NCBI GenBank assembly: GCA_965223495.1
Contig: OZ245001.1
Span: 3,735,833-3,799,832 of the forward strand
DNA: 64,000 bases
Origin: Nitrospirales bacterium
GTDB lineage: Bacteria; Nitrospirota; Nitrospiria; Nitrospirales; UBA8639
Direction: 5' to 3'
Shown: positions 1 through 64,000 of the stretch, piece by piece
How positions within the stretch are numbered: position 1 is the first letter of the stretch
How the letters are laid out: each line of letters opens with the position of its first letter
The notes under the pieces: generated by a model
Told to the model about the DNA's origin: nothing
Databases searched by the model: none
The model's input: only the letters and a program-made list of their open reading frames with translations
Position numbers and translations under genes: made by a program

Positions 1-9224: not shown

Positions 9225-10145
9225 TTATAACTTTCCGGCTACCACCTGCTGATAGTCCAATAAGGTATGGATTTTCTTCGCGATGTCCTGATATCTGGCA
9301 ACGGTAGGATTGGCGCCATCCAATATCGGCTCCCCTTTATCAAACGTCCGGGCAAAATTCCGATCGAAAGGAATCCGTCCAAGGAGAGGAATCCCCAATA
9401 CTTCACACATTGATTCGGTATCACCCTCAAAAAGTGGATTTTCTTCTCCACAAGACGGACACCGATACTGACTCATATTTTCCACGACCCCTAATATCTC
9501 AATGTTCAATTCCTGTGCATAGGCGATCGACTTTTGCACGACATTCGAGGCCACCTCCGATGGGGTTGTGACCACCACAGCCCCCGCCAAATCAGGAATA
9601 AGCCCGGCCAAAAGTGGGGGTTTGTCCGCGGCCGCTCCAGGAGGAAGATCAGCTAATAAATAATCTAATTCCCCCCAAGCCATGTCAGAAAGGAACTCCC
9701 GAATGACGTTCATTTCGGTCAGCCCCAACCACACAGGGCTCAGATCCATGGGTCCCTTCCACCGGACGGGAGCGTTCGCCTGCAGGAGAAAATCCATCGA
9801 GGCCACTTTAATGTTCAAAGGTCCCGTCGGGGGTACCGCCCCTTCCGGAGTATCGATAAGCCCGGCACCACGCATACCCAACATTTGCGGCACACAAGGC
9901 CCATTGATATCCACATCCAGCAACCCCACCCGTTGTTCCATGCGGGCAAAGGCCAGGGCCAAATTCACGGTGGTCATGCTCTTTCCCACGCCACCTTTAC
10001 CGCTCATGACGACGACTTTGCGGCGGATACCCTTCATTCGAGCCATCACCATTTTGGTCTGAGCCGAGATCTGCTCTACGACCTTGGCATCATCAGAATA
10101 GTGAAGGTTATTAAGGATAGTCTTGAGGTCTTTTTGTTGGCTCAT
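9225..10145 (-). CDS. mrp: Mrp/NBP35/ApbC family Fe-S cluster carrier ATPase
   Basis: SGKGGVGKS, DVDINGP, DLPPG and ENMS..CPSC motifs. Confidence 0.93.
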   Translation of the reverse strand: MSQQKDLKTILNNLHYSDDAKVVEQISAQTKMVMARMKGIRRKVVVMSGKGGVGKSMTTVNLALAFARMEQRVGLLDVDINGPCVPQMLGMRGAGLIDTPEGAVPPTGPLNIKVASMDFLLQANAPVRWKGPMDLSPVWLGLTEMNVIREFLSDMAWGELDYLLADLPPGAAADKPPLLAGLIPDLAGAVVVTTPSEVASNVVQKSIAYAQELNIEILGVVENMSQYRCPSCGEENPLFEGDTESMCEVLGIPLLGRIPFDRNFARTFDKGEPILDGANPTVARYQDIAKKIHTLLDYQQVVAGKL

Positions 10146-11014
10146 TGCAGCAACCTTATTTTCAGAAGATTTAGGGAAAAATACAGCAAATCACGGTACC
10201 ACAGCATTTTTTCCAGCGTCAAACAAGCTGGCCCCACAGCGAAGAAAGAAACCAGTCCACCACTTCTCCCTTTTCCACACATCCTCTTACCTTTTACCTT
10301 GGCCCTAAACTGTTTTTGTGGCCGACAAACTTCTACTGCAGGGTTCAGGGCAAAGAAGACGAAACCCGAGATCCTCCCATTATATGGGGGAATGGTTAAT
10401 CAATACCTGGGACTCTTTCGTTCGAGAATCCCCAGGGGAGTGAAGGGGGTTTTCCTCCTCAAGGTTTTGGAAAGCAAAGTACAAAGGGACCTCAAGAATA
10501 GCTCACCATTTTTCATGCTCCCTGGGGGGGAAACGCACAAGCTTGGGACCTCTATTATTTTGGGAAAAAACGCTACCCTTGAAAAACGGAATCCCAGAAT
10601 TGATCTTGAGCCATCTTCATGATGTGGGAGCTAAGTCAAAAGAACCTCCTCCAAAAAAGGAGTCGATCATTTTGGGCAGTTAGGAAAGATTTCCCAGAAG
10701 AGCTGATGGAAAAAAGGGGGCCACATACGACTCAAAAACTTTTCCTCCACCCCATCTATGACTTTTCTCGCATTAGGTATATAATGCCCTGTTTTTTATT
10801 CATTTAAGGGAAAAAATAGATGAAAATAGAGATAAAAGTCCTTATCCTCTTTCATCAAAATGGATTTCCTGAATTCCTACCGTCCGTCGATCTAAAACTC
10901 CCCTCTTTACCCATCTTAACCTGAAAGGAGGTCCCACTCATTTAATGGGCCAAATAACACATCTCGGAATTATTCATACCGTGCACACCATTCATTCAGA
11001 AGGGGAAATGGGCC

Positions 11015-11854
11015 ATGAAGAAAACCCAAAGAGGATTCGTGCATCGATTCATGATAAGCGGTTTATACCTTGGAATGTCCTTGTTGGGTTCCCAGGCCAT
11101 GGGAGCCAGCTATCAAATGGATTTTTGGACGTTGTCGCAAACGCAGAATGCCGTAGACACCACGATCGCCGGTCAACCCCTAACCAACATTCAAAAAATT
11201 ACCGAACCACCTCTCGTCACAGGAACGTTTTCCATCGCCGATCATGCCTTAGGGACTCCCCATGCCTTCATCCCACTCAACTCGAGTGATTTCCTTTTTT
11301 TCTCTGCCACATTTGGCGGAAATACCTTTGAATTGCCCGATGATGTCTTGATCACGGATTTCTTGGGGTATCCGTTAAATCGCCAACTGGGCATCCGCTT
11401 AGATAACGAGGGACAGGTTCAACGTTTTGATATTCCTTTATTTTCCACGTCGAACTCGGGATATATTTACGACGATGAGTCAAGTAGCTTCCCGAATCCT
11501 TCCTTAACACTCTGGGATCGAGACCCCTTCGGAGGAGAATCCTACTTCGTCCAGGAGGGAGATGGGTGGCTGCTCTTACCGGCCGGCACGGCCTCGACAC
11601 TCGGTTTGGTAGACATTCCCCTGAATCAGCAAACGGTGATCCTCCCAGCCGGAGTACCCCTTCTCTCCGGCTTGGTTCATGATTGGCGAACAAACCGGGT
11701 TTTTGGAACTGCCACCAATGGCGTCTTTCGCATTACCGAAATGGCCAATCCGCCGGGCTCCGCTCCCATTCCCGAACCTTCCACGTTCCTTCTCTTCGGA
11801 TCCGGTCTCGGCGGAGTGATCCTTTGGCGGATTCGGAGGAAGCGGCAGCTCTAG
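11015..11854 (+). CDS. Secreted PEP-CTERM surface protein
   Basis: Signal peptide; C-terminal IPEPSTFLLFGSGLGGVILWRIRRKR. Confidence 0.92.
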   Translation: MKKTQRGFVHRFMISGLYLGMSLLGSQAMGASYQMDFWTLSQTQNAVDTTIAGQPLTNIQKITEPPLVTGTFSIADHALGTPHAFIPLNSSDFLFFSATFGGNTFELPDDVLITDFLGYPLNRQLGIRLDNEGQVQRFDIPLFSTSNSGYIYDDESSSFPNPSLTLWDRDPFGGESYFVQEGDGWLLLPAGTASTLGLVDIPLNQQTVILPAGVPLLSGLVHDWRTNRVFGTATNGVFRITEMANPPGSAPIPEPSTFLLFGSGLGGVILWRIRRKRQL

Positions 11855-11949
11855 AGATCACGTGCAGGGGCTTTGACAAGCCGCCCACCCTTCCTGGGTG
11901 GGCGGCGTTGTTCAACATCAAGAGGAGGGGGTCATCAAACGCGAACGAT

Positions 11950-12282
11950 TTAAACCAGGGTCGCCCGAGGGGCCGCTTTTTTCACGGCCTGTATGCCCTT
12001 TTTCATGCCCTGGGCCGACGCGTAAGGCTGACTGGTTCCAATAACCTTGGAATTTCGGGCCTTCAGCACAAAATACGATTTCCCATTTTTCGTGGTTTTC
12101 GCTTCATAGCAAGAGTCATCGGTTGCGTGGTTTCGAACAGATTGGGTGGCCCGTCGAGCCGAGGATCGCAGAGCATACCCTTGACTGGACAGAATGATTT
12201 CTCCACTTTGTACTTTCAGACGAAAATAAAATTTGCCATTCCTTCCTGTGAATACTTCAAACCGATTAGAACTGCTCCCCAT
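11950..12282 (-). CDS. yegP: YegP/DUF1508 family protein
   Basis: Two FYFRLK...GEIILSSQGY-type repeats. Confidence 0.9.
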   Translation of the reverse strand: MGSSSNRFEVFTGRNGKFYFRLKVQSGEIILSSQGYALRSSARRATQSVRNHATDDSCYEAKTTKNGKSYFVLKARNSKVIGTSQPYASAQGMKKGIQAVKKAAPRATLV

Positions 12283-12413
12283 GTGAAACCTCCTTGCTTG
12301 ATGTGTAAATGATGGTGAACCTCTCTCGCACCCCTTTGCCTGCGGGATTCAGTGGTGGTCATCTCGAGTCGTAAAGAGCGTCCTTTTGGAATTGCTCCAT
12401 TCTATATTTATTT

Positions 12414-12707
12414 TCACGAATAGTCTTGTAGGAGAATCGTTCCAAGAAATTGCAACCGACGGAAATATTCCATCGTAGTATCCTGTAAATCCGAGAAAAT
12501 CCCATCTAATTCGGCCATGCAATCTCGTAAAATATCCACTCGTTGGTCATCCAACTCATGTTCTTCAAAAAAATACGTGACGCAGCCACAGATGACCGTA
12601 TCCAGCGTCATCAATTGGCCTTCATGGCCACCCAAATCCTCGGGCCAATCCGCAATTTGATGAACCTGCCATACTTCGTCAAACTTTTTTCTATCAGAAT
12701 CTGTCAT
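12414..12707 (-). CDS. Conserved hypothetical protein
   Basis: Coding-like ORF in an operon with neighbours (LMTLDTVICGC). Confidence 0.7.
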   Translation of the reverse strand: MTDSDRKKFDEVWQVHQIADWPEDLGGHEGQLMTLDTVICGCVTYFFEEHELDDQRVDILRDCMAELDGIFSDLQDTTMEYFRRLQFLGTILLQDYS

Positions 12708-12842
12708 GGTCAGGTGTTGTTCATTGGGAAAGTGAGTCGGCAAAAAAAAGGAACGGATTTTCACACACCGCCAAGGCCCCCAGTTCCTCTTCCTGATGGG
12801 CTCCGTCTCGGTCTTTCACCTTACCGGCTTCTTCGACTGACT

Positions 12843-13232
12843 TCAATCCTCCTGCCCCCACCCTAAGGCGTCCAGGAGAAGCACGGAAAGGGAACATAAC
12901 ACTAATCCCCATATACGATAATCCACGGGTTCCCGCTCCAGGCACCATTTCACCACGCGCAATCTCCACAGATCAGACCCGGCATACAAGAACATCCCTT
13001 TGGCTATCATACTGCAACCGACCACAACCCAAATCGGTTGATAGGGTTTGTTCCAGCTTCCGATGATCAACAGAATTCCTAATATCGCGGCGAATCCTCC
13101 CCATTTGATAAAACCAGGGGAGGCAATCACGGATTGGCGTAACGTCGCAATCATGCGTTCGGGTGCCACAATGAGTGCGACTCCATCAACCATCCACAAT
13201 CCAGCGATGCAATACAAGAACATCATCAACAT
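12843..13232 (-). CDS. Small multi-pass membrane protein (DUF2065-like)
   Basis: Four hydrophobic segments; DGVALIVAPE motif. Confidence 0.7.
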   Translation of the reverse strand: MLMMFLYCIAGLWMVDGVALIVAPERMIATLRQSVIASPGFIKWGGFAAILGILLIIGSWNKPYQPIWVVVGCSMIAKGMFLYAGSDLWRLRVVKWCLEREPVDYRIWGLVLCSLSVLLLDALGWGQED

Positions 13233-13304
13233 TCGTGACTACCCCCAGCCGCAAGGGCAATCCGTGGGGTCCTACAGAATATTTGGTTTATGTGGGGGGT
13301 CTGG

Positions 13305-13910
13305 TTAAAGATACCGAGGATTGGTGGCTTCACCCTGAGCATCCACGTCATACACCAACGGGACTCCTGTGGGAATATTTAATTCCAGGACCGCTTCACG
13401 AGATAACTGTTCTAAATGCATGACTAAGGACCGCAGGCTATTTCCATGGGCCACCACCAAAACCGTTTTTCCTTCCATTAAGGCGGGTTGAATTCGAGAT
13501 TGAAAATAGGGCAGCACTCTTTCGGCCGTATCCTTCAGACTTTCACCTCCAGGAGGTTTGACATCAAAACTCCGCCGCCAGATCTTGACCTGTTCCTCTC
13601 CAAATTTCTCAATCGTATCGGCTTTATTCAAACCCTGTAAGTCTCCATACATCCGCTCGTTCAGGGCTTTATTCTCTTCGATGGGTAAATCGGTTTGATT
13701 GATCCCTTCAAGAACTAAACGCAACGTATGCTTGGCCCGATTCAGCACCGAGGTAAAGGCACAGTCAAATCGAAAGCCTTGCAGTTTTTTCCCGGCTTCT
13801 CGAGCCTCCTCTTCCCCTTTAGGAGACAAGGGGACATCAACCCACCCGGTAAATCGATTTTCCAAATTCCACTGAGATTGGCCATGACGAATAAGCACTA
13901 ACTGCGGCAT
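13305..13910 (-). CDS. gpmA: 2,3-bisphosphoglycerate-dependent phosphoglycerate mutase
   Basis: [25 protein letters not shown] and AHGNSLR motifs. Confidence 0.97.
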
Positions 13911-13987
13911 GTTCTGTTCTCTCCATTACCAGAAAAGTGAAAGATTAAAGCTCGAACCGCCAACGGAAATTCCCCAGTTGCGGGCCC

Positions 13988-15076
13988 ATGGCCCGGAACA
14001 CCGGGAGATACCCTCAAGCTGCCTACCTCCCAATCAGAGGGGGGTACATAGCTCAGCCAGGACACACGCTGGGCCCCAAGAGGGGTGGAAGAAGTTTGAT
14101 CCTGTTCCGGATTTACAAATTCGGACTTCCGATTCACCCCCCAGGAGGGAGGCTTGGGTACCATGCTGGATTGAGAAACTTGCTTTGCCTTTCGGCGAAC
14201 CGTACCATGACGGCAATTTGGCTGGACCGGGTGCTCCTGATGGCGACCGACGACACGAAATGGAAACAATTTGCGGAATGGTGGACCGTCTTGGCACGCC
14301 GGCAAGGGGTCGCTAATCGAACCGAACGATTTTTTCAGCATGGCCTGGGGCCACACCGGGCCTTGGAACGAGCCGCCCAAGAAGGAGGCGATCTGGATTA
14401 TATTCTGTTTACCCTCATTCGGCATTGGATCCCTCCCGTCCTCCCCCCCCAGGGTCAGGAACGAACTGCCAAGCATGATTCGGATTACTGGCTGGAATCT
14501 GAGCGTATCTTAAAAGCGGCCGTGGTCCGTCTCCGCGAATTGAAACCGGTCATTGACATGCTCACCGCCCCCAGCCCCCTGGATATCCCCGATTCCTCGC
14601 CCCGGCCAGAGGTGGAAGTCGAATTGGCCAATATGGTGGAAGGCATTGCGGAGGTCGTGGGCGCCTATGGTGGACCCGATTATACCTCAATTATCAAAAA
14701 TTTTGACCCCATTCCGTTGCGACAGACCCAACCGTTTAAACACAACAAAAAGCACAGCGCGGAATTATGGGTGGTGTTTCTCCTTCGTGAACATTTCCGT
14801 CATTTAGGATTGGGGAAAGACCGAGTCTGGAAATTAATTGCCCAGCTTATTGAGGCCGCGGAGATTTTTCAATCCGACGAACAACCCACCACCCCTGGAG
14901 CCTTAAAATCTTGGTGGACCAAAAATTGGCCCCGAACGTATACCCTGTTAACGGAAAAAGGTGAGCAGGGCGATGCCAAACACACCGCGTACCAATCGGA
15001 CTACGAATGGTTTCAAACGTGGTTTAATTGGCAATCCACCGTTGCCCCTCATCGCCTTCCCTCTTCAGGTTCTTAA
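13988..15076 (+). CDS. Hypothetical protein (true start may be further downstream)
   Basis: Long ORF divergent from gpmA; no recognised motif. Confidence 0.7.
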   Translation: MARNTGRYPQAAYLPIRGGYIAQPGHTLGPKRGGRSLILFRIYKFGLPIHPPGGRLGYHAGLRNLLCLSANRTMTAIWLDRVLLMATDDTKWKQFAEWWTVLARRQGVANRTERFFQHGLGPHRALERAAQEGGDLDYILFTLIRHWIPPVLPPQGQERTAKHDSDYWLESERILKAAVVRLRELKPVIDMLTAPSPLDIPDSSPRPEVEVELANMVEGIAEVVGAYGGPDYTSIIKNFDPIPLRQTQPFKHNKKHSAELWVVFLLREHFRHLGLGKDRVWKLIAQLIEAAEIFQSDEQPTTPGALKSWWTKNWPRTYTLLTEKGEQGDAKHTAYQSDYEWFQTWFNWQSTVAPHRLPSSGS

Positions 15077-15400
15077 AGCGGTTGCCCCCCATCCTCCAGA
15101 TATTTCGGGGAAGTTTCCCAATCCAACCATCACGGTGTTATGCCATTTACACACTCGCCTTTTATATTTTACATGTGAATTTTTCTAAGACCCCCCACTA
15201 TCACCGTTCAGTAACACATACATTTCCTCGGGAATAAAGACTTTCTCCAGACACCTCGATCCGGTTAAATTTGGTGATAGGAACACCCTAAATAAGGGGG
15301 ATAAAATTATTTTTTTCATTCTGATTTTTATTATGTCGTCTAACCCGGTAGAGTGTTGTTCCGAGAGATCATGCCTTTTTAAAAGGACCTCAAGATGCCC

Positions 15401-16096
15401 TTATTCATTGGAAAGATTTCTTGTTCCTCTCTCTTCATTACCTTCCAAATTTTCTAGATTTTCTATGGGAAATTCCACTCCCCCTGCCATAAATAAAAGA
15501 TTGCCATAAAAAAAATCCAGGACAGCTCCCAACCAAAATACATATGATTGAACTCCCCCTTCCTCCCGAATTAGTTGTGCTTTCTCCTCATTTGAATGGA
15601 CAGTGCTCCCCATGATGCGGGTAACGGCGTCTTTCATATGCCAAAAATAAAGAAAGTTTGCACTTAGTCCAGCTAGGATACGAGACACCAAAACTACATA
15701 GATATCTTTAGTATAAAAAACTGCTAAAAGAGGGAAAATGAAATAGAACCCTGCAAACATATACATTTTTCGGTAGAGAAACCAGATAAATGGTTGAAAA
15801 ACTGCTGCCGGCCAATTCCAGCTTAAAGAAAATCGGGGACCCGCCGGAGTTTCCAATTGTGCGAATTTTTCACGGAAATACAAAAAGGCTGGACGCCACA
15901 GCCACCCCGTTTTTAGGGAAAATTGAAGGGACTTACTTGGGCCAACGAACGCTTCCCACACCTGAAGCGGCGTCGGCTCGGAAGGAGGAGCCTCAGACTG
16001 ACTTGTGGATGAATCTTGAACTAAGGCCTGCCCACATTGAGAACAAAAATTTGCATCCGTGGGGTTGTCTTGGGAACAGGAAGGACAGGTTGGCAT
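15401..16096 (-). CDS. Zinc-ribbon + DUF2628-like membrane protein
   Basis: CxxC..N...ANFCxxCG; SWNWPAAVF...WFLYRKMY. Confidence 0.82.
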   Translation of the reverse strand: MPTCPSCSQDNPTDANFCSQCGQALVQDSSTSQSEAPPSEPTPLQVWEAFVGPSKSLQFSLKTGWLWRPAFLYFREKFAQLETPAGPRFSLSWNWPAAVFQPFIWFLYRKMYMFAGFYFIFPLLAVFYTKDIYVVLVSRILAGLSANFLYFWHMKDAVTRIMGSTVHSNEEKAQLIREEGGVQSYVFWLGAVLDFFYGNLLFMAGGVEFPIENLENLEGNEERGTRNLSNE

Positions 16097-16202
16097 TGTG
16101 AACGGTTATAGCATCCCTACCATACTCACACAAGATCTGGGGAAAGACCGGATCTTGGGGATAGTTGGGTGTTCCGGATAATCCGGCACAAGAGGAAGCT
16201 GA

Positions 16203-16880
16203 TTAACAGACGAAAGGCTGAATCTTCCCGAGCGATTGATATTCATGGTACAGCTCTTTATAGATCCGTTGTTTCAATTCCATGAGAGAGGGCGAGGAGT
16301 CTTGAGCATCCTTCCCCATCCACTGTATGCCACAATGGCGGCATTGCAGGGGGATGGGATCTGAAGGAAGGACTTGATCCCGACCGACGAGACGTTTCAG
16401 GCATTTCACACAAAAGGGACCCTGTATCATCGTCGCCATGTATTTTGGCTCCACCTCCTCGAGAACAGTCGATCCCAAACATTCCCAAATTCTATCGTTA
16501 AGGGTGAATCGAAGACCATGCCGGACAATGGCCCGGGGGCGAGGGAACCTCCTATTTGGGGAAGGCTCGAGGACAGGATCAACGGTTTCCAATTTGATCA
16601 AACGGCGATCGATATCTTTAGAAAATAAAAGGTGTTGAGAAGCGAATTGAGTGGCGGCTTCCAGAGAGGCTAACCTGGTCTCCACTTCCACCTCCCTTTG
16701 CTCAAGATGGTTCTCCAAGCGACGCATCTCCTCCTGAGAGGACGCCCGTAAACTTTGTCGCACACCACATCGAAGCTTTTCCCGGAAAGGTCCAAATGAC
16801 CTCCCATCCCTCCACCAAATCCCCAAGGCACCGGCCATGACCAGCAATAGAATAATGAGAAGAATGATGAGTATATCCAT
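16203..16880 (-). CDS. Hypothetical membrane-anchored protein with C-terminal CxxC pairs
   Basis: N-terminal TM, coiled coil, CVKC...CRHC. Confidence 0.7.
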   Translation of the reverse strand: MDILIILLIILLLVMAGALGIWWRDGRSFGPFREKLRCGVRQSLRASSQEEMRRLENHLEQREVEVETRLASLEAATQFASQHLLFSKDIDRRLIKLETVDPVLEPSPNRRFPRPRAIVRHGLRFTLNDRIWECLGSTVLEEVEPKYMATMIQGPFCVKCLKRLVGRDQVLPSDPIPLQCRHCGIQWMGKDAQDSSPSLMELKQRIYKELYHEYQSLGKIQPFVC

Positions 16881-17150
16881 AGCCTTTTCACACAGCGTGC
16901 GCCCTCATGAACCCCATCGAGAGCGAGATATCACAAATGGCGAGAGTCCTATTCCTCCAAGGTTGGTTTATACCACATTTGATACCGTTGATACCGTGCT
17001 ATTCGCCCCTTTTTACCGGGGACAGACTAGACCCACATGCGTTTTTTCGATATGGTTTCAAGAAGGAGACGTGGTATCCAGTTAGGTTATTGACAGTCTA
17101 CCTAATTTTATCAGTCCTCCCTAATCTCAAATCGAAACTTCATCCCATTC

Positions 17151-17813
17151 ATGGCTGAGGCCGACGAGACCCCATCCAACCCCGACTCCCCTCATCTCGA
17201 CAAGGATCGTGCGGTCCTACTGGAAACCCACCGTTCCTGGCAGCGGTCCCGGCCCAATGACCGTTCTCTTAAACACCCGGTCAACCCTACCACCCCGACA
17301 GATCGCCAGGACTTTTTTCAATTCGCCCAACGCAACGCTGATTTTCGCCATCAAAACCTGAGAAATGCGAATTTTCAAGATGCTTCTCTTCCAGGAGCGG
17401 ATTTTGAGGGAGCCGATCTTCGGGGAGCCAATTTTCGAGGAGCCAATCTTCGGAGTGCTCGTTTTATCCGAACACAACTGGCTTGGGCCGATTTTTCCCA
17501 AGCCGACTTGATATGGGCAGATTTTCGGGAGGCAGAACTGAATGGGGCCCGGTTGCACGGGACCACCCTTCGGGGGACATCTTTCGTTCGCTGTCATTTA
17601 AGGGAGGCCGACTTTACGGGTGCAGATTGCTCCTGGGGAGATTTTCGAGAAGCGGATCTAGGCGAGGCCTCGTTTCAAAACGCCAACCTGATGGGTGCGA
17701 CACTCATTCAAGCCCAAACGAGCACCACAAATTTTGAAGGGAGTCATGGAACCCCAGACTCCCCTCAATCTGCCGACGGTTCGCCCTCCAAAGACGATCA
17801 GCTTTTTTCTTAG
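17151..17813 (+). CDS. Pentapeptide repeat protein
   Basis: Many A(D/N)(F/L)xx repeats. Confidence 0.92.
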   Translation: MAEADETPSNPDSPHLDKDRAVLLETHRSWQRSRPNDRSLKHPVNPTTPTDRQDFFQFAQRNADFRHQNLRNANFQDASLPGADFEGADLRGANFRGANLRSARFIRTQLAWADFSQADLIWADFREAELNGARLHGTTLRGTSFVRCHLREADFTGADCSWGDFREADLGEASFQNANLMGATLIQAQTSTTNFEGSHGTPDSPQSADGSPSKDDQLFS

Positions 17814-17915
17814 CCAGGGTATTTTCCGTTTTCCAGCTTCCTTACAGCCCCGAAATCGTAAAACCCCGTCTGGATTCCTGGAAACCTTGGATCTTATCGG
17901 TTTCCAAAAAACCGT

Positions 17916-19526
17916 TTAGGCGGATCCGGAATGATGAAAGTAGGCTCGCAAAACTTTGTTCCGTTGAGGTTCCCGTAATTTGGCCAGCGCCCGTTCTTCG
18001 ATTTGCCGAATGCGTTCACGCGTGACCGAAAACTCATGCCCGATTTCTTCTAAGGTGGCATCTTCCAATTCTCCAATGCCAAAGCGTCGCCGAATAATAT
18101 GAGCCTCCCGTGGCGTCAGGGTTTGCAGCAGATCGGTGACTTTCTCTTGGAGATCCACCCGTTCAGCCGAATAGCTCGGGGAAATCGCTGATGCATCCTC
18201 AAGGATATCGGATAGATGGGCACTCTCTTCATCGCCCACCGGTGTTTCCAGAGACATCGACCCTTTGGTCACATCCAACAATCCGGCAAGTTTTTCAACC
18301 GGAATCTCCACCACTCCACTCAGCTCTTTCATGTTGGGTTCTCGTCCCAATTGAACAGCTAAGCGGTCCAAGGAGCGTCGAATTCTGGTCATGGCATCAC
18401 ACACATGAACAGGAACCCGAACGGTTCGGGACTGATCGGCTAACGCTCGGGTGACGGCTTGTCGAATCCACCACGTGGCATAGGTACTAAATTTATACCC
18501 GCGCTGATACTCGAAACGATCCACAGCCCGCATCAATCCGATATTGCCTTCCTGAATTAAATCCAATAAATCGAGACCTCGGTTCACATATCGTTTGGCC
18601 ACACTCACCACCAGCCGAAGATTCGCCTCCAACATCGCCTGTTTGGCCCGATGGAGGCATGACTGGGCCTTGTCTAAGCGTTCAACATGTTTCAAAAAGT
18701 CCGTATAGGGCATATGAAGAACCTGTTCTTCCAGGTATTGGAGCCGTTCTATCCCTTCCTGGTTGAACGAGGGCCCTTTCACCCCTCCCTGGCCAGGATC
18801 TCGATCGGCCAATCCCGAGGATTTTTGCCGTTTGGATTGCCCCTGACTCAACAGGCGGATGTCTTGTGGGGAGAAACCTAGGCGCCCCAACACTTCTTCG
18901 ATTTGCTGTCTCACCGCCCGGATCCGCGACTCAATATCCAGAAAAAAACCTGGATGCCAATTCCCCTCTTCCAACAGTTGAAATAGTGTATCCCTCTCCC
19001 GAGCAATGCTCGGAACCGAACCTTTTCGGGATTTTCGGGACTGTTTGGCCGAGGTATTCACGAGAAAAGTCACGCCATCACACAATCGCTGAAGCTGCTC
19101 GAGAACGCGCTGATGAAAATCTTCGTCCTCGTTTTGATCGGATAATTCGAATTCGACTTCCGGTTCTAAGACAAGCTCTTTGTCCTTTTGGATAAATTGT
19201 CTGGCCGGGATTTCACCCTGGAGGAGTCGTTGTCGCTGAGTTTCCAAATATTCCCGAATCATGGGTAAGGAAAAAAGGGCTTCGATCAGCCCTCGTTTCG
19301 CTTCCTCAATTTTTTTGCACAGACGCACTTCCCCATCTCGATCAAGCAACATCACTTGCCCAATTTCCTTCAAATACAAGGGCAACTGCTGGTCGCTCAT
19401 TCCCGCCTGGCTTCCTCCTCCAGGGCCACTCCTAGGGGGCTGCTTTGATGGGGGGGCTCCTTTTTTTACATTCTCCATTGACTCATTCCATAACGACTGT
19501 TCCACCAACCTCGATGGGATCATCAT
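17916..19526 (-). CDS. RpoD-like sigma70 factor lacking region 1.1
   Basis: Region 1.2 (LYLKEIG); region 2 ([13 protein letters not shown]...[34 protein letters not shown]); region 4 ([17 protein letters not shown]); AAGGGAGG RBS before 19526. Confidence 0.93.
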
Positions 19527-19610
19527 TCCTCCCTTGTAAGAATTGTCGTGATTTCTTCCCTTCCTTAACGTGCCATACAAAAATCTTCTCAGGTCAACAG
19601 GCCCAAAATG

Positions 19611-19626
19611 AGCAAAGCCAATGCCA
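19611..19626 (-). promoter_or_regulatory. sigma54 (-24/-12) promoter of the sigma70-family gene
   Basis: TGGCATTGGCTTTGCT = GG-N10-GC. Confidence 0.72.
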
Positions 19627-20069
19627 TATCACCCGCCTCTTCACATAGGAATACTTTGGTGTTCGTTAACGCCAACTACGCTTCTTTGGTAAAAAAACGT
19701 TTTTAGGGCGAGTGAAAAAATTGAAGAAATCGTCGGAGGAATTTACGGATAGGGGGCCTTTATTCCCCAAACGCGGTCGGTCCCCTGATTTTTTTTGGGA
19801 TTTTTATGCAACGATCCGTCGGCAAAACCGACAAATCAACCAGGAAACACGACGACGAGGCCAAACGTCCTTCGAAAGGATGCTCACACGGCACCATACG
19901 TTCACGTGAGGTACTGCTAGAGATTTCTTGGCATGAACATGAGATTTTGTTACAGTCGATTCGTTTTTTTTCGCGCAGGTTCTCCTTCAATGGGTTCTCC
20001 CTCTGACCCCAGCCCCCAAGGCAAGACATAACCTCAAAACAACCACATGGAACCGAAACGGGAAACGAT

Positions 20070-20936
20070 ATGAACGTTAGATTCATCTTCTTGGTGCTTT
20101 GTGTCACCTTGGCTTTGGGAGGATGTGCCGGAAAAGAAAAGTCCACCAACACGCTGGACATTTCCGAAGCCCCGCTGAGCCAAGACCTTTCCGAGCCAGA
20201 AGATATCCTGGCTTTGGAGGAAGGGGAAGAAGACGAATTTTTTGACCCTTTTGATGAAGAAGGCACGGAAGACCAACTGGAGGAATATGATCCCCTTGAA
20301 CCGCTAAATTCGGCCATTTTTGAATTCAACTATCACTTTGATAAATATCTCATTAAACCGGTCGCGCAAGTTTACGATTTTTTTATCCCACCCGATGTTC
20401 AACAAAGCATCTCGAACGTCTTTCTCAACGCCCGTTTCTTCCCTCGGATGTTAAACAACCTTTTCCAAGGAAAATTTGAGGGAGCGGGAATTGAAATGAG
20501 TCGTTTTCTCATCAATACGACCCTGGGTGTCGGAGGTCTATTCGATCCGGCCGGCATCATGTTCGATCTCAATACCCCTCCGGAAGATCTTGGGCAAACC
20601 CTAGGCTCGTATGGGGTTCCTCCTGGCCCATACCTGATGGTTCCTTTTTATGGTCCGTATACCTTAAGAGACGGCCTAGGATTTATTGGGGATTTATTCT
20701 TGGATCCCTTTAATTGGTTTGTCCTTCCCCTTATTGAACTCGATGGCGCCCCACTCGTGGTGGAAAAAAATTCCACGATTAACTACGCACGCTTGGGAAT
20801 GTCCACGGGGGAGGCGGTCAATCTCCGCGCCTTAACGTTGGAAAAATTTCAAGGGGCGGAGGAAGGAACGTTGGATTTATACGGGGCTATCCGTAATGGG
20901 TACCTTCAACAACGACGCCTAGCCATTGCTGAATGA
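20070..20936 (+). CDS. mlaA: VacJ/MlaA family lipoprotein
   Basis: Lipobox LGGC; YDPLEPLNSAIFEFN; RFLINTTLGVGGLFD; EDLGQTLG. Confidence 0.93.
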   Translation: MNVRFIFLVLCVTLALGGCAGKEKSTNTLDISEAPLSQDLSEPEDILALEEGEEDEFFDPFDEEGTEDQLEEYDPLEPLNSAIFEFNYHFDKYLIKPVAQVYDFFIPPDVQQSISNVFLNARFFPRMLNNLFQGKFEGAGIEMSRFLINTTLGVGGLFDPAGIMFDLNTPPEDLGQTLGSYGVPPGPYLMVPFYGPYTLRDGLGFIGDLFLDPFNWFVLPLIELDGAPLVVEKNSTINYARLGMSTGEAVNLRALTLEKFQGAEEGTLDLYGAIRNGYLQQRRLAIAE

Positions 20937-21122
20937 TTCCACCCATTTCTGATCCTGTTATGCGTTGATGGGTGAACACAACCCTGTCCGAATAGACTCG
21001 GATAGGGTTGGTTTCATCGACCCCCTGCCATCAGCCGATTCCCCCTCCAAGACAGAAGTCCAAAAAGTGGGTAAGATGAAAGTGGATCTCCAGAGTAACC
21101 ATGGTAGGATTACCCAACATCC

Positions 21123-22253
21123 ATGACCCCAATTTCCAATCCGTCCCAAAGCTCCCATAGTCGATTTCTCATCACCGCCGCCGGGTTTGTCGTGGTGGTC
21201 GCGGGAATGCGAGCGGCGGAGCCGATTCTGGTTCCCATGCTCATCGCAGGGTTTTTGGCCGTGATCAGTACCTCACCCGTGTTTTGGTTGAAGGAAAAAG
21301 GCATTCCCGCGCCATTGGCCGTCTTTTTGGTCATTCTCGGGGTCCTGGGATTGGGATTCGGGTTTATCGTGTTGATCGGAACCTCGTTGGAAGACTTCTC
21401 CGATGCGGTTCCCCGTTACCAAACTCGCCTCACCGAAGAGATGGGCCCATTGCTACAGTGGATTCAAGGGTTCGGGATCCAATTGAATGAAGAACTCTTA
21501 TTGAAATCCATCGATCCCGGGGCGTCGATGCGATTGGTCGGACGGATGCTCTCCGGGTTGGGGGGGATCCTGACGAATTCGTTCCTGATCGTGCTCACGG
21601 TCATCTTTATATTGTTGGAAGCCTCGAGTTTTCAATTGAAGGTGCGGGCGGCATTTGGCGATCCCAAAGGCACCATGTCGCAATTCAGCAAAATCACGGA
21701 GGCCGTGAATAATTATCTGGCCATCAAGACCATCGTTAGCTTAGGAACCGGAATCGTGGTGGCAACTTGGGTGGCGATATTGGGGATCGACTTTCCTGTC
21801 ATTTGGGGACTTCTGGCGTTTCTCCTCAACTTTATTCCCAATCTGGGATCAATCATCGCAGCCGTCCCACCGGTGCTCCTAGGATACATTCAGTTTGGAA
21901 TCGGGCGTGCGTTGCTCGTGGCGGCCGGGTATGGAGCGGTCAATGTCATCTTTGGCAACGTTGTCGAGCCCAAACTCATGGGGCGGAAACTCGGCCTTTC
22001 CACTTTGGTCGTGTTTCTCTCACTCGTGTTCTGGGGATGGATCTGGGGTCCGGTGGGCATGCTCCTATCCGTGCCCATGACCATGATCGTCAAGATTGCC
22101 TTGGAAAGTCATCCCTCCACTCACTGGATCAGCATCATGCTGGATTCTGAAAAATCGGTGACTCATTCTCTCTCCGTCACCCCCGAGGAGCCCTTCTCCG
22201 AGGCGAAGGGAAAGGAATCCCATCCCACGTCTTCCATTCCTCTCCAATCATGA
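21123..22253 (+). CDS. AI-2E family transporter
   Basis: LLNFIPNLGS, GNVVEPKLMG and FWGWIWGPVGMLLSVP motifs. Confidence 0.93.
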   Translation: MTPISNPSQSSHSRFLITAAGFVVVVAGMRAAEPILVPMLIAGFLAVISTSPVFWLKEKGIPAPLAVFLVILGVLGLGFGFIVLIGTSLEDFSDAVPRYQTRLTEEMGPLLQWIQGFGIQLNEELLLKSIDPGASMRLVGRMLSGLGGILTNSFLIVLTVIFILLEASSFQLKVRAAFGDPKGTMSQFSKITEAVNNYLAIKTIVSLGTGIVVATWVAILGIDFPVIWGLLAFLLNFIPNLGSIIAAVPPVLLGYIQFGIGRALLVAAGYGAVNVIFGNVVEPKLMGRKLGLSTLVVFLSLVFWGWIWGPVGMLLSVPMTMIVKIALESHPSTHWISIMLDSEKSVTHSLSVTPEEPFSEAKGKESHPTSSIPLQS

Positions 22254-22285
22254 ACGCGGGAAACCAGGGCCAGAATAGCCCCTTC

Positions 22286-23698
22286 CTAAAACACGCGAGG
22301 TTTTTTGCTTCTTCGTCGGGGATTGCTATTAAAGGCCATCGTGGTGGGTTCGGTCGCATGGACGAACATGGCCATGCGACGAGGACTCAAATAGGCGAGG
22401 ACCTGTTGCGGGACATCTTTCATATGCACGGCCTTCTTGATTTCCAATTCAGGCCGATGCACTAGATTCACCATCATCCCATCATTGCGACAGAGCCAAG
22501 GAGCATACAATAACACCACGGGCCGAGTCGGCTCATGTATATTGACAGACGTCACGATTCCCCAAAACCCATCGGTCAATTCCACGAGGCTCCCGGGGGG
22601 ATACACCCCAATGGCTTGCACTAATGCTTGGACGACATGCGGGCAAAACCGTGCCTCCTCCCCCTTTTCGACGACATGGCGGTACAACCGAGACAGAGCC
22701 GCATGCGGACTGAGACTGGATTGGGGGTCAGGAGCATTGCACAGTTCATCGAAATGATCGGCCACCATCAAAATTTTCGTGAGCGGGGAAAGCGCATCTG
22801 CCTTGACACCCTGGGGATACCCCGAGCCATCCAAGCGCTCATGATGCTGAGTGATCATATTCAGCAATTCGGGCCCAACTTGGAGAAAGGAGGACATCAA
22901 TTGTCCTCCCAATTCCGGGTGCAGGTTTCCCAGTTCCGGATCCGCCTGCACTTTCATCCCCGACGACCCGAATCGAACTTTCATCGGCAAGGCCCGATAC
23001 CCCACATCATGGAAGAGTGCGCCCCGACCCAGTTCGCCCAATACGTCGACGTCCAAGTTCATTTGGCGACCGATTAACACGGACAATGTACAGACGTTGA
23101 GCGCATGTTCCGAGAGACCCCAGGCCAACCCATTACTCCCAACCATATCCAGTAAAGACATGGTGGCCTTGGGATTATTCAGCATCTGGACGATATGGGA
23201 AATCATGTCGTCCGCCGTTTTTAATCCAGCCGGGCGACGTCCACTCACTTGCCGAAAGAGTTCGTTCCCTTGCGCAAGGGTTTTCTGGTAGGCCCCCTCC
23301 ACCTTTCGCAAATGATTCTGAAAATCCTGGTATTCCTGCCGTCGATCGATAATTTCGGAAAGAGACGATTCCGGAATCACCCCGGTGTTTTCATCTGGAT
23401 CAGTGCCAGAGGGGGAGGAATCGTGACTCTCAGCATCAACCTCCCCATCTCCTCCCCCCTGAAGAGGTGAGATTCCTTCATCTGAACCCCCATCGTCTTC
23501 GTGAGTCCCGGAGTCCGGATCATAAAGGATGGTGACGTTGTTCAGGCCTTGAATCGTCGCTAAATCTTCAGACGATTTAATGGCAAAGGTATTGGTGGGA
23601 AACGGATGACTAAACCACGAGCCTTCCAGCTTGACGAAGGATCCGATTCGAAGGTCGTTCCGGTCTTGGACTTCAACAAAGGGCATGGACGACACCAA
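22286..23698 (-). CDS. DUF3391 + HD-GYP domain protein (cyclic di-GMP phosphodiesterase-like)
   Basis: LFHDVG, HHERLDGSGYP and YPPGSLVEL motifs. Confidence 0.9.
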   Translation of the reverse strand: MVSSMPFVEVQDRNDLRIGSFVKLEGSWFSHPFPTNTFAIKSSEDLATIQGLNNVTILYDPDSGTHEDDGGSDEGISPLQGGGDGEVDAESHDSSPSGTDPDENTGVIPESSLSEIIDRRQEYQDFQNHLRKVEGAYQKTLAQGNELFRQVSGRRPAGLKTADDMISHIVQMLNNPKATMSLLDMVGSNGLAWGLSEHALNVCTLSVLIGRQMNLDVDVLGELGRGALFHDVGYRALPMKVRFGSSGMKVQADPELGNLHPELGGQLMSSFLQVGPELLNMITQHHERLDGSGYPQGVKADALSPLTKILMVADHFDELCNAPDPQSSLSPHAALSRLYRHVVEKGEEARFCPHVVQALVQAIGVYPPGSLVELTDGFWGIVTSVNIHEPTRPVVLLYAPWLCRNDGMMVNLVHRPELEIKKAVHMKDVPQQVLAYLSPRRMAMFVHATEPTTMAFNSNPRRRSKKPRVF

Positions 23699-24121
23699 CG
23701 GCGAATAACGATCTCCCCAGGCACACGAGTCGACCCTTCCGGTTCTAACCGGTAAGGAGCAACAAGAAAGGCCTTTCCGTATTTTCGGCGAAATTCCTCA
23801 AAGAATTGACACACATACACCTGCCCACCCAAAAAAATACGTCTTTCTATCTAGAACAAGAACGAAAAAGAACATAAAAGAATATTGGGGTCTGACTATA
23901 TAGGGGTCAGACTCGATTTTTTCCCTAGCCGGTGCTTTCGATTGGGTTTCGACTAGAAAAACATCGGGACGGGGGCTACCTGTAATATTTCCCCTCTCCC
24001 CTGGACTAGGCCATGAACAGAGAACAAGATTTCCCCTGGCAGGGCGAGTCCCCCATCTTTGCCGAGTCTTCCTCGGGAAAATCCTTCACAACTTCATAAC
24101 CATTCAACCACGAGGTACACC

Positions 24122-24862
24122 ATGAAACGAGGTTTCGCGTGCTTGCTGGGGTTTTTCCTCCTTTTGTCCGCACAAACCACACTAGCCAAAAACGATGGCT
24201 TATTTGAGTATGAGTTTACGGTCACCAACCTGACGCAGGGACAATGGATCACACCCATTTTGAGCATTGCCCATGGACCAGACTTCACCTTGTGGGAAGC
24301 AGGTCAAGATGTGGGAGGAACACCAATCGAAACTTTGGCTGAAACGGGAAACCCCGGCCCCCTGAATACCGAAGTAGGAGGAAACGCAGCTGTACATCAA
24401 ACAGTCATCGCCCCAGACCCGAATGGTTTGGCCGGAGTGCTTCTTCCACCGGGCCAGTCAGTCACGTTTAGACTTCCCGCAACTCCAGGGCAACAAGAAC
24501 GGTTATCCCTTATCGCCATGCTGACGCCCACCAATGATGCCTTTTGGGCGCTACAAGGCGTGCGGGCTCCACGCGTTCGTCAATCGGCCACTTATTTTGC
24601 TCGAGCCTATGATGCGGGAACCGAAATCAATTCGGAACAATGTGGAGAGATTCCGGGTCCTCCCTCGTTGGGAGAACTATTAGGGTGTTCGTTAGATCCT
24701 TCCGAAGGGGCGGTTTCCGGTTCTCCGGAAAATGGAGTGATCCATGTACATAATGGCATTCATGGGGAACCGAATGTGTCCGGCTCCGAATTAAACCCCA
24801 TGGACCAAGATTGGCGAAACCCGGTGGCTCAAGTCACGATTCGCCATGACCGCGTGTATTAA
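24122..24862 (+). CDS. Secreted spondin_N domain protein
   Basis: Signal peptide; TNLT..Q..TP; LAETG; MLTPTND.F; AYDAGTE.N. Confidence 0.88.
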   Translation: MKRGFACLLGFFLLLSAQTTLAKNDGLFEYEFTVTNLTQGQWITPILSIAHGPDFTLWEAGQDVGGTPIETLAETGNPGPLNTEVGGNAAVHQTVIAPDPNGLAGVLLPPGQSVTFRLPATPGQQERLSLIAMLTPTNDAFWALQGVRAPRVRQSATYFARAYDAGTEINSEQCGEIPGPPSLGELLGCSLDPSEGAVSGSPENGVIHVHNGIHGEPNVSGSELNPMDQDWRNPVAQVTIRHDRVY

Positions 24863-25010
24863 CGGGGACCAAGACGGGTGGGCCCGCTGGGCTCACCCGT
24901 AGGCTGTACGGGAGACGATATTCGAAAAAATCCGAGAGGACGGAATTGAGGGTAATGATTCAAACTACACAATGAAAAAAGAGATATTCTTTTTTTCGCC
25001 CAAGACCCGC

Positions 25011-26000
25011 TTAAACCGTCACGACGATCTTGCCCTTCTGCCGATTGGAGACCATGTATTGGTGGGCTCCAACGATATCCGACAACTGAAAGGTGCGATC
25101 GATGATCGGTTTCAGCGCTCCAGATTCCAATCCTTTAAAGATGTACGTTTTCCCTTCCTGGAGACTGTCTGGGTTTTTCACGATCTCGAACAGCGTATAC
25201 CCCCGTATCGTTAATCCTTTGGAAAGAGCAGGGAACAACGGATAGGGAGTCGGGTGGGGCGCTAAGGCCCCATACTCAAAAATAATGCCTCCCGGCGCGG
25301 TTGCCCCGGCAAGCTGCTCCAGCATCGGTCCGGCCACAGGATCGAACACGACATCGACACCTTTCCCAGCCGTAAGGGACATCGCGCGTTCCACCAAATC
25401 TTCTTCACCGGTCACGATCACATGATTCGCCCCAGATTCGAGTAGAAAGGCTTTCTTGTCGGCCCCCCGGGTCGTGGCAATCGCGACCCCGCCCACGGCT
25501 TTCACGAGTTGAATGGCGGCTAGCCCCACACTGCAGCTGGCGGCCGTAATCAGCACGTGGTCCCCTTGTTGAATCTTTCCATAATGAATGAGGGCTCCGA
25601 AGGCCGTCATATATTGCATCCAAATGGCGGCTCCTTCTTCCGCCGTGAGCGCGGCAGGATATTTCGCCGCCGCAGAGGCCGGCACGATGGCACTTTCTCC
25701 ATAGACGCCATACTGGCCCATCGGAAAAGACGGAATCGTGCTCACGCGGTCGCCAATCCGAAAACCGGTAACCTCAGGCCCAATCGCATCGATCACCCCG
25801 GCCGCCTCATACCCTATCCGTGAAGGACATTGCGGGGTCTCCAGATATTGCCCCTTGCGAAACATGATTTCGGCACGGTTGAGCCCGAGGGCCTCGACCT
25901 TCAGGCGGACTTCGCCCTTGCCGGGTTCAGCCAACGGAAGCTCTTCGAGTTTGAGAACCTCCGCACCCCCGGTTTCATGGAAACGCACGATTTTCGCCAT
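25011..26000 (-). CDS. MDR family NADPH:quinone oxidoreductase-like protein
   Basis: GLNRAE, GYEAAG, ITAASCSVG and GKIVV motifs. Confidence 0.92.
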   Translation of the reverse strand: MAKIVRFHETGGAEVLKLEELPLAEPGKGEVRLKVEALGLNRAEIMFRKGQYLETPQCPSRIGYEAAGVIDAIGPEVTGFRIGDRVSTIPSFPMGQYGVYGESAIVPASAAAKYPAALTAEEGAAIWMQYMTAFGALIHYGKIQQGDHVLITAASCSVGLAAIQLVKAVGGVAIATTRGADKKAFLLESGANHVIVTGEEDLVERAMSLTAGKGVDVVFDPVAGPMLEQLAGATAPGGIIFEYGALAPHPTPYPLFPALSKGLTIRGYTLFEIVKNPDSLQEGKTYIFKGLESGALKPIIDRTFQLSDIVGAHQYMVSNRQKGKIVVTV

Positions 26001-26027
26001 TCAAAACCTCCAGAAAAGATCAGGACG

Positions 26028-26654
26028 TTACGAGTTGGATCGCTCCGTCACGAATTTCACGATCGCATCAATATCATCTCCCGCTTCCCTCACGGTTTGG
26101 AGAAATTCGACGGGAGTGCGGTGAATCTTATTGAGAAATCGGCGGTCCCCACCGCAGCTATACATCAAGTCGGGTGGCAGTTCCCCGCGAAGTTTAGCTC
26201 GGGCTTTTGCGATGATGCGCGGAAACCACGTTAACCCGGCAAGGGACTCGCTAGGGGAGGGGAACGCATGCAAAGGGGTTGGTGCCGGCGAAACCCGCCC
26301 CTGTTGTTCTCGGAATAAATAATCTCGTCGAATAGCGGTGATGGCCAGGACGGTTTCGGGATCCGGCACCCCATCGTCGCACCAATCTTCCACAAAATCG
26401 AAAATTTCTTGCGGCGTGGCTCCAATCGAACGAAGAAAATCGGTTTCCTCTGCGGAAAACATGCCTGCCACGTTTTGCGCCCCGTTGGTATAGGCCGTGA
26501 CTTTCTCCTGAAAAAGCGTCCGGAAAGGTTCCACCCAGTTTAGAGAATCCTGCTTCATGAGTCGCGTTTCCTGCTCGCGTCCCGCCACCTCTTCATGGGT
26601 GCCGCGGTTTTTCGAATCCGACGAGCTATGGGTTAATTGTACGGTTGTGCTCAT
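26028..26654 (-). CDS. DUF5069-like protein
   Basis: PRIIAKARAKLRGELP...C.GD..FL. Confidence 0.65.
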   Translation of the reverse strand: MSTTVQLTHSSSDSKNRGTHEEVAGREQETRLMKQDSLNWVEPFRTLFQEKVTAYTNGAQNVAGMFSAEETDFLRSIGATPQEIFDFVEDWCDDGVPDPETVLAITAIRRDYLFREQQGRVSPAPTPLHAFPSPSESLAGLTWFPRIIAKARAKLRGELPPDLMYSCGGDRRFLNKIHRTPVEFLQTVREAGDDIDAIVKFVTERSNS

Positions 26655-26706
26655 TTCCTTGTCTCCTTCTTTTCTAAACTTTTATGAATTAAATTGTATC
26701 ATTCCG

Positions 26707-27339
26707 TCAAAGGGCCACGGTGGCCGCGACAGACCCCTGCTGTTTCAACCGGTCATTTTCGGCTTCCAGCTCAGCCACCCGATCGCGGAAGGGTTGCAAG
26801 AGGCCCTCAACATCTTCTTGGGAGTACCGGGGTTGAATATGCTGGCGGCAATTCACATCCCACGCTTCGACCGTGAATCGGATGACTCGTTCGGGTCTGC
26901 CTTTGTACTGAGAATCCGTTAAGCGTGTGAGTAACTCAGGATCATCTTCGATGACCTCCGCCCGCCCCCAAATTTTGATGCGAGTCTGTGATGGATAATC
27001 CATCAGAAAGATAAAGGCCTGATCGTTCTCCGCCAGGTTGCCGAGGGAGATGTATTGTCGGTTCCCGACGAAATCGGCAAAAGCCAGAGTCCGGTCGTCG
27101 AGGGCCTGAAGGAACCCCTTCGGCCCGCCCCGATGTTGAAAGTGCGGTCGCCCATCGGCGCTCGCGGTTCCCAGATAGAAGGAATCTTGTTCGGCAAGAA
27201 ACTGAGTCAGATCCTCAGTCACCGTGTCCTGCCAACCGCCACGTTCGTCCATGCGGGCGTATTGGGCTCGGGAACCTTTTCGTTCTTGAATGGCCTTTAC
27301 GGAAGGCGTAAAGGCGATGTCGCTGATTGGGCGTGTCAT
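26707..27339 (-). CDS. Pyridoxamine 5'-phosphate oxidase family FMN-binding protein
   Basis: QHRGGPKGF, ADFVGNRQYIS.GNL and WDVNCRQHI motifs. Confidence 0.9.
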   Translation of the reverse strand: MTRPISDIAFTPSVKAIQERKGSRAQYARMDERGGWQDTVTEDLTQFLAEQDSFYLGTASADGRPHFQHRGGPKGFLQALDDRTLAFADFVGNRQYISLGNLAENDQAFIFLMDYPSQTRIKIWGRAEVIEDDPELLTRLTDSQYKGRPERVIRFTVEAWDVNCRQHIQPRYSQEDVEGLLQPFRDRVAELEAENDRLKQQGSVAATVAL

Positions 27340-27360
27340 TGTTTTGGTCTCCTTTTTGTC

Positions 27361-27823
27361 GTCATCCCTGCGGTCTTTAGCTTGCCCCTGCGGTATATGG
27401 CAGGGGGCAGGGGTCTCCTCCCTTTTCCTCCGTCACCCCTGCGTAGGCCGGTGTCCAGTTCCTTGTTGTCATCCCTGCTTGTCTCTGGCAGGGATCTCTC
27501 TTAGATTCCCGATAGCAAACGTCGGGAATGACGGAGATGATGAATCCCCGACTAAAAATTTCAGGAATGCCAGAGAAGGGAGATTCCCGATTAACAATGC
27601 CGGGAATGACGGGGATGCAAGATTTCTGACAAAAAATTTCGGGAATGACAAAATGACTAAACTCTCTATTTCTCTCCTTGCCGTCACCCCTGCAATTTGT
27701 TGGCAGGGGTCTTTTCCGTTTTCCTCCGCCATCCCTGCTAGTGAAGCCTGCCCCTGCGGTATGTGGCAGGGGACAGGTATCCATCTTCTTATTTGTCATC
27801 CCTGCAAGTCGTAGGCAGGGATC
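27361..27823. repeat. Cluster of CGTC-tagged REP-like palindromes (BIME-like mosaic)
   Basis: Multiple (C)GTCATCCCTGC-N-GGCAGGGATC and GATTCCCGA-N-TCGGGAATGAC units. Confidence 0.88.
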
Positions 27824-27835
27824 TTCTTATTGAAT

Positions 27836-28936
27836 TCATTCCTCCCACGGCAGCAACACGTAATTGCCTTTCACCTGATTGTTTGCCAAGAGCCGATGAG
27901 CTTCGGACGCTTGGCTGAGGGGAAACGTGCGATCCAGCGCCGCGGTAATCTTGCCGGTCCGAACCTGGTCTAACCCCCATTGCAAATCTTCCGGGTCGGC
28001 GAAGATCGTGCCGCGCAGTTGTTTTTGCGTGAAGAAAAAGTCCCGCACGTTGAGCGTGACGTCCGCTCCCGCGGTAAAGCCGTACGCCACGATAATGCCG
28101 AAAGGACGGACTGCCTCGACGATCTTGGCGAATTCATTCCCGCCCACATTATCGATCGCCACATCCACCCCATTCCCGTTGGTCCAGGCTTTCACGCGTT
28201 TCGTTACATCTTCCTGACGGATGTTGATCACAAGATCGGCACCCAAGGACCGCACGTATTCGCCTTTCACGTCATCCCGCACTGTCGCGGCGACCGTGGC
28301 ACCCAACGCCTTGGCCACCTGAATGTGCATACTGCCGGACCCTGAGGCTCCGGCCGTGACCAACACCGTATCCCCGGCTTTGACTTCTCCGACTTGCTTG
28401 AGGGCTCGAACCGAGGTACCAAGGATAACCGGAAGTGTGGCGGCCTCGGCGGCCGAAATCCCCGTCGTGTCCTTCAGCGCCCAGCGGGCAGGGACTTCCA
28501 TGTATTGCGCATAGGCTCCCGGGAGATGAACCCCCGGCACCACGAAGCTAGGCGAGTTGGCCAGAGGCCGATTCGCATCGTCTTCTTCATTGAGGGTAAA
28601 CCCGGCAGCGGGAATGACCCGGTCCCCGATGTTCAAAGAAGTCACCCCTTCGCCGAGGTCCACGACTTCCCCCACCGCATCCACACCCAGAATGTGGGGA
28701 AACGGAAGATCCGGCACGATGGCCCCTTCACGAAGGTAGTGATCCAAACGATTCAATCCGGCGGCCAACACTTTAATCAGGACGTTCCCTGGCTTGGGAG
28801 TAGGAGTGTCGATGGCTTCGTAGGCCAACACCTCAGGGCCCCCGAACTGCCGCAACACGGCTGCCTTCATGGTTGTGGCCGGTTGGGTGTGTGCAAAATC
28901 TGCTTGAAATGACTCTTGTAAGGTTGCGGTGCTCAT
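27836..28936 (-). CDS. Zinc-binding dehydrogenase/MDR oxidoreductase
   Basis: GLNRLD, PHILGVDAVGEV and TAGASGSG motifs. Confidence 0.92.
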   Translation of the reverse strand: MSTATLQESFQADFAHTQPATTMKAAVLRQFGGPEVLAYEAIDTPTPKPGNVLIKVLAAGLNRLDHYLREGAIVPDLPFPHILGVDAVGEVVDLGEGVTSLNIGDRVIPAAGFTLNEEDDANRPLANSPSFVVPGVHLPGAYAQYMEVPARWALKDTTGISAAEAATLPVILGTSVRALKQVGEVKAGDTVLVTAGASGSGSMHIQVAKALGATVAATVRDDVKGEYVRSLGADLVINIRQEDVTKRVKAWTNGNGVDVAIDNVGGNEFAKIVEAVRPFGIIVAYGFTAGADVTLNVRDFFFTQKQLRGTIFADPEDLQWGLDQVRTGKITAALDRTFPLSQASEAHRLLANNQVKGNYVLLPWEE

Positions 28937-29037
28937 GAGGTTGTTCCCTTCAAAAATTTAAAAAGTGAAATTGGTAAAAAAATGTATTTCCTCCCGAGGG
29001 TTTCCCTTTTCTAAAAATGGGAACCCAGGGGGACTGC

Positions 29038-29400
29038 TTACCTATGGTAATACCGTTCGTGAATAATCCGGCCGTCTCGCCATTTGGCTACGACGACCTG
29101 TTCGACATGCACCGGAGTTCCGTCCGTGGCGATCCAATCCATCACGGTTTCATAAAACGTCACGTCCTCCCCGACCCCTTTGGCGGTGACGTCGAAGCGT
29201 TTCCACTCTTTCACGGAATTGATGAATGCCTGTTCCCGTTTCAGGTTGGCCGCGCGGCCGACGGTCGGGGGCTGGTCGTTTTCCTGCATGACGGTATCTT
29301 CCGCATAAAACTCCTTGATGGCATCCAAAATCCGGCCTTCCCGAATGTAGGAAAACAGATCTTCAAGTCGGTCCTGTAATGTAGTCGTTGCTGTGCTCAT
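29038..29400 (-). CDS. SnoaL-like/NTF2 family protein
   Basis: AIKEFYAEDTVMQEN...VVAKWRDGRIIHERYY. Confidence 0.88.
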   Translation of the reverse strand: MSTATTTLQDRLEDLFSYIREGRILDAIKEFYAEDTVMQENDQPPTVGRAANLKREQAFINSVKEWKRFDVTAKGVGEDVTFYETVMDWIATDGTPVHVEQVVVAKWRDGRIIHERYYHR

Positions 29401-29426
29401 GGTGTTCTTCCTTTCTATTTCTTTCC

Positions 29427-29748
29427 GTCATCCCTGCTAGTGGAGCCTGCCCTTGCGGGTAGTAGGCAGGGGGCAGGGATCCATCTTCTTGTTTGTCATC
29501 CCTGCAAGTCGTAGGCAGGGATCTCTTTTAGATTCCTGACAAAAAATTTCAGGAATGACCGAAGCCCTGGATTCCCGATTAACAATGTCGGGAATGACGG
29601 AGATGATGAATTCCCGACAAAAATTTTCGGAATGACAAAGTTGATAAATTCTCCATTTCTGTCTTTCCGTCATCCCTGCTAGTGAAGCCTGCCCCTGAGG
29701 GTAGTAGGCAGGGGGCAGGGATCCATCTTTCTTTAGTCATGCCCTGCT
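29427..29748. repeat. Second cluster of CGTC-tagged REP-like palindromes
   Basis: Same units as 27361-27823 in a rearranged order. Confidence 0.88.
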
Positions 29749-29755
29749 ATATCCG

Positions 29756-30304
29756 TCACACCCGGGCCTCCAGTTCCCCGACGGCCGGAAAATCCACGGC
29801 GGTGTCTGCCACGTGATTGAAATAATTCGTGAACAACATGAGCCCGATGTTGGCCATGAGTTCCGCAAGGTCTCTGTCGGTGAAGCCCACGCGGCGAAGT
29901 TTGGCCACGTCCCCGTCCGTGACCAATCCGCGGTTGGCCACCACCTGACGGGTAAAGGCCAAGGCCGCCTCTTCTTTGGGGTCGGGGGACTCCCCGCGCC
30001 GACTATCGGCGATGGCTTCCTCACTCAAGCCAGCCATCCGGCCGAGCGCCGCATGAGCCGAGAGGCAATATTGGCAGTCATTCAACTCCGATACGGCCAA
30101 GGCGATTTGCTCGCGCAGCTTGGGAGAAAACGCGCCTTGGGAGAGTGCCCCGGAGAAATTCAAATAGCCTTTTAAAACGGCCGGGGAGTTGGCCATCGTC
30201 CGCAGGATGTTGGGCGCGAACCCCAATGTGTGTTCGACGCCCTGAAGTAACCGTTTGGCGGAACCGGTAACGGTGTCAGAGTCGAGAGCGGGTAAGCGTG
30301 ACAT
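29756..30304 (-). CDS. Carboxymuconolactone decarboxylase/AhpD-like peroxidase
   Basis: REQIALAVSELNDCQYCLSAH (CxxC...H). Confidence 0.92.
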   Translation of the reverse strand: MSRLPALDSDTVTGSAKRLLQGVEHTLGFAPNILRTMANSPAVLKGYLNFSGALSQGAFSPKLREQIALAVSELNDCQYCLSAHAALGRMAGLSEEAIADSRRGESPDPKEEAALAFTRQVVANRGLVTDGDVAKLRRVGFTDRDLAELMANIGLMLFTNYFNHVADTAVDFPAVGELEARV

Positions 30305-30367
30305 GATGAATTCCTTTCTTGCTGGCTGGCGTCATATTCAAACAATCAATTCATGAAATCGTGACAT

Positions 30368-30384
30368 TACAAGGCGTGTGCCAA
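30368..30384 (-). promoter_or_regulatory. sigma54 promoter of the AhpD-like operon
   Basis: TTGGCACACGCCTTGTA: consensus -24 element, -12 element is a GT variant. Confidence 0.65.
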
Positions 30385-30449
30385 AGGTAGAGAAATCACA
30401 AAGCATTGAAATATTTATACTTTAATTTTTAAAACGAAAAATAATAACT

Positions 30450-30499
30450 ACGAAAATTCGTGATACACGAAATTAATTTGCACAACAACGAAATATCGT
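30450..30499. promoter_or_regulatory. Palindromic enhancer boxes ACGAAAATTCGT (30450-30461) and ACGAAATATCGT (30488-30499)
   Basis: Located between divergent genes; the same motif recurs at 48587-48647. Confidence 0.7.
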
Positions 30500-30513
30500 T
30501 TATCTTGTGAACT

Positions 30514-32160
30514 ATGAGCGCCACCGTCAGTTACACCGCACCGGAATGTGCCGCACCCAACACGCTCGATTCCCTCAAATGCCTGGTGTTGGACATCGCC
30601 CAACAACGTTCACTGAACGATTTGCTGTGGCTCATCGTGCGGCGATTAGCCGATCGTCCGACCGTGGTCCTGGCCAGAATTTGGTTGAGACGACCCGGCG
30701 ACATCTGTGATACCTGCCGCTTCAAAGAGGAATGTCCGGATCAAACCGAGTGCCTGCATCTGGTCGCCAGTGCGGGACGGTCGAGAGGGGCAGACAAAAC
30801 CGAATGGTCCAACACCGATGGCTACTTTGCCCGGTTCCCGTTAGGGGTCTGTAAAGTCGGGACGATCGGCAAGACCGGAGAGCAGCTCATCATCAATGAG
30901 TTGGACAAAAACCTGGAATGGATCGCCAAGCCCGACTGGGCCAAGGCGGAAGGCATCCGGGGGTTTCACGGACAACCGATTATCTACAAAGGCGAAGTCC
31001 TGGGCACCTTAGCCGTGTTCGATCGGGAGCCCGTCACGAAGGAAGCCACGGTGTGGTTCCGTATGATCGCCGATCATGTGGGCGTCGCCATCGCCAATGC
31101 CCGCGCCTTCGAAGAGATCGAACACCTCAAATCGCAATTGGAATTGGAGAACACGTTCCTCAAAGAAGAAATCCGGGAAGCGCAAAACTTCGGCGAGATC
31201 GTCGGACACAGTCCGGCCATCGCCAACCTGGTCGAACAAATCGAACTGGTGGCCCCCACGGATGCCACCGTACTCATCTCCGGCGAATCGGGCACCGGCA
31301 AAGAACTCGTCGCCCGCGAAATCCATCGAAACAGTCAACGCAAAGACCATCCGCTCGTGCGCGTGAACTGTGCCTCCATTCCCAAAGACCTGTACGAAAG
31401 CGAATTCTTCGGCCACGTCAAAGGCGCCTTCACGGGAGCCCTGAAAGATCGAGCCGGCCGGTTTCAAGCCGCCGATGGCGGCACGCTTTTTCTGGATGAA
31501 GTCGGAGAAATTCCCCTGGAGATGCAAAGTAAATTGTTACGCGTCCTGCAAGAAGGGGAGTACGAACGGGTGGGAGAAGAGAATACGAGAAAAGTAAACG
31601 TCAGAGTCATCGCTGCCACCAACCGTAAGCTGGCGCAAGAAGTCGAAGCCCGGCGATTCCGGCAAGATCTCTACTACCGGCTCAACGTCTTTCCCATCGA
31701 GGTGGCACCCCTCCGCAATCGTCCCGAAGATATTTCACTGCTCGCGCCCACCTTTATGGCTCTGGTGCGAAAAAAACTCAACTGTACCGGACGGGACTTG
31801 ACGCAAGCCGAAGTGTTAAAACTCCAAAACTACCACTGGCCGGGAAACGTGCGGGAACTGCAAAACGTCATCGAGCGCGCGGTGATCTCCTCACGCTGCG
31901 GCTCGGTCAAATTCGACCTCCCGGTCCCCAACACCAACGGCGGGGCAAGTAAGACCCCAATCAAAAAACCGGAAGTCAAACCCGATCAGGTCGTGACCGA
32001 TGAAGAACTCCGTCTCCGCGAACGGGAAAACATCGAACTGGCCTTGAAACAGACGGATTGGAAAATCTACGGCACCGGCGGCGCGGCCGAACTCCTCGGC
32101 CTCAAACCCACCACCCTCCTCTCCCGCATCAAAAAGATGGGGATCGTGAAGGTCGCGTGA
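30514..32160 (+). CDS. sigma54-dependent transcriptional activator (Cys-rich GAF - AAA+ - Fis HTH)
   Basis: GESGTGKE, ESEFFGHVKGAFTGA, GTLFLDEVG, WPGNVREL; C-terminal HTH. Confidence 0.96.
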   Translation: MSATVSYTAPECAAPNTLDSLKCLVLDIAQQRSLNDLLWLIVRRLADRPTVVLARIWLRRPGDICDTCRFKEECPDQTECLHLVASAGRSRGADKTEWSNTDGYFARFPLGVCKVGTIGKTGEQLIINELDKNLEWIAKPDWAKAEGIRGFHGQPIIYKGEVLGTLAVFDREPVTKEATVWFRMIADHVGVAIANARAFEEIEHLKSQLELENTFLKEEIREAQNFGEIVGHSPAIANLVEQIELVAPTDATVLISGESGTGKELVAREIHRNSQRKDHPLVRVNCASIPKDLYESEFFGHVKGAFTGALKDRAGRFQAADGGTLFLDEVGEIPLEMQSKLLRVLQEGEYERVGEENTRKVNVRVIAATNRKLAQEVEARRFRQDLYYRLNVFPIEVAPLRNRPEDISLLAPTFMALVRKKLNCTGRDLTQAEVLKLQNYHWPGNVRELQNVIERAVISSRCGSVKFDLPVPNTNGGASKTPIKKPEVKPDQVVTDEELRLRERENIELALKQTDWKIYGTGGAAELLGLKPTTLLSRIKKMGIVKVA

Positions 32161-32301
32161 TGGTTAACGACAATGAAATGAAAAATTTCAATCTTCATAT
32201 CGCTTTTAAGCTTACGCAATAGAAGAAAATTGTCTTGGGACGGGCCTTCACCTATAATGTTTCCTGAACCTGGTAATACCCATCAACGACGGGAAGAGGG
32301 C

Positions 32302-32529
32302 ATGAAGAAATTGAAAGCAACCGACGCTCTTGAACTTTCCATACCAGAGCGAATCCAATTGGTTGAAGACATTTGGGATACGATTGCTAATCAAGCAGAA
32401 GCCCTGGATCTGACAGAAGAGGAAAAGACCCTACTTGATGAACGGTTACAGGCCTATCATCAGAATCCTTCCGACGGTTCCCCTTGGGGAGATGTCTACA
32501 AGCGATTAACTCGCCAACATGGCCTTTAG
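32302..32529 (+). CDS. Addiction module antitoxin (TIGR02574-like)
   Basis: LSIPERIQLVEDIWDTI...LLDERLQAY. Confidence 0.88.
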   Translation: MKKLKATDALELSIPERIQLVEDIWDTIANQAEALDLTEEEKTLLDERLQAYHQNPSDGSPWGDVYKRLTRQHGL

Positions 32530-32824
32530 CTTTCTTGTTCGTCCAGAAGCGGAACAGGATCTGTCCGAAGCGTTTTATTGGTATGAAAGACAAAGAACCG
32601 GCTTGGGGCATGATTTTCTTTTACAGGTCGATGCAGGGTTTCGGTTTTTAGAGCGAACACCGTTGGTGTTTCCCGAAATCTACCGAGGGATTCGCAGACA
32701 TTTAATTAAGCGGTTCCCCTACAAAATTTTCTATATCCTAGAGGAGTCGACAGTCGTGATTGTAGCGGTTGTATACGGCGGTCGAGACCCACAGTGGATA
32801 AGGAGACGTCTTGATCCGACTTAA
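32519..32824 (+). CDS. ParE/RelE family toxin
   Basis: AEQDL.EA..WY; RFPYKIFY; overlaps the antitoxin. Confidence 0.9.
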   Translation: MAFSFLVRPEAEQDLSEAFYWYERQRTGLGHDFLLQVDAGFRFLERTPLVFPEIYRGIRRHLIKRFPYKIFYILEESTVVIVAVVYGGRDPQWIRRRLDPT

Positions 32825-32861
32825 ATAGAGTGCATTTGTTGACGATATCCTCATTCGAGAT

Positions 32862-33077
32862 GTGGTAAGAGGTGTTCGTGAGGCCATAGTGGTTGAGGAC
32901 TACCCTGATTACCCCAAGGGACCATGTGTCTTGGTGTTGCAGAAAGATCAAGAAGGGAGGCCGGTGCATGTCGTCTGGGGAATTCCCAAAGACGCGCATT
33001 CGCCAGCAGTGATAGTTACGGCGTATAGACCGAATACGCAACTATGGTCCGAGGATTTTAGGAGGAGAAGATCATGA
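32862..33077 (+). pseudogene. DUF4258 family toxin-like gene, N-terminally truncated
   Basis: [15 protein letters not shown]...P.HVVWG...VTAYRP; in-frame stop shortly upstream. Confidence 0.65.
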
Positions 33078-33289
33078 ACAAAAGAGCAACCGTCAAATTG
33101 TTGCGCGAGGGAGAATATGCCGCAGAGGTTGATGTGGAATTAATCGATTCAGACGTGGGGTGGGCCCCCTACTTATCCCTGGAGGATGCCCAAAAACTGG
33201 ATGAGGTTCGAATGGCTCTACGTCAGGAAGATCTCAAAAAAGCTGGGAAACTGGGCAGACTCTATAAACTCACCCCGTTAGTGGGGTAG
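33074..33289 (+). CDS. Small partner protein of the DUF4258 gene (putative antitoxin)
   Basis: 4-bp overlap; [11 protein letters not shown]...[14 protein letters not shown]. Confidence 0.75.
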
Positions 33290-33478
33290 ACGGGGCCTCC
33301 AGGACCTCGATCTTCGAGGGTGTGTACACGTCAGATAATTGAAGACAAGCGATAAACATTTCTCTGCCAGTTGCCTGGTGAATTTCGGTCTTTTCTCTCC
33401 TGAAATATTTCTTCCTCCACGTACCCTGTGGGAAATGTTACCGAAAAACTAGGATGTATCCTCCTCGTGAAAAGCAAG

Positions 33479-33625
33479 CGTCTCCGCGAACGGGAAAACA
33501 TCGAACTCGCGCTCAAACAAACGGACTGGAAAATCTACGGCGCCGGCGGTGCAGCGGAACTCCTCGGCCTCAAACCCACCACCCTCCTCTCCCGCATCAA
33601 AAAGATGGGGATTGTAAAGGCTTAG
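33479..33625 (+). repeat. Duplicated 3' end (HTH) of the sigma54 activator gene
   Basis: Closely matches 32011-32160 with synonymous changes. Confidence 0.92.
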
Positions 33626-34809
33626 CAAGAAATATTCTTCAACCTATATCTTGCAAGTAAGGTAAAGAAGTTGACTCGCCATGGGCTTTGTTTAGACCCT
33701 ACACAGCCCAGCCATCCCTCCGTTTGCTTTATTTAAGGTTGTTTCCTAATCTTTTTAATAGATGTTGTCTTCGCCGAAGTGTTTAGGAGAGAAGAAGACT
33801 GGGAATTCGTATGAAAAAAATATTCGAGGAAATTATTATATTGGCTCCATGCGATCTAAAGTGGACACTTGACGGAAAAAGATCTTCACATGGACTTGGA
33901 TAAAGGGCGATGGAATGGCAAAAGCAAAGAATCCCATAACATTCGCTCATGAGTTTGGAATTGATGAGGAAAATCTAAGAAGTTTAGGTGTTTTGAACGT
34001 TACTCTAGCAATTGATACGAAGTTATTCATTGATCCTTTGTTGTTAAAAAGAAGTAAGCACGCTGAGATATCGGGAATTGCAGCCAACCTATACCGACAG
34101 CATTTTGAGCAAGTAATAAAACTCCTCCGCGCAAGTAAGGCAGAGAATGATCCTGCCTGGAAGAGTGCCAAAAAATTACTGGCATTCCCCGAAATTAGGG
34201 GCACATGCCTGGGATATGGTGCTGGATCAATTCATGGCAGTGGCTTTGGTGATGGGCTATCTTCAAGAATCATTTCTGTAGCTTCACAAATTATTGATAT
34301 AGGAATAGAAGATCCGGATTTATTTTCGGCAATGGCCTTGTTTGAGCCAGATTTTGGCCCGGATAGAATCAGTGATATGACAACAAACATCATATTTGGA
34401 GCCCTAGCAGATTTTAACGAACGTTTATTAAAAATCTTAGGCTTAAAGGGGGAAGATTATACATACAAAAATACAAAGGGAACCTTCATTCTAAATCCTT
34501 ACGAAAAAAAGGATACTCCTATCATATTGTTACCAATAGATATTTTGAAAGATCTTCCTATTGCACATGATTGGGATAGTGTAGCTGATGCTGCAAGTAA
34601 GAATGATCAGCTTCGTGATGAAGTAAATCTTCACATTGCTTCTATTTGGGAAAAGAAAGCGAAACGGGACAAAGAGAGCCTTAAGAAAGAAGCATTGTCA
34701 AGCAAGAGAGCATTTGAGTTGCTGCTTTCTATAATGAACGATGTTTCCGCAAATCCTTATGACGTTGTCTCAGATCCCAACGGGTTGGTTAGATGGGCTA
34801 CTAAAGGCC

Positions 34810-36474
34810 CAGACTGTGTGAAAACTTCACCTACCCCATCATGCGCCATGCGCTAATCCGGGGAGCAACCCATCTCCTCTTGAGTTGCTTGTTGAGGCGA
34901 ACTATTTTGTTTTGTAGCCCCACGAGCCACCTGATGAGTCCCAGGCGGCGCTCATACGGTCCTAGTTGCGTGTATGAAGGCGTGCCTTACGCTTGGATCG
35001 CCTGGAGGAGTGGCTTCACGCCGAGAATCGACAGCATCCGTTTGAAGTTATACGCCAACACATGCAAACTCATCTCGGTGCGAACATGCTTGAGTGTTTT
35101 CATTTGGAAGTGGGTCGAGCCCATCCAGGCTTTTAAGGTCCCGAATGGATGTTCCACCGTTTGTCGTCGAATGCGCATCCGCTCCGGTTCTCGTTCAAGA
35201 CGGGCTTCGGCGGCCTCGAGCACGGCTTCATGTTCCCAACGTGTCACTCGCCGATAGGTCCCGGTCGTACACTGCGATTTGATGGGACAGTTGGGGCAAC
35301 GGGAGGACCAGTATTTGTAAAGCGTTAAGCCCTTCTCCTGTGTCTCGAACCGCCAGATGAGGCGCTCCCCTGCTGGGCATTCATACTCATTCTTGTCCGC
35401 GTGGTAGACAAAGTCGCGTTTGCTGAATAACCCTTTCTTCGGACTTCCCGATGTCTGCGGCTTGGGAAGATAGGTTGTAATCTTCGACTCCTCGCAGGCT
35501 AGAAGTTCTTCACTGGTGAAGTAGCCCCGGTCAGCCACCACCTCGAGTGTCTCTGCTCCGATGGCCTCCTTCGCTTGTTGCCCCATGTGGTGCAACTGGT
35601 GTCGGTCGCTGCCCGTATTGGTCACCTCATGGGCGACAATCAAATGATGCTCTGCATCCACAGCCGTTTGGACGTTATACCCGACAATGCCAGTGCCCCT
35701 CGTTTTCATTGATCGCGCATCGGGGTCCGTTAGGGAGAGTTGGTGGGCCGGGGCTTGACGCAGCTGGACTTCGAGCGATTTCAGGCGTTTCATTTCGGTT
35801 TTCAGTGCCGTGATCTTGTCCTCGAGCCGATGAATCTTGTCTTGGGCCATCGTCGCTTCTTGTCGATCCGCGCTGGCAAGCTGGCTCAGATAGCGGGCAA
35901 TGCTCTCATCAATCTGTTGCAACCGATGTTTCATCTTGGCGGCGGTGAAGTTCTTGTCTCGGTTATTGACAGCCTTAAACTTACTGCCATCGATAGCTAC
36001 AAAGGCGTCAGCAAACAGATTGAGTTTCTTGCACAGCACGAGGAACTCGCGACAGACCAAGCGAATGGCGGGGCCATTGTTCTTGCGAAAGTCGGCGATC
36101 GTTTTAAAGTCCGGGGCTAAGTGTCCGGTCAGCCACATCAGTTCCACGTTGCGGTGGGCTTCGCGTTCTAGACGACGGCTGGACTGTACTCGGTTGAGAT
36201 ACCCGTAGACATAGAGCTTGAGTAGGGTCCTGGGATGGTAGGCGGGGCGGCCCGTTTCCTCTGAATGGGTCTTGAAGCCCAGCCCGGAGAGAGCCAGCTC
36301 GTCAATGAAGACATCGATGACTCGTACCGCGTTGTCCTCAGCGATGTAATCATCCAACCGTTCGGGGAACAGGGTCGCTTGGTGGCGATCAGTCCCTTGA
36401 ATAAATCCGCTCATTCATCACACCTCCGTGGGAAAGTGCCATTATACTCTCCGGCGGAGTTTTCACACAGCCTG
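34810..36474 (-). mobile_element. IS1182-family element, copy 1 (intact)
   Basis: Terminal IRs CAG(A/G)CTGTGTGAAAACT; GGCC target duplication at 34806-34809 and 36475-36478. Confidence 0.95.
34987..36414 (-). CDS. IS1182 family DDE transposase
   Basis: LKLYVYGY...SSRRLE; PDFKTIADFR; IDGSK; TDPDAR; ADRGY; VEHPFG. Confidence 0.96.
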   Translation of the reverse strand: MSGFIQGTDRHQATLFPERLDDYIAEDNAVRVIDVFIDELALSGLGFKTHSEETGRPAYHPRTLLKLYVYGYLNRVQSSRRLEREAHRNVELMWLTGHLAPDFKTIADFRKNNGPAIRLVCREFLVLCKKLNLFADAFVAIDGSKFKAVNNRDKNFTAAKMKHRLQQIDESIARYLSQLASADRQEATMAQDKIHRLEDKITALKTEMKRLKSLEVQLRQAPAHQLSLTDPDARSMKTRGTGIVGYNVQTAVDAEHHLIVAHEVTNTGSDRHQLHHMGQQAKEAIGAETLEVVADRGYFTSEELLACEESKITTYLPKPQTSGSPKKGLFSKRDFVYHADKNEYECPAGERLIWRFETQEKGLTLYKYWSSRCPNCPIKSQCTTGTYRRVTRWEHEAVLEAAEARLEREPERMRIRRQTVEHPFGTLKAWMGSTHFQMKTLKHVRTEMSLHVLAYNFKRMLSILGVKPLLQAIQA

Positions 36475-37189
36475 GGCCATCAGTATGCTAAGCAGTTTCC
36501 TTTAAAATTCTCCAATACTTCAATAAAAACTATGGATGAAATATTTTCTATGGTTGAAGAAATAGTGACTCAGTTTCGTCAACTGATTGAACACAATGGT
36601 TTAAATAAAGAATTGTATGGAGGTAATAAAAAACCTCGTCATGAGTCTACGGCACAACGCCTGTTCTTTGCGGTGGCTTACTCCTATTGTAAAACAAATA
36701 ATGTAGACGTTTCCCCTGAGATAGATACAGGAAATGGACAAATTGACTTTAAGTTTGCAACTGGTTTCAAGGAAAGAGTACTTGTTGAAGTAAAATTATC
36801 AACTAATTCTAATGTCGTTCGGGGGTACACAACACAATTAGAATTGTATAAAACGGCTCAAGAAACATTGCGGGCCCTTTACTTGGTTATAGATGTCGGG
36901 GCAATGGGAAACAAATCTGATAATTTAATTAAAATAAGAAATGACGCTCGAGAACGAGGAGACCCATTATCAAGTCTCGAGTTTGTTGATGGAACTTTGA
37001 AAGTTCCGCCTAGCAAAAGAAAAGAATGACAAAATTCCGAATGTCCGCTTTTGACCGCTTACAATCCAATGCTGCCAATCCCAAAGCGTTTGGCAGAGAA
37101 GCTAGGTAAAGCACCAACATGCTTGAAGACTCTAACTGCACTAACGACGTGCAATTTTTTTGTGGTTTTAGAAAACCCAAATTAAAACA

Positions 37190-38308
37190 ATGAATCAAAA
37201 AAGGAAGCCCACATCAGGGACTACCGAGTTTTTTTGTCAATATATCGATGCGTTTGTCGCGCATGTCCAGCACGGGTCCTCTCCTCACATCCTGGAGAAG
37301 CTTCGTGTAGAGGTAAACAAGATTATGGGTATAAAGGGCATCTTTGGCCAGTTAAAGAACCTCGGCCAGGTCGAAAAGATCCCAGAACCCAAAAAGCTAG
37401 CCACAGACGAAACCCCTCATGCTGTAATTAACCCTAGTTGGCATAGACTCGCCATGGAACACTTGGCAGGCAGTTTCGGACGCTACGGCTTGGATGCGGT
37501 TTCCGGAATTGCAGAAGCGGCGTTATACGCCAATGCTCTAGCGACCGCCTTTGGAACCTACAACATTTACTATAGAGGTGAGCAACGATACGGTTATCCT
37601 TTACGAAGTCGCGCAGAGCGGAACTTGCCAAATGACGCTGGGCTGGCCGCGGGGCTAACGGAGCGCGAGGTCTGCGAACTTCGACGGTTTCAAGCAACTA
37701 TAAATAGCGATGCGGTGTTGGCGAAGGAAATTACCAAAACTATTCAATTGCCGGACGAAAATAATCCAATATGGCTACCCATCATTCAACACTATGATGA
37801 AGAATTTGGTACAAGGCTTCTGGACTTAAGCAGCTCGTTATTTACGGGACTCTACTTCGCATGTATTGGATGGGATGGTAAGATCGACTCAACACATGAT
37901 GGTTTGATGTACGTTTTCTTTCGGGGTAACGGGGGGCTCACCGTTCGTGGATTCTATTACGATGAGCAGCCTGATGAATTTGATGATGAAATGGACAACC
38001 TGGCACCCGATTCTGTGGAAGATAGTTTTAAAGATTGGGATCACCCGGAGGTACTGCGGATATACCGAGCATCGTCGAGTAGCGAACGAGAATTAGCACA
38101 GGATGGCTTATTTTTGGTAAAGGGCTCGCTCAGCTCAGGGCATGGATTTGGGCAAGGTTTTAAGTTTCGTGTGCCTGCTGAGGCAAAGGAAAAAGTCGCT
38201 CGCGAGCTTTGGATGGCGGGGTACACTCCGGAGCGAATTGTGCGTGGGCCGAAAGGCCGGTCAGCTCATAAGGAACTGGCAAGAATGTTGGGTGTTCCAA
38301 ACAAGTAA
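37190..38308 (+). CDS. FRG domain protein
   Basis: QHY...TRLLDLSSSLFTGLYFAC and R..AQ.G.F motifs. Confidence 0.82.
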   Translation: MNQKRKPTSGTTEFFCQYIDAFVAHVQHGSSPHILEKLRVEVNKIMGIKGIFGQLKNLGQVEKIPEPKKLATDETPHAVINPSWHRLAMEHLAGSFGRYGLDAVSGIAEAALYANALATAFGTYNIYYRGEQRYGYPLRSRAERNLPNDAGLAAGLTEREVCELRRFQATINSDAVLAKEITKTIQLPDENNPIWLPIIQHYDEEFGTRLLDLSSSLFTGLYFACIGWDGKIDSTHDGLMYVFFRGNGGLTVRGFYYDEQPDEFDDEMDNLAPDSVEDSFKDWDHPEVLRIYRASSSSERELAQDGLFLVKGSLSSGHGFGQGFKFRVPAEAKEKVARELWMAGYTPERIVRGPKGRSAHKELARMLGVPNK

Positions 38309-38740
38309 CGAATGAAATCCTGTCTGACACGATGATCGTTGCCGCTAGGTTGGGGCGAAAAATGACGCATCTCAAAAAAGAGGGGTCAAGTCTGTTGTTG
38401 AGAGTCTTGTCGGGAGGCAGTAGGACAAGAAAAGTTCCAAGAATCTTTTTTTGAAACTAATTAACCTAATCCTCCATTATCCCTACCGAACTCCTCCCTT
38501 ATAGCCCCACAACGCTCTTCCCTGAACCATTCTCCTCAAATATCCTTCTGTTAGTTCAAAGAATCCCAGTCCCTCCCATAGAAGGTGTGCAATTTTACAC
38601 TTTTAGCACCGAGCGAAATCGCACACTTCACGTTCTCTCCCATCAATTCGAGGACCGAATTAGAGGAACAGATAGAGAAAAACCGTATTTTTTCAGGGAG
38701 TTAGAGCGTGTGAACGAGAAAGGCTCCAATCAAATAATCT

Positions 38741-38756
38741 AGGTACATACTTTGCA
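38741..38756 (+). promoter_or_regulatory. Possible sigma54 promoter
   Basis: AGGTACATACTTTGCA (GG-N10-GC) ahead of the RBS of ORF 38785. Confidence 0.5.
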
Positions 38757-38784
38757 AAATATCACTTCATAAGGGAGGTGAACG

Positions 38785-38982
38785 ATGAATCCAATTTTTG
38801 ATCTTATAGTCATCGGCGTCATTGTCAGTATGGTCCTGGTCAATTTGTGGTCCGTGAGAGAGTCCCAACATACTGTTTCACCTTGGACTCAGCTGAAAGA
38901 GAAACTGCAAGACATCAGTCCATGGGGACCCAGCTCAGCGCTTTCTTCCTCCCATGGCGATGTGCAATTCTCTCAAGACTAA
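38785..38982 (+). CDS. Small single-TM hypothetical protein
   Basis: Strong GGGAGG RBS; hydrophobic N-terminus. Confidence 0.6.
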   Translation: MNPIFDLIVIGVIVSMVLVNLWSVRESQHTVSPWTQLKEKLQDISPWGPSSALSSSHGDVQFSQD

Positions 38983-39207
38983 ACCTCGTCCGTCTCAGAG
39001 AATGTCATGTGGTCAGCGGGGCTCTTCATTCTTCAATCATTCCCCCCGAATAACATAGCCTTCACCCTTCTGTTCTGAATCACCAAATTCTTCACACCCT
39101 CCCCGTATCGAGATGGTTCCCCTCATCCTGTTTGTGGTTTTCTTGCCTGATTTAGTGGTAGGTTCACCTCCATGTCTTTTTCTCCAGAATAATGAGCTAG
39201 GGTTGAG

Positions 39208-40401
39208 ATGTTGAATTTTCGGGATTTGTCGATAGGGAAAAAGGTGGGCCTGGGTTTTGGGGCCATCACCCTTATTTTAATGGGCGTGGTCTTGCTCACC
39301 ATTCAGCAGGTCACAACGATGGAGGTCATTACGAAGAGAGTGGTCGACCTTCGAACGCCCACGGCTCATGCCAGTCTGATGATGCTCAATGGCATCAACC
39401 ATTCCCTGTCTTCGCTGCGTGGGTGGATTATTCTGGGAGATCCAAAATTCCAGACAGAACGAGCGCTGGCCTGGGCAGAACAAATTAACCCATCCCTGAA
39501 GCAGATGCATCAGCTGGCTCCCCACTGGACAGATCCGGAAAATAAGGCCCGGTTAAAAACCATCGAGGGAAAGATCGATGAATTTAACAAGGTCCAACAG
39601 AAGATTGAAGACATCGCCCAAACCCCGGAAAATTCTCCTGCGCAACAAATTCTCTTCGATCAAGCGGAACCGTTGGAAAAAACCATCGTGGCCACCGTTT
39701 CGACAATGATCAAGCAGAATATGAAAGGCAAAATTTCTCACCAAAATAAGCGACTGCTAGAAATTCTCGCGAATATAGAAACGACAACCAGTCTGGCTTT
39801 GGAACGAGCCGATGAGTTTTTGTTATCTGGCAAACAAGAATTTAAAAAGGAATCTCTGGAAAACTGGGGGAAAAGTGCGGCGTCTCTGCAAGCATTACAG
39901 GAATTTGAAAAGAACTTCAGTCCAAAGCAGCTGAAGAATTTTGAATCTCTGCAAGATGCCCTCAATCAATTCGATCCTTTACTGAAAGACATTATCCGCA
40001 TCCGGTCAGGAGAAGATTGGAACCGGGCGAATTATTGGCTGAAAACTGAGGCTGCCCCTTTAGCCTTTCGAATCAAAGGGCTCTTAAATGAAATGACGGC
40101 GGTTCAGGAGCAATTGCTGGAAGATGATGTTGAGGAGATTTCCAGCCGCACGCATTATTTAATCGTTCTGTTAGTGGCCTTGTTTGTGACGGCGGCACTG
40201 ATTAGCGGCCTGTTGGGGGCCAATATCACTCGCTCAATCAGCGAACCCATCCTGGATATTTGCAAACAGGCCGATGAGCTGGCGCATGGAAAGGACACAA
40301 CAAAACGCCTCCCCGTTCGTTCCCGAAGTGAATTGGGCACCTTGAGCCAAAGTTTCAACCGACTGTTGGATCGATTGCAGAAAGAGCAGTCACGAGATTA
40401 A
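39208..40401 (+). CDS. Membrane sensor: four-helix-bundle periplasmic domain + HAMP, no output domain
   Basis: Two TM segments; HAMP (ISEPI..I...ADELA.G...ELGTLSQSFN); ends right after the HAMP. Confidence 0.82.
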   Translation: MLNFRDLSIGKKVGLGFGAITLILMGVVLLTIQQVTTMEVITKRVVDLRTPTAHASLMMLNGINHSLSSLRGWIILGDPKFQTERALAWAEQINPSLKQMHQLAPHWTDPENKARLKTIEGKIDEFNKVQQKIEDIAQTPENSPAQQILFDQAEPLEKTIVATVSTMIKQNMKGKISHQNKRLLEILANIETTTSLALERADEFLLSGKQEFKKESLENWGKSAASLQALQEFEKNFSPKQLKNFESLQDALNQFDPLLKDIIRIRSGEDWNRANYWLKTEAAPLAFRIKGLLNEMTAVQEQLLEDDVEEISSRTHYLIVLLVALFVTAALISGLLGANITRSISEPILDICKQADELAHGKDTTKRLPVRSRSELGTLSQSFNRLLDRLQKEQSRD

Positions 40402-40483
40402 GTGTAAAAACTTGTATTTTTTTTCAGACAATGTCAGATGAAATCGTGCAAGGATATGGATCCTCCTATACCATCCTTCGGCT

Positions 40484-40598
40484 GTCATCCCCGCAGGTTG
40501 TTGGCGGGGATCTATCGTTTTTCTCATTGGTGGAGCCAGAAAGATTCCTGCCCCCGGCCAAAACCATGCAGGGGCAGGCTCCAACTTGCAGGAATGAC
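40484..40598. repeat. CGTC-type REP-like element
   Basis: GTCATCCCCGC-N-GGCGGGGATC ... GATTCCTGC ... GCAGGAATGAC. Confidence 0.8.
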
Positions 40599-40810
40599 GG
40601 CGTGAGGAAAAACAAGCCTTACCTATCGTGACTTGATCCTACGGTGTTTGGCAGATGAAGTCTAAGTTTTTACAGATTAAAGACTGACGTGTTGCGAAAC
40701 ATTCCATGGCCGCATTGGGGCAGGCTGTGATGTCTTTGGCCGTTGACATTCCCAGATTACTCCCCTCCCATGAGGGATGGCTTTCACGCCCACACCCTAC
40801 GATATGAACA

Positions 40811-42409
40811 TCACTCATCGAATGATGGCGTTCTGGAACGCACGGACAACTCTAGACCGTTTTCTCTGAATTTCCTTACCCGCTCGTCAATCTTTGATCT
40901 GACCCTACGGTCCACAAATTTCGTTTCTGTCAGATCCAACGTCACCCGCTTCCCTTCCTGAAAGAAACGATCAAGTTGTGTTCTCAGAGGAATCCAAGAA
41001 GTGAAAATAATGGACCCTCGTAATAAAATCGTGACAGACTGATCTCTTTCATACGTGATCTTGGCATTCAATCTGAGCATGGACCCCCCGCGAATAAAAC
41101 GGATGATCAACATGACTCCAATCCCAATGGCTAACCCTTTTAAGAGATCAGTCGCCAGGACACCTAATATCGTCGAGACAAAAATAATAAACTGGTCTGT
41201 TCCCTCACGATACACAGCCACAAACTCGTGGGGAGAAGCCAGGCGAAATCCTGTGATGACCAATAACGCGGCCAAGGCCGCGAGAGGAATTTGATTAATG
41301 ACCCCTGGAATCAATGCCACACAGATCAGTAAAAACATCCCGTGGTAAAAATTCGCAAACCGGGTTCTGGCCCCATTATCAATATTGGCTTTACTTCGAA
41401 CGATTTCAGAAATCATGGGCAACCCACCAATGAACGCCGACAAGGTGTTCGCGATACCGGTGGCCAACAAGTCCCGGTCCAGATTGGTTTGTCGACCCCA
41501 GGGATCGATCCCATCAATCGCCTTAGCACTGAGAATGCCCTCCAAACTTCCAATGATCGCAAAAAGAACGGTATATTTGATTCCCGTCTCCGTGGTGATG
41601 CCTGAAAAATCTGGAAAGGTGATGGCATTCAGCAAATTACCTGGAACATTGACTAAAAACTTTTCGCCGAGTTCGTAGAGGTGATTATTGAACGTATATG
41701 ACCCCTTCTCACCAATTCCCAAAAATATCGCTATTGGAACCGTGATCAGTAACATCAACATGGGGGCGGGAATGACCTTCAATTTAGGATTTTTTATCAA
41801 GTTATACACCACCACAATCGTCAGACCCATCAATCCTATGAATGCCACTTTCGGGTTCATGTTCAGGACAAAGGAAGGAATGCTAGCGAGTAACTCGAGA
41901 GGCGCCCCCTGTGGATTCAGTCCCATCAAGACGGGAAATTGTTTGGCGATGATGATGACTCCAATGGAAGCCAGCAAACCGTGGATCGCCGCTTTCGGAA
42001 AAAGCCGTACAAGGATTCCGACGCGAAACAGTCCGAGGACAATTTGGTAGACCCCTGCCACCACTCCCACACCCAGCGCCAAACGATACGCTTGAAAATC
42101 CTTCACAGGGTCCTCTCCACCCGTAAACCCAAAATCCTGAACGCACCCTATGGCAATCACAATCAAACCCGCAGCAGGTCCCTTAATCGTCAGTTCTGAG
42201 TTGCTCAGGAAGGTGGCAACGAGACCGCCAACGATGGCCGTAAAAATGCCCGCTACCGCGGGATATCCTGAAGCCAACGCAATTCCCAGACACAGCGGCA
42301 ACGCAATAAGAAAAACGAGAAATCCAGAAAGGATATCGTTTTTCGCATAGGTTTTGAGCCCGTCAAGATTCCCCTTGGGAATTTCAGTGGAATCGGATGC
42401 CATACTCAT
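40811..42409 (-). CDS. SulP family inorganic anion (bicarbonate/sulfate) transporter
   Basis: VFLIALPLCLGIALASG, GPAAGL and EIVRSKAN motifs; STAS-like tail. Confidence 0.93.
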   Translation of the reverse strand: MSMASDSTEIPKGNLDGLKTYAKNDILSGFLVFLIALPLCLGIALASGYPAVAGIFTAIVGGLVATFLSNSELTIKGPAAGLIVIAIGCVQDFGFTGGEDPVKDFQAYRLALGVGVVAGVYQIVLGLFRVGILVRLFPKAAIHGLLASIGVIIIAKQFPVLMGLNPQGAPLELLASIPSFVLNMNPKVAFIGLMGLTIVVVYNLIKNPKLKVIPAPMLMLLITVPIAIFLGIGEKGSYTFNNHLYELGEKFLVNVPGNLLNAITFPDFSGITTETGIKYTVLFAIIGSLEGILSAKAIDGIDPWGRQTNLDRDLLATGIANTLSAFIGGLPMISEIVRSKANIDNGARTRFANFYHGMFLLICVALIPGVINQIPLAALAALLVITGFRLASPHEFVAVYREGTDQFIIFVSTILGVLATDLLKGLAIGIGVMLIIRFIRGGSMLRLNAKITYERDQSVTILLRGSIIFTSWIPLRTQLDRFFQEGKRVTLDLTETKFVDRRVRSKIDERVRKFRENGLELSVRSRTPSFDE

Positions 42410-42716
42410 GGATATGCGTTTCCCCTCTCGTCGGTTTTCAAACGAATCCGTACTGGTAAGGCTTGATCTTCCCCAGGATATCGGACATCGAGTGACGAAT
42501 TATATAGTAATTTGACAGGAGATGTTGAATGAAGCGAACACGGGCACATCACTCCTCACTCTTCGTCACACTACGCGCTCCCCTGAACCATAATTCTCAA
42601 ATAATTTTCTGTCAGTTCAATGAATCACTTTCCTTGTTGATCTGCTCGGGTCGTTGTACTAATCTAGTTCCGTCATTTGATGACTGAAGAACCCGCTCTT
42701 TATAAGGGAGGATTGA

Positions 42717-43679
42717 ATGGCTGATAAAAAGATTATCGCAGTCTTGGGTGCCACGGGTGCCCAAGGGGGTGGCTTGGTCCGGGCCATTCTGGCTGATCCG
42801 GCCGGTGGGTTTATCCCGCGTGCGCTGACACGCGATGTCAATTCGAAGAAGGCGCGGGAGTTGGCGCAAAAGGGTGCGGAGGTCGTGGCGGCCAACGTGG
42901 ACGATGTGGAAAGTCTCAAGCAGGCTTTCGCAGGGGCGCACGGGGCGTTCTGCGTCACCTTTTATTGGGAGCACATGTCACCCGAGAAGGAATTCGCCCA
43001 GGGCAAAGCCCTGGCGGAGGCGGCGAAAGCCGCCGGACTGGCCCACGTTATTTGGTCCACCTTTGAAGATACGCGCAACTGGGTGCCGCTGACGGATGAC
43101 CGCATGCCCACGCTCATGGGCAAGTACAAGGTTCCCCACTTTGATGCGAAGGCGGAAGCGAACGTGGTCTTTCTGGAGTGTGAGGTGCCGACCACGTTTC
43201 TGCTGACCTCCTTCTACTGGGAGAATTTTATTAACTTCGGGCTGGAGCCCCGGCAAGGTCCGGACGGCAGGTGGGCGATCACGCTGCCGATGGCCGACAA
43301 AAAGGTGGCGGGGATTGCCAGCGAGGATATCGGCAAATGCGCGTACGGTATTTTCAAGAAAGGCGCCGAGACCATTGGCCAAACTATTGGCATCTCCAGT
43401 GAACAGTTGACGGGAGCCCAGATGGCCGCAGGCCTGAGTCGCGCGCTGGGCAAGGAGATTCATTTTAACGACGTTCCGCCTGAGGTGTTTCGCACCTTTG
43501 GGTTCCCGGGCGCCGACGACATCGCCAACATGTTTCAGTTTACGCGGGATTTTGAAGAGGTCATTTGTGGGGCACGCAATCCTGCTGTTGCCAGGGCGCT
43601 CAACCCGTCTCTCCAAACCTTTGACGTCTGGCTGGCCCAGAATAAGGATCGGATCCCGCTTGTGCCATCGGCAACCTAG
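42717..43679 (+). CDS. NmrA/HSCARG family NAD(P)-binding protein
   Basis: GATGAQGG and PHFDAK motifs. Confidence 0.93.
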   Translation: MADKKIIAVLGATGAQGGGLVRAILADPAGGFIPRALTRDVNSKKARELAQKGAEVVAANVDDVESLKQAFAGAHGAFCVTFYWEHMSPEKEFAQGKALAEAAKAAGLAHVIWSTFEDTRNWVPLTDDRMPTLMGKYKVPHFDAKAEANVVFLECEVPTTFLLTSFYWENFINFGLEPRQGPDGRWAITLPMADKKVAGIASEDIGKCAYGIFKKGAETIGQTIGISSEQLTGAQMAAGLSRALGKEIHFNDVPPEVFRTFGFPGADDIANMFQFTRDFEEVICGARNPAVARALNPSLQTFDVWLAQNKDRIPLVPSAT

Positions 43680-43691
43680 GAGGCCCTCACC

Positions 43692-43787
43692 ATGAACGCC
43701 AAACACGTCGTGAGTCAGCACGAATGGCTGGAAGCCCGCCTGGAACTGCTCGCCAAGGAGAAGGCGTTCGATAAACAGCGCGATGAA
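43692..43787 (+). pseudogene. DUF899 family gene, N-terminal remnant
   Basis: MNAKHVVSQHEWLEARLELLAKEKAFDKQRDE, then similarity breaks off. Confidence 0.75.
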
Positions 43788-44078
43788 CCGGGTGTTCACG
43801 ACCCAAAAATTATCCTCGGACATCCCATACCAATGGCATCAGTTCTTTCCCTTCCTTTGAAGACCTTTTGAAATGTGTTTGAGCATTAGGGATGCGTTCA
43901 AGCCCGTAACCCCTGGGGCCGGTAGGACAAATGTTCTAGGGGTTCTGTCAAAGCCCTTAAGCTTGCCAATCATCGGATATTTGTTACACTGAGTTTACCC
44001 TCTCTAATTAATAACGCTCTCCTCAGTTTTAGACATTGCCGAAAAGCAAAGTACCTATCTTTTGGAAAGGGGGTTTCC

Positions 44079-44231
44079 ATGCGCAACATTTCATTGTGGG
44101 TCGTAGGGGCATTGTGTCTTTCTCTAGCTCTCATCGGGTGTGAGGACAAGGGTCCGGCCGAGAAGGCAGGAGAAGCCATTGATAAGGCCGTCGAAGACGT
44201 GGGCGATGCGGTGAAGGATGCGACGAATTAA
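44079..44231 (+). CDS. Small lipoprotein (50 aa; absent from the ORF track)
   Basis: Lipobox LIGC followed by EDKGPAEKAGEAIDKA. Confidence 0.85.
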   Translation: MRNISLWVVGALCLSLALIGCEDKGPAEKAGEAIDKAVEDVGDAVKDATN

Positions 44232-44658
44232 CACGGCATCCGTGTAATACCAGGTGTTGGAGGGTTCCGACCTTCGTTGAAAGATGAGCGAAGAAGAAAT
44301 GGGGATTTGTCTGTTCTCGACCCAATAGAGTAACAGCGTGATTGAACGAGTAGAATTGTTCGCCCCGATTTAGAAGCCCTGTCCTTATTCCAGAGACGCG
44401 GCTCTGGTGAATCAACGTTGTCGGCTTTTGGGAGCAAGGGAAACTGATTGCATAAGATCGGCCGAGGAATTGACGGTCGGTTCTTGGACGGCTCCCGACC
44501 CAAAGCGGTCATTAGTCTGGGAAGGACAAGTTGTTCTCCTGGGCAAATTAGACAGAATAGTGTTTTCTGTTTTATGGATAACTTTCACTTCTTTCCTAAG
44601 CTTTTAACACCTTTTGCTTATTTGGCAGGAAATACTGGGCCATGTACTTATGAAGTAG

Positions 44659-45261
44659 ATGACTATGTCTATAAATAATTCTACGTTCAAACGAAGACTA
44701 AGATCGCTACAGCGTCTAGATAAGCGTAATTCTATAGCATCTTATGTTGAGGAAGCTGAACGGCTGGCTCGGGATTATCCCGAGTATGCTAGAGCTTGGC
44801 TGGAATGTGGAGTGGCGTTTACTGAAATTGCTCGGTACAAAGATGCAAGAACTGCGTTTGATAAAAGCGCACGCCTATGTAAGCCTGAAATGAGGTATTT
44901 ACCTTATTGTTGGAAGGGGCTCCTTTTTAAGGAACAGGGAAAACTCCATATGGCTGAAAATTGTTTCCGACATTCCTTAAAGAAAAATCCCAAATATGCT
45001 GACACATGGGGTTTTCTTGGAGCGGTTTTGGCCAAACAAGGAAAATTCAAGGAAGCCAAAGCTGCATGGCGAAAACTCATTCGGCTTGGTACCGGTGCCA
45101 CAGAAGAAGGCCACTTAAATCTGGGGCTTATATTTCGTGCTGAAAAGCGGTACAAAGAAGCACTGAAACATGCTGAGATTGCAATTTCACTTGATCGAAA
45201 TTACAAGGATGCGAAACGGTTAAGAAAGGACCTCCTGGAGGTCCTAAATCACGGCATCTAA
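44659..45261 (+). CDS. TPR repeat protein (cassette-like)
   Basis: Several TPR helices; the stop codon lies in the attC-like R'' box. Confidence 0.88.
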   Translation: MTMSINNSTFKRRLRSLQRLDKRNSIASYVEEAERLARDYPEYARAWLECGVAFTEIARYKDARTAFDKSARLCKPEMRYLPYCWKGLLFKEQGKLHMAENCFRHSLKKNPKYADTWGFLGAVLAKQGKFKEAKAAWRKLIRLGTGATEEGHLNLGLIFRAEKRYKEALKHAEIAISLDRNYKDAKRLRKDLLEVLNHGI

Positions 45262-45313
45262 CCCGAAAATCAAATCGATGCATAATGACTCGCGGCTTAT
45301 TTAACTGTTCGAC
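45256..45313 (+). other. attC-like integron recombination site
   Basis: ATCTAAC-N5-AAT[C]AAAT...GCTTATT-N5-GTTCGAC, 58 bp. Confidence 0.6.
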
Positions 45314-45327
45314 GGCAGGAGAAATTC

Positions 45328-45369
45328 AAGGTCCGCTTTTTGGCCGGCTACCGACCCAAAGGCGACATT
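45328..45369. repeat. Imperfect palindrome of the AATGTCCGCTT..GGCC/GACCCAAAGCGGACATT family
   Basis: Related copies at 37040, 44473, 45861, 46307, 51536, 53226, 56558, 60432, 62125 and 63551. Confidence 0.8.
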
Positions 45370-45385
45370 CGGATAGCTGTCAATT

Positions 45386-45865
45386 ATGGATGGAAACAAG
45401 ATAAGGACAGCAATTCGCGATTTCCTCGGTCTGCTAGAAAACGGTGGCTTGTCAGTCGAGCAAGCCGAGGAAAAATTACCGGCCCTACTAGATCACCTCG
45501 CATTTGCACAGTCTTTCGTTTCGTTCACGTATGACGACGCGGAATACCCCGATTCCCCTGCCCAGAACTACGATACATTACGGGCAACCGTCACAAAGCG
45601 ATTCCCAAATTACGGCTATTACAACATTGCCGAGAAAATCACAACCGACATAGGTGATTCGGGAACATTGGTGGGTGACGCCATAGATGATCTAGCCGAC
45701 ATTGCCCGAGACCTCTATAAGGTTGAGTGGTATTGGTCAAATACCAGCGAAGCCAACGCCCTATTCCACTTCGGGAATGACTTCAGGCATCACTGGCGAC
45801 AGCATCTCAGGGGATTGCAACTATACCTAGATGCCCTAGAGCTTGCTCGCGACCTTCCGGAATGA
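45386..45865 (+). CDS. DUF5063-like protein
   Basis: GD.IDDLADI..DL...HW..H motif. Confidence 0.72.
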   Translation: MDGNKIRTAIRDFLGLLENGGLSVEQAEEKLPALLDHLAFAQSFVSFTYDDAEYPDSPAQNYDTLRATVTKRFPNYGYYNIAEKITTDIGDSGTLVGDAIDDLADIARDLYKVEWYWSNTSEANALFHFGNDFRHHWRQHLRGLQLYLDALELARDLPE

Positions 45866-45911
45866 CCGGAATTGGCTGATTCCCGACCCCAAGCAGTCAT
45901 TCATCTATTTT

Positions 45912-46307
45912 ATGAATAAAGAATTAATCTACGTGGAAGTAAAATCGGGATATCGCGATAATGGACCTGCTTGGATCGGATTTCATGGAACTTCAAAATC
46001 AGGTTCCACAATCTATTTTAATGGGTTGGCTTTTCAGAGTTTAAAGGGCCGAGGTATGAGCGGCAATTATTTTGAGACTGAATCTGGGGAGGAATATTGG
46101 ATTTCAGGGGTTAAGAAAAAAGGCGGCGATCGTCACTGGGCAGGTAGCGGTAAAATAATCATTGATAAGAAGGCGGTGGATGAATTTTTGACATTAACAG
46201 GATTATCCTCATTACCACCAAATATAGAGCCGGAGGAATTGCTCCCTTCTAAACCAACACCTACCTTTCATGATAAACAAAATAAGCCTCTCAATGATTC
46301 CTATTAA
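45912..46307 (+). CDS. Conserved hypothetical protein (cassette-type)
   Basis: YVE.KSG..DNGPAWIG....SKSG.TIYFNG...GNY...GEEYWISG.KK.G.DRHWAG. Confidence 0.8.
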   Translation: MNKELIYVEVKSGYRDNGPAWIGFHGTSKSGSTIYFNGLAFQSLKGRGMSGNYFETESGEEYWISGVKKKGGDRHWAGSGKIIIDKKAVDEFLTLTGLSSLPPNIEPEELLPSKPTPTFHDKQNKPLNDSY

Positions 46308-46442
46308 ATGACTGCTTCTAACCACAGGCAGACATGTCCGTTGCTGACGAAGCACCGGGCTAGAAGCTGCTCCGGATACTCACACGATGTTTCCCACCCA
46401 TCCCGGTTCTGACTGGTTCCTGAATGACGTGTTCTTCTCTCC

Positions 46443-47141
46443 TCACACGTGCCCGTAGACAGGCACCAGTGCTCCGTTCGTCAGAGCGTTGGCCGGCGAG
46501 GCGAGAAAGGCGATGGTCTCGGCCACCTCTTCGACTTTCGGCCACGTCTCAAAGTCGGCATCCGGCATGGCCGTGCGGTTGGCCTTGGTATCCATCAGCG
46601 ACGGCAACACGGCGTTGACGAGAATGTTCTCCCCCTTGACCTCTTCAGCCAAGGACTGGGTCAGCGAAGTGACACCAGCCTTGGCTGTCGTGTAGGCAAT
46701 CATTCCTCCGGTCGGCTGTTTGGCCGGACGCGCACCAATGTTGATGATGCGTCCTCCCCCTTTCCCGGTCCGCATCGTTCGGACCGCCTCGCGGGAACAG
46801 AGAAAGCAGGTCATCACGTTGAGCTGGAACATCGAGCGGAATTGGTCGGCCGAGGTCTCGGTGATTGGGCCCATTTGGAATCCGCCCACCACGTGGATGG
46901 ACGCCCACAGACCGTCGACCCCTTGGTAAAACGTGTTGACCTGTTCCTCGTTCGTGACATCGACGTGATGGAGACTGACTCGTTCATGGTCCCTCAAGGC
47001 GAAGTGATTCAACTCCGCCTCGAGTTTCCACGTGACATGACAGATGGCTCCGCTGTCCAAGAACCGCTTCACGATGGCGGAACCGAGAAAGCCCGTTCCC
47101 CCCGTCACGATGATCTGTTTGCCGTCTAATGAATCATTCAT
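46443..47141 (-). CDS. SDR family oxidoreductase
   Basis: TGGTGFLG and YTTAK motifs; start moved to MNDSL. Confidence 0.93.
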   Translation of the reverse strand: MNDSLDGKQIIVTGGTGFLGSAIVKRFLDSGAICHVTWKLEAELNHFALRDHERVSLHHVDVTNEEQVNTFYQGVDGLWASIHVVGGFQMGPITETSADQFRSMFQLNVMTCFLCSREAVRTMRTGKGGGRIINIGARPAKQPTGGMIAYTTAKAGVTSLTQSLAEEVKGENILVNAVLPSLMDTKANRTAMPDADFETWPKVEEVAETIAFLASPANALTNGALVPVYGHV

Positions 47142-47154
47142 CTCTTCCTCTCTC

Positions 47155-47538
47155 TTAGAGTTTGCTGGGATCGTAGTAGAACTTAATGTGATCCGCTTTG
47201 CCATCGCACCACCGTGTGACCTGCACCTGATCGGGGTTGAAGGTGCTGCCATCGTTCATGTCCACCGTGAGCTTGTACTCCGCGAAGGTGACGCCATTGC
47301 CCTTGCCATCGTCCGGCCCACCGGCCACGGCCTTGATGTCGATGCCATGATAGGCTTTCACATTTGAGAGGATCTTTTTTTCGTTGTCAATTATATTCGC
47401 TTTGCCTTCTACCTTCGCGCCGGTCGCTTCTTCAATGACGGCGTCGTCGGCGTAGAACTCCTCCATGCCCTCGACAAACTTTCCTTCCTTGAGTCCCTCG
47501 ATCATCCGTTTGGTTTTGTCTAGCAATGTTTCACTCAT
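47155..47538 (-). CDS. SnoaL-like/NTF2 family protein
   Basis: GMEEFYADDAVIEE...QVTRWCDGK; paralogous to 29038-29400. Confidence 0.82.
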   Translation of the reverse strand: MSETLLDKTKRMIEGLKEGKFVEGMEEFYADDAVIEEATGAKVEGKANIIDNEKKILSNVKAYHGIDIKAVAGGPDDGKGNGVTFAEYKLTVDMNDGSTFNPDQVQVTRWCDGKADHIKFYYDPSKL

Positions 47539-47752
47539 GGCTGTCCTCCTTTTTTGGTTTGAGTATGGTTAATGGGTAACGACGTTTCCCTGTCAATTGG
47601 GAACTCTTTCATCATGGTGACTGTCTATTATGGACTCTGATCATTACACCCTGCTCCGGAGCTTTCATGCGGTTTTCTCGTGAATGTGACGCATGGTTGC
47701 TGGCGAAGCTGGTGTCGTCCTTTTCATCGATTGCTTGCCAACGAATCCTGCT

Positions 47753-48436
47753 TCACACTGACGCCATTTTTTCCGGTAATTGCTGCACGACTTCCTCGGT
47801 AGTCAGCACCGTGTTGGCGAGCATCCGATAGTTCACCAACGCGCTGGCATAGCCATCTCCTTCCGGAACTTTGGCTCCCGCCGTGGCATCTTTGACCACC
47901 GCCACTTCAAAGCCTTGCTCCAGCATTTCTCGTAAGTGTGATTCCACACAGAGGTTTGAGGACATGCCCGCCAGAATCACTTTGTTAATATTTCGCTTCC
48001 GTAATTGCAGGACGAGATCATTCGTTTCGGGACCGTAGACTTTGTGCGGGCTGACGACGATGGTTTGCCCATCTGTGATGTAGGGTTTGAATTGTTCCAG
48101 CCAATCGGCCCCGGAGCCCTCGAAATTCTCCAACCGCAGCGGATCTTCACGGTGGAACATGTTGATGCTGTGCATCACGGCTTCCAGCGTGCCCTCGAAT
48201 TTCCACCCGTGATCGGAGGGATAGTAATAGTAGGGGGAAATGAATACCTGCATACCGATCTCTTTGGCTGTTTTGAACAGTTTGTCCAAATGCTCGACGG
48301 TCCGGTTCTCGGTAACGCTTTCCCCGACGACACCCCACGCCACCCCGTGGGGGCTGAGGAAATCATTCTGTGGATCAATAATGACTAAGGCTGTCTGTTC
48401 GGGAACCATGTCCATGCCTAAATCGGGAAGTGCCAT
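47753..48436 (-). CDS. Isochorismatase-like cysteine hydrolase
   Basis: IIDPQNDF, HK and AGMSSNLCVESH motifs. Confidence 0.92.
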   Translation of the reverse strand: MALPDLGMDMVPEQTALVIIDPQNDFLSPHGVAWGVVGESVTENRTVEHLDKLFKTAKEIGMQVFISPYYYYPSDHGWKFEGTLEAVMHSINMFHREDPLRLENFEGSGADWLEQFKPYITDGQTIVVSPHKVYGPETNDLVLQLRKRNINKVILAGMSSNLCVESHLREMLEQGFEVAVVKDATAGAKVPEGDGYASALVNYRMLANTVLTTEEVVQQLPEKMASV

Positions 48437-48502
48437 GATGTTTCTCCTTTAAACATTGGGTTGAGGATTGTGAAGTCTCCGATCATTTTGTCAGTGTCTT
48501 AG

Positions 48503-48519
48503 AGCATGGGCCATGCCAA
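48503..48519 (-). promoter_or_regulatory. sigma54 promoter of the hydrolase-SnoaL-SDR operon
   Basis: TTGGCATGGCCCATGCT (GG-N10-GC). Confidence 0.7.
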
Positions 48520-48586
48520 TTGTCGTGGTTCATTTTTTGTCTTATTTTTCAATGTGTTATACAAATTTTTTCAAAAACCACATTCA

Positions 48587-48647
48587 ACGAAATTCCGTTA
48601 TTACCGCAAATTCGAGAACCGGATCCGTCCAAAAAACGAAATTTCGT
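48587..48647. promoter_or_regulatory. Enhancer boxes ACGAAATTCCGT (48587-48598) and ACGAAATTTCGT (48636-48647)
   Basis: Same motif and similar spacing to the sigma54 promoter as at 30450-30499. Confidence 0.7.
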
Positions 48648-48827
48648 CGCTATCTCCGGTTGGGATGCCCTAGACTTGGCCCCTGGCCTTTGAGTCAGCC
48701 CATTCCCCCTCGCGGAGAATCTCCGAGGCAGGAATTGATCGATGTCTCGTGATTAATTAGGCTAATTTTTGATACAGCCAGAGAGGGCATGTATGGACCC
48801 TACGTGAAATTTCCAAGAAGGACTGGT

Positions 48828-48983
48828 GACCTGTACCACACGTATTCGTCATCCGGTAAAGGGGCCGCCATGATTCATGGTGCCTATTCTCTGTAGAATC
48901 AAGGGCCGAAAGGTCGGGATGACGCGGGGCAGCCCAGGAACCACGTCTGGATTGGCCGCCGCGACGAGTACGGCAACGGCTGA
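48828..48983 (+). pseudogene. DUF899 family gene, C-terminal remnant
   Basis: DLYHTYSSSGKG...AYSL*NQGPKGRDD...W..RRDEY with an internal TAG. Confidence 0.7.
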
Positions 48984-49028
48984 GGAAAGATGACGAGAAC
49001 CTTATTCATCTAAAGGGAGGTAAAGCCA

Positions 49029-49874
49029 GTGAGACGATTCGACCCTAGTTCATTCGTTCTGGTTTCCGTGGCATGCATGATCATCGGATTTTCCCCTGGT
49101 GTCCCCGCGCAAAATTCGGTTGAGGGGAGTTTGACCGTCGATGGCACGACCGCCCCGATGAAGCATATCTATTTTGATCAATATCGTGACGAGTTTACGA
49201 TCGTCCTGACGGATCATCCGGTCGATCAGGAAATGATTCCTTTCGAAGTGTCTACCCTCTCAGAGCAAGGCCAAGTCAGGGCACTGGAATTTACGATCTC
49301 TCGAGAGACCCAAGCATTGCTCCCACGCATGAGAAAGGCCATTTATTTTCATCCGGTCTGGACTCGCCAGATCGACATCGGCAATGGGGTGTTAACTCTC
49401 TCCCAATTTGATGACCAGCAACTCGTGGGTAGGATAAAAACGCCGTCTGAGAATGAGCGCGAGGGTCATCGCTTTGCCTACGATATTTCGTTCTCTGTCA
49501 GTTTGAGGAAGGAACCCCTTCAATTGACCATAACCGGTACGGACGACCCGCCCTCCCAAGCTTATGCGGCTTACTGTCAGGCTTTGATGAACGGAGACGT
49601 GGAGGAGTTTAAGAAGTATGTCCCGAGTGAACACTTAACCTCGATGCCTCAAGATGAGAATGAATTGATCTTGGGTTTGGAGTTTGCCCAAGACATGATG
49701 ATGACGAATATCGAAATCCTCAACAGCACCATCTCCGACACCACCGCGGTGTTAAGGCTGCACGGCAGCCGAGGGCTGACGACCGCAAATGGCAAAGTGA
49801 CGATGGTCCTGGAAAATGGTTCATGGAAAGTTAGTGAAGAATCATGGGAGGCAGGCCCATCACCGGAGAAATAA
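49029..49874 (+). CDS. Exported hypothetical protein
   Basis: Signal peptide; GGGAGG RBS; NTF2-like C-terminal end (MVLENGSWKV). Confidence 0.8.
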   Translation: MRRFDPSSFVLVSVACMIIGFSPGVPAQNSVEGSLTVDGTTAPMKHIYFDQYRDEFTIVLTDHPVDQEMIPFEVSTLSEQGQVRALEFTISRETQALLPRMRKAIYFHPVWTRQIDIGNGVLTLSQFDDQQLVGRIKTPSENEREGHRFAYDISFSVSLRKEPLQLTITGTDDPPSQAYAAYCQALMNGDVEEFKKYVPSEHLTSMPQDENELILGLEFAQDMMMTNIEILNSTISDTTAVLRLHGSRGLTTANGKVTMVLENGSWKVSEESWEAGPSPEK

Positions 49875-50552
49875 TTTGAGTCCAGGTGTCCCACACCTAT
49901 TCGTCATGCGCTCGAGGGACCGACATGCTTCATGGCACGTAAAATGGGTTGGCCCGGGTGGCTTAAGGCCGAGATGATGCGGGGCTGCCTTTGCACCACG
50001 ACCGGCTTCACCACCGCGACGAATACGGCCAGGACTGAGGTTCAACCGGTAAAAAACGATGCAGATTGTGCCCTCCCTTTAAAATTGCACTGACACACAT
50101 CTTTTGTACTGACAAACTAGCGTTACCTCGCCCTTCGGACTGCACAGATTCGACAAACTCTGCTTCTCTCTGTTTGCTTTATTTCAGACTTTTTCCTAGT
50201 CTTTTTTTTTGCATCATCGCCCTTATTTTGCCGAAGGAAGAAGATTTATATCTTTATAAAAAGGATTGGCGGAGAAATATGTTAATGAACGCATACGACT
50301 CAAAGCGGGCATTCTGGTACTAGGCGCATAACTGGGAAAAGGTCGGATTGGCCTGGTCCCTTCAAACTAGTCCAGGTTCGGAGCGGACCAAAGGTCAGGT
50401 AACACGACCTAAGACGTGAGCTACGCCTTAAACAAACGGGGAACATTGTTGCTTGAGATTACACGTTAAAACGTCGGCAAGAACAACATCGTGTCCATTT
50501 CCCATACGGGCGAATATCTTTTGCTCTGGAGAGAATGAAGGAGTAAAGAATC

Positions 50553-51449
50553 ATGGATGCATTCATCAGTTACAGTTCACGTAACCGTGGCAAAGTGCGG
50601 AAGATTGCAGCCGACCTAGAAGCATTGGATCTCGAAGTTTGGTTCGACCAGGACGATATTCGGACCGGTCAACTACTCGGCATGGAATTGCAAGAAAGTG
50701 TGCGACGGGTCGATGCCGTCGTCTTAATGTGGTCACAGTTTGCCGCCCGCTCTCGCTGGGTTCACGTTGAGTGGATTACAGGATTGCACGAAGGCAAGCA
50801 CGTCCTTGTTTGCGCCCTGGACGATCACCCGATGATGCATTGGGCATCGAGTGCGGTGCATTTAAAAGTGGATCCTTGGACTAAGGCAAAGGCCAAGCGC
50901 TTGGCGCGAGACATCAGACAGGCTGTGGGGCAAGCCACAGCCATTCGCCCGCTAATGAATGTCCCCGAGCCAGAACTCTCTAAGGGGACCGATGCCATTG
51001 CAAAAGCACAGCAAATATTCCTGAACATGTTGTTAGAACGCAAAATGGAGGACGCCTCCAATGGACATAAATTGGTTACGGGCTTGCTCAAAAAGGCAAC
51101 TAAAATTTGGCCCTTAGACCCGATGGTGATCAAGCTGAACGGTTATCACCATAAAAATTCGTACATGCTTGATCATTGGAATGCCCTTCAAGCCGGACAA
51201 GGTCCCAAGAGCAAGTTATTGACCAAGTCGGAACAGTACTTTTTCCAGGCTCTTCACCTCAATCCTTTTGACGAAGAAGCCTTAAACGGTCTAGGCACTA
51301 CACTGACACTTTCCGGGGACTTGGATGCAGCCGAATACCTGCAAATCAAGGCAATTTCAACAGCGAAGAAAAAAGGGTTCGACTACAAACAAGCTAGGCA
51401 CGATCTGGCTATGGTTCGCCGAGCCAAGAATTCGGTGCAGTCACCTTGA
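50553..51449 (+). CDS. TIR domain + TPR protein
   Basis: FISYS...VWFD...G...SRWVHVEW (putative catalytic Glu); C-terminal TPR-like helices. Confidence 0.88.
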   Translation: MDAFISYSSRNRGKVRKIAADLEALDLEVWFDQDDIRTGQLLGMELQESVRRVDAVVLMWSQFAARSRWVHVEWITGLHEGKHVLVCALDDHPMMHWASSAVHLKVDPWTKAKAKRLARDIRQAVGQATAIRPLMNVPEPELSKGTDAIAKAQQIFLNMLLERKMEDASNGHKLVTGLLKKATKIWPLDPMVIKLNGYHHKNSYMLDHWNALQAGQGPKSKLLTKSEQYFFQALHLNPFDEEALNGLGTTLTLSGDLDAAEYLQIKAISTAKKKGFDYKQARHDLAMVRRAKNSVQSP

Positions 51450-51553
51450 TGGTGCGATCTTGTCACGGTCGTGGCCTGCCTTTTTCAAACTCGACCAGAT
51501 TTCGAGCTGGGATTCCGCAACCTCTACTACGTTTGAATAGTCCGCTCCTAGCC

Positions 51554-53225
51554 CAGGCTGTGTGAAAACTCCGCAGGAGAGTATAATGGCACTTTCCCAC
51601 GGAGGTGTCATGAATGAGCGGATTTATTCAAGGCGACGATCGCCACCAAGCGACTCTTTTTCCTGAACGGTTGGATGAATACATCGCTGAGGACAACGCG
51701 GTACGAGTGATCGATGTCTTCATTGACGAGCTGGATCTCTCCGGGTTGGGCTTCAAGATCCCTTCAGAAGAAACGGGCCGGCCCGCCTACCACCTCACAA
51801 CCTTGTTGAAGCTGTATGTCTACGGCTATCTCAACCGAGTACAGTCCAGCCGTCGCCTGGAACGCAAAGCCCACCGCAACGTGGAACTCATGTGGCTGAC
51901 CGGCCACTTAGCCCTGGACTTTAAGACGATCGCTGACTTTCGCATGAACAATGGCCCCGCCATTCGCTTGGTCTGTCGCGAGTTCATCCTGCTCTGCAAG
52001 ACACTCAATCTGTTTGCTGACGCCGGTGTGGCTATCGACGGCAGTCAGTTCAAGGCCGTGAATAATCGAGACCGAAACTTCACCAAGGCCAAGCTCCAGC
52101 GCCGCTTACAACAGATTGATGAGAGCCTTGCCCGCTATCTGAGCCAGCTTGCCAGCGCGGATCGACACGAAGCGACGATGGCCCAAGACAAAATTCACCG
52201 GCTCGAGGACAAGATCACGGCGCTGAAAAGCAGAAATGAAACGTCTGAAAACGCTCGCAGTCCACATGCATCAAGCGCCGGACCACCAGCTCTCCCTGAC
52301 GGACCCCGATGCGTGGTCGATGGCCACCAGTGGGCGCGGCACGGGGATGGTGGGGTACAACGTGCAGACCGCCGTCGAGGCGACGCACCACTTGATTGTG
52401 GCCCATGAGGTCATTAATGAAGGCCATGACCGTCACCAGTTGCACCACATGGCCCAACACGCGAAGGCGGCCATCGGAGCGGAGACGCTTGAGGTGGTGG
52501 CCGACCGGGGCTACTTCAGGAGTGAAGAACTTCTGGCCTGCGAGGAGTCGAAGATTACGACCTATCTCCCCAAGCCTCAGACATCAGGAAGCCCGAAGAA
52601 AGGCTTCTTGAGTAAACGCGACTTCATCTATCACGCGGACACGAATGAGTATGCCTGCCCAGCCGGGGAACGCTTGATCTGGCGATTCGAGACACAGGAG
52701 AAAGGCTTAACGCTTCACAAATACTGGTCCTCCCACTGCCCCAACTGTCCCATCAAGTCGCAGTGTACGACCGGGACCTATCGGCGAGTGACACACTGGG
52801 AACATGAAGCCGTGCTTGAGGCTGCCGAAGCCCGTCTCGAGCGAGAACCAGAGCGGATGCGCACGCGACGACAAACCGTCGAGCATCCATTTGGCACCTT
52901 AAAGTCCTGGATGGGCTCAACTCACTTCCAAACCAAAACCCTCAAGTAGGTGCGCACCGAGATGAGCTTGCATGTGTTGGCGTACAATTTCAAACGAGTA
53001 TTATCGATTCTTGGTGTGAAGCCACTCCTCCAGGCGCTCCAGGCATAGGTGGCGCCCTCATAGACGCAAAAAGGGACTCCTCAACGCCCCCCTTGAGGGA
53101 GCAGGTTGCCCGTGGGGACACAAAACAGAAAAGCTCATCTTAACGGCCAACTCAAGACGAGATGGGCTGACGCCCCAATAAGCACATGGCAAATGATGAG
53201 CGAATTGACTTTTTCACACAGTCTG
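51554..53225 (+). mobile_element. IS1182-family element, copy 2 (defective)
   Basis: IRs CAGGCTGTGTGAAAACT ... TTTTCACACAGTCTG. Confidence 0.92.
51614..53048 (+). pseudogene. IS1182 transposase with a +1 frameshift (~52228) and a premature TAG (52947-52949)
   Basis: Split ORFs 51614-52408 and 52236-52949; the C-terminal tail continues after the TAG. Confidence 0.88.
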
Positions 53226-53590
53226 GACCCAAAGCGGACATGCCGTTGCCTGTATTTATAGACTTTTGTATTTCTACCAGCGTGCCCAAGTTCGATCTTT
53301 GTACGATCCATAATACTTTTCAAGCATTAACCCTATCTCACCCCAAGGACCATCTGACAATCCATCAGGTGCACTGGCCATCCACGCCACTCTTGCCTGT
53401 CACCGCCTCCCTTTTTAAAAAACTACGTATCATGGGACCGAGTCTTAGGTCAGGTTAGGGAAAAGTTTTTTCGATAAATGAAGCTCCGGCTTTTCAGATT
53501 TCTTTTAGGATTTCAAAGGAAAGGTCTAAAAAGACAAGAAAGGGGAGAAGTAAGGAAATCCTGTGCTGTCCCATCTTGGGAGGCATTACA

Positions 53591-53619
53591 TTGACACTGT
53601 CTGACCATGGGTATAGGGT
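53591..53619 (+). promoter_or_regulatory. Possible sigma70 promoter
   Basis: TTGACA-N17-TAGGGT. Confidence 0.45.
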
Positions 53620-53865
53620 GAAGGTACGACGTATGATTCCACGTTGACATTCCTATCCCTCGCGCCTTCCTCTACTTCTCCTGCGCGTCTGATTCTGTTG
53701 TCTGTGCCATCTTACGCCTAACCTTTCCCTGTCTTTGCCGTCGCCTGGGGAGTCAGGGCTAATGGACGTTCGAGCAGGTTCTCTGAGCGGACGGTTCTGA
53801 TTGTCGGGGCTTATGGGCTAGAGTGGCTGCCAGGTTGACTGTCTCCATAGAGGAGGTCTCTCCTG

Positions 53866-53964
53866 TTGGAACTGAACTCATGGCTAGAAACGGGTATGGT
53901 CACCAGCGGGCTGGTGACGGTGTTTGGCCTGGTCATGTGGTTGTTATTCCGAAGTGGCCCATAA
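53866..53964 (+). CDS. Putative 32-aa single-TM small protein (absent from the ORF track)
   Basis: GAGGAGG RBS, TTG start; MELNSWLETGMVTSGLVTVFGLVMWLLFRSGP. Confidence 0.5.
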   Translation: MELNSWLETGMVTSGLVTVFGLVMWLLFRSGP

Positions 53965-54076
53965 GCAAACTCTTTCCTTACCTATGAGATTTGTTCACTT
54001 GCCTTTACAACCACTCAAGGTGTTTCGGGGCGACCACGTTCACCAGACAAGGGCTTCGTAGCAAAAGAGATGCGCC

Positions 54077-54301
54077 ATGTTTTGTCCACGCTGCCATGGG
54101 CTGATGACCAAAGAAACCTGTATCGATCTGAAGGACGAAATGGGGATTATCATGATCCCAGTTTGGCATTGTTTGCTTTGTGGGGAATTGGTGGACCACC
54201 TCATTTTACAACATCGTCACCATGTCCCGGCACCCATGAAAGATCATGCCCGGGTGGCACCTAATACGGTAATCACCGGCTTCCATGGTTCCCATGAATA
54301 A
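54077..54301 (+). CDS. Small CxxC...CxxC zinc-finger-like protein
   Basis: CPRCHGLM...WHCLLCGELVD. Confidence 0.72.
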   Translation: MFCPRCHGLMTKETCIDLKDEMGIIMIPVWHCLLCGELVDHLILQHRHHVPAPMKDHARVAPNTVITGFHGSHE

Positions 54302-54449
54302 TGTTTCTCAAGGCTGCCCCCAAGTGGAACGTTGGACTCCTGAGCCTGATCCTATTCATAGAGCACAAACCCGCTTCTTCATCACCCTGGTCTTAGGTAC
54401 GAGGTACGGATTCCAACACAAATACGATAGTCTTTTTGGAGGCACACAA

Positions 54450-54914
54450 ATGAAATTTTCCGTTGGCGTCAACGTACTGGCCGGGCTTGTTTTTCTGATG
54501 GGGGTCGGGTGTGGGCCTTCCGACTCCAGTTCTTCACCAGAGCGGGCCGGAAAGGAAAACGAAGAAGACGTGTCAGTCAGAGAACCCACAGTGATTGATC
54601 CAGTCTCACCACCTCAGGACAAAGAGCTTCAGGAGTATATCAAGGTGATAGGACAGCAAATGACAGAATTACAAAATTCCCATGCCGATCTGGTCAAAGC
54701 GGCACAACACGTTGGGTCTGATCCTGAACACCAGAGGTTATGGGAAACTTCGTTGGATGACCTCACCCTCAAGAGCAATGAAGTTGAGAGAAAAATTCAG
54801 GCCCTCAAGGCAGCCAAAGAGCAGGAGTGGATCACCCTTCAGCCGGGCTTAACCCACGCCCTGCAGGAACTCAGTGAATCATATGAACGGGCCCTTGCAC
54901 GAGTAGCTGGGTGA
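54450..54914 (+). CDS. Lipoprotein, coiled-coil
   Basis: GGAGG RBS; lipobox GVGC. Confidence 0.78.
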   Translation: MKFSVGVNVLAGLVFLMGVGCGPSDSSSSPERAGKENEEDVSVREPTVIDPVSPPQDKELQEYIKVIGQQMTELQNSHADLVKAAQHVGSDPEHQRLWETSLDDLTLKSNEVERKIQALKAAKEQEWITLQPGLTHALQELSESYERALARVAG

Positions 54915-55026
54915 AGAAGTCAGAACATAAACATGGAGTTCCATCATGCGCTGGAGACGCCACCAGGTCCCACCCTGAGAAGTGGGACGGGAACACAATC
55001 CACCAAACGCACATGGAAGGGTAGAA

Positions 55027-55314
55027 ATGCTCATGGATGTAGACACTCTGCTATGCGTCGCCTCCGAACTCGGATTAGTGATAACCACTCAGCGGCAAGG
55101 AGATCATGCCTTTCGTTGTCATATCCTTGAGATCGATCTTGGCCAGAAGGAGCAAGATTCCTTTCGACTCATTGCCGATGGGTTTGAAGCGGGGACGTGT
55201 TTGGAGGCCCAGACCCATGCGTATCATTATGCCCAACGATTATATCCGGCGCGGGCCGATCAGATGAAAAAGCCCCCCTATTTAATTTGGGGTGGGCCTT
55301 CCATCCATTTGTAA
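55027..55314 (+). CDS. Hypothetical protein
   Basis: Coding-like ORF ending KKPPYLIWGGP. Confidence 0.65.
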   Translation: MLMDVDTLLCVASELGLVITTQRQGDHAFRCHILEIDLGQKEQDSFRLIADGFEAGTCLEAQTHAYHYAQRLYPARADQMKKPPYLIWGGPSIHL

Positions 55315-55394
55315 TGGGTGGTCCAGAACTAGGGTGTGAAGAGGAATCATCCTCACCGCTAATGTTTCGAGAGCGTTAATCGAAAGGAGTGGAC

Positions 55395-55688
55395 ATGAAA
55401 TTACCAAAAACTTGGGGAAGTAAGACTCGAAAAACCAAACCCAAAGCACCTTCTCTTCCCATTCGCGGGAAGGTTGTCAAAATATCTGATTTTCAAAAGA
55501 CGTCGGATCCCGGCACCATTCAAGATATCAGAAGTCAGGGCCAGATCCTGGCCAGTCGAGGATTGGGGCAGGAGGTGCCAAGCTACGCATCTGAAAAAGA
55601 GCCAGTCCCGGACATGACTTTACTTCCTAGAAGGAGCAGACAAACAGGCCGACACCAGAATTCATCAATCACCGACCCAAAATGCTGA
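55395..55688 (+). CDS. Hypothetical basic protein
   Basis: AGGAG RBS; no recognised motif. Confidence 0.4.
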   Translation: MKLPKTWGSKTRKTKPKAPSLPIRGKVVKISDFQKTSDPGTIQDIRSQGQILASRGLGQEVPSYASEKEPVPDMTLLPRRSRQTGRHQNSSITDPKC

Positions 55689-55922
55689 GACTTGACTATC
55701 TACTGTGGTAAGCATGTGGTAGAGTGAAGACACTCATGGCCTTGGGCTTTGGCCATAAGCCGTCAACCGAACAAAGCCCGTTACCGGTGTGATTTTGCCC
55801 GAGAGATTCCTCGGAAGAGTTTGACCCCAGTCGCCTGAACGACGCGTCCGCGGCCTATCCCTTCGAAGTGTTCCACCTCACTCGAGCCTAAGACACTATC
55901 ATTTATCAAAAGGAGGAACCCC

Positions 55923-56225
55923 ATGGGTTCAAAATTGTATGTTGGTGGGTTGCCGTATTCGGCGACTCAAGCCGAATTAACCGATCTGTTTTCCGCGCAT
56001 GGCACGGTCCAAACCGTGAACGTCATTATGGACAAATACTCTGGCCAATCCAAAGGGTTTGGTTTTGTCGAAATGTCGTCAGGAGAAGAAGCTCAGGCCG
56101 CCATTGCCGCCTTAAACTCTACAGAGTTTGGCGGAAGAACGTTGACGGTCAATGAGGCGAGACCTCAAGCGCCACGCAGTGGTGGTCGGGATTTTGAGGG
56201 AAGTAAACGTCGCAGTCGGTTCTAA
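55923..56225 (+). CDS. RRM-domain RNA-binding protein
   Basis: RNP2 (LYVGGL) and RNP1 (KGFGFVEM); Gly/Arg tail. Confidence 0.96.
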   Translation: MGSKLYVGGLPYSATQAELTDLFSAHGTVQTVNVIMDKYSGQSKGFGFVEMSSGEEAQAAIAALNSTEFGGRTLTVNEARPQAPRSGGRDFEGSKRRSRF

Positions 56226-56247
56226 CGAACTGAATCACCTTCAGAAG

Positions 56248-56280
56248 GACGGGAGGGGCAACAAGGCCCCTCCCGTTTTT
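56248..56280 (+). terminator. Rho-independent terminator
   Basis: ACGGGAGGGGC-loop-GCCCCTCCCGT followed by a T-run. Confidence 0.85.
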
Positions 56281-57154
56281 CATAACACCGAGCAGGTGCC
56301 GCACACATTGCCCAATCCCCACTAACCGACTCCAAAACAGGTTTTTTACCTCATCAATTTTCACAAGCCCTTCACTGGCAATGCCTTCTCTTTCTCAAAC
56401 CCACTGACGGCCAATCAGCTGCTCTAAATCATAGTGGACTTTAAATAGGTCAGAGGGATTCAAGCCTTATTTGCATCAGCCACTCCATTTGCACACCAGA
56501 AACAATGGGATAACCCTTCATTGATCGTTAGCTGAATCTTACGGCCAAATCATCTCCAAAGTCGGCTTTTGGCAACCCAAAGCGGACATTCCGTTGCCCG
56601 TATTTGTTAGCCTTTGGTATTTTTAATCAGCGGACCACAGGTTTGGTCCTTGTACAGTCCACCAATTTCCATCGATTACTTATATCCATGCTGCATTGGT
56701 TATTTTTCAATGGTGCTAGGTTGGTGCTATGTTTGGAAATTCTTGGTTGAGTATCTCCAAGATCGCGCAATTGCAAATATGGATAGAATATTAGACTTCG
56801 GATCGATGGGAAAGGGATTGTCTAAGATATTGAAAACCTGACATCCCCTCTCTTGTCTTAGGTTTTGTTCTCCTCGCCTACAAGTCTCTCCTTGCGGCTC
56901 TTAGACGGGTTTTATCTCTCTTTTGCTCTCTTTTTAACACCTATTTAACCCTAAAAAGAGTAATCCATCTTTTACGATTTAAATATTCTCAATCGTTAGG
57001 TCAATTGCTTCATCGAGTAGTGGCCGTTGGGGCGTTTGGGTGACGTTTCTCCTGCCTGGGGACCCACTCTCTCAGAAAGAATCCTCCCTTCTCTTTCTCG
57101 GCAGTCGAGCGGACTGATGCGATTGAGGACAAAACTATACGTTTGTCAAAGGGG

Positions 57155-57412
57155 TTAAACACAGTGCCGTTGTAAACGTTTGATCATACAGGGAACTTCG
57201 CTGTTCCCCTCTCTCCGCTTTTTTTGAAGCACCATGAACCCAAGACTGACCAGGGCCATCCCCAACCAAGGCATTGGCAGCCCAGACTGCATTCCTTGAC
57301 TGAAAGCGAGCGTCTGAACTTGGCTCAGAATCTGGTCTGCCGCTTGGGCACCCCCTAGCAGCATCATGGTCATCATCGAACCCAAGATCATTCCACAAAA
57401 TAGCTTCAACAT
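57155..57412 (-). CDS. Small secreted/membrane protein with a C-terminal TM + basic cluster
   Basis: Signal peptide (AQA); LPMPWLGMALVSLGFMVLQKKRR. Confidence 0.6.
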   Translation of the reverse strand: MLKLFCGMILGSMMTMMLLGGAQAADQILSQVQTLAFSQGMQSGLPMPWLGMALVSLGFMVLQKKRREGNSEVPCMIKRLQRHCV

Positions 57413-58511
57413 GGTCGTCCCCCTTGAAAAGAGGTTATCTTACTAGCCACCTGTCGATTCTCCGAAGGGAAAGGAAATCCAACAAACATTGTAGAAACCT
57501 CCACCGTTCTCCGTTCCCCTTGGCCTCTTCAAAGATTTCGCACATAAATAGATTTTGGGAAATACCCCATAAGACCGAGTCCGCTGATTTCTTTTCGAGC
57601 CCATTAGTCTTGTCCGTTGCAAACTCAAACATTTCCTGTCTCCCTCGGTGGAGTGCTATCTCACTCAGCGGTTCCAGTATGGGGTTTGGGTTTCCCAAAA
57701 GATCGAATACTCTCCACACCTGAACATGCAAGAATATTCGTGGCGCTTGAAGAAGGCTGCCGCAGCAACGGCACCCAAGGGGCACCAAGTGTGCTCAAAT
57801 TCTCCTATTGGTCCGATGTATTAAAGTCCAAAATGGGATAAGATGTCAGGGACACCGGAAAGTAACCCTATGCCACCTACCCACCCCTTACCATCTTCAC
57901 GCAACGCCGGCTCAAACGTCGATTCCTCGGCTCGTCTGTCGCTAGCTATCCGGACACTTGACCGATTGATCATTCGCATAGACCAACTCGTGACCTTAAC
58001 GGATCCTTTATTGACAGAGACGTCTCGTCGCCCAGCAGTCTCAAAGCCCTCCGAGGCCTCTGCCCGGCAGGACCTTACTTCCTAGGCTGCCCCCTGGGCA
58101 CTCCACATGCCCAGTCCTCACTCTCAACCACTACCAAGCGGAGGGCACCCCCATAAAAGCCAATGACGCTGCTGGGGGGATGACTCAACTCGTCTCATGT
58201 GAACGAAGCCTGTAGGGTCTTTCCTACAAAGAGGGGAAGTAGCCTACATGAGGGTCATAAGCGGGGAGGGGAGCTCTTCCCTGGTTGCACCCACTTCTTC
58301 TCAATCAAATCAATTAGTTGCTTTTCCCTCACCCGTCTGTGCCCCAACGGGCATATATTATGCTTTTTGTTAGTGAGAGGGTAGAGATCATCCTGAACGG
58401 CGTCTGAGGTCAACTCCCAGTCGAGGGGAGAAGGCAAGTTACAACCTGCCAGATGGGAGGGCCAACTCCTCCCGGTGTGTACTTGATGCCTTCGGGGAAA
58501 AGGAGAAGAGG

Positions 58512-58976
58512 GTGATGAAACTATGCCAAGACAACTTGCCCTGGGAGAGCCCCCTTATCCGTTCACCCATCACCCCTCCCTGCATCTTGGTGGTAGAAGA
58601 TAATCGGTCTGTCGCCGTCCTGTTAGAAACGACCTTAAGGTCTTGGGGCTATGAAGTTTGTGTGGGCCGGAATGGTCAGGAGGGTTTGGGGCTTCTAACT
58701 ATTCATACCGTGGATGTCATTTTCCTGGACCTGGAAATGCCCGTGATGGATGGTCGCACCATGCTCAAGGAAGTCCAGTTGGCCGGATATTCCATGCCGG
58801 TGTGGGTCATGTCGGGTGGCCTGAATAGACAAGCTCTTTCGCCCCTTCTTGCTGAGGGGGCGCAGGGCTTTTTGATGAAACCCTTCGGGCTTGCCGCGCT
58901 TGAACAGGCGTTGGGTCAGATCTTTGGTCCATCTCTGTCCTCAGTCCCTCTGAACAAGACTGAGTTTTCATTGTAG
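58512..58976 (+). CDS. Stand-alone response regulator receiver protein
   Basis: ILVVEDN, FLDLEMPVMDG and FLMKPF motifs. Confidence 0.92.
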   Translation: MMKLCQDNLPWESPLIRSPITPPCILVVEDNRSVAVLLETTLRSWGYEVCVGRNGQEGLGLLTIHTVDVIFLDLEMPVMDGRTMLKEVQLAGYSMPVWVMSGGLNRQALSPLLAEGAQGFLMKPFGLAALEQALGQIFGPSLSSVPLNKTEFSL

Positions 58977-59551
58977 GACAATTTGTCCTCTCGCCCTTCC
59001 CAAGTGGCTTATAACAAACCTGGGATGCTCTCTTCCCCCGTAAACCCGCCAAATCAATCCGGATCTTCTCCTCCCCACTAAATTTCCGGCGGGTCGTTCG
59101 CTTCAGGTCTCGGACCAGTTTGTCCGCTTCACGTTTTGTGCCTCATTTTGGCTTCTACCTCACTCCTTTTCAGAGATATGATGTACTCAAAACATCACTT
59201 TAGCAAGCTCATTTCATTTGGACCAATTAGGCTGACACGGAACATCCGCTGCCAGCCAGTAACCCCTCATTCAGAAGCAGGAAATCTTGATGGTCGCAAA
59301 GTGACCTACAGCGGGCAGGAGGGAATCTTGAACGGGGCAGGTTACGACCTAGTTCTTTTGAGGGGTGTTGACAATCAAGGGAGAAACGGTACAGTTCCAC
59401 TGTCCCTTTCCTTCTCCCCTCAGGTTTCCTACGGAATCGCGGTTGGAGAAGCGAAAGGAGATAACAGGAAAAGATAATCATCCTTGGTTGGTTTATGCAG
59501 TAACCTGCCTCGTCCGGTTGCGTCAGGCACATCATTATAGGAGGTGTTTTC

Positions 59552-60223
59552 ATGAAACATGTTCTACCCCCACCATTCTTTATTCGACTACTGGCCGTCG
59601 GTATCCTGGTTGTGGGATTAACCGACTCCACCTTCGGCCAAGTGGACCCACCCCCCGCCGGGCCGGTGAGTGATCTCGCCACCACGGCCGAAATGTCGGC
59701 TCAGCACGACATGATCCAACAGGACATTGCCGATGTTGACACGAACCTGGGGGCCCAGATTCAAGAGGTCAAAGAGTTGGTGGAGGCACTCGGGTCCAAC
59801 GATCCAGGGTTTCACGACCCCTGTAATAGTGGAGGGACCGAAGTGGGTGACCGCTGGATTGTCTCCCGCTCGGGTCGGACGGTCTGCGATAAAGATACGA
59901 ATACCACCTGGGAGCAGCAGCCGACTGTTCTGAAACGCACCTGGGACGACAGTGTCGCCTATTGCCAGAACTTAGGCTTAGGTGGCGGGTGGGCCTTGCC
60001 CTCGATCGACATCTTAGTGAGCCTGGTGGATACCAATAATACTGATCCAGCCCTGCCCACGGACCACCCCTTTACCAATGTCCAGACCGATTCTAATTTT
60101 GGCTATTGGTCGGCGACGACGCCGCCTGACGCCGCCGGCAATCGGGTTGGCGTCAGTTTCTTCAATGGCGACCAGTTTAGCGAACCGAACTTCTTTTCCA
60201 ACTGGACGTGGTGTGCGCGCTAG
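59552..60223 (+). CDS. Secreted DUF1566 (Lcl C-terminal) domain protein
   Basis: D..T.TTWEQ; TWDDSVAYC; WALPSI..L; YWSATT; WCAR. Confidence 0.88.
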   Translation: MKHVLPPPFFIRLLAVGILVVGLTDSTFGQVDPPPAGPVSDLATTAEMSAQHDMIQQDIADVDTNLGAQIQEVKELVEALGSNDPGFHDPCNSGGTEVGDRWIVSRSGRTVCDKDTNTTWEQQPTVLKRTWDDSVAYCQNLGLGGGWALPSIDILVSLVDTNNTDPALPTDHPFTNVQTDSNFGYWSATTPPDAAGNRVGVSFFNGDQFSEPNFFSNWTWCAR

Positions 60224-60358
60224 ACCAGGGGTGATGCGGATCTTCCCCGAACCTTTGACGAGGCTGCGCTTCGGCACGGGCTTGGCGGGATTGGTTCCTT
60301 GGAGATATCGGAGAAAAAATAGGGCTTAGCCAATCACGATAAAGAAAATGTTCACATT

Positions 60359-60391
60359 AAGCCTCACACGATCTGGTGTGGGGCTTTTTTG
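60359..60391 (+). terminator. Rho-independent terminator
   Basis: AAGCCTCACAC-loop-GTGTGGGGCTTTTTT. Confidence 0.75.
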
Positions 60392-60448
60392 TTCTATGCC
60401 ATTAGTCTTCCCTGCCTTGTGGTGTGATTGAAATGTCGGCTTCTGGCC

Positions 60449-62124
60449 GAGGCTGTGTAAAAACTCACGTTCTCTCTTCTTTCACTTCTTCCATAGGCAT
60501 GTCAGCCCATCTCTGTTTCATGTTTTTGGTTTGCGAGGACGGGCATCGTCATCTTGAGGCACCACGTCGCTTCCTGATGCCTTACGAGTGGCGTTGAGGA
60601 GCACTTTTTGGCGTCGGTGAGTGCGCCACTTATGCCTGAATTGCCCGGAGGAGTGGCTTCACGCCAAGGATGGCCAACACCCGTTTGAAGTTGTACGCCA
60701 ACACATGCAAACTCATCTCGGTGCGCACCTACTTGAGGGTTTTGGTTTGGAAGTGGGTGGCGCCCATCCAGGCTTTCAAGGTCCCAAATGGATGCTCGAC
60801 CGTTTGGCGTCGCGTGCGCATCCGTTCCGGTTCTCGTTCAAGGCGGGCTTCGGTGGCCTCAAGGACCGCCTCCTGTTCCCAACGTGTCACGCGTCGATAG
60901 GTTCCGGTCGTACACTGCGACTTGATGGGACAGGTCGGGCAGTGTGAGGACCAATATTTGTGCAGTGTCAAGCCGTTCTCTTGTGTCTCGAATCGCCAAA
61001 TCAGGCGTTCCCCGGCTGGGCATGCATACTCATTCTTGTCTGCGTGGTACACGAAGTCCTGTTTGCTGAATAACCCTTTCTTCGTGCTCCCCGATGTCTG
61101 GGGCTTGGGGAGATACGTCGTGATCTTCGCCTGCTCACAGGCTAGGAGTTCTTCCCCCGTGAAGTACCCGCGATCAGCGACCACCTCGAGCGTTTCCGAT
61201 CCGATGGCCTCCTTGGCTTGGTGTGCCATGTAGTGTAATTGGTGCCGATCATGCCCCACATTGGTGACCTCGTGTGTCACGATCAAATGGTGCGTCGCCT
61301 CGACGGCGGTCTGCACGTTGTACCCCACCATCCCCGTGCCGCGCCCACTGGTGGCCATCGACCACGCATCGGGGTCCGTCAGGGAGAGCTGGTGGTCCGG
61401 CGCTTGATGCATGTGGACTGCGAGCGTTTTCAGACGTTTCATTTCTGCTTTTCAGCGCCGTGATCTTGTCCTCGAGCCGGTGAATTTTGTCTTGGGCCAT
61501 CGTCGCTTCGTGTCGATCCGCGCTGGCGATCTGGCTCAGATAGCGGGCAAGGCTCTCATCAATCTGTTGTAAGCGGCGCTGCAGCTTGGCCTTGGTAAAG
61601 TTCCGGTCTCGATTATTCACGGCCTTGAACTGACTGCCGTCGATAGCCACAAAGGCGTCAGCAAACAGATTGAGTGTCTTGCAGAGCACGATGAACTCGC
61701 GACAGACCAAGCGAATGGCGGGGCCATTGTTCATGCGAAAGTCAGCGATCGTCTTAAAGTCCAGGGCTAAGTGGCCGGTCAGCCACATGAGTTCCACGTT
61801 GCGGTGGGCTTCGCGTTCTAGGCGACGGCTGGACTGTACTCGGTTGAGATAGCCGTAGACATACAGCTTCAACAGGGTCCTTGGATGGTACGCGGGCCGG
61901 CCCGTTTCCTCTGACTGGGTCTTGAAGCCCAGCCCGGAGAGATTCAGCTCGTCAATGAAGACATCGATCACCCGAACGGCGTTGTCCTCAGCGATGTATT
62001 CATCCAACCGTTCGGGGAACAGCGTCGCTTGGTGGCGATCGTCGCCTTGAATAAATCCGCTCATTCCTGACACCTCCCTTGGAAAGGTGCCGTATACCTT
62101 CTTCAAGAGGTTTCACACAGTCTG
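60449..62124 (-). mobile_element. IS1182-family element, copy 3 (defective)
   Basis: Ends GAGGCTGTGTAAAAACTC and GTTTCACACAGTCTG. Confidence 0.9.
60630..62064 (-). pseudogene. IS1182 transposase with the same +1 frameshift and TAG as copy 2
   Basis: Split ORFs 61249-62106 and 60729-61442. Confidence 0.88.
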
Positions 62125-62241
62125 GACCCAAAACGGACATTACGGTCCCACGCGCATCGTTGCCAAAATATATAGGGTAGCCTTTGCCGAACGATGACAC
62201 CCTGACGTAAGATTTCCTGTAGCGGAAAAAAGAACAAAAAA

Positions 62242-62267
62242 AGGAGCAGTCCAGCAGAACTGCTCCT
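62242..62267 (-). terminator. Terminator of the hsp20 operon
   Basis: AGGAGCAGT-loop-ACTGCTCCT with a T-run on the minus strand. Confidence 0.75.
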
Positions 62268-62292
62268 CCTCATCCTGAATTACTATATCCGG

Positions 62293-62706
62293 TTATGCTT
62301 CGGTGATTTCAACTTTACGGGGCTTGGCTGGGCCCACTTTTGGTAAAGTGACACGCAAGACCCCATGCTTTAAATTCGCCGTGATATTGGCCTGATCGAT
62401 TACCTCGGATAGCGTAAACTGCCGAAGATATTTGCCGGTATTGAACTCCTGCTGGATATACTGTTCTTCTGTCGGAATAGAGATCGAAGGAACTCCGGTT
62501 AAAGTCAAGACACCTTCGCGGAGATCGATGCTTACATCATCGGATTGAACTCCCGGCATATCTGCCACAATGGTGAGCGCATGGTCGTCTTCAAATATAT
62601 CCACGTTGGGAGAATAAACACGGCCAGGAACCGTTTGCTCTGAAGCTGTTTTGACCTCCTGCTTGTCTCGAGCTTGAATATCTTGTGCTTGCGCAGTCAT
62701 GGTCAA
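62293..62706 (-). CDS. Hsp20/alpha-crystallin small heat shock protein
   Basis: PNVDIFE, ADMPGV and A.LKHGVL.VTLPK motifs. Confidence 0.95.
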   Translation of the reverse strand: MTMTAQAQDIQARDKQEVKTASEQTVPGRVYSPNVDIFEDDHALTIVADMPGVQSDDVSIDLREGVLTLTGVPSISIPTEEQYIQQEFNTGKYLRQFTLSEVIDQANITANLKHGVLRVTLPKVGPAKPRKVEITEA

Positions 62707-62773
62707 CTTCCTCCTTTCCAGAATTCAATGGGCTTCCCAAAGAGTTTTCTGTCTCACTTTTGCGATTCGGCTT

Positions 62774-63241
62774 TTAAACACTAATCGAAATCTTTTTGGG
62801 CTTAGCACTTTCGGCCTTGGGCAGTACCATCATTAAAATTCCGTGCCGGTATTTGGCCTGGACCTTTTCACTGTTGACATCGCTTGGCAAGTTTAACTGA
62901 CGCCGGAATTTTCCGGCTTCTCGTTCTCGTCGATGATATCTCACCTGTTGATCCTCAGTGGGAATCTTTCGTTCTCCAGAGATAGTCAAACTCCGGCCCG
63001 TCACTGAGACGTCTAACTCATCCAGAGTCAAGCCAGGAATCTCTGATCGGACGTAGAAGTTGTCATGATCTTGAGACACATTCAATAGTGGAAATACACC
63101 TGCAGTCGTCAATCCATCATCTGGTCCCATTCGAAATCCCATTAACTGATCGAGATCGCGACGAAGCCTTCCTAATTCTGAGAAGCTCGTCCCCAAACTA
63201 TCAAAAGGCCAGTTTTCCAATCTTTTTATGAACATAGTCAT
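62774..63241 (-). CDS. Hsp20/alpha-crystallin small heat shock protein
   Basis: FPLLNV, ISGERK, RRERE.GKF.R and A.YRHGIL..LPK motifs. Confidence 0.95.
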   Translation of the reverse strand: MTMFIKRLENWPFDSLGTSFSELGRLRRDLDQLMGFRMGPDDGLTTAGVFPLLNVSQDHDNFYVRSEIPGLTLDELDVSVTGRSLTISGERKIPTEDQQVRYHRREREAGKFRRQLNLPSDVNSEKVQAKYRHGILMMVLPKAESAKPKKISISV

Positions 63242-63567
63242 TCCCTCCCTCAAGGCAAGACCGGTGATCGCCATCGACCTAGATCCTGCTAATTTTTCAC
63301 TGACCTCGAGGTTGTGTCGTCAATTGTTTTCGCTTTTTAGGTAATGCCAGATTGTTATTTGTCAACCAGGGGGACCGAAAAAATTTTCCGATTTACCGTC
63401 CCTACGTAAACTGCTTTTCGACAATCTCCGACATTGGTCGGAGATTCCTATCTTCCATACCCCTTTTACTGCGGGTTAGGCGTTGCCCCCCAAAAACCCC
63501 ACACGGTACAGGGTATCGATTTAAAAATTCTGGTGTATGGCTTCTGGGCAAACGTCCGCTTCTGGCC

Positions 63568-64000
63568 CAGACTGTGTGAAAACTTCACCTACCCCATCAT
63601 GCGCCATGCGCTAATCCGGGGAGCAACCCATCTCCTCTTGAGTTGCTTGTTGAGGCGAACTATTTTGTTTTGTAGCCCCACGAGCCACCTGATGAGTCCC
63701 AGGCGGCGCTCATACGGTCCTAGTTGCGTGTATGAAGGCGTGCCTTACGCTTGGATCGCCTGGAGGAGTGGCTTCACGCCGAGAATCGACAGCATCCGTT
63801 TGAAGTTATACGCCAACACATGCAAACTCATCTCGGTGCGAACATGCTTGAGTGTTTTCATTTGGAAGTGGGTCGAGCCCATCCAGGCTTTTAAGGTCCC
63901 GAATGGATGTTCCACCGTTTGTCGTCGAATGCGCATCCGCTCCGGTTCTCGTTCAAGACGGGCTTCGGCGGCCTCGAGCACGGCTTCATGTTCCCAACGT
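63568..64000 (-). mobile_element. IS1182-family element, copy 4 (partial; runs off the window)
   Basis: Appears identical to copy 1 (34810-35242) over the visible part. Confidence 0.93.

Follow-up and report, generated by a model that had tools for sequence, protein, structure and literature searches.

The locus analysed here raises the question of whether a single sigma-54-dependent activator governs two operons that lie 18 kb apart in a bacterial genome, and what kind of enzyme set such an activator would command. The window, a stretch of 64,000 nucleotides from a Nitrospirales bacterium, contains an activator gene, a divergent six-gene operon on the minus strand (operon 1) and a distant three-gene operon on the same strand (operon 2). 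The initial annotation had proposed that both operons answer to this activator through shared enhancer boxes, and the coordinates it gave for the activator, operons, promoters and boxes all agree with sequence and annotation (Table 1). Judged from the sequence, control of both operons by one Cys4 sigma-54 activator is highly probable.

Table 1. Coordinates of the features within the window
Feature	Position	Strand	Details
Operon 1, gene 6, NAD(P)H:quinone oxidoreductase, PIG3/QOR type	25011..26000	-	
Operon 1, gene 5, DUF5069 protein	26028..26654	-	
Operon 1, gene 4, PNPOx-like FMN flavoprotein	26707..27339	-	
REP-like array, second, within operon 1	27340..27835		496 bp
Operon 1, gene 3, zinc-type MDR dehydrogenase/reductase	27836..28936	-	
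Operon 1, gene 2, SnoaL-like (NTF2-fold) protein	29038..29400	-	
REP-like palindromic repeat array, within operon 1	29401..29755		355 bp
Operon 1, gene 1, AhpD-like CMD-family protein	29756..30304	-	CxxC-x3-H motif ELNDCQYCLSAH
Operon 1, sigma-54 promoter	30368..30383	-	TGGCAC-acgcc-TTGTA
Operon 1, IHF-like candidate site	30399..30411	-	TTTCAATGCTTTG; 12/13 to WATCAANNNNTTR; read by eye
Operon 1, box 1, promoter-proximal	30450..30461		ACGAAAATTCGT; centre 74 bp from -24 GG
Operon 1, box 2, degenerate	30467..30478		ACGAAATTAATT; 17 bp from box 1
Putative sigma-70-type activator promoter	30478..30506	+	TTGCAC-17-TATCTT; 7 nt to ATG
Operon 1, box 3	30488..30499		ACGAAATATCGT; end 14 nt before activator ATG
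Sigma-54 enhancer-binding protein	30514..32160	+	Cys4-GAF, AAA+, C-terminal Fis-type HTH (Pfam and NCBIfam)
C65-x2-C68-x5-C74-x5-C80-L-H82 loop codons	30706..30759	+	In GAF; putative metal/thiol sensor
Operon 2, gene 3, short-chain dehydrogenase (SDR)	46443..47141	-	Start moved to ATG at 47141
Operon 2, gene 2, SnoaL-like protein	47155..47538	-	Weak Pfam match
Operon 2, gene 1, isochorismatase-family cysteine hydrolase	47753..48436	-	D21/K132/C164 triad
Operon 2, sigma-54 promoter	48503..48518	-	TGGCAT-ggccc-ATGCT (GG-N10-GC)
Operon 2, IHF-like candidate site	48547..48559	+	TTTCAATGTGTTA; 12/13; between promoter and boxes; by eye
Operon 2, box 1	48587..48598		ACGAAATTCCGT; centre 76 bp from -24 GG
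Operon 2, box 2, degenerate	48604..48615		CCGCAAATTCGA; 17 bp from box 1, offset as in operon 1
Operon 2, box 3	48636..48647		ACGAAATTTCGT; perfect palindrome; 32 bp from box 2 (21+11)

The activator is a group-III bacterial enhancer-binding protein. Pfam recognizes its GAF, Sigma54_activat and AAA lid domains, the AAA+ module carries the GAFTGA motif and the Walker A sequence GESGTGKE, and the Fis-type HTH (AAELLGLKPTTLLSRIKKMG) is backed by an alignment with NorR and FhlA that reaches residue 543; rpoN is also found in the genome. The sensor domain is distinguished by a four-cysteine (Cys4) loop, a 27-column insertion in the GAF alignment that is lacking in the GAF domains of NorR and PexR-like proteins. 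Its four cysteines and the histidine are each kept in 95-97% of orthologues (n=79), and in a structure model with a confident GAF domain the loop has a pLDDT of 92-93.

The activator is divergent to operon 1, as had been noted. A 140-aa ORF at 27377-27799 was rejected as a gene since its sequence is a REP-like repeat array, and the earlier count of six genes is therefore correct. The array that covers this ORF occupies the slot of alpha/beta-hydrolase and OYE genes in relatives, in which only about 70 bp are found at the place of the other array; the two arrays may attenuate the distal genes of operon 1. Operon 2 is harboured by an insertion of about 4.9 kb. Its SnoaL-like protein (Pfam E=1.7e-4, under the gathering score) is 28% identical to that of operon 1.

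Each operon is preceded by a -24/-12 promoter of a type (TGGCAY-N5-WTGYW) with just 62 occurrences genome-wide, the chance being 0.0007 that a given stretch of 100 bp contains one on a single strand. The operon-1 promoter has GT instead of GC in its -12 element, so that the consensus C is missing, and its TGGCA and TTGTAAT are invariant across 13 aligned intergenic regions. The predicted transcription start near 30358 would give operon 1 a leader of about 54 nt, and the leader predicted for operon 2 is about 57 nt. The candidate IHF-like site of operon 1 lies between promoter and boxes in partly conserved alignment columns, and the genome has three HU/IHF-family genes.

Boxes with the consensus ACGAAAnnTCGT are located 66-130 bp upstream of both promoters. 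The two boxes per enhancer reported previously do exist, but each enhancer has a third, degenerate box in the middle (30467-30478 and 48604-48615). In the intergenic alignment the footprints across relatives coincide exactly with the -24, the -12 and the three boxes of operon 1; box 1 consists of invariant columns, and box 2, which overlaps the putative -35 of the activator gene, is kept as ACGAAAAnTCATTGCAC in Nitrospirales orthologues (n=12). Counting both the exact pattern and its reverse complement, 4.71 Mb contain 12 occurrences, of which 4 lie within 19 kb here. A weight-matrix scan of the 4.7-Mb genome, partly circular because the training sites had been pre-selected with the consensus, found paired boxes at these two loci only, both in the correct orientation and at the same spacing (74 and 76 bp) from a -24/-12 motif; nearly all other single sites fall inside long ORFs. 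A fifth box, at 49480, falls within a 281-aa ORF and lacks a promoter.

Conservation beside orthologous activators, which the initial annotation had put forward as a check, points the same way. In 75 orthologous loci, ACGANNNNTCGT, a fixed pattern derived from the window alone, occurs 7.8 times per kb in the 150 bp preceding the activator versus 0.02 per kb in the remainder of the loci, an enrichment of about 380-fold. Boxes, promoter and gene families adjoin orthologous activators in at least six phyla, and the three-box layout, with spacings of 17-18 and 20-22 bp, is seen again in other phyla. Families of both operons are found again beside orthologous activators, in divergent orientation, in Nitrospirota, Planctomycetota, Verrucomicrobiota, Desulfobacterota and others. 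The regulon across phyla includes AhpD-like proteins (36 loci, as the first divergent gene), alpha/beta hydrolases (21), PNPOx (17), SnoaL (13), DUF1348 (13), isochorismatases (11), OYE (6) and thioredoxins (4), together with 14 MDR/QOR genes in 12 loci, while DsrE-like and thioredoxin genes are confined to 3-4 loci. Orthologues of the operon-2 hydrolase (81-84% identical) occur in activator-linked operons, including those of same-genus genomes (81-82%), and are directly divergent to the activator in loci L019, L023, L045 and L050. Another Nitrospira genome has a dispersed version, with three box-plus-promoter units across 27 kb. Box enrichment, recurring families and the hydrolase orthologue in an activator-linked operon thus support the proposal of one activator for two operons.

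A different reading of the same gene content is that of a catabolic switch, in which a specific small molecule, for instance an N-heterocyclic or aromatic amide, is bound by the GAF domain and degraded along a route made up by the enzymes, with no stress response. Binding of small ligands is frequent among GAF domains, isochorismatase-type amidases, PNPOx, SnoaL-fold proteins and dehydrogenases are known from catabolic clusters, and the nearest NCBIfam models of the hydrolase are biuret hydrolase and RutB. This reading is nevertheless unlikely, as there is no linked transporter or ring-cleavage enzyme, gene content and order vary widely around a constant AhpD-like CxxC partner, OYE, QOR and thioredoxin typically respond to electrophiles or oxidants, and what stays constant in the sensor is a cluster of cysteines and no ligand pocket.

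One may also ask whether operon 2 is driven by a second protein, either alone or with the window activator. The genome encodes a paralogue (contig C1, 3331164-3332810) that is 78% identical to the activator, with the same Cys4 sensor and an HTH region 76% identical; it could cross-bind, and a hybrid, ATGAAATATCGT, is found among its own boxes. Its enhancer, however, consists of ATGAAAnnTCAT three times (ATG/CAT boxes), a pattern paired at the paralogue locus only, and the K-to-N and L-to-R substitutions in its recognition helix are absent from all of about 75 ACG-box orthologues, which makes the ACG boxes of operon 2 a match for the local activator. On the ACG matrix they score 18.9 and 20.6, as high as those of operon 1, and control by the paralogue, alone or jointly, is accordingly quite improbable.

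Less probable still in our estimate is the case that the operon-2 enhancer is an inert relic of inserted DNA, with operon 2 silent or otherwise promoted. Operon 2 and its boxes are indeed flanked by the two pieces of a split DUF899 gene, beside cassette-like cargo; an activator remnant was looked for beside the operon and not found; and the distal box is unusually spaced, 11 bp farther out than in operon 1. Two further observations weigh against control by the resident activator: the promoter region of operon 2 found no match among the sequences compared, and boxes are absent within 1.5 kb of the closest orthologues of its SnoaL gene, which come from three relatives. Against the relic stand three intact genes, a promoter that matches GG-N10-GC well, a proximal box at the same distance as in operon 1, and high-scoring boxes that fit the consensus of the resident activator. 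That A/T-centred short palindromes are a common operator type might suggest another transcription factor, for example a repressor, near sigma-54 promoters by coincidence, but this is scarcely credible given that across six phyla or more the boxes accompany this activator family and invariably form two or three phased dyads at an enhancer's distance from a -24/-12 motif, that boxes and HTH change together in the paralogue, and that no other regulator gene is linked to operon 2.

Control by the resident activator has counterparts among known systems, and by sequence the protein, itself uncharacterised, is related to NorR, which senses NO, and to PexR, which senses peroxide. PexR of Myxococcus xanthus is an H2O2-sensing GAF-AAA+-HTH enhancer-binding protein, and in PexR and NorR there is precedent for a trio of UAS sites, for autoinhibition by the GAF domain and for an overlap with the promoter of the regulator itself (Bastida-Martinez et al., NAR 2025, PMC12754779). 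With PexR the activator, which over AAA+/HTH is 41% identical to a PexR-like protein, shares its domain order, a similar HTH (KPSTLQSRMKKLG versus KPTTLLSRIKKMG), three tandem dyads directly upstream of the regulator ATG, a divergent sigma-54 promoter (serving a peroxide-related gene in PexR), CG-N6-CG operators with an A/T-rich centre (CACCGATATGTCGGTG at locus L105; here ACGAAATTTCGT) and a proposed leaderless regulator mRNA. It differs in lacking the PexR metal site (H102, H120, C122, D140; DPYDG...HxC), in having the 27-residue Cys4 loop, in its half-sites (CACCG in PexR, nnACG here) and in its targets, which are ahpC, katB and ccp for PexR versus AhpD-like, cysteine hydrolase, PNPOx, QOR and OYE genes here. 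NorR (E. coli b2709), the NO-sensing activator of norVW, is the best NCBIfam model, although at 388 bits the match is under the 476-bit cut-off; identity over AAA+/HTH is 44%, and NorR likewise has three UAS, which are spaced by about two helical turns and precede a divergent sigma-54 promoter by 57-112 bp. The two GAF domains give no BLAST alignment, the NorR iron ligands (DPYDG, C113) are missing here, and the operators (GT-N7-AC, GTCAATTTGAC, versus ACG-N6-CGT) and target genes differ. FisR, a sigma-54 activator of sulfide oxidation genes in Cupriavidus and Acinetobacter, is divergent to a detoxification operon, as here, and has regulatory-domain cysteines that in Cupriavidus are reportedly needed to sense a reactive (sulfur) species; its regulon genes, pdo, sqr and tauE, are not linked to the window activator (PMC7315123 and its reference 26). 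OrpR of Desulfovibrio vulgaris is likewise a sigma-54 activator, whose N-terminal PAS-[4Fe-4S] domain reportedly senses redox state through a cysteine-bound iron-sulfur cluster; it uses PAS instead of GAF, is inactivated and not activated by oxidation, and has a different regulon (PMC8359166).

Taken as a whole, the following account of activator, boxes and regulon is likely to be the best explanation. Activator dimers would bind the three tandem CG-N6-CG dyads (ACGAAAnnTCGT, about 17 and 21 bp apart), as their conservation suggests, some 65-130 bp upstream of the two sigma-54 promoters, the DNA would bend across the A/T-rich spacer, and the AAA+ ring would remodel the sigma-54 holoenzyme for transcription of both operons. 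By analogy with the NorR/PexR family, the GAF domain would hold the ATPase off until a signal arrives. The Cys4 loop may hold a metal (Zn or an Fe-S cluster) or form a thiol switch, and its modification by a thiol-reactive oxidant or electrophile would release the inhibition; alternatively, the loop could be a purely structural zinc site. A redox or electrophile signal, as the regulon content suggests, is a tentative proposal, with peroxide, quinone, HOCl and reactive nitrogen or sulfur species as candidates.

Autoregulation had been proposed from the box just before the activator ATG. That box is indeed there, and a conserved TTGCAC-17-TATCTT element, in which TTG, TA and the distance to the ATG are constant in orthologues, overlaps boxes 2 and 3, with box 3 inside its spacer; autoregulation itself is plausible. 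The element scores under threshold in a consensus promoter scan. Its overlap with the boxes and its end 7 nt before the ATG imply a leaderless mRNA and promoter occlusion, and with so weak a sigma-70-type promoter buried in boxes 2 and 3, bound activator should repress its own gene, a prediction from layout to which we give about an even chance.

What the activator would command was originally described as a pathway, which is too strong, as gene content differs between genomes. Because of this variation, the regulon fits better as a variable set of detoxification and redox enzymes than as a linear pathway.

The open reading frames and domains assigned to this region in the initial annotation were borne out by ORF reading and domain searches of the window. 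The activator has Pfam matches to GAF, Sigma54_activat (PF00158, E=1.8e-74) and AAA-lid, and its translation contains the Walker A sequence GESGTGKE and the GAFTGA loop; by its AAA+ domain it is a GAF-type group III enhancer-binding protein. An N-terminal GAF fold, recognised by Pfam, a structural model and alignments, is combined with a C-terminal Fis-type HTH. The latter gave no match to HTH_8 at E<=0.001, but alignments to the NorR and FhlA models run to residue 543 and cover it, and it can be aligned to NorR and PexR-like proteins. In order from the activator, the divergent operon 1 encodes an AhpD-like CMD protein with the motif ELNDCQYCLSAH, a SnoaL-like protein, an MDR dehydrogenase, a PNPOx-like flavoprotein, a DUF5069 protein and a quinone oxidoreductase. 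Operon 2, on the same strand at a distance of 18 kb, encodes an isochorismatase-type cysteine hydrolase (triad D21/K132/C164), the second SnoaL-like protein of the regulon, and an SDR whose start was re-set to an ATG at 47141.

The -24/-12 elements and four boxes first placed upstream of the two operons were confirmed, coordinates included, on the sequence. The operon-2 promoter, TGGCAT-ggccc-ATGCT, has the GG-N10-GC arrangement of a predicted sigma-54 promoter, and the operon-1 promoter, TGGCAC-acgcc-TTGTA, agrees with it in part, having T instead of C at -12, a substitution that is invariant across 13 orthologous regions. Matches to the relaxed pattern TGGCAY-N5-WTGYW number 62 over the two strands of the 4.71-Mb genome, and the probability of one in any particular 100 bp of the correctly oriented strand is about 0.0007. 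Both promoters face a gene that begins 54-57 nt past the predicted transcription start, and the -24 GG lies 74 or 76 bp from the centre of the proximal box at the two loci. The alignment of the 13 Nitrospirales intergenic regions has invariant blocks on TGGCA, TTGTAAT and three boxes, with an IHF-like element, partly conserved, in the A/T-rich spacer; the genome encodes one rpoN, 28 full enhancer-binding proteins and three HU/IHF-family genes. Directly downstream of the operon-1 -12 element, at about the predicted transcription start, Nitrospirales orthologues conserve TTCGTG (ACGAA on the transcribed strand; alignment columns ~60-70), an element that operon 2 lacks and that could represent a half-box or some feature of the leader.

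Each enhancer proved to contain three boxes, where two had been described, the additional one being a middle box that is degenerate at operon 1; at operon 2 the distal box lies 32 bp beyond the middle box, which adds a helical turn to the spacing. In the 4.71-Mb genome there are 12 exact copies of the box in either orientation, four of them within this 19-kb stretch, and a genome scan with a weight matrix built from orthologous sites returned paired boxes at these two loci only. The other high-scoring single sites that were checked lie, with one exception, within ORFs of at least 160 aa, and single boxes elsewhere were rejected as regulon members, being unpaired, in long ORFs and without a -24/-12 motif. 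A fifth box in the window was likewise rejected; it lies inside the ORF of a 281-aa secreted protein that has no family match, and it is probably a chance occurrence, as it has neither a partner box nor a -24/-12 motif close by.

Features of the window discussed in the text (window coordinates), with the paralogue in genome coordinates
Feature	Position	Strand	Remark
Operon 1, six genes	25011-30304	-	
REP-like array, larger	27340-27835		in operon 1
140-aa ORF	27377-27799		MDR-PNPOx gap; rejected as gene
REP-like array	29401-29755		in operon 1
Conserved TTCGTG	30358-30366		
Operon-1 middle box	30467-30478		ACGAAATTAATT; 17 bp from box 1 (proximal), 21 bp from box 3 (distal)
Activator gene	30514-32160	+	
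Diverged copy of activator 3' end	33405-33620		last 72 codons, including HTH
DUF899 N-terminal fragment	~43692-43790	+	by eye
Operon 2, three genes	46443-48436	-	
Operon-2 middle box	48604-48615		CCGCAAATTCGA; 17 bp from box 1
DUF899 C-terminal-like fragment	~48753-48893	+	by eye
ORF of 281 aa	49029-49874		
Fifth box	49480-49491	-	ACGAAATATCGT
Paralogue gene	C1:3331164-3332810		78% identical to activator
Paralogue locus	C1:3331099-3332810		

The comparative case for a single regulon draws on 80 related loci holding orthologous activators, retrieved from Nitrospirota, Nitrospinota, Planctomycetota, Verrucomicrobiota, Desulfobacterota, Acidobacteriota, Latescibacterota and Myxococcota. Upstream of these activators there are two or three ACGAnAtnTCGT dyads together with a TGGCAC promoter that faces outward. 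Conservation of the box beside them is evident from the fixed pattern ACGANNNNTCGT, which has a density of 7.8 per kb over the 150 bp preceding 75 of the activator genes and of only 0.02 per kb elsewhere in those loci (1.02 Mb). When the genes divergent to the activators were grouped into blastp clusters with Pfam annotation, the AhpD-like family emerged as the constant partner (36 loci), together with alpha/beta hydrolases (21), PNPOx (17), SnoaL and DUF1348 (13 each), MDR/QOR (12 loci, 14 genes), isochorismatase (11), DUF5069 (7), OYE (6), SDR and thioredoxin (4 each) and DsrE-like proteins (3). In genomes of the same genus, an orthologue of the operon-2 hydrolase (81-82% identical) is found inside an activator-linked operon of the order AhpD-SnoaL-hydrolase (L007-L009, L082-L084, L126), and at four further loci (L019, L023, L045, L050) the hydrolase gene is itself directly divergent to the activator. 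A dispersed layout is also seen, independently, in a Nitrospira genome (G043, which holds L019). There, triple boxes with a TGGCAC-N5-TTGA promoter stand in front of two units, an AhpD-like gene (L091) and a pair encoding a YHS-like secreted protein and then an OYE (L098), 18-27 kb away from the activator-hydrolase pair. The closest orthologues of the operon-2 SnoaL gene, in three relatives, have no boxes within 1.5 kb, and the Nitrospira marina proteome paper yielded no mappable entry for these genes. From the parts, their conservation and their co-occurrence we infer that the activator binds the boxes and activates both promoters, and that the two operons very probably form one regulon under its control. 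Desulfosarcina alkanivorans has two members of the activator family (L090, L050), each divergent to an isochorismatase-type hydrolase with ACGAAATATCGT boxes.

A second, much less likely candidate for control of operon 2 is the paralogue, which has the same Cys4 loop as the activator. Its intergenic region repeats the three-box geometry with three ATGAAAnnTCAT boxes, and the linked promoter, TGGCAT-N5-CTGCA, faces genes for small secreted proteins, one of 118 aa and one of 133 aa that by eye is possibly cupredoxin-like. Cross-talk of the paralogue at operon 2 is possible. Paired sites of the ATG type are found in the genome only at the paralogue's own locus, and its recognition helix reads NPTTLRSRIKK versus KPTTL(L/A/S/V/I/T)SR in the window activator; the latter helix is common to about 75 orthologues with ACG boxes, from which the paralogue differs by K-to-N and L-to-R. 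Operon 2, which has ACG boxes, accordingly matches the window activator, and the pair of paralogues amounts to a natural experiment in operator-specificity change of enhancer-binding proteins.

The route by which operon 2 came to stand apart from the activator is suggested by its surroundings. Two fragments of a DUF899 (thioredoxin-like) gene, recognised by eye in a frame-by-frame reading, flank about 4.9 kb of DNA in which cassette-like cargo is found along with operon 2 and its complete enhancer. No activator remnant was found next to the operon-2 boxes, no donor-like copy of the promoter was present among the fetched loci, and the DNA match to relatives covers the hydrolase coding region only. 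Together these features point to operon 2 having moved, or having been acquired, as a self-contained promoter-plus-enhancer unit.

Operon 1 contains two arrays of REP-like palindromic repeats (units such as CCCTGCCCCCTGCCTACTACCC...GGGCAGG and GTCATTCCCGACATTGTTAATCGGGAATC). The smaller lies between the AhpD-like and SnoaL genes, where relatives have a gap of about 70 bp, and the larger occupies the place of the relatives' alpha/beta-hydrolase and Old-Yellow-Enzyme genes; the arrays may lower the expression of the distal genes. The 140-aa ORF in the larger array was rejected as a seventh gene because it has no family match and is made up of REP-like repeats. At 52-60% G+C, the regulon genes exceed both the genome as a whole (49%) and the accessory DNA that separates them (45-49%). 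Past the toxin-antitoxin block downstream of the activator gene there is a second, diverged copy of the activator's 3' end (69% at the protein level), to which relatives are less similar than they are to the resident 3' end (68% versus 88%).

The activator gene itself may be subject to control from the same enhancer. The 13 Nitrospirales intergenic regions conserve a TTGCAC-17 nt-TA... element that ends 7 nt before the activator ATG, and no Shine-Dalgarno sequence was found before this ATG. A consensus sigma-70 scan called no activator-gene promoter at its threshold; TTGCAC-17-TATCTT is proposed from its conservation as a putative weak sigma-70-type promoter, which would give a leaderless mRNA and have box 3 in its spacer. 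If this reading is correct, bound activator would occlude its own promoter, and we regard autorepression of the activator gene as an even prospect.

Among described regulators, NorR provides the best NCBIfam model for the activator, although the score (NF003451, 388.4 bits) falls below the cut-off of 476 and the match is confined to residues 153-543. The 44% identity between the two proteins extends over the AAA+ and HTH domains only, and the GAF domains cannot be aligned by BLAST. The NorR GAF domain binds a mononuclear iron through Asp96 and Asp99 (DPYDG), Cys113 and Asp131, a site that the activator does not have: in the joint GAF alignment nothing in it corresponds to NorR's DPYDG and HAC motifs. 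The enhancers are alike in geometry, since the E. coli norV promoter has three GTCAnnTnGAC sites 57-112 bp upstream (read in L089), but the three NorR sites are of the form GT-N7-AC and those of the window ACG-N6-CGT.

PexR is the nearest known system to the window circuit in its logic. This GAF enhancer-binding protein is encoded divergently from ahpC and binds three CACCG-N6-CGGTG dyads. Its autoinhibition is due to the GAF domain, which binds Zn/Fe and releases the metal in response to H2O2, and PexR has been reported to occlude its own promoter (PMC12754779). Searches with the operator pattern recovered PexR-like loci in Myxococcota, including L105 and L112; at L105, three CACCG-N6-CGGTG-type dyads end 10 nt before the regulator ATG, beside a divergent TGGCAC-N5-GTGCT promoter, and the activator is 41% identical to the L105 protein over residues 155-543. 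The window dyads share the CG-N6-CG core of the PexR sites but differ in the flanks. The PexR metal ligands H102, H120, C122 and D140, present as H-x17-H-x-C-x17-D in the L105 and L112 proteins, are absent from the activator, whose family has poorly conserved G/H/T at these positions and the Cys4 insertion instead. When all are aligned jointly, a DPYDG...HxC metal motif is common to NorR and the PexR-like protein, neither of which has the 27-column Cys4 loop, whereas the window family has the loop and not the motif. The ahpC, katB and ccp targets of PexR likewise have no equivalent, as AhpC, catalase and cytochrome c peroxidase families were absent from the Pfam-annotated clusters of divergent genes. 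In its workings the window system thus resembles NorR and PexR, yet it falls outside both definitions. FisR and OrpR are conceptual relatives only, and neither pdo nor sqr, of the FisR regulon, was seen in the window operons.

The distinguishing feature of the activator is its Cys4 loop, in which C65, C68, C74, C80 and H82 are each kept in 95-97% of 79 orthologues. An AlphaFold model of residues 1-222 (pLDDT 88.9) places the loop, at pLDDT 92-93, between the first two GAF strands. Foldseek against the PDB returned ordinary GAF domains, with that of the A. aeolicus Nlh2 protein among the top matches, and no analogue of the cysteine cluster. A profile search of 1.84 billion representative proteins gave 1,592 matches at E<=1e-30, many of them very large multi-GAF proteins aligned over the C-terminal half of the profile only; C-x2-C-x5-C-x5-C-L-H is present in 63 of the 150 best representatives. 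Of ten longer proteins scanned, eight proved to be sigma-54 activators, in some cases carrying additional PAS or GAF domains, and the other two a Ser/Thr kinase and a histidine kinase; such fusions of the Cys4-GAF domain to a Ser/Thr protein kinase and to HisKA_3/HATPase_c were seen in P0078 and P0095. The activator belongs to a Cys4-GAF family, hitherto unnamed and defined here by the loop together with an ACG-N6-CGT triple enhancer.

That an oxidant or electrophile acts at the Cys4 loop is a plausible proposal, to which we give slightly less than even weight, and with which the electrophile and quinone reductases of the regulon are consistent. Alternatively, the loop could be a purely structural zinc site. 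That the activator senses a specific small-molecule ligand is unlikely. Building on a signal at the loop, we tentatively suggest a broader reading, itself rather less probable, in which the Cys4-GAF domain would be a previously undescribed, portable metal-thiolate or Fe-S sensor of thiol-reactive oxidants and electrophiles. It would head a cross-phylum sigma-54 'electrophile/quinone defence' regulon of AhpD-like protein, OYE, QOR, cysteine hydrolase, PNPOx and thioredoxin, and paralogues would keep the same sensor with re-tuned operators, ACG..CGT versus ATG..CAT, with a Leu-to-Arg change in the recognition helix. If so, one signal could be directed to insulated outputs within one genome.

The literature searched describes no regulator with this sensor, operator or regulon, PexR, NorR, FisR and OrpR being the nearest, so that a widespread regulator family is uncharacterised there. 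The window contributes a clear dispersed regulon, which recurs independently elsewhere in a different genome, together with a paralogue whose operator has been re-tuned and evidence for mobility of a promoter-plus-enhancer unit. The regulon gives functional context to families of unknown function (AhpD-like CMD, DUF1348, DUF5069, PNPOx-like proteins and isochorismatase-type hydrolases) by placing them beside established reductases of electrophiles and quinones. Genetic manipulation is difficult in nitrite oxidisers, planctomycetes and verrucomicrobia, and little of their stress regulation is understood; for these organisms the window DNA offers a complete, testable circuit of sensor, operator, promoters and targets. 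If the Cys4 loop does sense oxidants or electrophiles, it would represent a third sensing chemistry in the NorR/PexR lineage and a candidate biosensor part.

Follow-up and report, generated by a model that had tools for sequence, protein, structure and literature searches.

A candidate single-protein defence nuclease split by IS1182 beside an intact FRG-domain gene in a Nitrospirales chromosome

Described and candidate systems closest to the locus

GAPS1, from Vibrio parahaemolyticus VPaI-6, is a single-protein anti-phage system with a PD-(D/E)xK nuclease that is triggered by a capsid protein (bioRxiv 10.1101/2023.03.28.534373). The nuclease protein analysed here is encoded in a 64,000-nucleotide stretch of DNA from a Nitrospirales bacterium (GCA_965223495.1 OZ245001.1:3735833-3799832), which in its entirety is referred to as the window. 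Like GAPS1, it is one protein that joins a predicted PD-(D/E)xK effector to a large, uncharacterised part that presumably senses phage, and its family is carried as cargo of mobile islands. The two proteins showed no sequence relationship, and the NCBIfam model antiphage_GapS1 (NF047931) was unmatched at E-values up to 0.1. Card1 and Can2 also combine an N-terminal sensor with a C-terminal PD-(D/E)xK nuclease and were, together with SfsA and PspGI, the best structural neighbours of the window protein; its N-terminal domain, however, is not a CARF domain.

The sister family of the nuclease protein is PDC-M36A, a component of the PADLOC candidate system PDC-M36. PDC-M36A proteins are approximately 457 aa long and have the same two domains, and the residues D34, D40, E93, G100, G108, D150, D154, and D287 of the N-terminal domain are found in both families. 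The C-terminal part of PDC-M36A matched other superfamily members as well. The window protein is not itself a PDC-M36A protein, as it gave only a partial match, within the N-terminal domain (E 4e-6, residues 33-218), while true members matched over their full length at about 1e-220. All five of the strong PDC-M36A genes were followed by PDC-M36B genes (approximately 125 aa), in most cases as two tandem copies, and the HMM that picked up PDC-M36B beside all five gave no match in the window, nor at any of 80 nuclease-family loci. The domain of the neighbouring gene, FRG, has been predicted to be a NADase clade of the ADP-ribosyltransferase (ART) superfamily (PMC9503650), and a literature search found no FRG protein with experimentally shown defence.

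Compared with these systems, the locus is probably made up of two unrelated, horizontally acquired single-gene defence candidates lying side by side, of which the nuclease gene was recently knocked out by IS1182 and the FRG gene is intact. The two modules would simply happen to adjoin in a variable part of a Nitrospira-like chromosome.

The split nuclease gene and the insertion sequence

The features of the locus are collected in Table 1. IS1182 entered the nuclease gene at a GGCC inside codon 299, a palindromic tetranucleotide, and the insertion parted the N- and C-terminal domains. When the element and one GGCC were taken out, joining 33915-34809 to 36479-37029, the sequence at the joint read ACT AAA GGC CAT CAG within a 481-aa open frame. 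Homologues of 473-497 aa aligned colinearly with the joined protein at 100% coverage and with no gap across the joint, which confirmed the exact in-frame restoration proposed in the initial annotation. PHROG family phrog_30194 matched the joined protein over its full length (E 1e-144) and also matched the two parts separately, at positions 1-292 in the 5' part (E 4e-87) and 306-477 in the 3' part (E 8e-59). More than 1000 full-length homologues of the 481-aa protein were found. In precomputed Pfam annotation the best 120 of these (56-78% identity) all carried DUF8370 (PF28123) and DUF8371 (PF28130), and the truncated product in the window, P0045, carried PF28123.

Table 1. Features of the locus, numbered from the first nucleotide of the window
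Feature	Position	Strand	Basis
Split gene, 5' part (codons 1-298 and one base), N-terminal DUF8370 domain	33915..34809	+	Open reading frame and joint; P0045 carries PF28123; PHROG 30194
GGCC target-site duplication, left copy	34806..34809	.	Keeping one GGCC restores frame and colinearity with homologues
IS1182-family insertion sequence, 1665 bp	34810..36474	-	Inverted-repeat search and mapped ends
IS1182 transposase gene, 475 aa	34987..36414	-	NCBIfam NF033551 and Pfam matches
GGCC target-site duplication, right copy	36475..36478	.	Repeat mapping at the end of the element
Split gene, 3' part: linker and C-terminal DUF8371 domain (predicted PD-(D/E)xK nuclease)	36479..37029	+	Invariant residues; PHROG 30194; fold evidence
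Terminator-like hairpin (5-bp stem) with T-run, between nuclease and FRG genes	37137..37163	+	Weak consensus match only
FRG-domain gene, intact, 372 aa	37190..38308	+	Pfam FRG; PADLOC PDC-S15; 48 subfamily relatives

The transposase matched NCBIfam NF033551 with 460 bits (E 1e-137, cut-off 270) and contained the Pfam domains DUF772, DDE_Tnp_1, and DDE_Tnp_1_6. The element ends in imperfect terminal inverted repeats of 22 nt, CAGACTGTGTGAAAACTTCACC and, reverse-complemented, CAGGCTGTGTGAAAACTCCGCC, which are identical at 19 of the 22 positions. Its transposase score exceeds the curated cut-off, its ends are inverted repeats, and a direct duplication flanks it; on these grounds it is assigned to IS1182. 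Like other members of that family, which share this transposase, the terminal repeats, the short duplication, and a presence in multiple genomic copies, it shows nothing unusual. Three other copies were found on the same chromosome within about 30 kb, one of them 100% identical and about 29 kb away and two of them 85% identical. The region is IS-dense, with four IS1182-type copies within 30 kb, and is variable among genomes of the same genus.

Apart from the element, the nuclease gene has an open frame in each half and keeps every invariant residue. Inactivation of the gene looks recent because a second copy of the IS is identical, the GGCC duplication is undamaged, and the gene showed no further lesion. 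In the present genome the nuclease gene is a dead allele.

Domains, family, and setting of the nuclease protein

The residues E354, D388, E402, K404, Q418, and Y422 did not vary among 77 sequences with identities as low as 35%. They make up the PD-(D/E)xK signature, correctly ordered (helix Glu, hhD, (D/E)xK, and QxxxY, here E354, D388, E402-x-K404, and Q418-xxx-Y422), which is complete in the joined protein, and the 3' part contains the motifs HESTAQ, IDFKF, VLVEVK, and TQLELYK. The IDF...VEVK motif previously noted at the C-terminus corresponds to the invariant D388, E402, and K404, and the N-terminal motifs that had been noted as conserved fall on the invariant columns D34, D40, E93, G100, G108, D150, and D154. 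In the AlphaFold2 model (pLDDT 86.7, pTM 0.85) the C-terminal domain has the element order alpha-beta-beta-beta-alpha-beta. A Foldseek search of the PDB with this domain returned SfsA (probability 0.97, E 0.04), PspGI, Card1/Can2, and MUS81, in weak matches (E 0.04-0.3, TM 0.15-0.3) restricted to the nuclease core, and a search of viral models returned small Mrr, PD-(D/E)xK, and restriction endonuclease proteins (TM 0.4-0.6 on the target); all Foldseek E-values were above 1e-3 except for one unrelated match. A scan with the Pfam copy used gave no nuclease model at E-values up to 0.1, and among nuclease models the NCBIfam scan yielded nothing beyond a weak match to EruA, in its C-terminal part (E 0.067). 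By the invariant E...D...ExK...QxxxY residues and the predicted fold, the C-terminus looks like the restriction-fold nuclease it had been taken for, and it is predicted to be a RecB/Cas4-like PD-(D/E)xK nuclease with a restriction-endonuclease-like fold.

The N-terminal domain of about 300 residues was modelled confidently (pLDDT 84, pTM 0.84), and a Foldseek search of the PDB found no neighbour for it (best probability 0.05). D34, D40, E93, D150, D154, and D287 are invariant or near-invariant across the family and the N-terminal domains of PDC-M36A, and the domain also has a glycine-rich loop. The acidic cluster resembles an active site more closely than a surface for recognising proteins. 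The N-terminal domain could be a second enzyme instead of a sensor.

The Pfam entries DUF8370 and DUF8371 and phrog_30194 represent the family itself, of which the window holds an IS-split copy; they are catalogue entries with no function attached. No paper mentioning DUF8370 or PDC-M36 was found, and the family is uncharacterised and known only by its DUF names, in agreement with the words undescribed or poorly described that the original reading used of the pair. Identity within the family ranges from 35 to 78% across phyla and reaches the archaea. The superfamily of the N-terminal domain comprises about 2900 clusters (2947) at 50% identity, from many bacterial phyla and at least one archaeon. 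In the full-length members among the 150 best of the 2947 clusters, the N-terminal domain was always fused to the nuclease domain, and no effector swapping was seen among these closest 150. A PHROG family exists, yet a search of 50,697 phage genomes gave no match to the family. Its distribution is sporadic: one of 24 genomes from the same genus contained the nuclease family, and there the gene was split into two frames.

Homologues of the nuclease gene lie among defence and mobile-element genes (restriction-modification, Abi, toxin-antitoxin, integrase), which bears out the defence-island setting that had been suggested, and the toxin-antitoxin modules reported near the window gene were found upstream of it (Unstab_antitox, ParE, and DUF4258). 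In a tally made without a matched random-gene control, immediate neighbours of the homologues included ResIII, T5orf172, AbiEii, type I S subunits, RES, Zeta, DarT, type ISP, Mrr, AspBHI, a Schlafen-type helicase, integrases, and resolvases. In E. coli MB06172 the homologue immediately follows the integrase gene of a P4-like satellite located at ssrA, ahead of the psu/ogr genes. In P4-like satellites, defence cargo is placed between integrase and psu. Plasmid copies adjoin tyrosine recombinase, toxin-antitoxin, SIR2, and GIY-YIG genes. The corresponding site in three genomes of the same genus contained ordinary accessory genes and not defence genes.

Several of these observations speak against a one-protein nuclease defence: conservation is higher than usual for an immune sensor, the acidic cluster resembles an active site, phage genomes were unmatched, Pfam gave no nuclease model and Foldseek E-values were weak, effectors were not swapped, and non-defence genes occupy the same-genus site. 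The sporadic distribution, and the status of the sister family PDC-M36A as a PADLOC candidate, speak for one.

We infer an anti-phage role for the nuclease protein and a sensor role for its N-terminal domain. It would act as a one-protein system in which the N-terminal domain senses an infection cue, or binds a conserved ligand or nucleic-acid structure, and the nuclease would then be released to cut phage and/or host nucleic acid. Such a sensor-then-nuclease mode is suggested by analogy with what is thought of single-protein PD-(D/E)xK defences like GAPS1. Strong conservation of the N-terminal domain could point to a trigger that is itself conserved and not particular to one phage. Tentatively, the family may be a widespread one-protein immune nuclease in which an N-terminal domain of new fold binds or processes a conserved signal (a nucleotide or nucleic-acid structure, not a variable phage protein) by means of the acidic cluster and the glycine-rich loop, and thereby switches on the RecB-like nuclease, with PDC-M36 adding small tandem regulators.

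The very high sequence conservation across phyla would also suit an enzyme with a selfish or housekeeping function in mobile elements and no immune function, such as a site- or structure-specific nuclease. An enzyme of this kind might serve its own spread, the stabilisation of its carrier by post-segregational killing, or DNA processing during integration or replication, and its N-terminal domain would provide a second catalytic activity or bind DNA. The six invariant or near-invariant acidic residues suggest catalysis, a single-gene islet of low GC suggests autonomous mobility, and the genes are often found beside integrases or recombinases and on plasmids and satellites. This role is nonetheless unlikely, as the neighbours are mostly defence and toxin-antitoxin genes rather than genes for replication or transfer, the satellite copy occupies the position between integrase and psu where defence cargo is carried, and the sister family, which has small partner proteins, was selected as a PADLOC candidate because it associates with defence islands.

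The FRG gene and its adjacency to the nuclease gene

The second gene does encode the FRG domain attributed to it, with a Pfam PF08867 match of 39.4 bits (cut-off 25) at residues 125-225, and its (Y/F)-R-G motif (R129-G130) does not vary within the subfamily. Eleven PADLOC profiles of PDC-S15, which have no curated cut-off, also matched, the best being PDLC04938 (E 6e-14, residues 106-354). In its profile match and in standing alone the FRG gene fits the single-gene candidate PDC-S15, but the window protein differs in belonging to a small subfamily (48 clusters were found) with extra N- and C-terminal regions. Members of this subfamily had unrelated neighbours across six contexts. The FRG protein is most likely a separate PDC-S15-type effector, independent of the nuclease protein, and a putative NADase. 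The proposal that IS1182 had silenced the pair stood for the interrupted first gene and not for the FRG gene, which is intact and retains all 37 residues that are invariant in the subfamily.

This retention also argues against both genes being decaying cargo, with a nuclease gene whose role was gone by the time of the insertion and an FRG gene carried along unexpressed. Such decay would agree with the density of IS1182-type copies, the variability of the region within the genus, and the split frames of the only other same-genus nuclease copy. It is improbable, however, as the nuclease halves are open with all invariant residues apart from the IS, and a second IS copy of identical sequence points to a very recent strike on a gene that was intact until then.

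As initially observed, the two genes are on the same strand and both are GC-poorer than the flanking genes (0.38 for the nuclease gene and 0.49 for the FRG gene, compared with 0.57 for the sigma54 activator). They are 160 bp apart, the plus strand of the spacer has no convincing sigma70-type promoter, and both families have links to defence. All of this would fit the initial reading of a two-gene system, in which a sensor/nuclease and a NADase effector form a two-component defence in one operon that was silenced as a whole by the IS. The neighbourhood comparison of both families that had been proposed along with that reading found no co-occurrence of the two, an outcome named beforehand as one that would refute it. 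FRG relatives were present in none of the 80 neighbourhoods of the nuclease family (tblastn of loci; phmmer of flanking ORFs), which had no recurrent neighbour cluster, and the nuclease family was beside the FRG subfamily in none of six distinct contexts. In genomes of the same genus each of the two genes was found once, in different genomes. The closest relative of the nuclease gene (78% identical) is followed by a GIY-YIG-like ORF and that of the FRG gene (66% identical) is preceded by an unrelated 362-aa ORF. GC3 differed by 18 points (0.31 in the nuclease gene and 0.49 in the FRG gene), and the spacer contains a weak terminator-like hairpin. A two-gene system is thus highly improbable, being largely refuted by the missing co-occurrence. 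The nuclease and FRG genes are unrelated neighbours and not partners, their apparent operon is due to chance, and they should therefore not be listed as a new two-gene system.

With the two genes read as separate single-gene candidates, the IS1182 insertion illustrates the fast loss of accessory defence genes in an IS-rich variable region. The window copy of the nuclease gene is dead, and its intact relatives, including the copy in the P4-like satellite of E. coli, are the right objects for testing. If the DUF8370-DUF8371 protein is a defence system, it would be a very widespread immune nuclease, compact and encoded by one gene, whose sensor or enzyme domain has gone unrecognised.

IS1182 insertion and restored reading frame

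Two co-oriented genes were found at 33915-38308, in a patch GC-poorer than its surroundings. The first was interrupted by an insertion sequence flanked by copies of GGCC (see the table), with 22-nt terminal inverted repeats in which 19/22 bases were identical. The 475-aa transposase was encoded on the strand opposite to that of the interrupted gene and scored 460 bits against the NCBIfam IS1182 model (cut-off 270). A further copy of the element, 100% identical, was located about 29 kb away on the same chromosome, and two 85%-identical copies were also within 30 kb, indicating that the IS1182 element is active now or was very recently.

When the two parts of the gene were joined with one GGCC kept, the junction read ACT AAA GGC CAT CAG within an open frame of 481 aa. 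More than 1000 database proteins matched this frame, and the best 120 homologues (473-497 aa, 56-78% identity, 99-100% coverage) were aligned across the joint without a gap. The initial annotation had described an IS-split gene that could be repaired exactly in frame, and this was borne out in every detail. In the interrupted sequence, a hybrid frame of 254 aa began at an ATG within the right end of the element and continued past the junction to include the whole nuclease domain, and a promoter-like match spanned the same junction. In principle, the nuclease domain might still be produced on its own.

Features of the locus and its surroundings (window coordinates)
Feature	Coordinates	Strand	Length	Remark
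Sigma54 activator gene	30514-32160
ORF repeating the activator's C-terminal end	33428-33625		65 aa
Nuclease-family gene, first part	33915-34809	+
GGCC, left copy	34806-34809			flanks the insertion
Insertion sequence	34810-36474		1665 bp	interrupts the nuclease-family gene
Hybrid frame	36265-37029	+	254 aa
Promoter-like match	36462-36489
GGCC, right copy	36475-36478			flanks the insertion
Nuclease-family gene, second part	36479-37029	+
GTCCGCTTTTGA	37043-37054			palindrome-like arm
CCCAAAGCGTTT	37080-37091			palindrome-like arm
FRG gene	37190-38308	+	372 aa
Intact palindrome	56558-56590			GTCGGCTTTTGG CAA CCCAAAGCGGAC

The nuclease family and its two domains

No match to the product of the interrupted gene was found in the local copy of Pfam. 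The precomputed annotation of its homologues assigned two recent Pfam entries, DUF8370 (PF28123) to the N-terminal part and DUF8371 (PF28130) to the C-terminal part, and PHROG 30194 spanned the full length of the joined protein (E 1e-144). In an alignment of 77 sequences, which extended to 35% identity and included many bacterial phyla and one archaeon, E354, D388, E402-x-K404 and Q418-xxx-Y422 were invariant in the C-terminal domain (residue numbers are those of the joined protein). The motif order E…D…ExK…QxxxY is that of RecB/Cas4-type PD-(D/E)xK nucleases. An intact relative, 78% identical to the joined protein, was modelled with AlphaFold2 (pLDDT 86.7, pTM 0.85). Foldseek comparison of the C-terminal domain with the PDB returned SfsA (probability 0.97), PspGI, Card1/Can2 and MUS81, and comparison with viral models returned many small Mrr, PD-(D/E)xK and restriction endonucleases, with weak E-values in both cases. 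The model points to a restriction-fold nuclease, a fold that is considered likely rather than proven because of these E-values. The sole PDB match in a sequence search with the family profile was a fimbrial protein, which was judged spurious.

Within the N-terminal 300 residues, D34, D40, E93, G100, G108, D150 and D154 were invariant, as was D287 in both alignments that cover it, and the domain carried the motif GTCLGYG..SI.GSG.G. The invariant residues were retained even in a distant sister family, PDC-M36A. Modelled alone, the domain reached a pLDDT of 84.3 and a pTM of 0.84, and Foldseek returned no neighbour for it among solved structures (best probability 0.05). A profile of the domain, searched against 1.84 billion representatives, recovered 2947 clusters at 50% identity, 710 of them at E ≤1e-30. 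Among the best 150 of the 2947 clusters, no full-length protein lacked the nuclease domain, which argues against effector swapping on the N-terminal domain; the longer proteins among these 150 added C-terminal extensions only, one of them CHAT-like. One metagenomic representative (P0205, 678 aa) contained both family domains and, at the C-terminal end, a CHAT (caspase-like) segment covering residues 499-645, and several other family members of 560-640 aa had C-terminal extensions to which no assignment was made.

PDC-M36A is itself a PADLOC candidate. All five of its strong members precede small PDC-M36B genes, whereas these are absent from the family described here, and PDC-M36B was rejected as a hidden partner. 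In four PDC-M36 loci (L110-L113, from genomes G190, G305, G389 and G085), the two-domain A protein was about 457 aa, and the PDC-M36B genes, which encode about 125 aa and have no Pfam match, were paralogous and formed a tandem pair in most loci.

The nuclease and FRG genes: pair or chance neighbours

The FRG gene was intact, with all residues invariant in its subfamily retained, and its product scored above the Pfam threshold for FRG and matched the PADLOC single-gene candidate PDC-S15 (E 6e-14). Iyer and colleagues assigned Frg to the ADP-ribosyltransferase superfamily and predicted that it acts as a NADase effector (PMC9503650).

The initial annotation had proposed that the nuclease and FRG genes form a two-gene anti-phage system silenced by IS1182, and six lines of evidence came out against this pairing. 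Eighty nuclease-family loci were fetched together with flanks of up to 8 kb each, and the window FRG protein had no match in these loci (tblastn) or in their flanking ORFs (phmmer). The flanking ORFs varied in size, strand and sequence; all-against-all clustering of three ORFs per side gave no cluster with more than 5 of the 80 loci and none fixed in position. Conversely, the nuclease family was absent from all six contexts inspected for the FRG subfamily, which comprised 48 clusters. The closest relatives of the two genes had different neighbours. Among 24 genomes of the same genus, the nuclease family was found in one (G020) and an FRG relative in another (G024). The two genes also differed in composition (GC 0.38 and GC3 0.31 for the nuclease gene; 0.49 for both in the FRG gene), and the 160-bp spacer between them contained a weak terminator-like hairpin and T-run. 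Two possible links were rejected: hhalign gave a probability of 0.1 for a relationship between the nuclease family and the ORF that precedes the closest FRG relative, and the weakly GIY-YIG-like ORF that follows the closest relative of the nuclease had no link to FRG.

The part of the initial interpretation that stood was an uncharacterised, defence-like putative nuclease recently inactivated by IS1182, and the part that did not was its pairing with FRG. The two genes are best described as independent single-gene defence candidates lying side by side, the nuclease gene recently disrupted and the FRG gene intact.

The sequence GTCCGCTTTTGA was found 14 bp past the stop of the nuclease gene and CCCAAAGCGTTT 25 nt further. 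They resemble the two arms of a palindrome family that is intact elsewhere in the window (GTCGGCTTTTGG CAA CCCAAAGCGGAC), with arm matches at two mismatches only about twice as frequent as expected by chance. If real, these arms would place the edge of a module between the two genes.

The closest FRG relative (66% identity; L087/L088, Logan SRR14610222/SRR14610191, locus 1-7116) was encoded at the end of a row of genes sharing one orientation, in the order cysteine desulfurase (Aminotran_5), a 676-aa ORF, DUF4007, DUF3553, an HD_4 protein, an unassigned 362-aa ORF and FRG. Genes for an IS3-type transposase, a Prim-Pol protein and an integrase came next. The first genes of this row resemble an Ssp-type DNA phosphorothioation module, of which the HD, 362-aa and FRG genes might be the restriction arm.

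Genomic surroundings and possible defence role of the family

Synteny with three genomes of the same genus (88-92% identity) resumed only at 38576 or 39199 and ran rightwards through a HAMP/CHASE3 gene and a SulP transporter gene; leftwards, back to at least 26000, the content differed in each genome. The three genomes carried ordinary accessory genes at this site, indicating that it is a general variable region and not a dedicated defence hotspot. The C-terminal end of the sigma54 activator, a helix-turn-helix, recurs in the 65-aa ORF of this region, which brackets the toxin-antitoxin block. The only other nuclease-family copy in the genus (L114, G020:C6, 6429-7860; about 48% identity; GC 0.44 vs 0.56 in the flank) changed reading frame near residue 192, either as a frameshift pseudogene or through an assembly error.

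The evidence that the nuclease family is a defence gene is circumstantial but consistent. Directly adjacent ORFs of 100 aa or more, 116 in a raw tally, included ResIII, T5orf172, AbiEii, type I specificity subunits, RES and Zeta toxins, DarT, type ISP, Mrr, AspBHI and a Schlafen-type helicase (PDC-S41), as well as mobility genes (integrases, resolvases and a TrwB coupling protein). In E. coli MB06172 (L116, NZ_CM129887.1 1165931-1182042), the ssrA site was occupied by a P4-like satellite with a 480-aa homologue, locus tag ACVF40_RS05665, directly after the satellite integrase and before the psu/ogr block, adjoining a DUF3226 and AAA ATPase pair; the int-psu interval also contained a degraded portal gene. 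P4-like satellites reportedly have a defence hotspot, described by Rousset et al. in 2022, which we take to be the position of this homologue. A Nitrosospira plasmid copy adjoined a tyrosine recombinase and toxin-antitoxin pairs, and a Rhodobacter plasmid copy adjoined SIR2 and GIY-YIG genes. SIR2, found beside this one plasmid copy and without a match in the 80 loci, was rejected as a recurrent neighbour. No homologue of the family was present in 50,697 phage genome records, and no literature on DUF8370 or PDC-M36 was found.

The strong conservation of the family and its N-terminal acidic cluster would be equally compatible with a selfish mobile-element nuclease or with a second enzymatic activity. 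Among experimentally supported systems, GAPS1 comes closest in function: it is a single PD-(D/E)xK protein that is triggered by a capsid protein and causes dormancy (10.1101/2023.03.28.534373). The likeness is one of logic and not of membership, because the GapS1 model had no match to the joined protein. What is new is the nuclease family, not the window locus: the family is a candidate for single-protein defence of a known kind, in which a sensor is combined with a PD-(D/E)xK nuclease.

Follow-up and report, generated by a model that had tools for sequence, protein, structure and literature searches.

Are the palindromic repeats that bracket three short genes in a Nitrospirales genome (lineage UBA8639) sites at which single genes are exchanged, and which enzyme would act on them? 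The genes lie in a window of 64,000 nucleotides, which is the whole stretch of DNA analysed in this study. An initial annotation of this window had proposed an integron-like gene-capture system that is distinct from attC and served by a recombinase encoded elsewhere. We consider it about an even chance that the repeats are recombinase crossover sites bounding mobile single-gene modules, in a system that is now probably fossil.

The repeat family and its array

The four repeats around the three genes were recovered where the initial annotation had placed them, all on the forward strand: R1 (44473-44513; degenerate left arm, centre ACGGCTCCCGA, right arm CCCAAAGCGGTCATT with a score of 22.8), R2 (45328-45369; left arm AAGGTCCGCTTTTTGG, centre CCGGCTACCGA, right arm CCCAAAGGCGACATT), R3 (45861-45901; left arm AATGACCGGAATTGG, centre CTGATTCCCGA, right arm CCCCAAGCAGTCATT) and R4 (46307-46336; left arm AATGACTGCTTCTAA, right arm CCACAGGCAGACATG). 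They form an inverted-repeat family with the arms AATGWCYGCTTTKGG / CCMAAAGCRGWCATT, in which R1-R3 are clearly related; R4 (arm scores 14.4 and 11.2) is a weak copy that closes the tight sub-array. The array sites of the family are designated AATGTCCGC-type. Copies are palindromes of 30-42 bp, in which two inverted arms of 12-18 bp surround an asymmetric centre. The arm core GTC.GCT is invariant and the outer arms AATGWC ... GWCATT occur in all copies, while the mutual identity of R1-R4 falls to about 70%. Centre length differs, from 3 nt in the copy at 56558 to 11 nt in R1-R3. When folded as single-stranded DNA, the copies performed no better than shuffled sequences (z -0.1 to -2.4). Palindrome here denotes a pair of related inverted arms and implies no stable hairpin. 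No T-run was present at the repeats, and no Rfam match was found in the window or in eight related loci.

A profile built from R1-R3 and run against the genome recovered R1 (E 2.8e-11), R2 (E 2.5e-10) and R3 (E 7.4e-10). The next-best matches had E-values of 0.23 and 0.28, and the latter is the copy at 56558. With an arm matrix, 24 arms scoring at least 18 were detected in the genome against 6 in a reversed-sequence control. About 13 of these 24 strong arms fall between 37 and 64 kb of the window, and the remainder is at background level. The family thus exceeds chance and is local in this genome: at least ten co-oriented intergenic sites lie between 37040 and 63565, and almost none in the rest of the 4.7-Mb genome. 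A genome-wide REP was also considered, as the exact core CCGACCCAAAG occurs 8+8 times against 1.1 expected; most of these occurrences belong to an unrelated repeat of about ten copies, and the idea was rejected because the arm matrix finds the family to be local. Orientation is uniform: in about nine scorable sites, the left arm is of the TT(T/C)TGG type and the right arm of the TTTGGG type.

The first array site (37040-37090, + strand, like all sites below) starts 10 nt past the stop codon of the ORF at 36265-37029 and combines a left arm of about 21 nt, AATGTCCGCTTTTGA (score 21.3), with a degenerate right arm, CCCAAAGCG. A possible additional outer left arm, GTTGTCGGCTTTTGG (44417-44431, score 12.8), lies 41 nt before R1 and recalls the L1-spacer-L2 form of relatives, e.g., L154:4430-4499. 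Downstream of R4, a site at 50284-50313 (short left arm AATGAACGC, right arm CTCAAAGCGGGCATT at 50299, score 19.1) is located 240 nt upstream of a TIR-TPR gene (50553-51449). It is followed by a split site (51537-53242; weak left arm AATAGTCCGCTCCT at 51537-51550, right arm CCCAAAGCGGACATG at 53228-53242) and by an intact compact site, AAAGTCGGCTTTTGG-CAA-CCCAAAGCGGACATT (56558-56590, scores 19.2 and 23.7). Between 56590 and 60432 no arms were found. A second split site (60432-62141) has its left arm AATGTCGGCTTCTGG at 60432-60446 and its right arm CCCAAAACGGACATT at 62127-62141, and a half-site (63551-64000) consists of the left arm AACGTCCGCTTCTGG at 63551-63565 and an IS1182-like copy. The further copies noted earlier at 37040, 51537 and 56558 are thereby borne out, whereas those "around the hsp20 pair" exist only as sites flanking that block. 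The arms at 50299, 53228, 60432, 62127 and 63551 are further members.

Four IS1182-like copies lie in this region, three of them in palindrome centres. Copy 2 (about 51551-53227) sits in the site at 51537-53242 and the inverted copy 3 within the site at 60432-62141, each flanked by both arms. Copy 4 follows the left arm at 63551-63565 and runs beyond the end of the window; it has one arm, and no matching right arm was found beyond it. Copy 1 (34806-36477, - strand) lies inside a gene and outside palindromes, with GGCC on both sides. The possibility that the arms are terminal repeats of the IS1182-like element was therefore rejected: since copy 1 lacks them, the arms are target DNA and not IS ends. 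The same IS-arm junction was found again in other species and phyla, and ends of IS30-family elements abut half-sites at genome positions 4464769 and 259984. Hairpins and palindromes are known targets of IS1182-family elements (IS1272/TnSha1; PMC4923244), and three of the four insertions described here likewise lie in palindromic DNA. However, a GGCC-like 4-bp flanking repeat is apparent here, whereas for IS1272/TnSha1 part of the target is deleted. Apart from IS transposases, no recombinase gene was found in the 64-kb window, in agreement with the initial annotation.

Genes that begin and end in the sites

The genes between the repeats are as first described: a TPR protein gene of 200 aa (44659-45261), a DUF5063 ORF (45386-45865; 27.1 bits against a cut-off of 27) and a 131-aa hypothetical-protein ORF (45912-46307), for which the Pfam search returned no family, all on the + strand. 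The spacing of the repeats is cassette-sized (440-855 bp). Stop codons are placed as reported: the TGA of the DUF5063 ORF (45863-45865) falls within the left arm of R3, and the TAA of the 131-aa ORF (46305-46307) ends on the first base of R4. The DUF5063 module (45352-45876, +) opens with the R2 right arm, continues through a leader of 16 nt and the ORF, and closes with the R3 left arm. The 131-aa module (45883-46307, +) opens with the R3 right arm, followed by a leader of 10 nt and the ORF, up to the start of the R4 left arm.

Comparison with other genomes covered these two of the three genes between R1 and R4. The DUF5063 module is 88% identical to L153:5967-6491 and L154:1577-2095 (L154-156), where its flanks are unrelated and its unusual arm variants are retained. 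The 131-aa module is 86% identical to L242:5972-6396, with different neighbours and full sites on both sides. All of these are Nitrospirota-like contigs. Homology of both modules runs from the right arm to the next left arm and stops at the repeat centres. The two modules are adjacent in this genome and separate elsewhere, and the neighbours inserted in the other genomes are themselves genes ending in arms. Breakpoints in repeats, the check suggested by the initial annotation, were thus observed for two of three genes, with two to three recurrences in foreign contexts for DUF5063 and one for the 131-aa gene. The integron-like geometry did not survive: the crossover is placed centrally, and a module starts with a right arm on the 5' side and finishes with a left arm on the 3' side. 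Judged by these alignments, the DUF5063 and 131-aa genes behave as self-contained modules, and we infer that such modules may move by excision and integration. Sites are missing from distant homologues of both genes in other phyla (L157, taken from a Woeseiaceae MAG, and L243); the gene families as such are therefore not accompanied by the sites.

Most of the sampled genomes of the same genus are enriched in the arm (e.g., counts of 21, 22 and 15 against control counts of 2, 5 and 1, respectively), and the arrays again sit between co-oriented accessory genes. One contig of another species (G018:C41) has five sites, each between co-oriented genes (588 aa, GNAT, TIR, AAA_13), with the conserved arm pointing toward the next start codon. 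Sites in G018 are nearly all co-oriented, with centres of 10-26 nt. Nested palindromes are also present in relatives and have centres of about 140 nt. The family is not special to cassettes. A 28-29 bp form with 12-bp arms and a 6-7 bp centre (6 or 7 nt in 104 of 115 alphaproteobacterial copies) is present in other phyla and abundant in soil Alphaproteobacteria, where it reaches high copy numbers between genes (near the recombinase gene described below, about 0.9 per kb). Primary sequence is conserved across phyla next to unrelated genes. Among 697 palindromes of the wider family, mirror positions vary independently and one-sided arm mutations dominate; this independence is more in keeping with arms read by a protein than with a hairpin under selection. 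Unpaired tags of the GTAG or CGTC kind were not seen, and TGTC belongs to the paired arm. A phage origin was rejected: ten matches in viral contigs equal the chance expectation, and four of them are ordinary copies of the alphaproteobacterial type.

A candidate recombinase and competing explanations

The expectation that a recombinase is encoded elsewhere was borne out in part: a candidate lies beside a site at genome positions 3865697-3866162, but it is a pseudogene. It is frameshifted and internally deleted, has the site immediately upstream and is the only gene of its type in the genome. The pseudogene is 66% identical to the L096-type tyrosine recombinase (PF00589) of soil metagenomes, a protein of about 210 aa that consists of the catalytic domain only, has intact catalytic residues (R, K, HxxR, H, Y) and is bracketed by an inverted pair of palindromes at about 108 nt. 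In a survey of 80 soil-metagenome loci, the upstream palindrome was found at 106-112 nt in 27 of 60 testable loci and a downstream palindrome within 250 nt in 30 of 64, mostly at 104-111 nt. The pair was inverted in 20 of 48 loci and never had the opposite arrangement. Among the Nitrospirota contigs examined, no intact L096-type recombinase was detected. The regular bracketing suggests that this small recombinase is the likely partner of the palindromes, and it may act on the sites of the family. Tandem A-B-C hairpin clusters in Alphaproteobacteria resemble non-autonomous derivatives of the recombinase unit. A sister subfamily, the L021 type, has a palindrome of a different kind, which shares the CGCTTT/AAAGCG core and lies a short way upstream of the gene; therefore, arm sequence co-varies with recombinase subfamily. 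One member (L021:4969-5622) is a small recombinase inside a same-genus array. It was rejected as the cognate enzyme, as its subfamily occurs in six other contexts that lack sites of the family over a range of 10 kb and have a palindrome of their own, CTATTTTCGCTTTT..AAAAGCGAAAATAG. A RAYT partner was likewise rejected: the HUH co-occurrence check proposed in the initial annotation gave no support, since none of the nine Y1_Tnp genes in the genome adjoins an arm or lies within 2 kb of an arm scoring at least 13.

In the reading that we prefer, the repeats are sites of a cross-phylum, duplex recombination-type family that forms co-oriented arrays in accessory islands of the genus, with single genes between them as modules [right arm - short leader - ORF - left arm]. 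Recombinase subunits would bind both arms and exchange strands in the centre. Recombination of two direct sites would excise the intervening gene as a circle with one hybrid site, and the circle could re-enter at any other site, which would account for homology between genomes ending at the site centres. The system is probably fossil in this genome, because the only recombinase of the type is a pseudogene, R1-R4 retain only about 70% identity and three sites are split by IS1182-like copies. Simple core sites of tyrosine recombinases have two inverted arms of 11-14 bp and require a fixed centre of 6-8 bp. Many Nitrospira copies, with centres from 3 nt to about 140 nt, would therefore be no substrates as they stand. 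Against the crossover reading speaks the inverted arrangement around the recombinase gene, from which inversion, or a unit resembling a transposon, would be expected instead of excision. The alphaproteobacterial density (0.9 per kb) also suggests repeats of the REP or MITE type, and the recombinase found in a same-genus array belongs to a subfamily that shows no link to the sites in six other contexts.

It is tempting to extend the crossover reading to a gene-shuffling platform analogous to integrons, in which a miniature tyrosine recombinase and lox-like palindromes with central crossover would mobilise single-gene modules across phyla, in chromosomal islands in Nitrospirota and with sites multiplied to REP-like copy numbers in soil Alphaproteobacteria; this wider proposal is tentative, and we judge it somewhat less likely than not. 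Many modules of the proposed platform would be of the defence type (TIR, AAA_13, TA).

It is unlikely, although worth serious consideration, that the repeats are selfish palindromes of the REP or MITE kind which move no genes and whose centres are hot spots for other mobile DNA. Module-like boundaries would then arise from foreign DNA (IS1182-like, IS30-like and nested palindromes) repeatedly landing in palindrome centres. Such a process is in line with the high copy number and tandem hairpin clusters in Alphaproteobacteria, the three of four IS1182-like copies in palindrome centres, the IS30-family ends at half-sites, the nested palindromes of relatives and the predominance of one-sided arm mutations, which is expected of decaying repeats. 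However, the family in this genome is restricted to one 27-kb island in a single orientation, where random dispersal predicts a mixture. Moreover, in independent genomes two genes have both of their ends at site centres, and the neighbours are genes ending in arms, which in practice amounts to site-to-site exchange.

We regard it as improbable that host recombinases of the XerC/XerD type use the sites, as with the pdif modules of Acinetobacter, with no dedicated small recombinase involved. Two Xer-like proteins (311 and 324 aa) are encoded in the genome, pdif modules are likewise bounded by inverted-arm sites with central crossover, and the array would stay functional despite the dead small recombinase gene. 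On the other hand, the fixed-distance bracketing favours the small recombinase, and the array sites are all direct whereas pdif orientation alternates. Nor do the arms resemble the dif consensus of E. coli, for which the genome yielded no match when up to seven mismatches were allowed; this test is a weak one.

A role in expression of the flanking genes, as terminators, mRNA-stabilising hairpins or leader elements, is very improbable. The repeats do lie just past stop codons and 10-16 nt before start codons, and REP-like hairpins can have such effects in other bacteria; however, folding no better than shuffles, the missing T-run and Rfam match, mirror positions without covariation and a primary sequence conserved across phyla beside unrelated genes all argue against it. 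Scarcely credible is a classical integron remnant, i.e., an attC cluster without integrase (CALIN): the 440-855 bp spacing, co-oriented genes and stop codons within repeats would suit it, and CALINs were reported from one Nitrospira genome (PMC9024848), but no IntI exceeds the family cut-off (TIGR02249, best match 78 bits against 265, with only Xer-like and phage-type recombinases in the genome), the arms read AATGWC/GWCATT and not RYYYAAC/GTTRRRY, which upholds the non-attC assignment, breakpoints are central and not at the right-hand end, and an attC-like stretch at 45254-45315 does not fold (z +0.7 to +0.9).

Implications and comparison with known systems

If the repeats are crossover sites, single-gene cassette exchange would not be confined to integrons and the dif modules of Acinetobacter. 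Nitrite-oxidising Nitrospirota could then swap defence and stress genes in a way that is invisible to integron finders; IntegronFinder 2.0 reported only two CALINs in Nitrospirota (PMC9024848). An enzyme would likewise be at hand for a class of palindromic repeats of very high abundance in soil bacteria, and under the platform proposal recombinase sites, and not elements of HUH transposases, would make up one or more classes of "orphan" palindromic repeats in bacteria. In annotation, translation of the palindromes yields spurious N-termini (MSAFDPKRT..., MSALGQKRT...), and metagenome assemblies break at them owing to the insertion sequences that they contain. A search of the literature by sequence and by topic found no published description of the palindrome, and a cut-and-paste system of this kind for single genes is apparently undescribed.

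The known systems closest to the array each share part of its features. The pdif/dif sites are 28-bp sequences of 11-6-11 organisation that resemble the chromosomal dif and depend on XerC/XerD. As in Acinetobacter, gene-sized modules are bounded by short inverted-arm sites, one and the same module turns up in several contexts whose breakpoints fall within the sites, the sites serve as targets of insertion sequences, and the recombinase is encoded elsewhere. However, the arms do not resemble the E. coli dif consensus, orientation is uniformly direct where pdif sites alternate, the array occupies chromosomal islands in Nitrospirota and does not reside on Rep_3 plasmids, centres vary in length, and the enzyme put forward is a dedicated recombinase of 210 aa in place of XerC/XerD. 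With integrons the array shares co-oriented, promoterless-looking single-gene units with a repeat at each joint, stop codons inside the repeat, and accessory and defence-type cargo. It differs in having no IntI and no R/L-box signature, in a central crossover that leaves a half-site at both unit ends, whereas an integron cassette carries the whole attC at its 3' end, and in folding values (z -0.1 to -2.4) that give no sign of folded single-strand recognition, for which attC forms a stable fold with extrahelical bases.

The alphaproteobacterial form resembles Cre/loxP and Flp/FRT in its 12-bp inverted arms and asymmetric centre of 6-7 bp. As in these systems and in FimB/FimE, the recombinase gene adjoins its sites, and the FimB/FimE invertases match the candidate in size and in consisting of the catalytic domain only. 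In contrast to the one or two sites of lox and FRT, hundreds of dispersed sites belong to the family, and Nitrospira copies have centres from 3 to more than 20 nt. REP/REPIN-RAYT systems are similar in their high-copy intergenic palindromes, often paired or clustered, and in a gene bracketed by an inverted pair. The related CGTC-tagged REPs of Alphaproteobacteria are explicitly reported to be without an associated transposase (Di Nocera et al. 2013, PMC3733652). REPs carry an unpaired GTAG or CGTC tag at one end of a stem of 8-13 bp, whereas the present repeats have no such tag, and their arms measure 12 bp instead of 8-9 bp. Unlike REPs, the family is local and not dispersed in this genome, dispersal being a feature met in soil Alphaproteobacteria, and the bracketed gene encodes a tyrosine recombinase (PF00589) and not an HUH Y1 transposase.

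Repeats R1 to R4 and related sites in the genome

Three genes coding for a TPR protein (44659-45261), a DUF5063 protein (45386-45865) and a 131-aa protein (45912-46307) are bracketed by four inverted-arm repeats, R1 (44473-44513), R2 (45328-45369), R3 (45861-45901) and R4 (46307-46336), the last being a weaker relative of the others. All four were present where the initial annotation had placed them, and its reading of the stop codons also holds: that of the DUF5063 gene lies inside R3 and that of the 131-aa gene ends at the first base of R4. The DUF5063 assignment is borderline (27.1 bits, cut-off 27), and the 131-aa protein is without any Pfam family. A genome search with a profile built from R1-R3 recovered these three at E 3e-11 to 7e-10; the next best matches had E 0.23 and 0.28, and the latter is the copy at 56558 that had been pointed out before. 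No Rfam family matched the repeats of the window and of eight related loci, and a literature search found no published description of the palindrome sequence. Single-strand folds of the copies were not better than those of shuffled sequence (z -0.1 to -2.4); a pair of related arms, inverted round a centre, describes the repeats better than a stable hairpin does.

Further sites are located at 37040-37090, 50284-50313 and 56558-56590. Two are split by an insertion sequence (51537/53242 and 60432/62141), and at 63551 an arm is followed by one. Every site in the window is intergenic, all have a left arm of the TT(T/C)TGG type and a right arm of the TTTGGG type preceded by (C)GACCC, and the approximately nine that can be scored share a single orientation. 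The window is part of a single contig of 4.71 Mb with 49.3% G+C (C1:3735833-3799832). When the genome was scored with a weight matrix derived from arms of the window (consensus AATGWCYGCTTTKGG), 24 arms reached at least 18, compared with 6 in the reversed sequence that served as control. Of the 24, about 13 fall between 37040 and 63565; thus, the family is local in this genome and not a dispersed REP. A genome-wide enrichment of the core CCGACCCAAAG is only apparent, as it is caused by an unrelated repeat of about 80 nt, GCGGCCTTGCTGGACGGACTTTTTTGAACCGACCCAAAGCTTCTGATAGCCCACGTCCTCCTGG, which occurs in about ten places on C1 (e.g., 776710, 2134154, 2680819, 2754562, 3307040, 4016247). That the 11-mer CCGACCCAAAG is also found in this repeat, which is probably the end of another mobile element, is a coincidence, and simple counts of the core motif come out too high for that reason.

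Two other features of the window were noted. At 56244-56281, just past the end of the gene for an RRM-domain protein (55923-56225), lies a G+C-rich inverted repeat with a T-run behind it (GAAGGACGGGAGGGGC..GCCCCTCCCGTTTTTC). It resembles a common intrinsic terminator and differs from the palindrome family, which is met 280 nt downstream. A DUF899-like gene is apparently split in two, with the 59 codons of its N-terminus at 43692-43871 and a remnant of its C-terminus (..DLYHTYSSSGKGAAMIHGAYSL..) at 48753-48990. The 4.9 kb that separate the two parts contain R1-R4 and three genes on the minus strand (SDR, SnoaL-like, isochorismatase), and neither breakpoint is at a palindrome.

Shared modules and insertion sequences

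The arrangement is best read as site-specific recombination in which strands are exchanged at the site centre. Between direct sites, a gene would be excised as a circle, which could re-enter at another site. Such exchange would account for the co-orientation of the sites, a half-site at each module end and the shuffled neighbours. The DUF5063 protein has homologues of 85-87% identity on Nitrospirota-like contigs. Its unit shows 88% DNA identity both to L153 (45352-45876 vs 5967-6491) and to L154 (45353-45871 vs 1577-2095), two loci from other sequences that have no further match to the window, and the homology extends from CGACCC in the right arm of R2 to the left arm of R3. In the window, the unit comes after the TPR gene and before the 131-aa gene. 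Its L153 counterpart is preceded by a 282-aa gene and a nested site and followed by a nested site containing a 900-nt insert. In L154-156, the right arm adjoins the end of an IS1182-like element, and an HTH/HipA pair comes after the unit. The unusual arm variants GGCGACATT and AATGACCGGAA travel with the gene. Likewise, window 45883-46307, from the right arm of R3 to the start of the next left arm, is 86% identical to L242:5972-6396, where the 131-aa gene has complete sites on both sides and other neighbours. The two genes are therefore adjacent here and apart elsewhere, each in the order right arm, leader, ORF, left arm. The breakpoint test proposed earlier, whether breakpoints map into the repeats, was positive, with a central crossover, for these two units, the two examined of about ten intervals between sites. 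A possible third shared module, a weaker case, is the gene at 62312-63103, between the sites at 62141 and 63551, which by DNA comparison is 68% identical to a gene of G015 (L022:8786-9586) that is also preceded by a right arm (L022:8677-8691). More distant homologues in other phyla (L157, L243) are without sites.

The main rival explanation takes the repeats to be REP- or MITE-like, with centres that simply act as insertion hot spots. An IS1182-like element (DUF772 and DDE_Tnp_1) has only four copies in the genome, 85-90% identical pairwise and all in this region. Copies 2 (about 51551-53227) and 3 (inverted, between 60432 and 62141) occupy palindrome centres, and copy 4 (behind the arm at 63551-63565 and extending past the window end) is bordered by an arm on just one side. 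Copy 1 (34806-36477, minus strand) lies within a gene that it disrupts, with GGCC on either side; thus, the arms are target DNA and not ends of the element. Targeting of hairpins or palindromes is reported for the IS1182 family (IS1272/TnSha1; PMC4923244, citing Siguier et al., 2015). The junction of IS1182-like element and arm is also present in other species of the genus and in other phyla. Half-sites elsewhere in this genome are adjoined by IS30-family fragments, a second IS family landing in these palindromes. Three transposase fragments of this family are about 82% alike (including C1:4464769-4465400 and C1:259984-261188, outside the window); the IS30-family end GTGAGTTCAACTGGTCG directly abuts a half-site (AATGTCCGCTATGGGTT), and this junction recurs at L020:2900 and L153:10781.

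Candidate recombinases

In this genome, no Y1 transposase adjoins an arm. Screening of ORFs near palindromes yielded a family of tyrosine recombinases of 210-217 aa, consisting of the catalytic domain only (PF00589) with complete catalytic R, K, HxxR, H and Y. One subfamily, the L021 type, is common in Nitrospirales, and one member lies within a same-genus array (L021:4969-5622). In six other contexts of this type, no AATGTCCGC-type site is present within 10 kb, and a palindrome of their own, CTATTTTCGCTTTT..AAAAGCGAAAATAG, precedes the gene by 70-90 nt. Such lox-like CTATTTTCGCTTTT-N-AAAAGCGAAAATAG sequences were located at L159:8752-8778 and 9917-9943, L161:7990-8088, L244 about 990-1020, L245 about 1270-1300 and L021 about 4900-4930, and toxin-antitoxin and other small accessory genes follow the recombinase loci.

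For the second subfamily, the L096 type, 80 soil-metagenome loci were sampled. An ATGTCYGC palindrome precedes the start by 106-112 nt in 27 of 60 testable loci, and a downstream palindrome lies within 250 nt in 30 of 64, mostly 104-111 nt past the stop. The pair is inverted, with GGGTCA upstream and TGACCC downstream in 20 of 48 loci and the reverse in none. The 41-nt form of R1-R3 aligns with a 41-nt variant just upstream of an L096-type gene. Arm sequence covaries with recombinase subfamily around a common CGCTTT/AAAGCG core, which is the pattern expected of an enzyme and its site; Xer-dependent exchange is less likely. The sole L096-type gene in this genome (3865781-3866162) is broken, with 66% identity over the C-terminus, a frameshift and about 80 codons missing, and the site AATGTCCGCGTTGGGTCGAATAGCGAGTATC lies immediately upstream. 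In this genome, the array is probably a fossil, with a defunct recombinase gene, arms that have diverged and three sites interrupted by IS copies.

Occurrence in other taxa and comparison with known elements

The arm is enriched in most sampled same-genus genomes (e.g., 21 vs 2, 22 vs 5 and 15 vs 1, genome vs control), and 6 of 7 other genomes of the order with at least three arm matches are not enriched. One same-genus contig (G018:C41) has five sites, all of them separating co-oriented genes (588 aa, GNAT, TIR, AAA_13). The conserved arm is the one turned towards the following start codon, which is also the case in the window; no recombinase is encoded within this G018 array. Nested composite sites also occur in the genus (L021:3598-3736, L153:5747-5984 and 6476-7483, L020:3677-3736), in the order outer left arm, 30 nt, inner left arm, centre, inner right arm, 27 nt, outer right arm. 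Their length is close to 140 nt, the single strand folds at -20.8 kcal/mol (z -2.0), and in one of them the inner centre has received an insert of about 900 nt. R1-R3 resemble such a site reduced to its outer pair, with the interior removed.

When all species genomes were searched for ATGTCYGCTTT-N(0-30)-AAAGCRGACAT, at least 120 loci matched. Among the matches listed are Pseudolabrys and other Xanthobacteraceae, Rhizobium, Agrobacterium vitis, Sphingomonas, Woeseiaceae, Lysobacter and a betaproteobacterium, as well as Planctomycetota, Chloroflexota, Udaeobacter and Dyadobacter. In these taxa, the element is 27-29 bp long with 12-bp arms and a centre of 6-7 nt (104 of 115 copies), often in tandem with a period of 46 nt and often between paralogous ABC substrate-binding protein genes. 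In alphaproteobacterial loci (L044, L055, L059, L063, L093 and others), the palindromes translate as protein starts or short ORFs (MSAFDPKRT.., MSALGQKRT.., ..CPLLAQSGH..), and the flanking paralogues read MRRREFI..LLGGAA..WPLAARAQQ. Palindromes read as coding are thus a likely cause of wrong start calls and spurious small proteins.

Across 697 alphaproteobacterial-type copies, arm positions 3-5 and 7-9 are almost invariant and mirror positions change independently (position 6, 28 double changes vs 34 expected), with only a modest excess of double changes at position 10. Together with the weak folds, this favours arms recognised as duplex DNA by a protein rather than kept as a hairpin, and RNA hairpins are a less likely explanation. 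A separate candidate, the attC-like stretch at 45254-45315 (R'' ATCTAAC, R' GTTCGAC), was rejected: its R' box departs from GTTRRRY, and neither strand folds (-2.8 and -3.5 kcal/mol, z +0.9 and +0.7).

Against site-specific recombination stand the varying centre length, the inverted sites round the recombinase gene, the high density of the repeat in Alphaproteobacteria and the lack of an intact cognate enzyme in the Nitrospirota sequences examined. With no integron integrase in the genome, a classical CALIN is a less likely description of the array than site-specific recombination at duplex arms.

Follow-up and report, generated by a model that had tools for sequence, protein, structure and literature searches.

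Targeting of palindromes or hairpins has already been published for the IS1182 family, namely for IS1272/TnSha1 of staphylococci (PMC4923244, PMC5678879), and such targeting by other family members is attributed to Siguier et al. 2015 where PMC4923244 cites that work. Consequently, the novelty claimed in a first-pass annotation of the DNA studied here, which knew of no description of such targeting for IS1182, does not hold. IS1272/TnSha1 resembles the element described below in that its targets are inverted repeats, often just downstream of genes, and in that the same site has been hit repeatedly and independently in both orientations (PMC4923244, PMC5678879). It differs in that its hairpins are of unrelated sequence, no duplication is made and part of the hairpin is deleted, whereas the element studied here uses one conserved motif, whose register is fixed, and in most cases duplicates 4 bp of its target. 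Another family member, ISPse1 of Paracoccus, was captured as a functional element and is nearly alike in its anatomy, being 1653 bp long with 16/16-bp inverted repeats and duplicating 4 bp; the parts of that report concerned with the element describe it without a target preference (PMC3281130).

The window, that is, the whole stretch of DNA that was analysed, comprises 64,000 nucleotides of the genome of a Nitrospirales bacterium (G000). The genome has only four full-length copies of the insertion sequence (IS), all inside 31 kb of accessory DNA. The intact element is 1665 bp long, has a single transposase ORF of 475 aa and ends in 16-bp terminal inverted repeats (CAGRCTGTGTGAAAAC). Members of the IS1182 family, according to ISfinder, span ~1.3-1.95 kb, encode their transposase in one ORF and end in terminal inverted repeats; the length, ORF number and inverted repeats found here fit this description. 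The intact transposase scores 460 bits against the NCBIfam model NF033551 (cut-off 270, aa 8-462 covered), and the Pfam domains DUF772 (PF05598, N-terminal), DDE_Tnp_1 (PF01609) and DDE_Tnp_1_6 (PF13751) are all detected above their cut-offs. All this marks the element as an ordinary IS1182-family insertion sequence of the DDE type. Its ends are also carried by non-autonomous MITEs of 139 bp and 182 bp, which enter the same palindrome centres as the full element (see below).

Copies 2 and 3 split members of one palindrome family. Copy 2 (51554-53225, plus strand, 1672 bp) lies between a left half that follows a TIR-domain gene (51536-51553, plus strand, AATAGTCCGCTCCTAGCC) and a right half (53226-53241, plus strand, GACCCAAAGCGGACAT); the ~85 nt beyond the right half are 79% identical to 56575-56661, the sequence after an intact site. 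Copy 3 (60449-62124, minus strand, 1676 bp), opposite in orientation to copy 2, is likewise enclosed by two halves, both given on the plus strand: AATGTCGGCTTCTGGCC (60432-60448) and GACCCAAAACGGACATT (62125-62141). Ahead of its left half lie a hairpin resembling an intrinsic terminator and ~45 nt of conserved sequence, both of which recur in relatives. Both copies are defective, having in common a 1-nt frameshift and a premature TAG, and they show 82-87% identity (13-18% divergence). Copy 4 (minus strand) starts at 63568, leaves the window at 64000 and ends at the equivalent of position 65232. It has GGCC on both sides and one good half, the left half-site AACGTCCGCTTCTGGCC (63551-63567, plus strand), since its right flank, GGCCGAATGCCAAC, makes a poor second half with the arm GCCAAC. 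Uninterrupted members of the family, all given on the plus strand, occur in the same region. The one pointed out earlier, at 56558-56590, follows an RRM gene and has a centre of 7 nt (GGCAACC), not 4. Further members are a degenerate one at 37040-37088 (AATGTCCGCTTTTGACC ... CCCAAAGCG), a site made of two overlapping units at 44468-44513 that ends in GACCCAAAGCGGTCATT, a site after a TPR gene at 45328-45369 (AAGGTCCGCTTTTTGGCCGGCTACCGACCCAAAGGCGACATT), a site after a DUF5063 gene at 45859-45901 that is diverged in sequence, and another diverged site at 50284-50313 (AATGAACGC-N12-GCGGGCATT). The flank strings and coordinates that the first-pass annotation had given for copies 2, 3 and 4 and for the palindrome at 56558-56590 are all correct to the base.

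Copy 1 (34810-36474, minus strand, 1665 bp, transposase at 34987-36414) is intact, 100% identical to copy 4, and sits, as had been noticed before, at a plain GGCC; it lies inside a protein-coding gene. Flank comparison and ORF restoration identify the GGCC at 34806-34809 and at 36475-36478 as the left and right target duplications: a 481-aa ORF is restored by joining the flanks with one GGCC, not with two or none. The dyad symmetry of this target is modest (7/12 positions, a score reached by ~1.6% of random GRYC sites). Copy 1, like copy 4, is presumably active.

The palindrome halves might be taken for extended terminal inverted repeats of the element, with the uninterrupted palindromes being joined ends or excision footprints. 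Such halves do border IS relatives in many phyla, and the 7-nt centre at 56558-56590 can be read as two duplications minus one base. However, this is highly improbable. The direct 4-bp duplication separates the arms from the IS ends, so that the halves belong to the target, as the earlier reading had assumed. Copy 1, with the sequence of copy 4, moved without the arms, and its removal leaving one GGCC restores the gene. Identical IS copies, both in the relative G014 and in a gammaproteobacterial MAG, bear different arms and spacers. Finally, the relative G018 has neither IS nor MITE, yet it carries many sites, with a cluster of at least eight.

The duplication itself is well documented beyond this genome. 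Perfect 4-bp direct repeats flank 35 of 61 insertions in the genus, and in 20 of these 35 the repeat is non-palindromic (GGTC or GACC). The same is seen in 46 of 57 insertions from other phyla, which brings the overall count to 81/118. An empty paralogous site of G014, ATGTCCGCTTTGGGTCGCTTTGCGACCATTAC, can be set beside its filled counterpart, in which the IS stands between ...GGGTC and GGTCGC.... Two insertions have inverted-type flanks (GGTC-IS-GACC and GACC-IS-GGTC), which fit replacement of a hairpin tip better than duplication.

With the duplication as the reference point, the position of the arms can be compared across insertions. At least one arm (GTCCGC or GCGGAC) is present in register, in the arrangement arm6-N4-TSD4-N4-arm6, at 48 of the 61 genus insertions (79%), and both arms are present at 15. 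Among 67,452 control GRYC sites of G000, at least one arm in register is found at 0.68% and both arms at none. The 57 insertions from other phyla belong to relatives 63-74% identical and come from Proteobacteria, Planctomycetota, Chloroflexia and others; one arm or more stands in register at 38 of them and both arms at 17, and the identical arm sequence is found in hosts of at least six phyla. The association of the IS with the palindrome is therefore far beyond chance. The central 4 bp vary, including AGTA, AGGT, ACCT and GGGG besides GGCC, GGTC and GACC, while the arms and the register are kept, which indicates that the arms rather than GGCC define the target. We strongly favour the conclusion that the strongly preferred target is the dyad centre of an inverted-repeat site of ~24-28 bp, (A)TGTCCGC-N4-[4 bp, usually GGCC/GGTC/GACC]-N4-GCGGACA(T). 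The preference is not absolute, because about one-fifth of the genus insertions and about one-third of the cross-phylum insertions have no recognisable arm in register.

It could be argued that IS and palindromes simply gather in the same tolerant, variable island and that the IS prefers GGCC only. The four copies are indeed confined to accessory DNA, and IS copies cluster in relatives too. We consider the chance of such a coincidence negligible, as dozens of independent insertions share one base-pair register within the site, the double-armed insertions of the genus have no counterpart among the random GRYC sites, and the same pattern is present in unrelated hosts.

Taken together, these comparisons of static insertions make it very likely that a DDE element of the IS1182 family targets the dyad centre of this palindrome and produces a 4-bp duplication. 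Transposition would involve a 4-bp staggered cut, which would give rise to the 4-bp target duplication. The two 6-8-bp arms, each 4 bp away from the duplicated tetranucleotide, would set the register, with the central bases mattering less. The transposase complex would most likely read duplex DNA with two-fold symmetry, or DNA held by an arm-bound protein; capture of an extruded hairpin appears less likely than duplex recognition. As the insertion splits the site, the site would be expected to be disabled.

The alternative is that structure rather than sequence is targeted: the transposase would act on the stem or tip of an extruded hairpin or cruciform, and the conservation of the arms would reflect a supply of hairpins drawn from a single repeat family. 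The precedent of IS1272/TnSha1, a member of the same family whose target hairpins show little sequence conservation (PMC4923244, PMC5678879), makes this worth considering. It would also suit the dyad symmetry of targets outside the palindrome family (7/12 for copy 1, 8/12 for L111 and 7/12 for L102, against a control mean of 3.0), the resemblance of copies 2 and 3 to a replacement of the 7-nt tip GGCTACC of long-form sites such as 45328-45369, the two insertions with inverted-type flanks, and an unrelated IS30-family element at the same centre. Nonetheless, we regard it as quite unlikely. IS1272 makes no duplication, whereas a perfect direct one accompanies most insertions here; one arm sequence recurs in hosts of many phyla; and the N4 spacers are poorly complementary. 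Moreover, the predicted hairpins are weak (10-14-nt loops, -3.4 to -8.2 kcal/mol, z-scores -0.04 to -3.1), which does not favour this reading. In their empty homologues, the sites of copies 2 and 3 show a simple centre of 4 bp, in keeping with duplication followed by decay. Insertion of the IS1272 type, replacing an inverted repeat, was rejected in view of the duplications, the need of the interrupted ORF for exactly one GGCC, and the restriction of inverted-type flanks to two insertions. Of the proposal that the transposase prefers a GGCC-centred hairpin, the preference for the palindrome family stands, whereas GGCC is not the determinant and the hairpins are weak.

Copies 2 and 3 have unequal 4-bp flanks, for which homologous recombination between IS copies at different sites had been suggested as the cause. 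Most mismatched pairs in the genus do join tetranucleotides that are each legitimate as a duplication (GGCC, GGTC, GACC). In addition, the left flank of copy L035 in G014 is the reverse complement of the right flank of another copy, so that IS-mediated rearrangement does occur in this group. For copies 2 and 3, the sole inverted pair of their lineage, this origin nevertheless seems fairly unlikely: a reciprocal swap of their flanks gives AGCC/GGCC and GGTC/GACC, leaving three mismatches in total as before, and the empty homologues of their sites show a single GACC (in the relative G009 for copy 2; in the relative G043, as TGTCCGCTTTC-GACC-CAAAGCAGACATTACGGG, for copy 3). A search of relatives for an orthologous empty site of each of the four copies found none. 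Since copies 2 and 3 are old and defective, decay alone predicts ~0.5 changes per 8 duplicated bases, and one or two substitutions there are to be expected. Their mismatched flanks fit such decay, and recombination between copies is not needed. Deamination driven by cytosine methylation was also tested as the source of the unequal flanks and rejected.

The palindrome sites are older than the IS and independent of it, as the IS-free genome illustrates. The half-site is commoner than its reversed control across the genus, and relatives have 5-21 half-site matches per genome. The sites follow genes in variable, cassette-like regions, in agreement with the earlier view that they lie at cargo boundaries: they sit at the borders of gene modules. 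The IS30-family element occupying the same dyad centre has an apparent 2-bp duplication. It is worth noting that a gene for a 208-aa tyrosine recombinase, a Xer-like catalytic-domain protein widespread in metagenomes, is found next to sites in three genomes: G009, G006, whose downstream site is occupied by the IS, and G000, where the gene is a pseudogene. Across 80 metagenome loci, 13 sites are centred 26-52 nt after the recombinase gene, against ~0.4 expected (counted per locus, 13 of 69), and the site closest to the gene often has a centre of 7 nt, not 4 nt. As the sites follow genes and flank this recombinase gene, they are probably its core sites, a view that we hold with moderate confidence on gene adjacency only. 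The consensus ATGTCnGCTnnC-GRYC-GnnAGCGGACnT can be read as a dif-like 11-6-11 arrangement, which is a resemblance only.

Other kinds of repeats were considered for the palindromes. Integron attC sites/CALIN were rejected, as by eye the arms AATGTCCGC/GCGGACATT are without the AAC...GTT cores of R''/L''...L'/R' (RYYYAAC, GTTRRRY). The integron integrase model TIGR02249 had no match above its cut-off in G000 (best 78 bits vs 265), and an integron integrase was found in 0/41 genus genomes at E<=1e-40, in a search that had no positive control because the control genomes were integron-free. REP/BIME, as a high-copy dispersed repeat, was rejected too: about ten members occur in G000, almost all of them inside ~27 kb. 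Y1_Tnp genes are present in G000, G009, G014 and G018, none of them near the palindrome arrays.

The results define a precise target for a widespread IS clade, with two arms of 6-8 bp in constant register and a duplication of 4 bp, and add to the IS1182 family a sequence-register mode alongside the hairpin-replacing mode of IS1272. Such a target explains the concentration of these IS copies and MITEs in accessory islands and along the borders of gene modules. The IS/MITE junctions reveal where the centre lies in a palindrome family that is linked to a small tyrosine recombinase, very conserved but unstudied, and they give independent access to what may be a module-exchange system. It is tempting to go further and to suggest, tentatively, that this IS1182 clade might be a dedicated 'hunter' of core sites in an undescribed, cross-phylum gene-module exchange system run by the conserved ~208-aa recombinase. 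A recombinase-bound or bent site would then guide insertion to the dyad centre, as in the Tn5053 res hunters, which would also account for the IS30-family element at the same centre. If this is the case, the IS and MITEs disable sites and can be used to locate them throughout a genome.

The so-called res hunters Tn5053/Tn402 insert into a recombinase site, and dependence on the recombinase has been shown for Tn5053. They may serve as a model if an arm-bound recombinase guides insertion here, where the recombinase of G000 is a pseudogene. The site specialists IS1111-attC, IS4321/IS5075, ISPpu9/ISPpu10 and IS1397 target integron attC, Tn21 terminal repeats or REP/BIME (in part PMC11187229, PMC12288879); they have RNA-guided DEDD transposases (IS110/IS1111) or belong to the IS3 family, and usually make no duplication. 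The present IS is alike in being specialised on short structured recombination or repeat sites. It is unlike them in its classical DDE design, which includes inverted repeats and a duplication of 4 bp. The ISAjo2-related elements of Acinetobacter are DDE elements whose distance from pdif/dif sites, inside or beside which they lie, is constant, and these tyrosine recombinase core sites likewise bound gene modules (PMC10132070). They are members of a different family (IS1202) and insert in one orientation, 5 bp away from the XerC arm (PMC10132070), whereas the IS described here enters at the dyad centre in either orientation and is associated with a small uncharacterised recombinase, not XerC/XerD. 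Our finding is thus a clear new example of a known habit and does not amount to a new kind of mobile element.

The first-pass annotation had described IS1182-family copies inserting into the centre of one palindrome family (arms GTCCGC and GCGGAC). That observation is confirmed and every string it quoted was found at its coordinates on direct checking, whereas its interpretation of the insertions is supported only in part. BLAST with copy 1 finds only four full copies of the element in the whole 4.71-Mb genome: copy 1 at 34810-36474, copy 2 at 51554-53225, copy 3 at 60449-62124 and copy 4, which begins at 63568 and runs past the end of the window as far as the equivalent of 65232. The transposase, with DUF772 and DDE domains, scores 460 bits against the curated IS1182-family model (cut-off 270). 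The element ends in 16-bp inverted repeats, CAGRCTGTGTGAAAAC, and its close relatives are hosted by Nitrospirales MAGs. Copies 1 and 4 match at 100% identity, each with an intact reading frame for a 475-aa protein. For copies 2 and 3, identity to the other copies and to each other is 82-87%, and they have in common a 1-nt frameshift and a premature TAG. Despite sharing both lesions, these two are just 87% identical and occupy different sites in opposite orientations. This lineage appears to have gone on transposing although defective, and was presumably mobilised in trans like MITEs, the short non-autonomous elements with the terminal repeats of the IS. The genome has four such MITEs, a single 139-bp copy and three 182-bp copies (genome positions 2200954-2201135, 3863522-3863703, 3912589-3912770 and 4520895-4521033), as well as one solo end. 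Identity of 100% between two of the three 182-bp copies points to recent mobilisation. Within the genus, MITEs of 139 bp occur in 12 of 50 genomes and those of 182 bp in six.

Taken alone, copy 1 is ambiguous with regard to target duplication because GGCC is itself palindromic. It interrupts a gene (33915-37029, about 481 aa, no Pfam match), and joining its flanks with exactly one GGCC restores a 481-aa open frame, while two or zero GGCC bring a stop codon within seven codons of the junction. In a relative, G014, an empty site, ATGTCCGCTTTGGGTCGCTTTGCGACCATTAC, can be set against a paralogous filled site that reads TTTGGGTC before the IS and GGTCGCTTTGCGACCATTAC after it, a single GGTC having turned into two. 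Perfect 4-bp direct repeats flank 35 of 61 distinct insertions in the genus, and in 20 of these the repeat is the non-palindromic GGTC or GACC. Together, the copy 1 reading frame, the G014 pair and the genus repeats settle that the 4-bp target duplication is real. Since the arms lie outside it, they are target DNA and not part of the IS. In line with this, identical IS copies carry differing arms and spacers, and neither the IS nor a MITE occurs in the genome of another relative, G018, which nevertheless has a cluster of at least eight sites.

The target has the layout arm(6)-N4-duplication(4)-N4-arm(6). Taking all IS and MITEs with both ends in the fetched genus loci, we obtained 61 unique insertions (21 full-length elements and 40 MITEs), and an arm in register was scored at no more than one mismatch. 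The proposed target preference is clearly borne out by comparison with control sites: one or both arms are in register in 48 of the 61 insertions (79%), and both in 15, versus 461 (0.68%) and none among all 67,452 GRYC sites of the genome. Mean dyad symmetry is 5.4/12 for the insertions and 3.0/12 for a 20,000-site control sample. Genome-wide counts of GTCCGC-N10-32-GCGGAC with one or two mismatches, in this genome and in GC-rich hosts, were too noisy for use.

The preference extends far beyond the genus. In a cross-phylum scan with one genome per species, transposase relatives with 63-74% identity keep the same terminal repeats, and their hosts include Gamma-, Alpha- and Betaproteobacteria, Planctomycetota, Chloroflexia, Acidobacteriota, Desulfuromonadales and Nitrospina. 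Perfect 4-bp duplications accompany 46 of 57 non-Nitrospirales insertions (GGTC 24, GACC 13, GGCC 5, and AGTA, AGGT, ACCT and GGGG once each); at least one arm is in register in 38 of the 57 and both arms in 17. The consensus of these 57 insertions is A-GTCCGCT-TGGGTC to the left of the IS and GG-C--AAGCGGAC-T to the right. Four insertions with an unusual central tetranucleotide have arms that are still recognisable at unchanged distance (for example, GTCCGCtccaGGGG and GGGGtaaaGCGGAC on the two sides of the IS), which indicates that the register is measured from the arms. It is therefore the arms that define the target, and not GGCC; the first-pass annotation had proposed a GGCC-centred hairpin.

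The 4-bp flanks of copies 2 and 3 are unequal, and recombination between copies had been offered as the reason. Such recombination is possible but finds no support here, and swapping the flanks gives no better match. Both copies are old and defective, so that one or two substitutions per eight duplicated bases need no special cause. An inversion between copies 2 and 3 that would restore equal duplications was rejected because it leaves the total number of mismatches unchanged. Deamination at methylated GGCC as a source of the GGCC/GGTC/GACC mismatches was rejected as well; no C5-methyltransferase domain was found in the genome (positive controls worked), nor is GGCC depleted in it (observed/expected 0.96). 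IS-mediated rearrangement does occur in G014, where one locus (L036, G014:C3:860001-880000) has four to five IS copies in about 20 kb along with inverted duplications of site-bearing segments, and the flanks of one IS copy there look swapped with those of another. No orthologous empty site for any of the four copies was found among the relatives; conservation of the region does not extend across species, and there are partial homologues of single flanks only. The right flank of copy 4, outside the window, is GGCCGAATGCCAAC and offers only a poor second half of the palindrome.

A palindromic target could be read in two ways. The transposase might capture an extruded hairpin, as the same-family IS1272 targets hairpins (PMC4923244, PMC5678879). 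Some dyad symmetry in targets outside the palindrome family and inverted-type flanks in two insertions are in keeping with this, and so is the resemblance of copies 2 and 3 to a replacement of a 7-nt tip when they are compared with long-form sites such as 45328-45369. However, when the intact and reconstructed sites are folded as single-strand DNA, the predicted structures are weak (energies between -3.4 and -8.2 kcal/mol, z-scores between -0.04 and -3.1), with stems of 6-7 bp and loops of 10-14 nt, and a stable hairpin was rejected on these grounds. Complementarity between the N4 spacers is poor, and one arm sequence is seen in several phyla. A transposase that recognises a pair of inverted half-sites in duplex DNA fits these observations better than one that captures an extruded hairpin. 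A single GACC forms the simple centre of two empty homologues, one of the copy 2 site (in the relative G009) and one of the right flank of copy 3 (in G043), which speaks for a duplication that later decayed. The intact palindrome at 56558-56590 has a 7-nt centre, GGCAACC, compared with 4 nt in the empty homologues; it could be an excision footprint or a 7-nt-centre form of the kind adjacent to a recombinase.

In the window the palindromes follow plus-strand genes of mixed function, including TPR, DUF5063, TIR, RRM and Lcl_C genes. They belong to a longer conserved intergenic block, also seen in relatives, in which a hairpin resembling an intrinsic terminator (AGCCTCACAC...GTGTGGGGCTTTTTT) is followed by about 45 conserved nt, then by a palindrome unit or two and lastly by about 85 conserved nt. 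It is found at 60360-60448, with homologues in G009 and G014 (loci L054, L055, L066 and L068), and the 85-nt stretch is also present at 53227-53310 and 56575-56661. Rfam gave no family match at E<=0.1 within 33-64 kb of the window. A reading of the sites as integron attC sites was rejected, since they have no RYYYAAC/GTTRRRY cores and searches of this genome and of 41 genomes of the genus revealed no integron integrase.

The same centre is used by a second IS family. An IS30-family element at genome positions 259984-261236 lies between GATGTCCGCTTTGGGT and GTCGCAATGCGACC and so splits a palindrome unit at its dyad centre; GT on both sides would be a 2-bp duplication. Elements with these ends (TGTGAGTTCAAC...) occupy the same position in units at 4464769 onward and 4519297-4519918, likewise with an apparent GT duplication. 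All three lie outside the window, and the same left junction is seen in another copy and in copies of relatives. MITEs are wedged between IS30-family ends and the unit; at one copy an IS1182-type MITE end abuts the IS30-family terminus. The use of a single centre by two unrelated transposases points to some attraction of the site itself, be it through protein binding, bending or symmetry.

Some sites neighbour a gene for a small Xer-like tyrosine recombinase. No recombinase was found among the ORFs scanned in the window. In G009 a 208-aa recombinase gene lies 45 nt from a site, and in the relative G006 such a gene has units on both sides, with the IS inside the downstream one. In the present genome the counterpart, 83 nt away from a unit, is a pseudogene at 3865697-3866162, equivalent to about 129.9-130.3 kb in window numbering and about 66 kb past the window's end. 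Relatives with 66-76% identity are very common in metagenomes, often with a unit about 40 nt downstream: 80 such loci contain 13 units centred 26-52 nt beyond the gene, against an expectation of about 0.4, and three of the loci also have IS or MITE ends beside arms. The link between recombinase and site is one of adjacency, not activity.

The interest of the system lies in a target conserved across phyla and in its link to an unstudied recombinase. IS110/IS1111 elements that target REP sequences, attC sites or transposon ends are the classical examples of such behaviour. Palindrome targeting had been thought undescribed for IS1182, wrongly, as it is known for IS1272 of the same family (PMC4923244, PMC5678879). 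IS1272/TnSha1, with its inverted-repeat targets, is indeed closest in behaviour, but unlike the element described here it follows no sequence motif and leaves no duplication, and part of its target is deleted. ISPse1, also an IS1182-family member, has the same anatomy and likewise a 4-bp duplication (PMC3281130). The closest functional analogue is provided by the IS1202-family elements that target the pdif sites bounding dif modules (PMC10132070).
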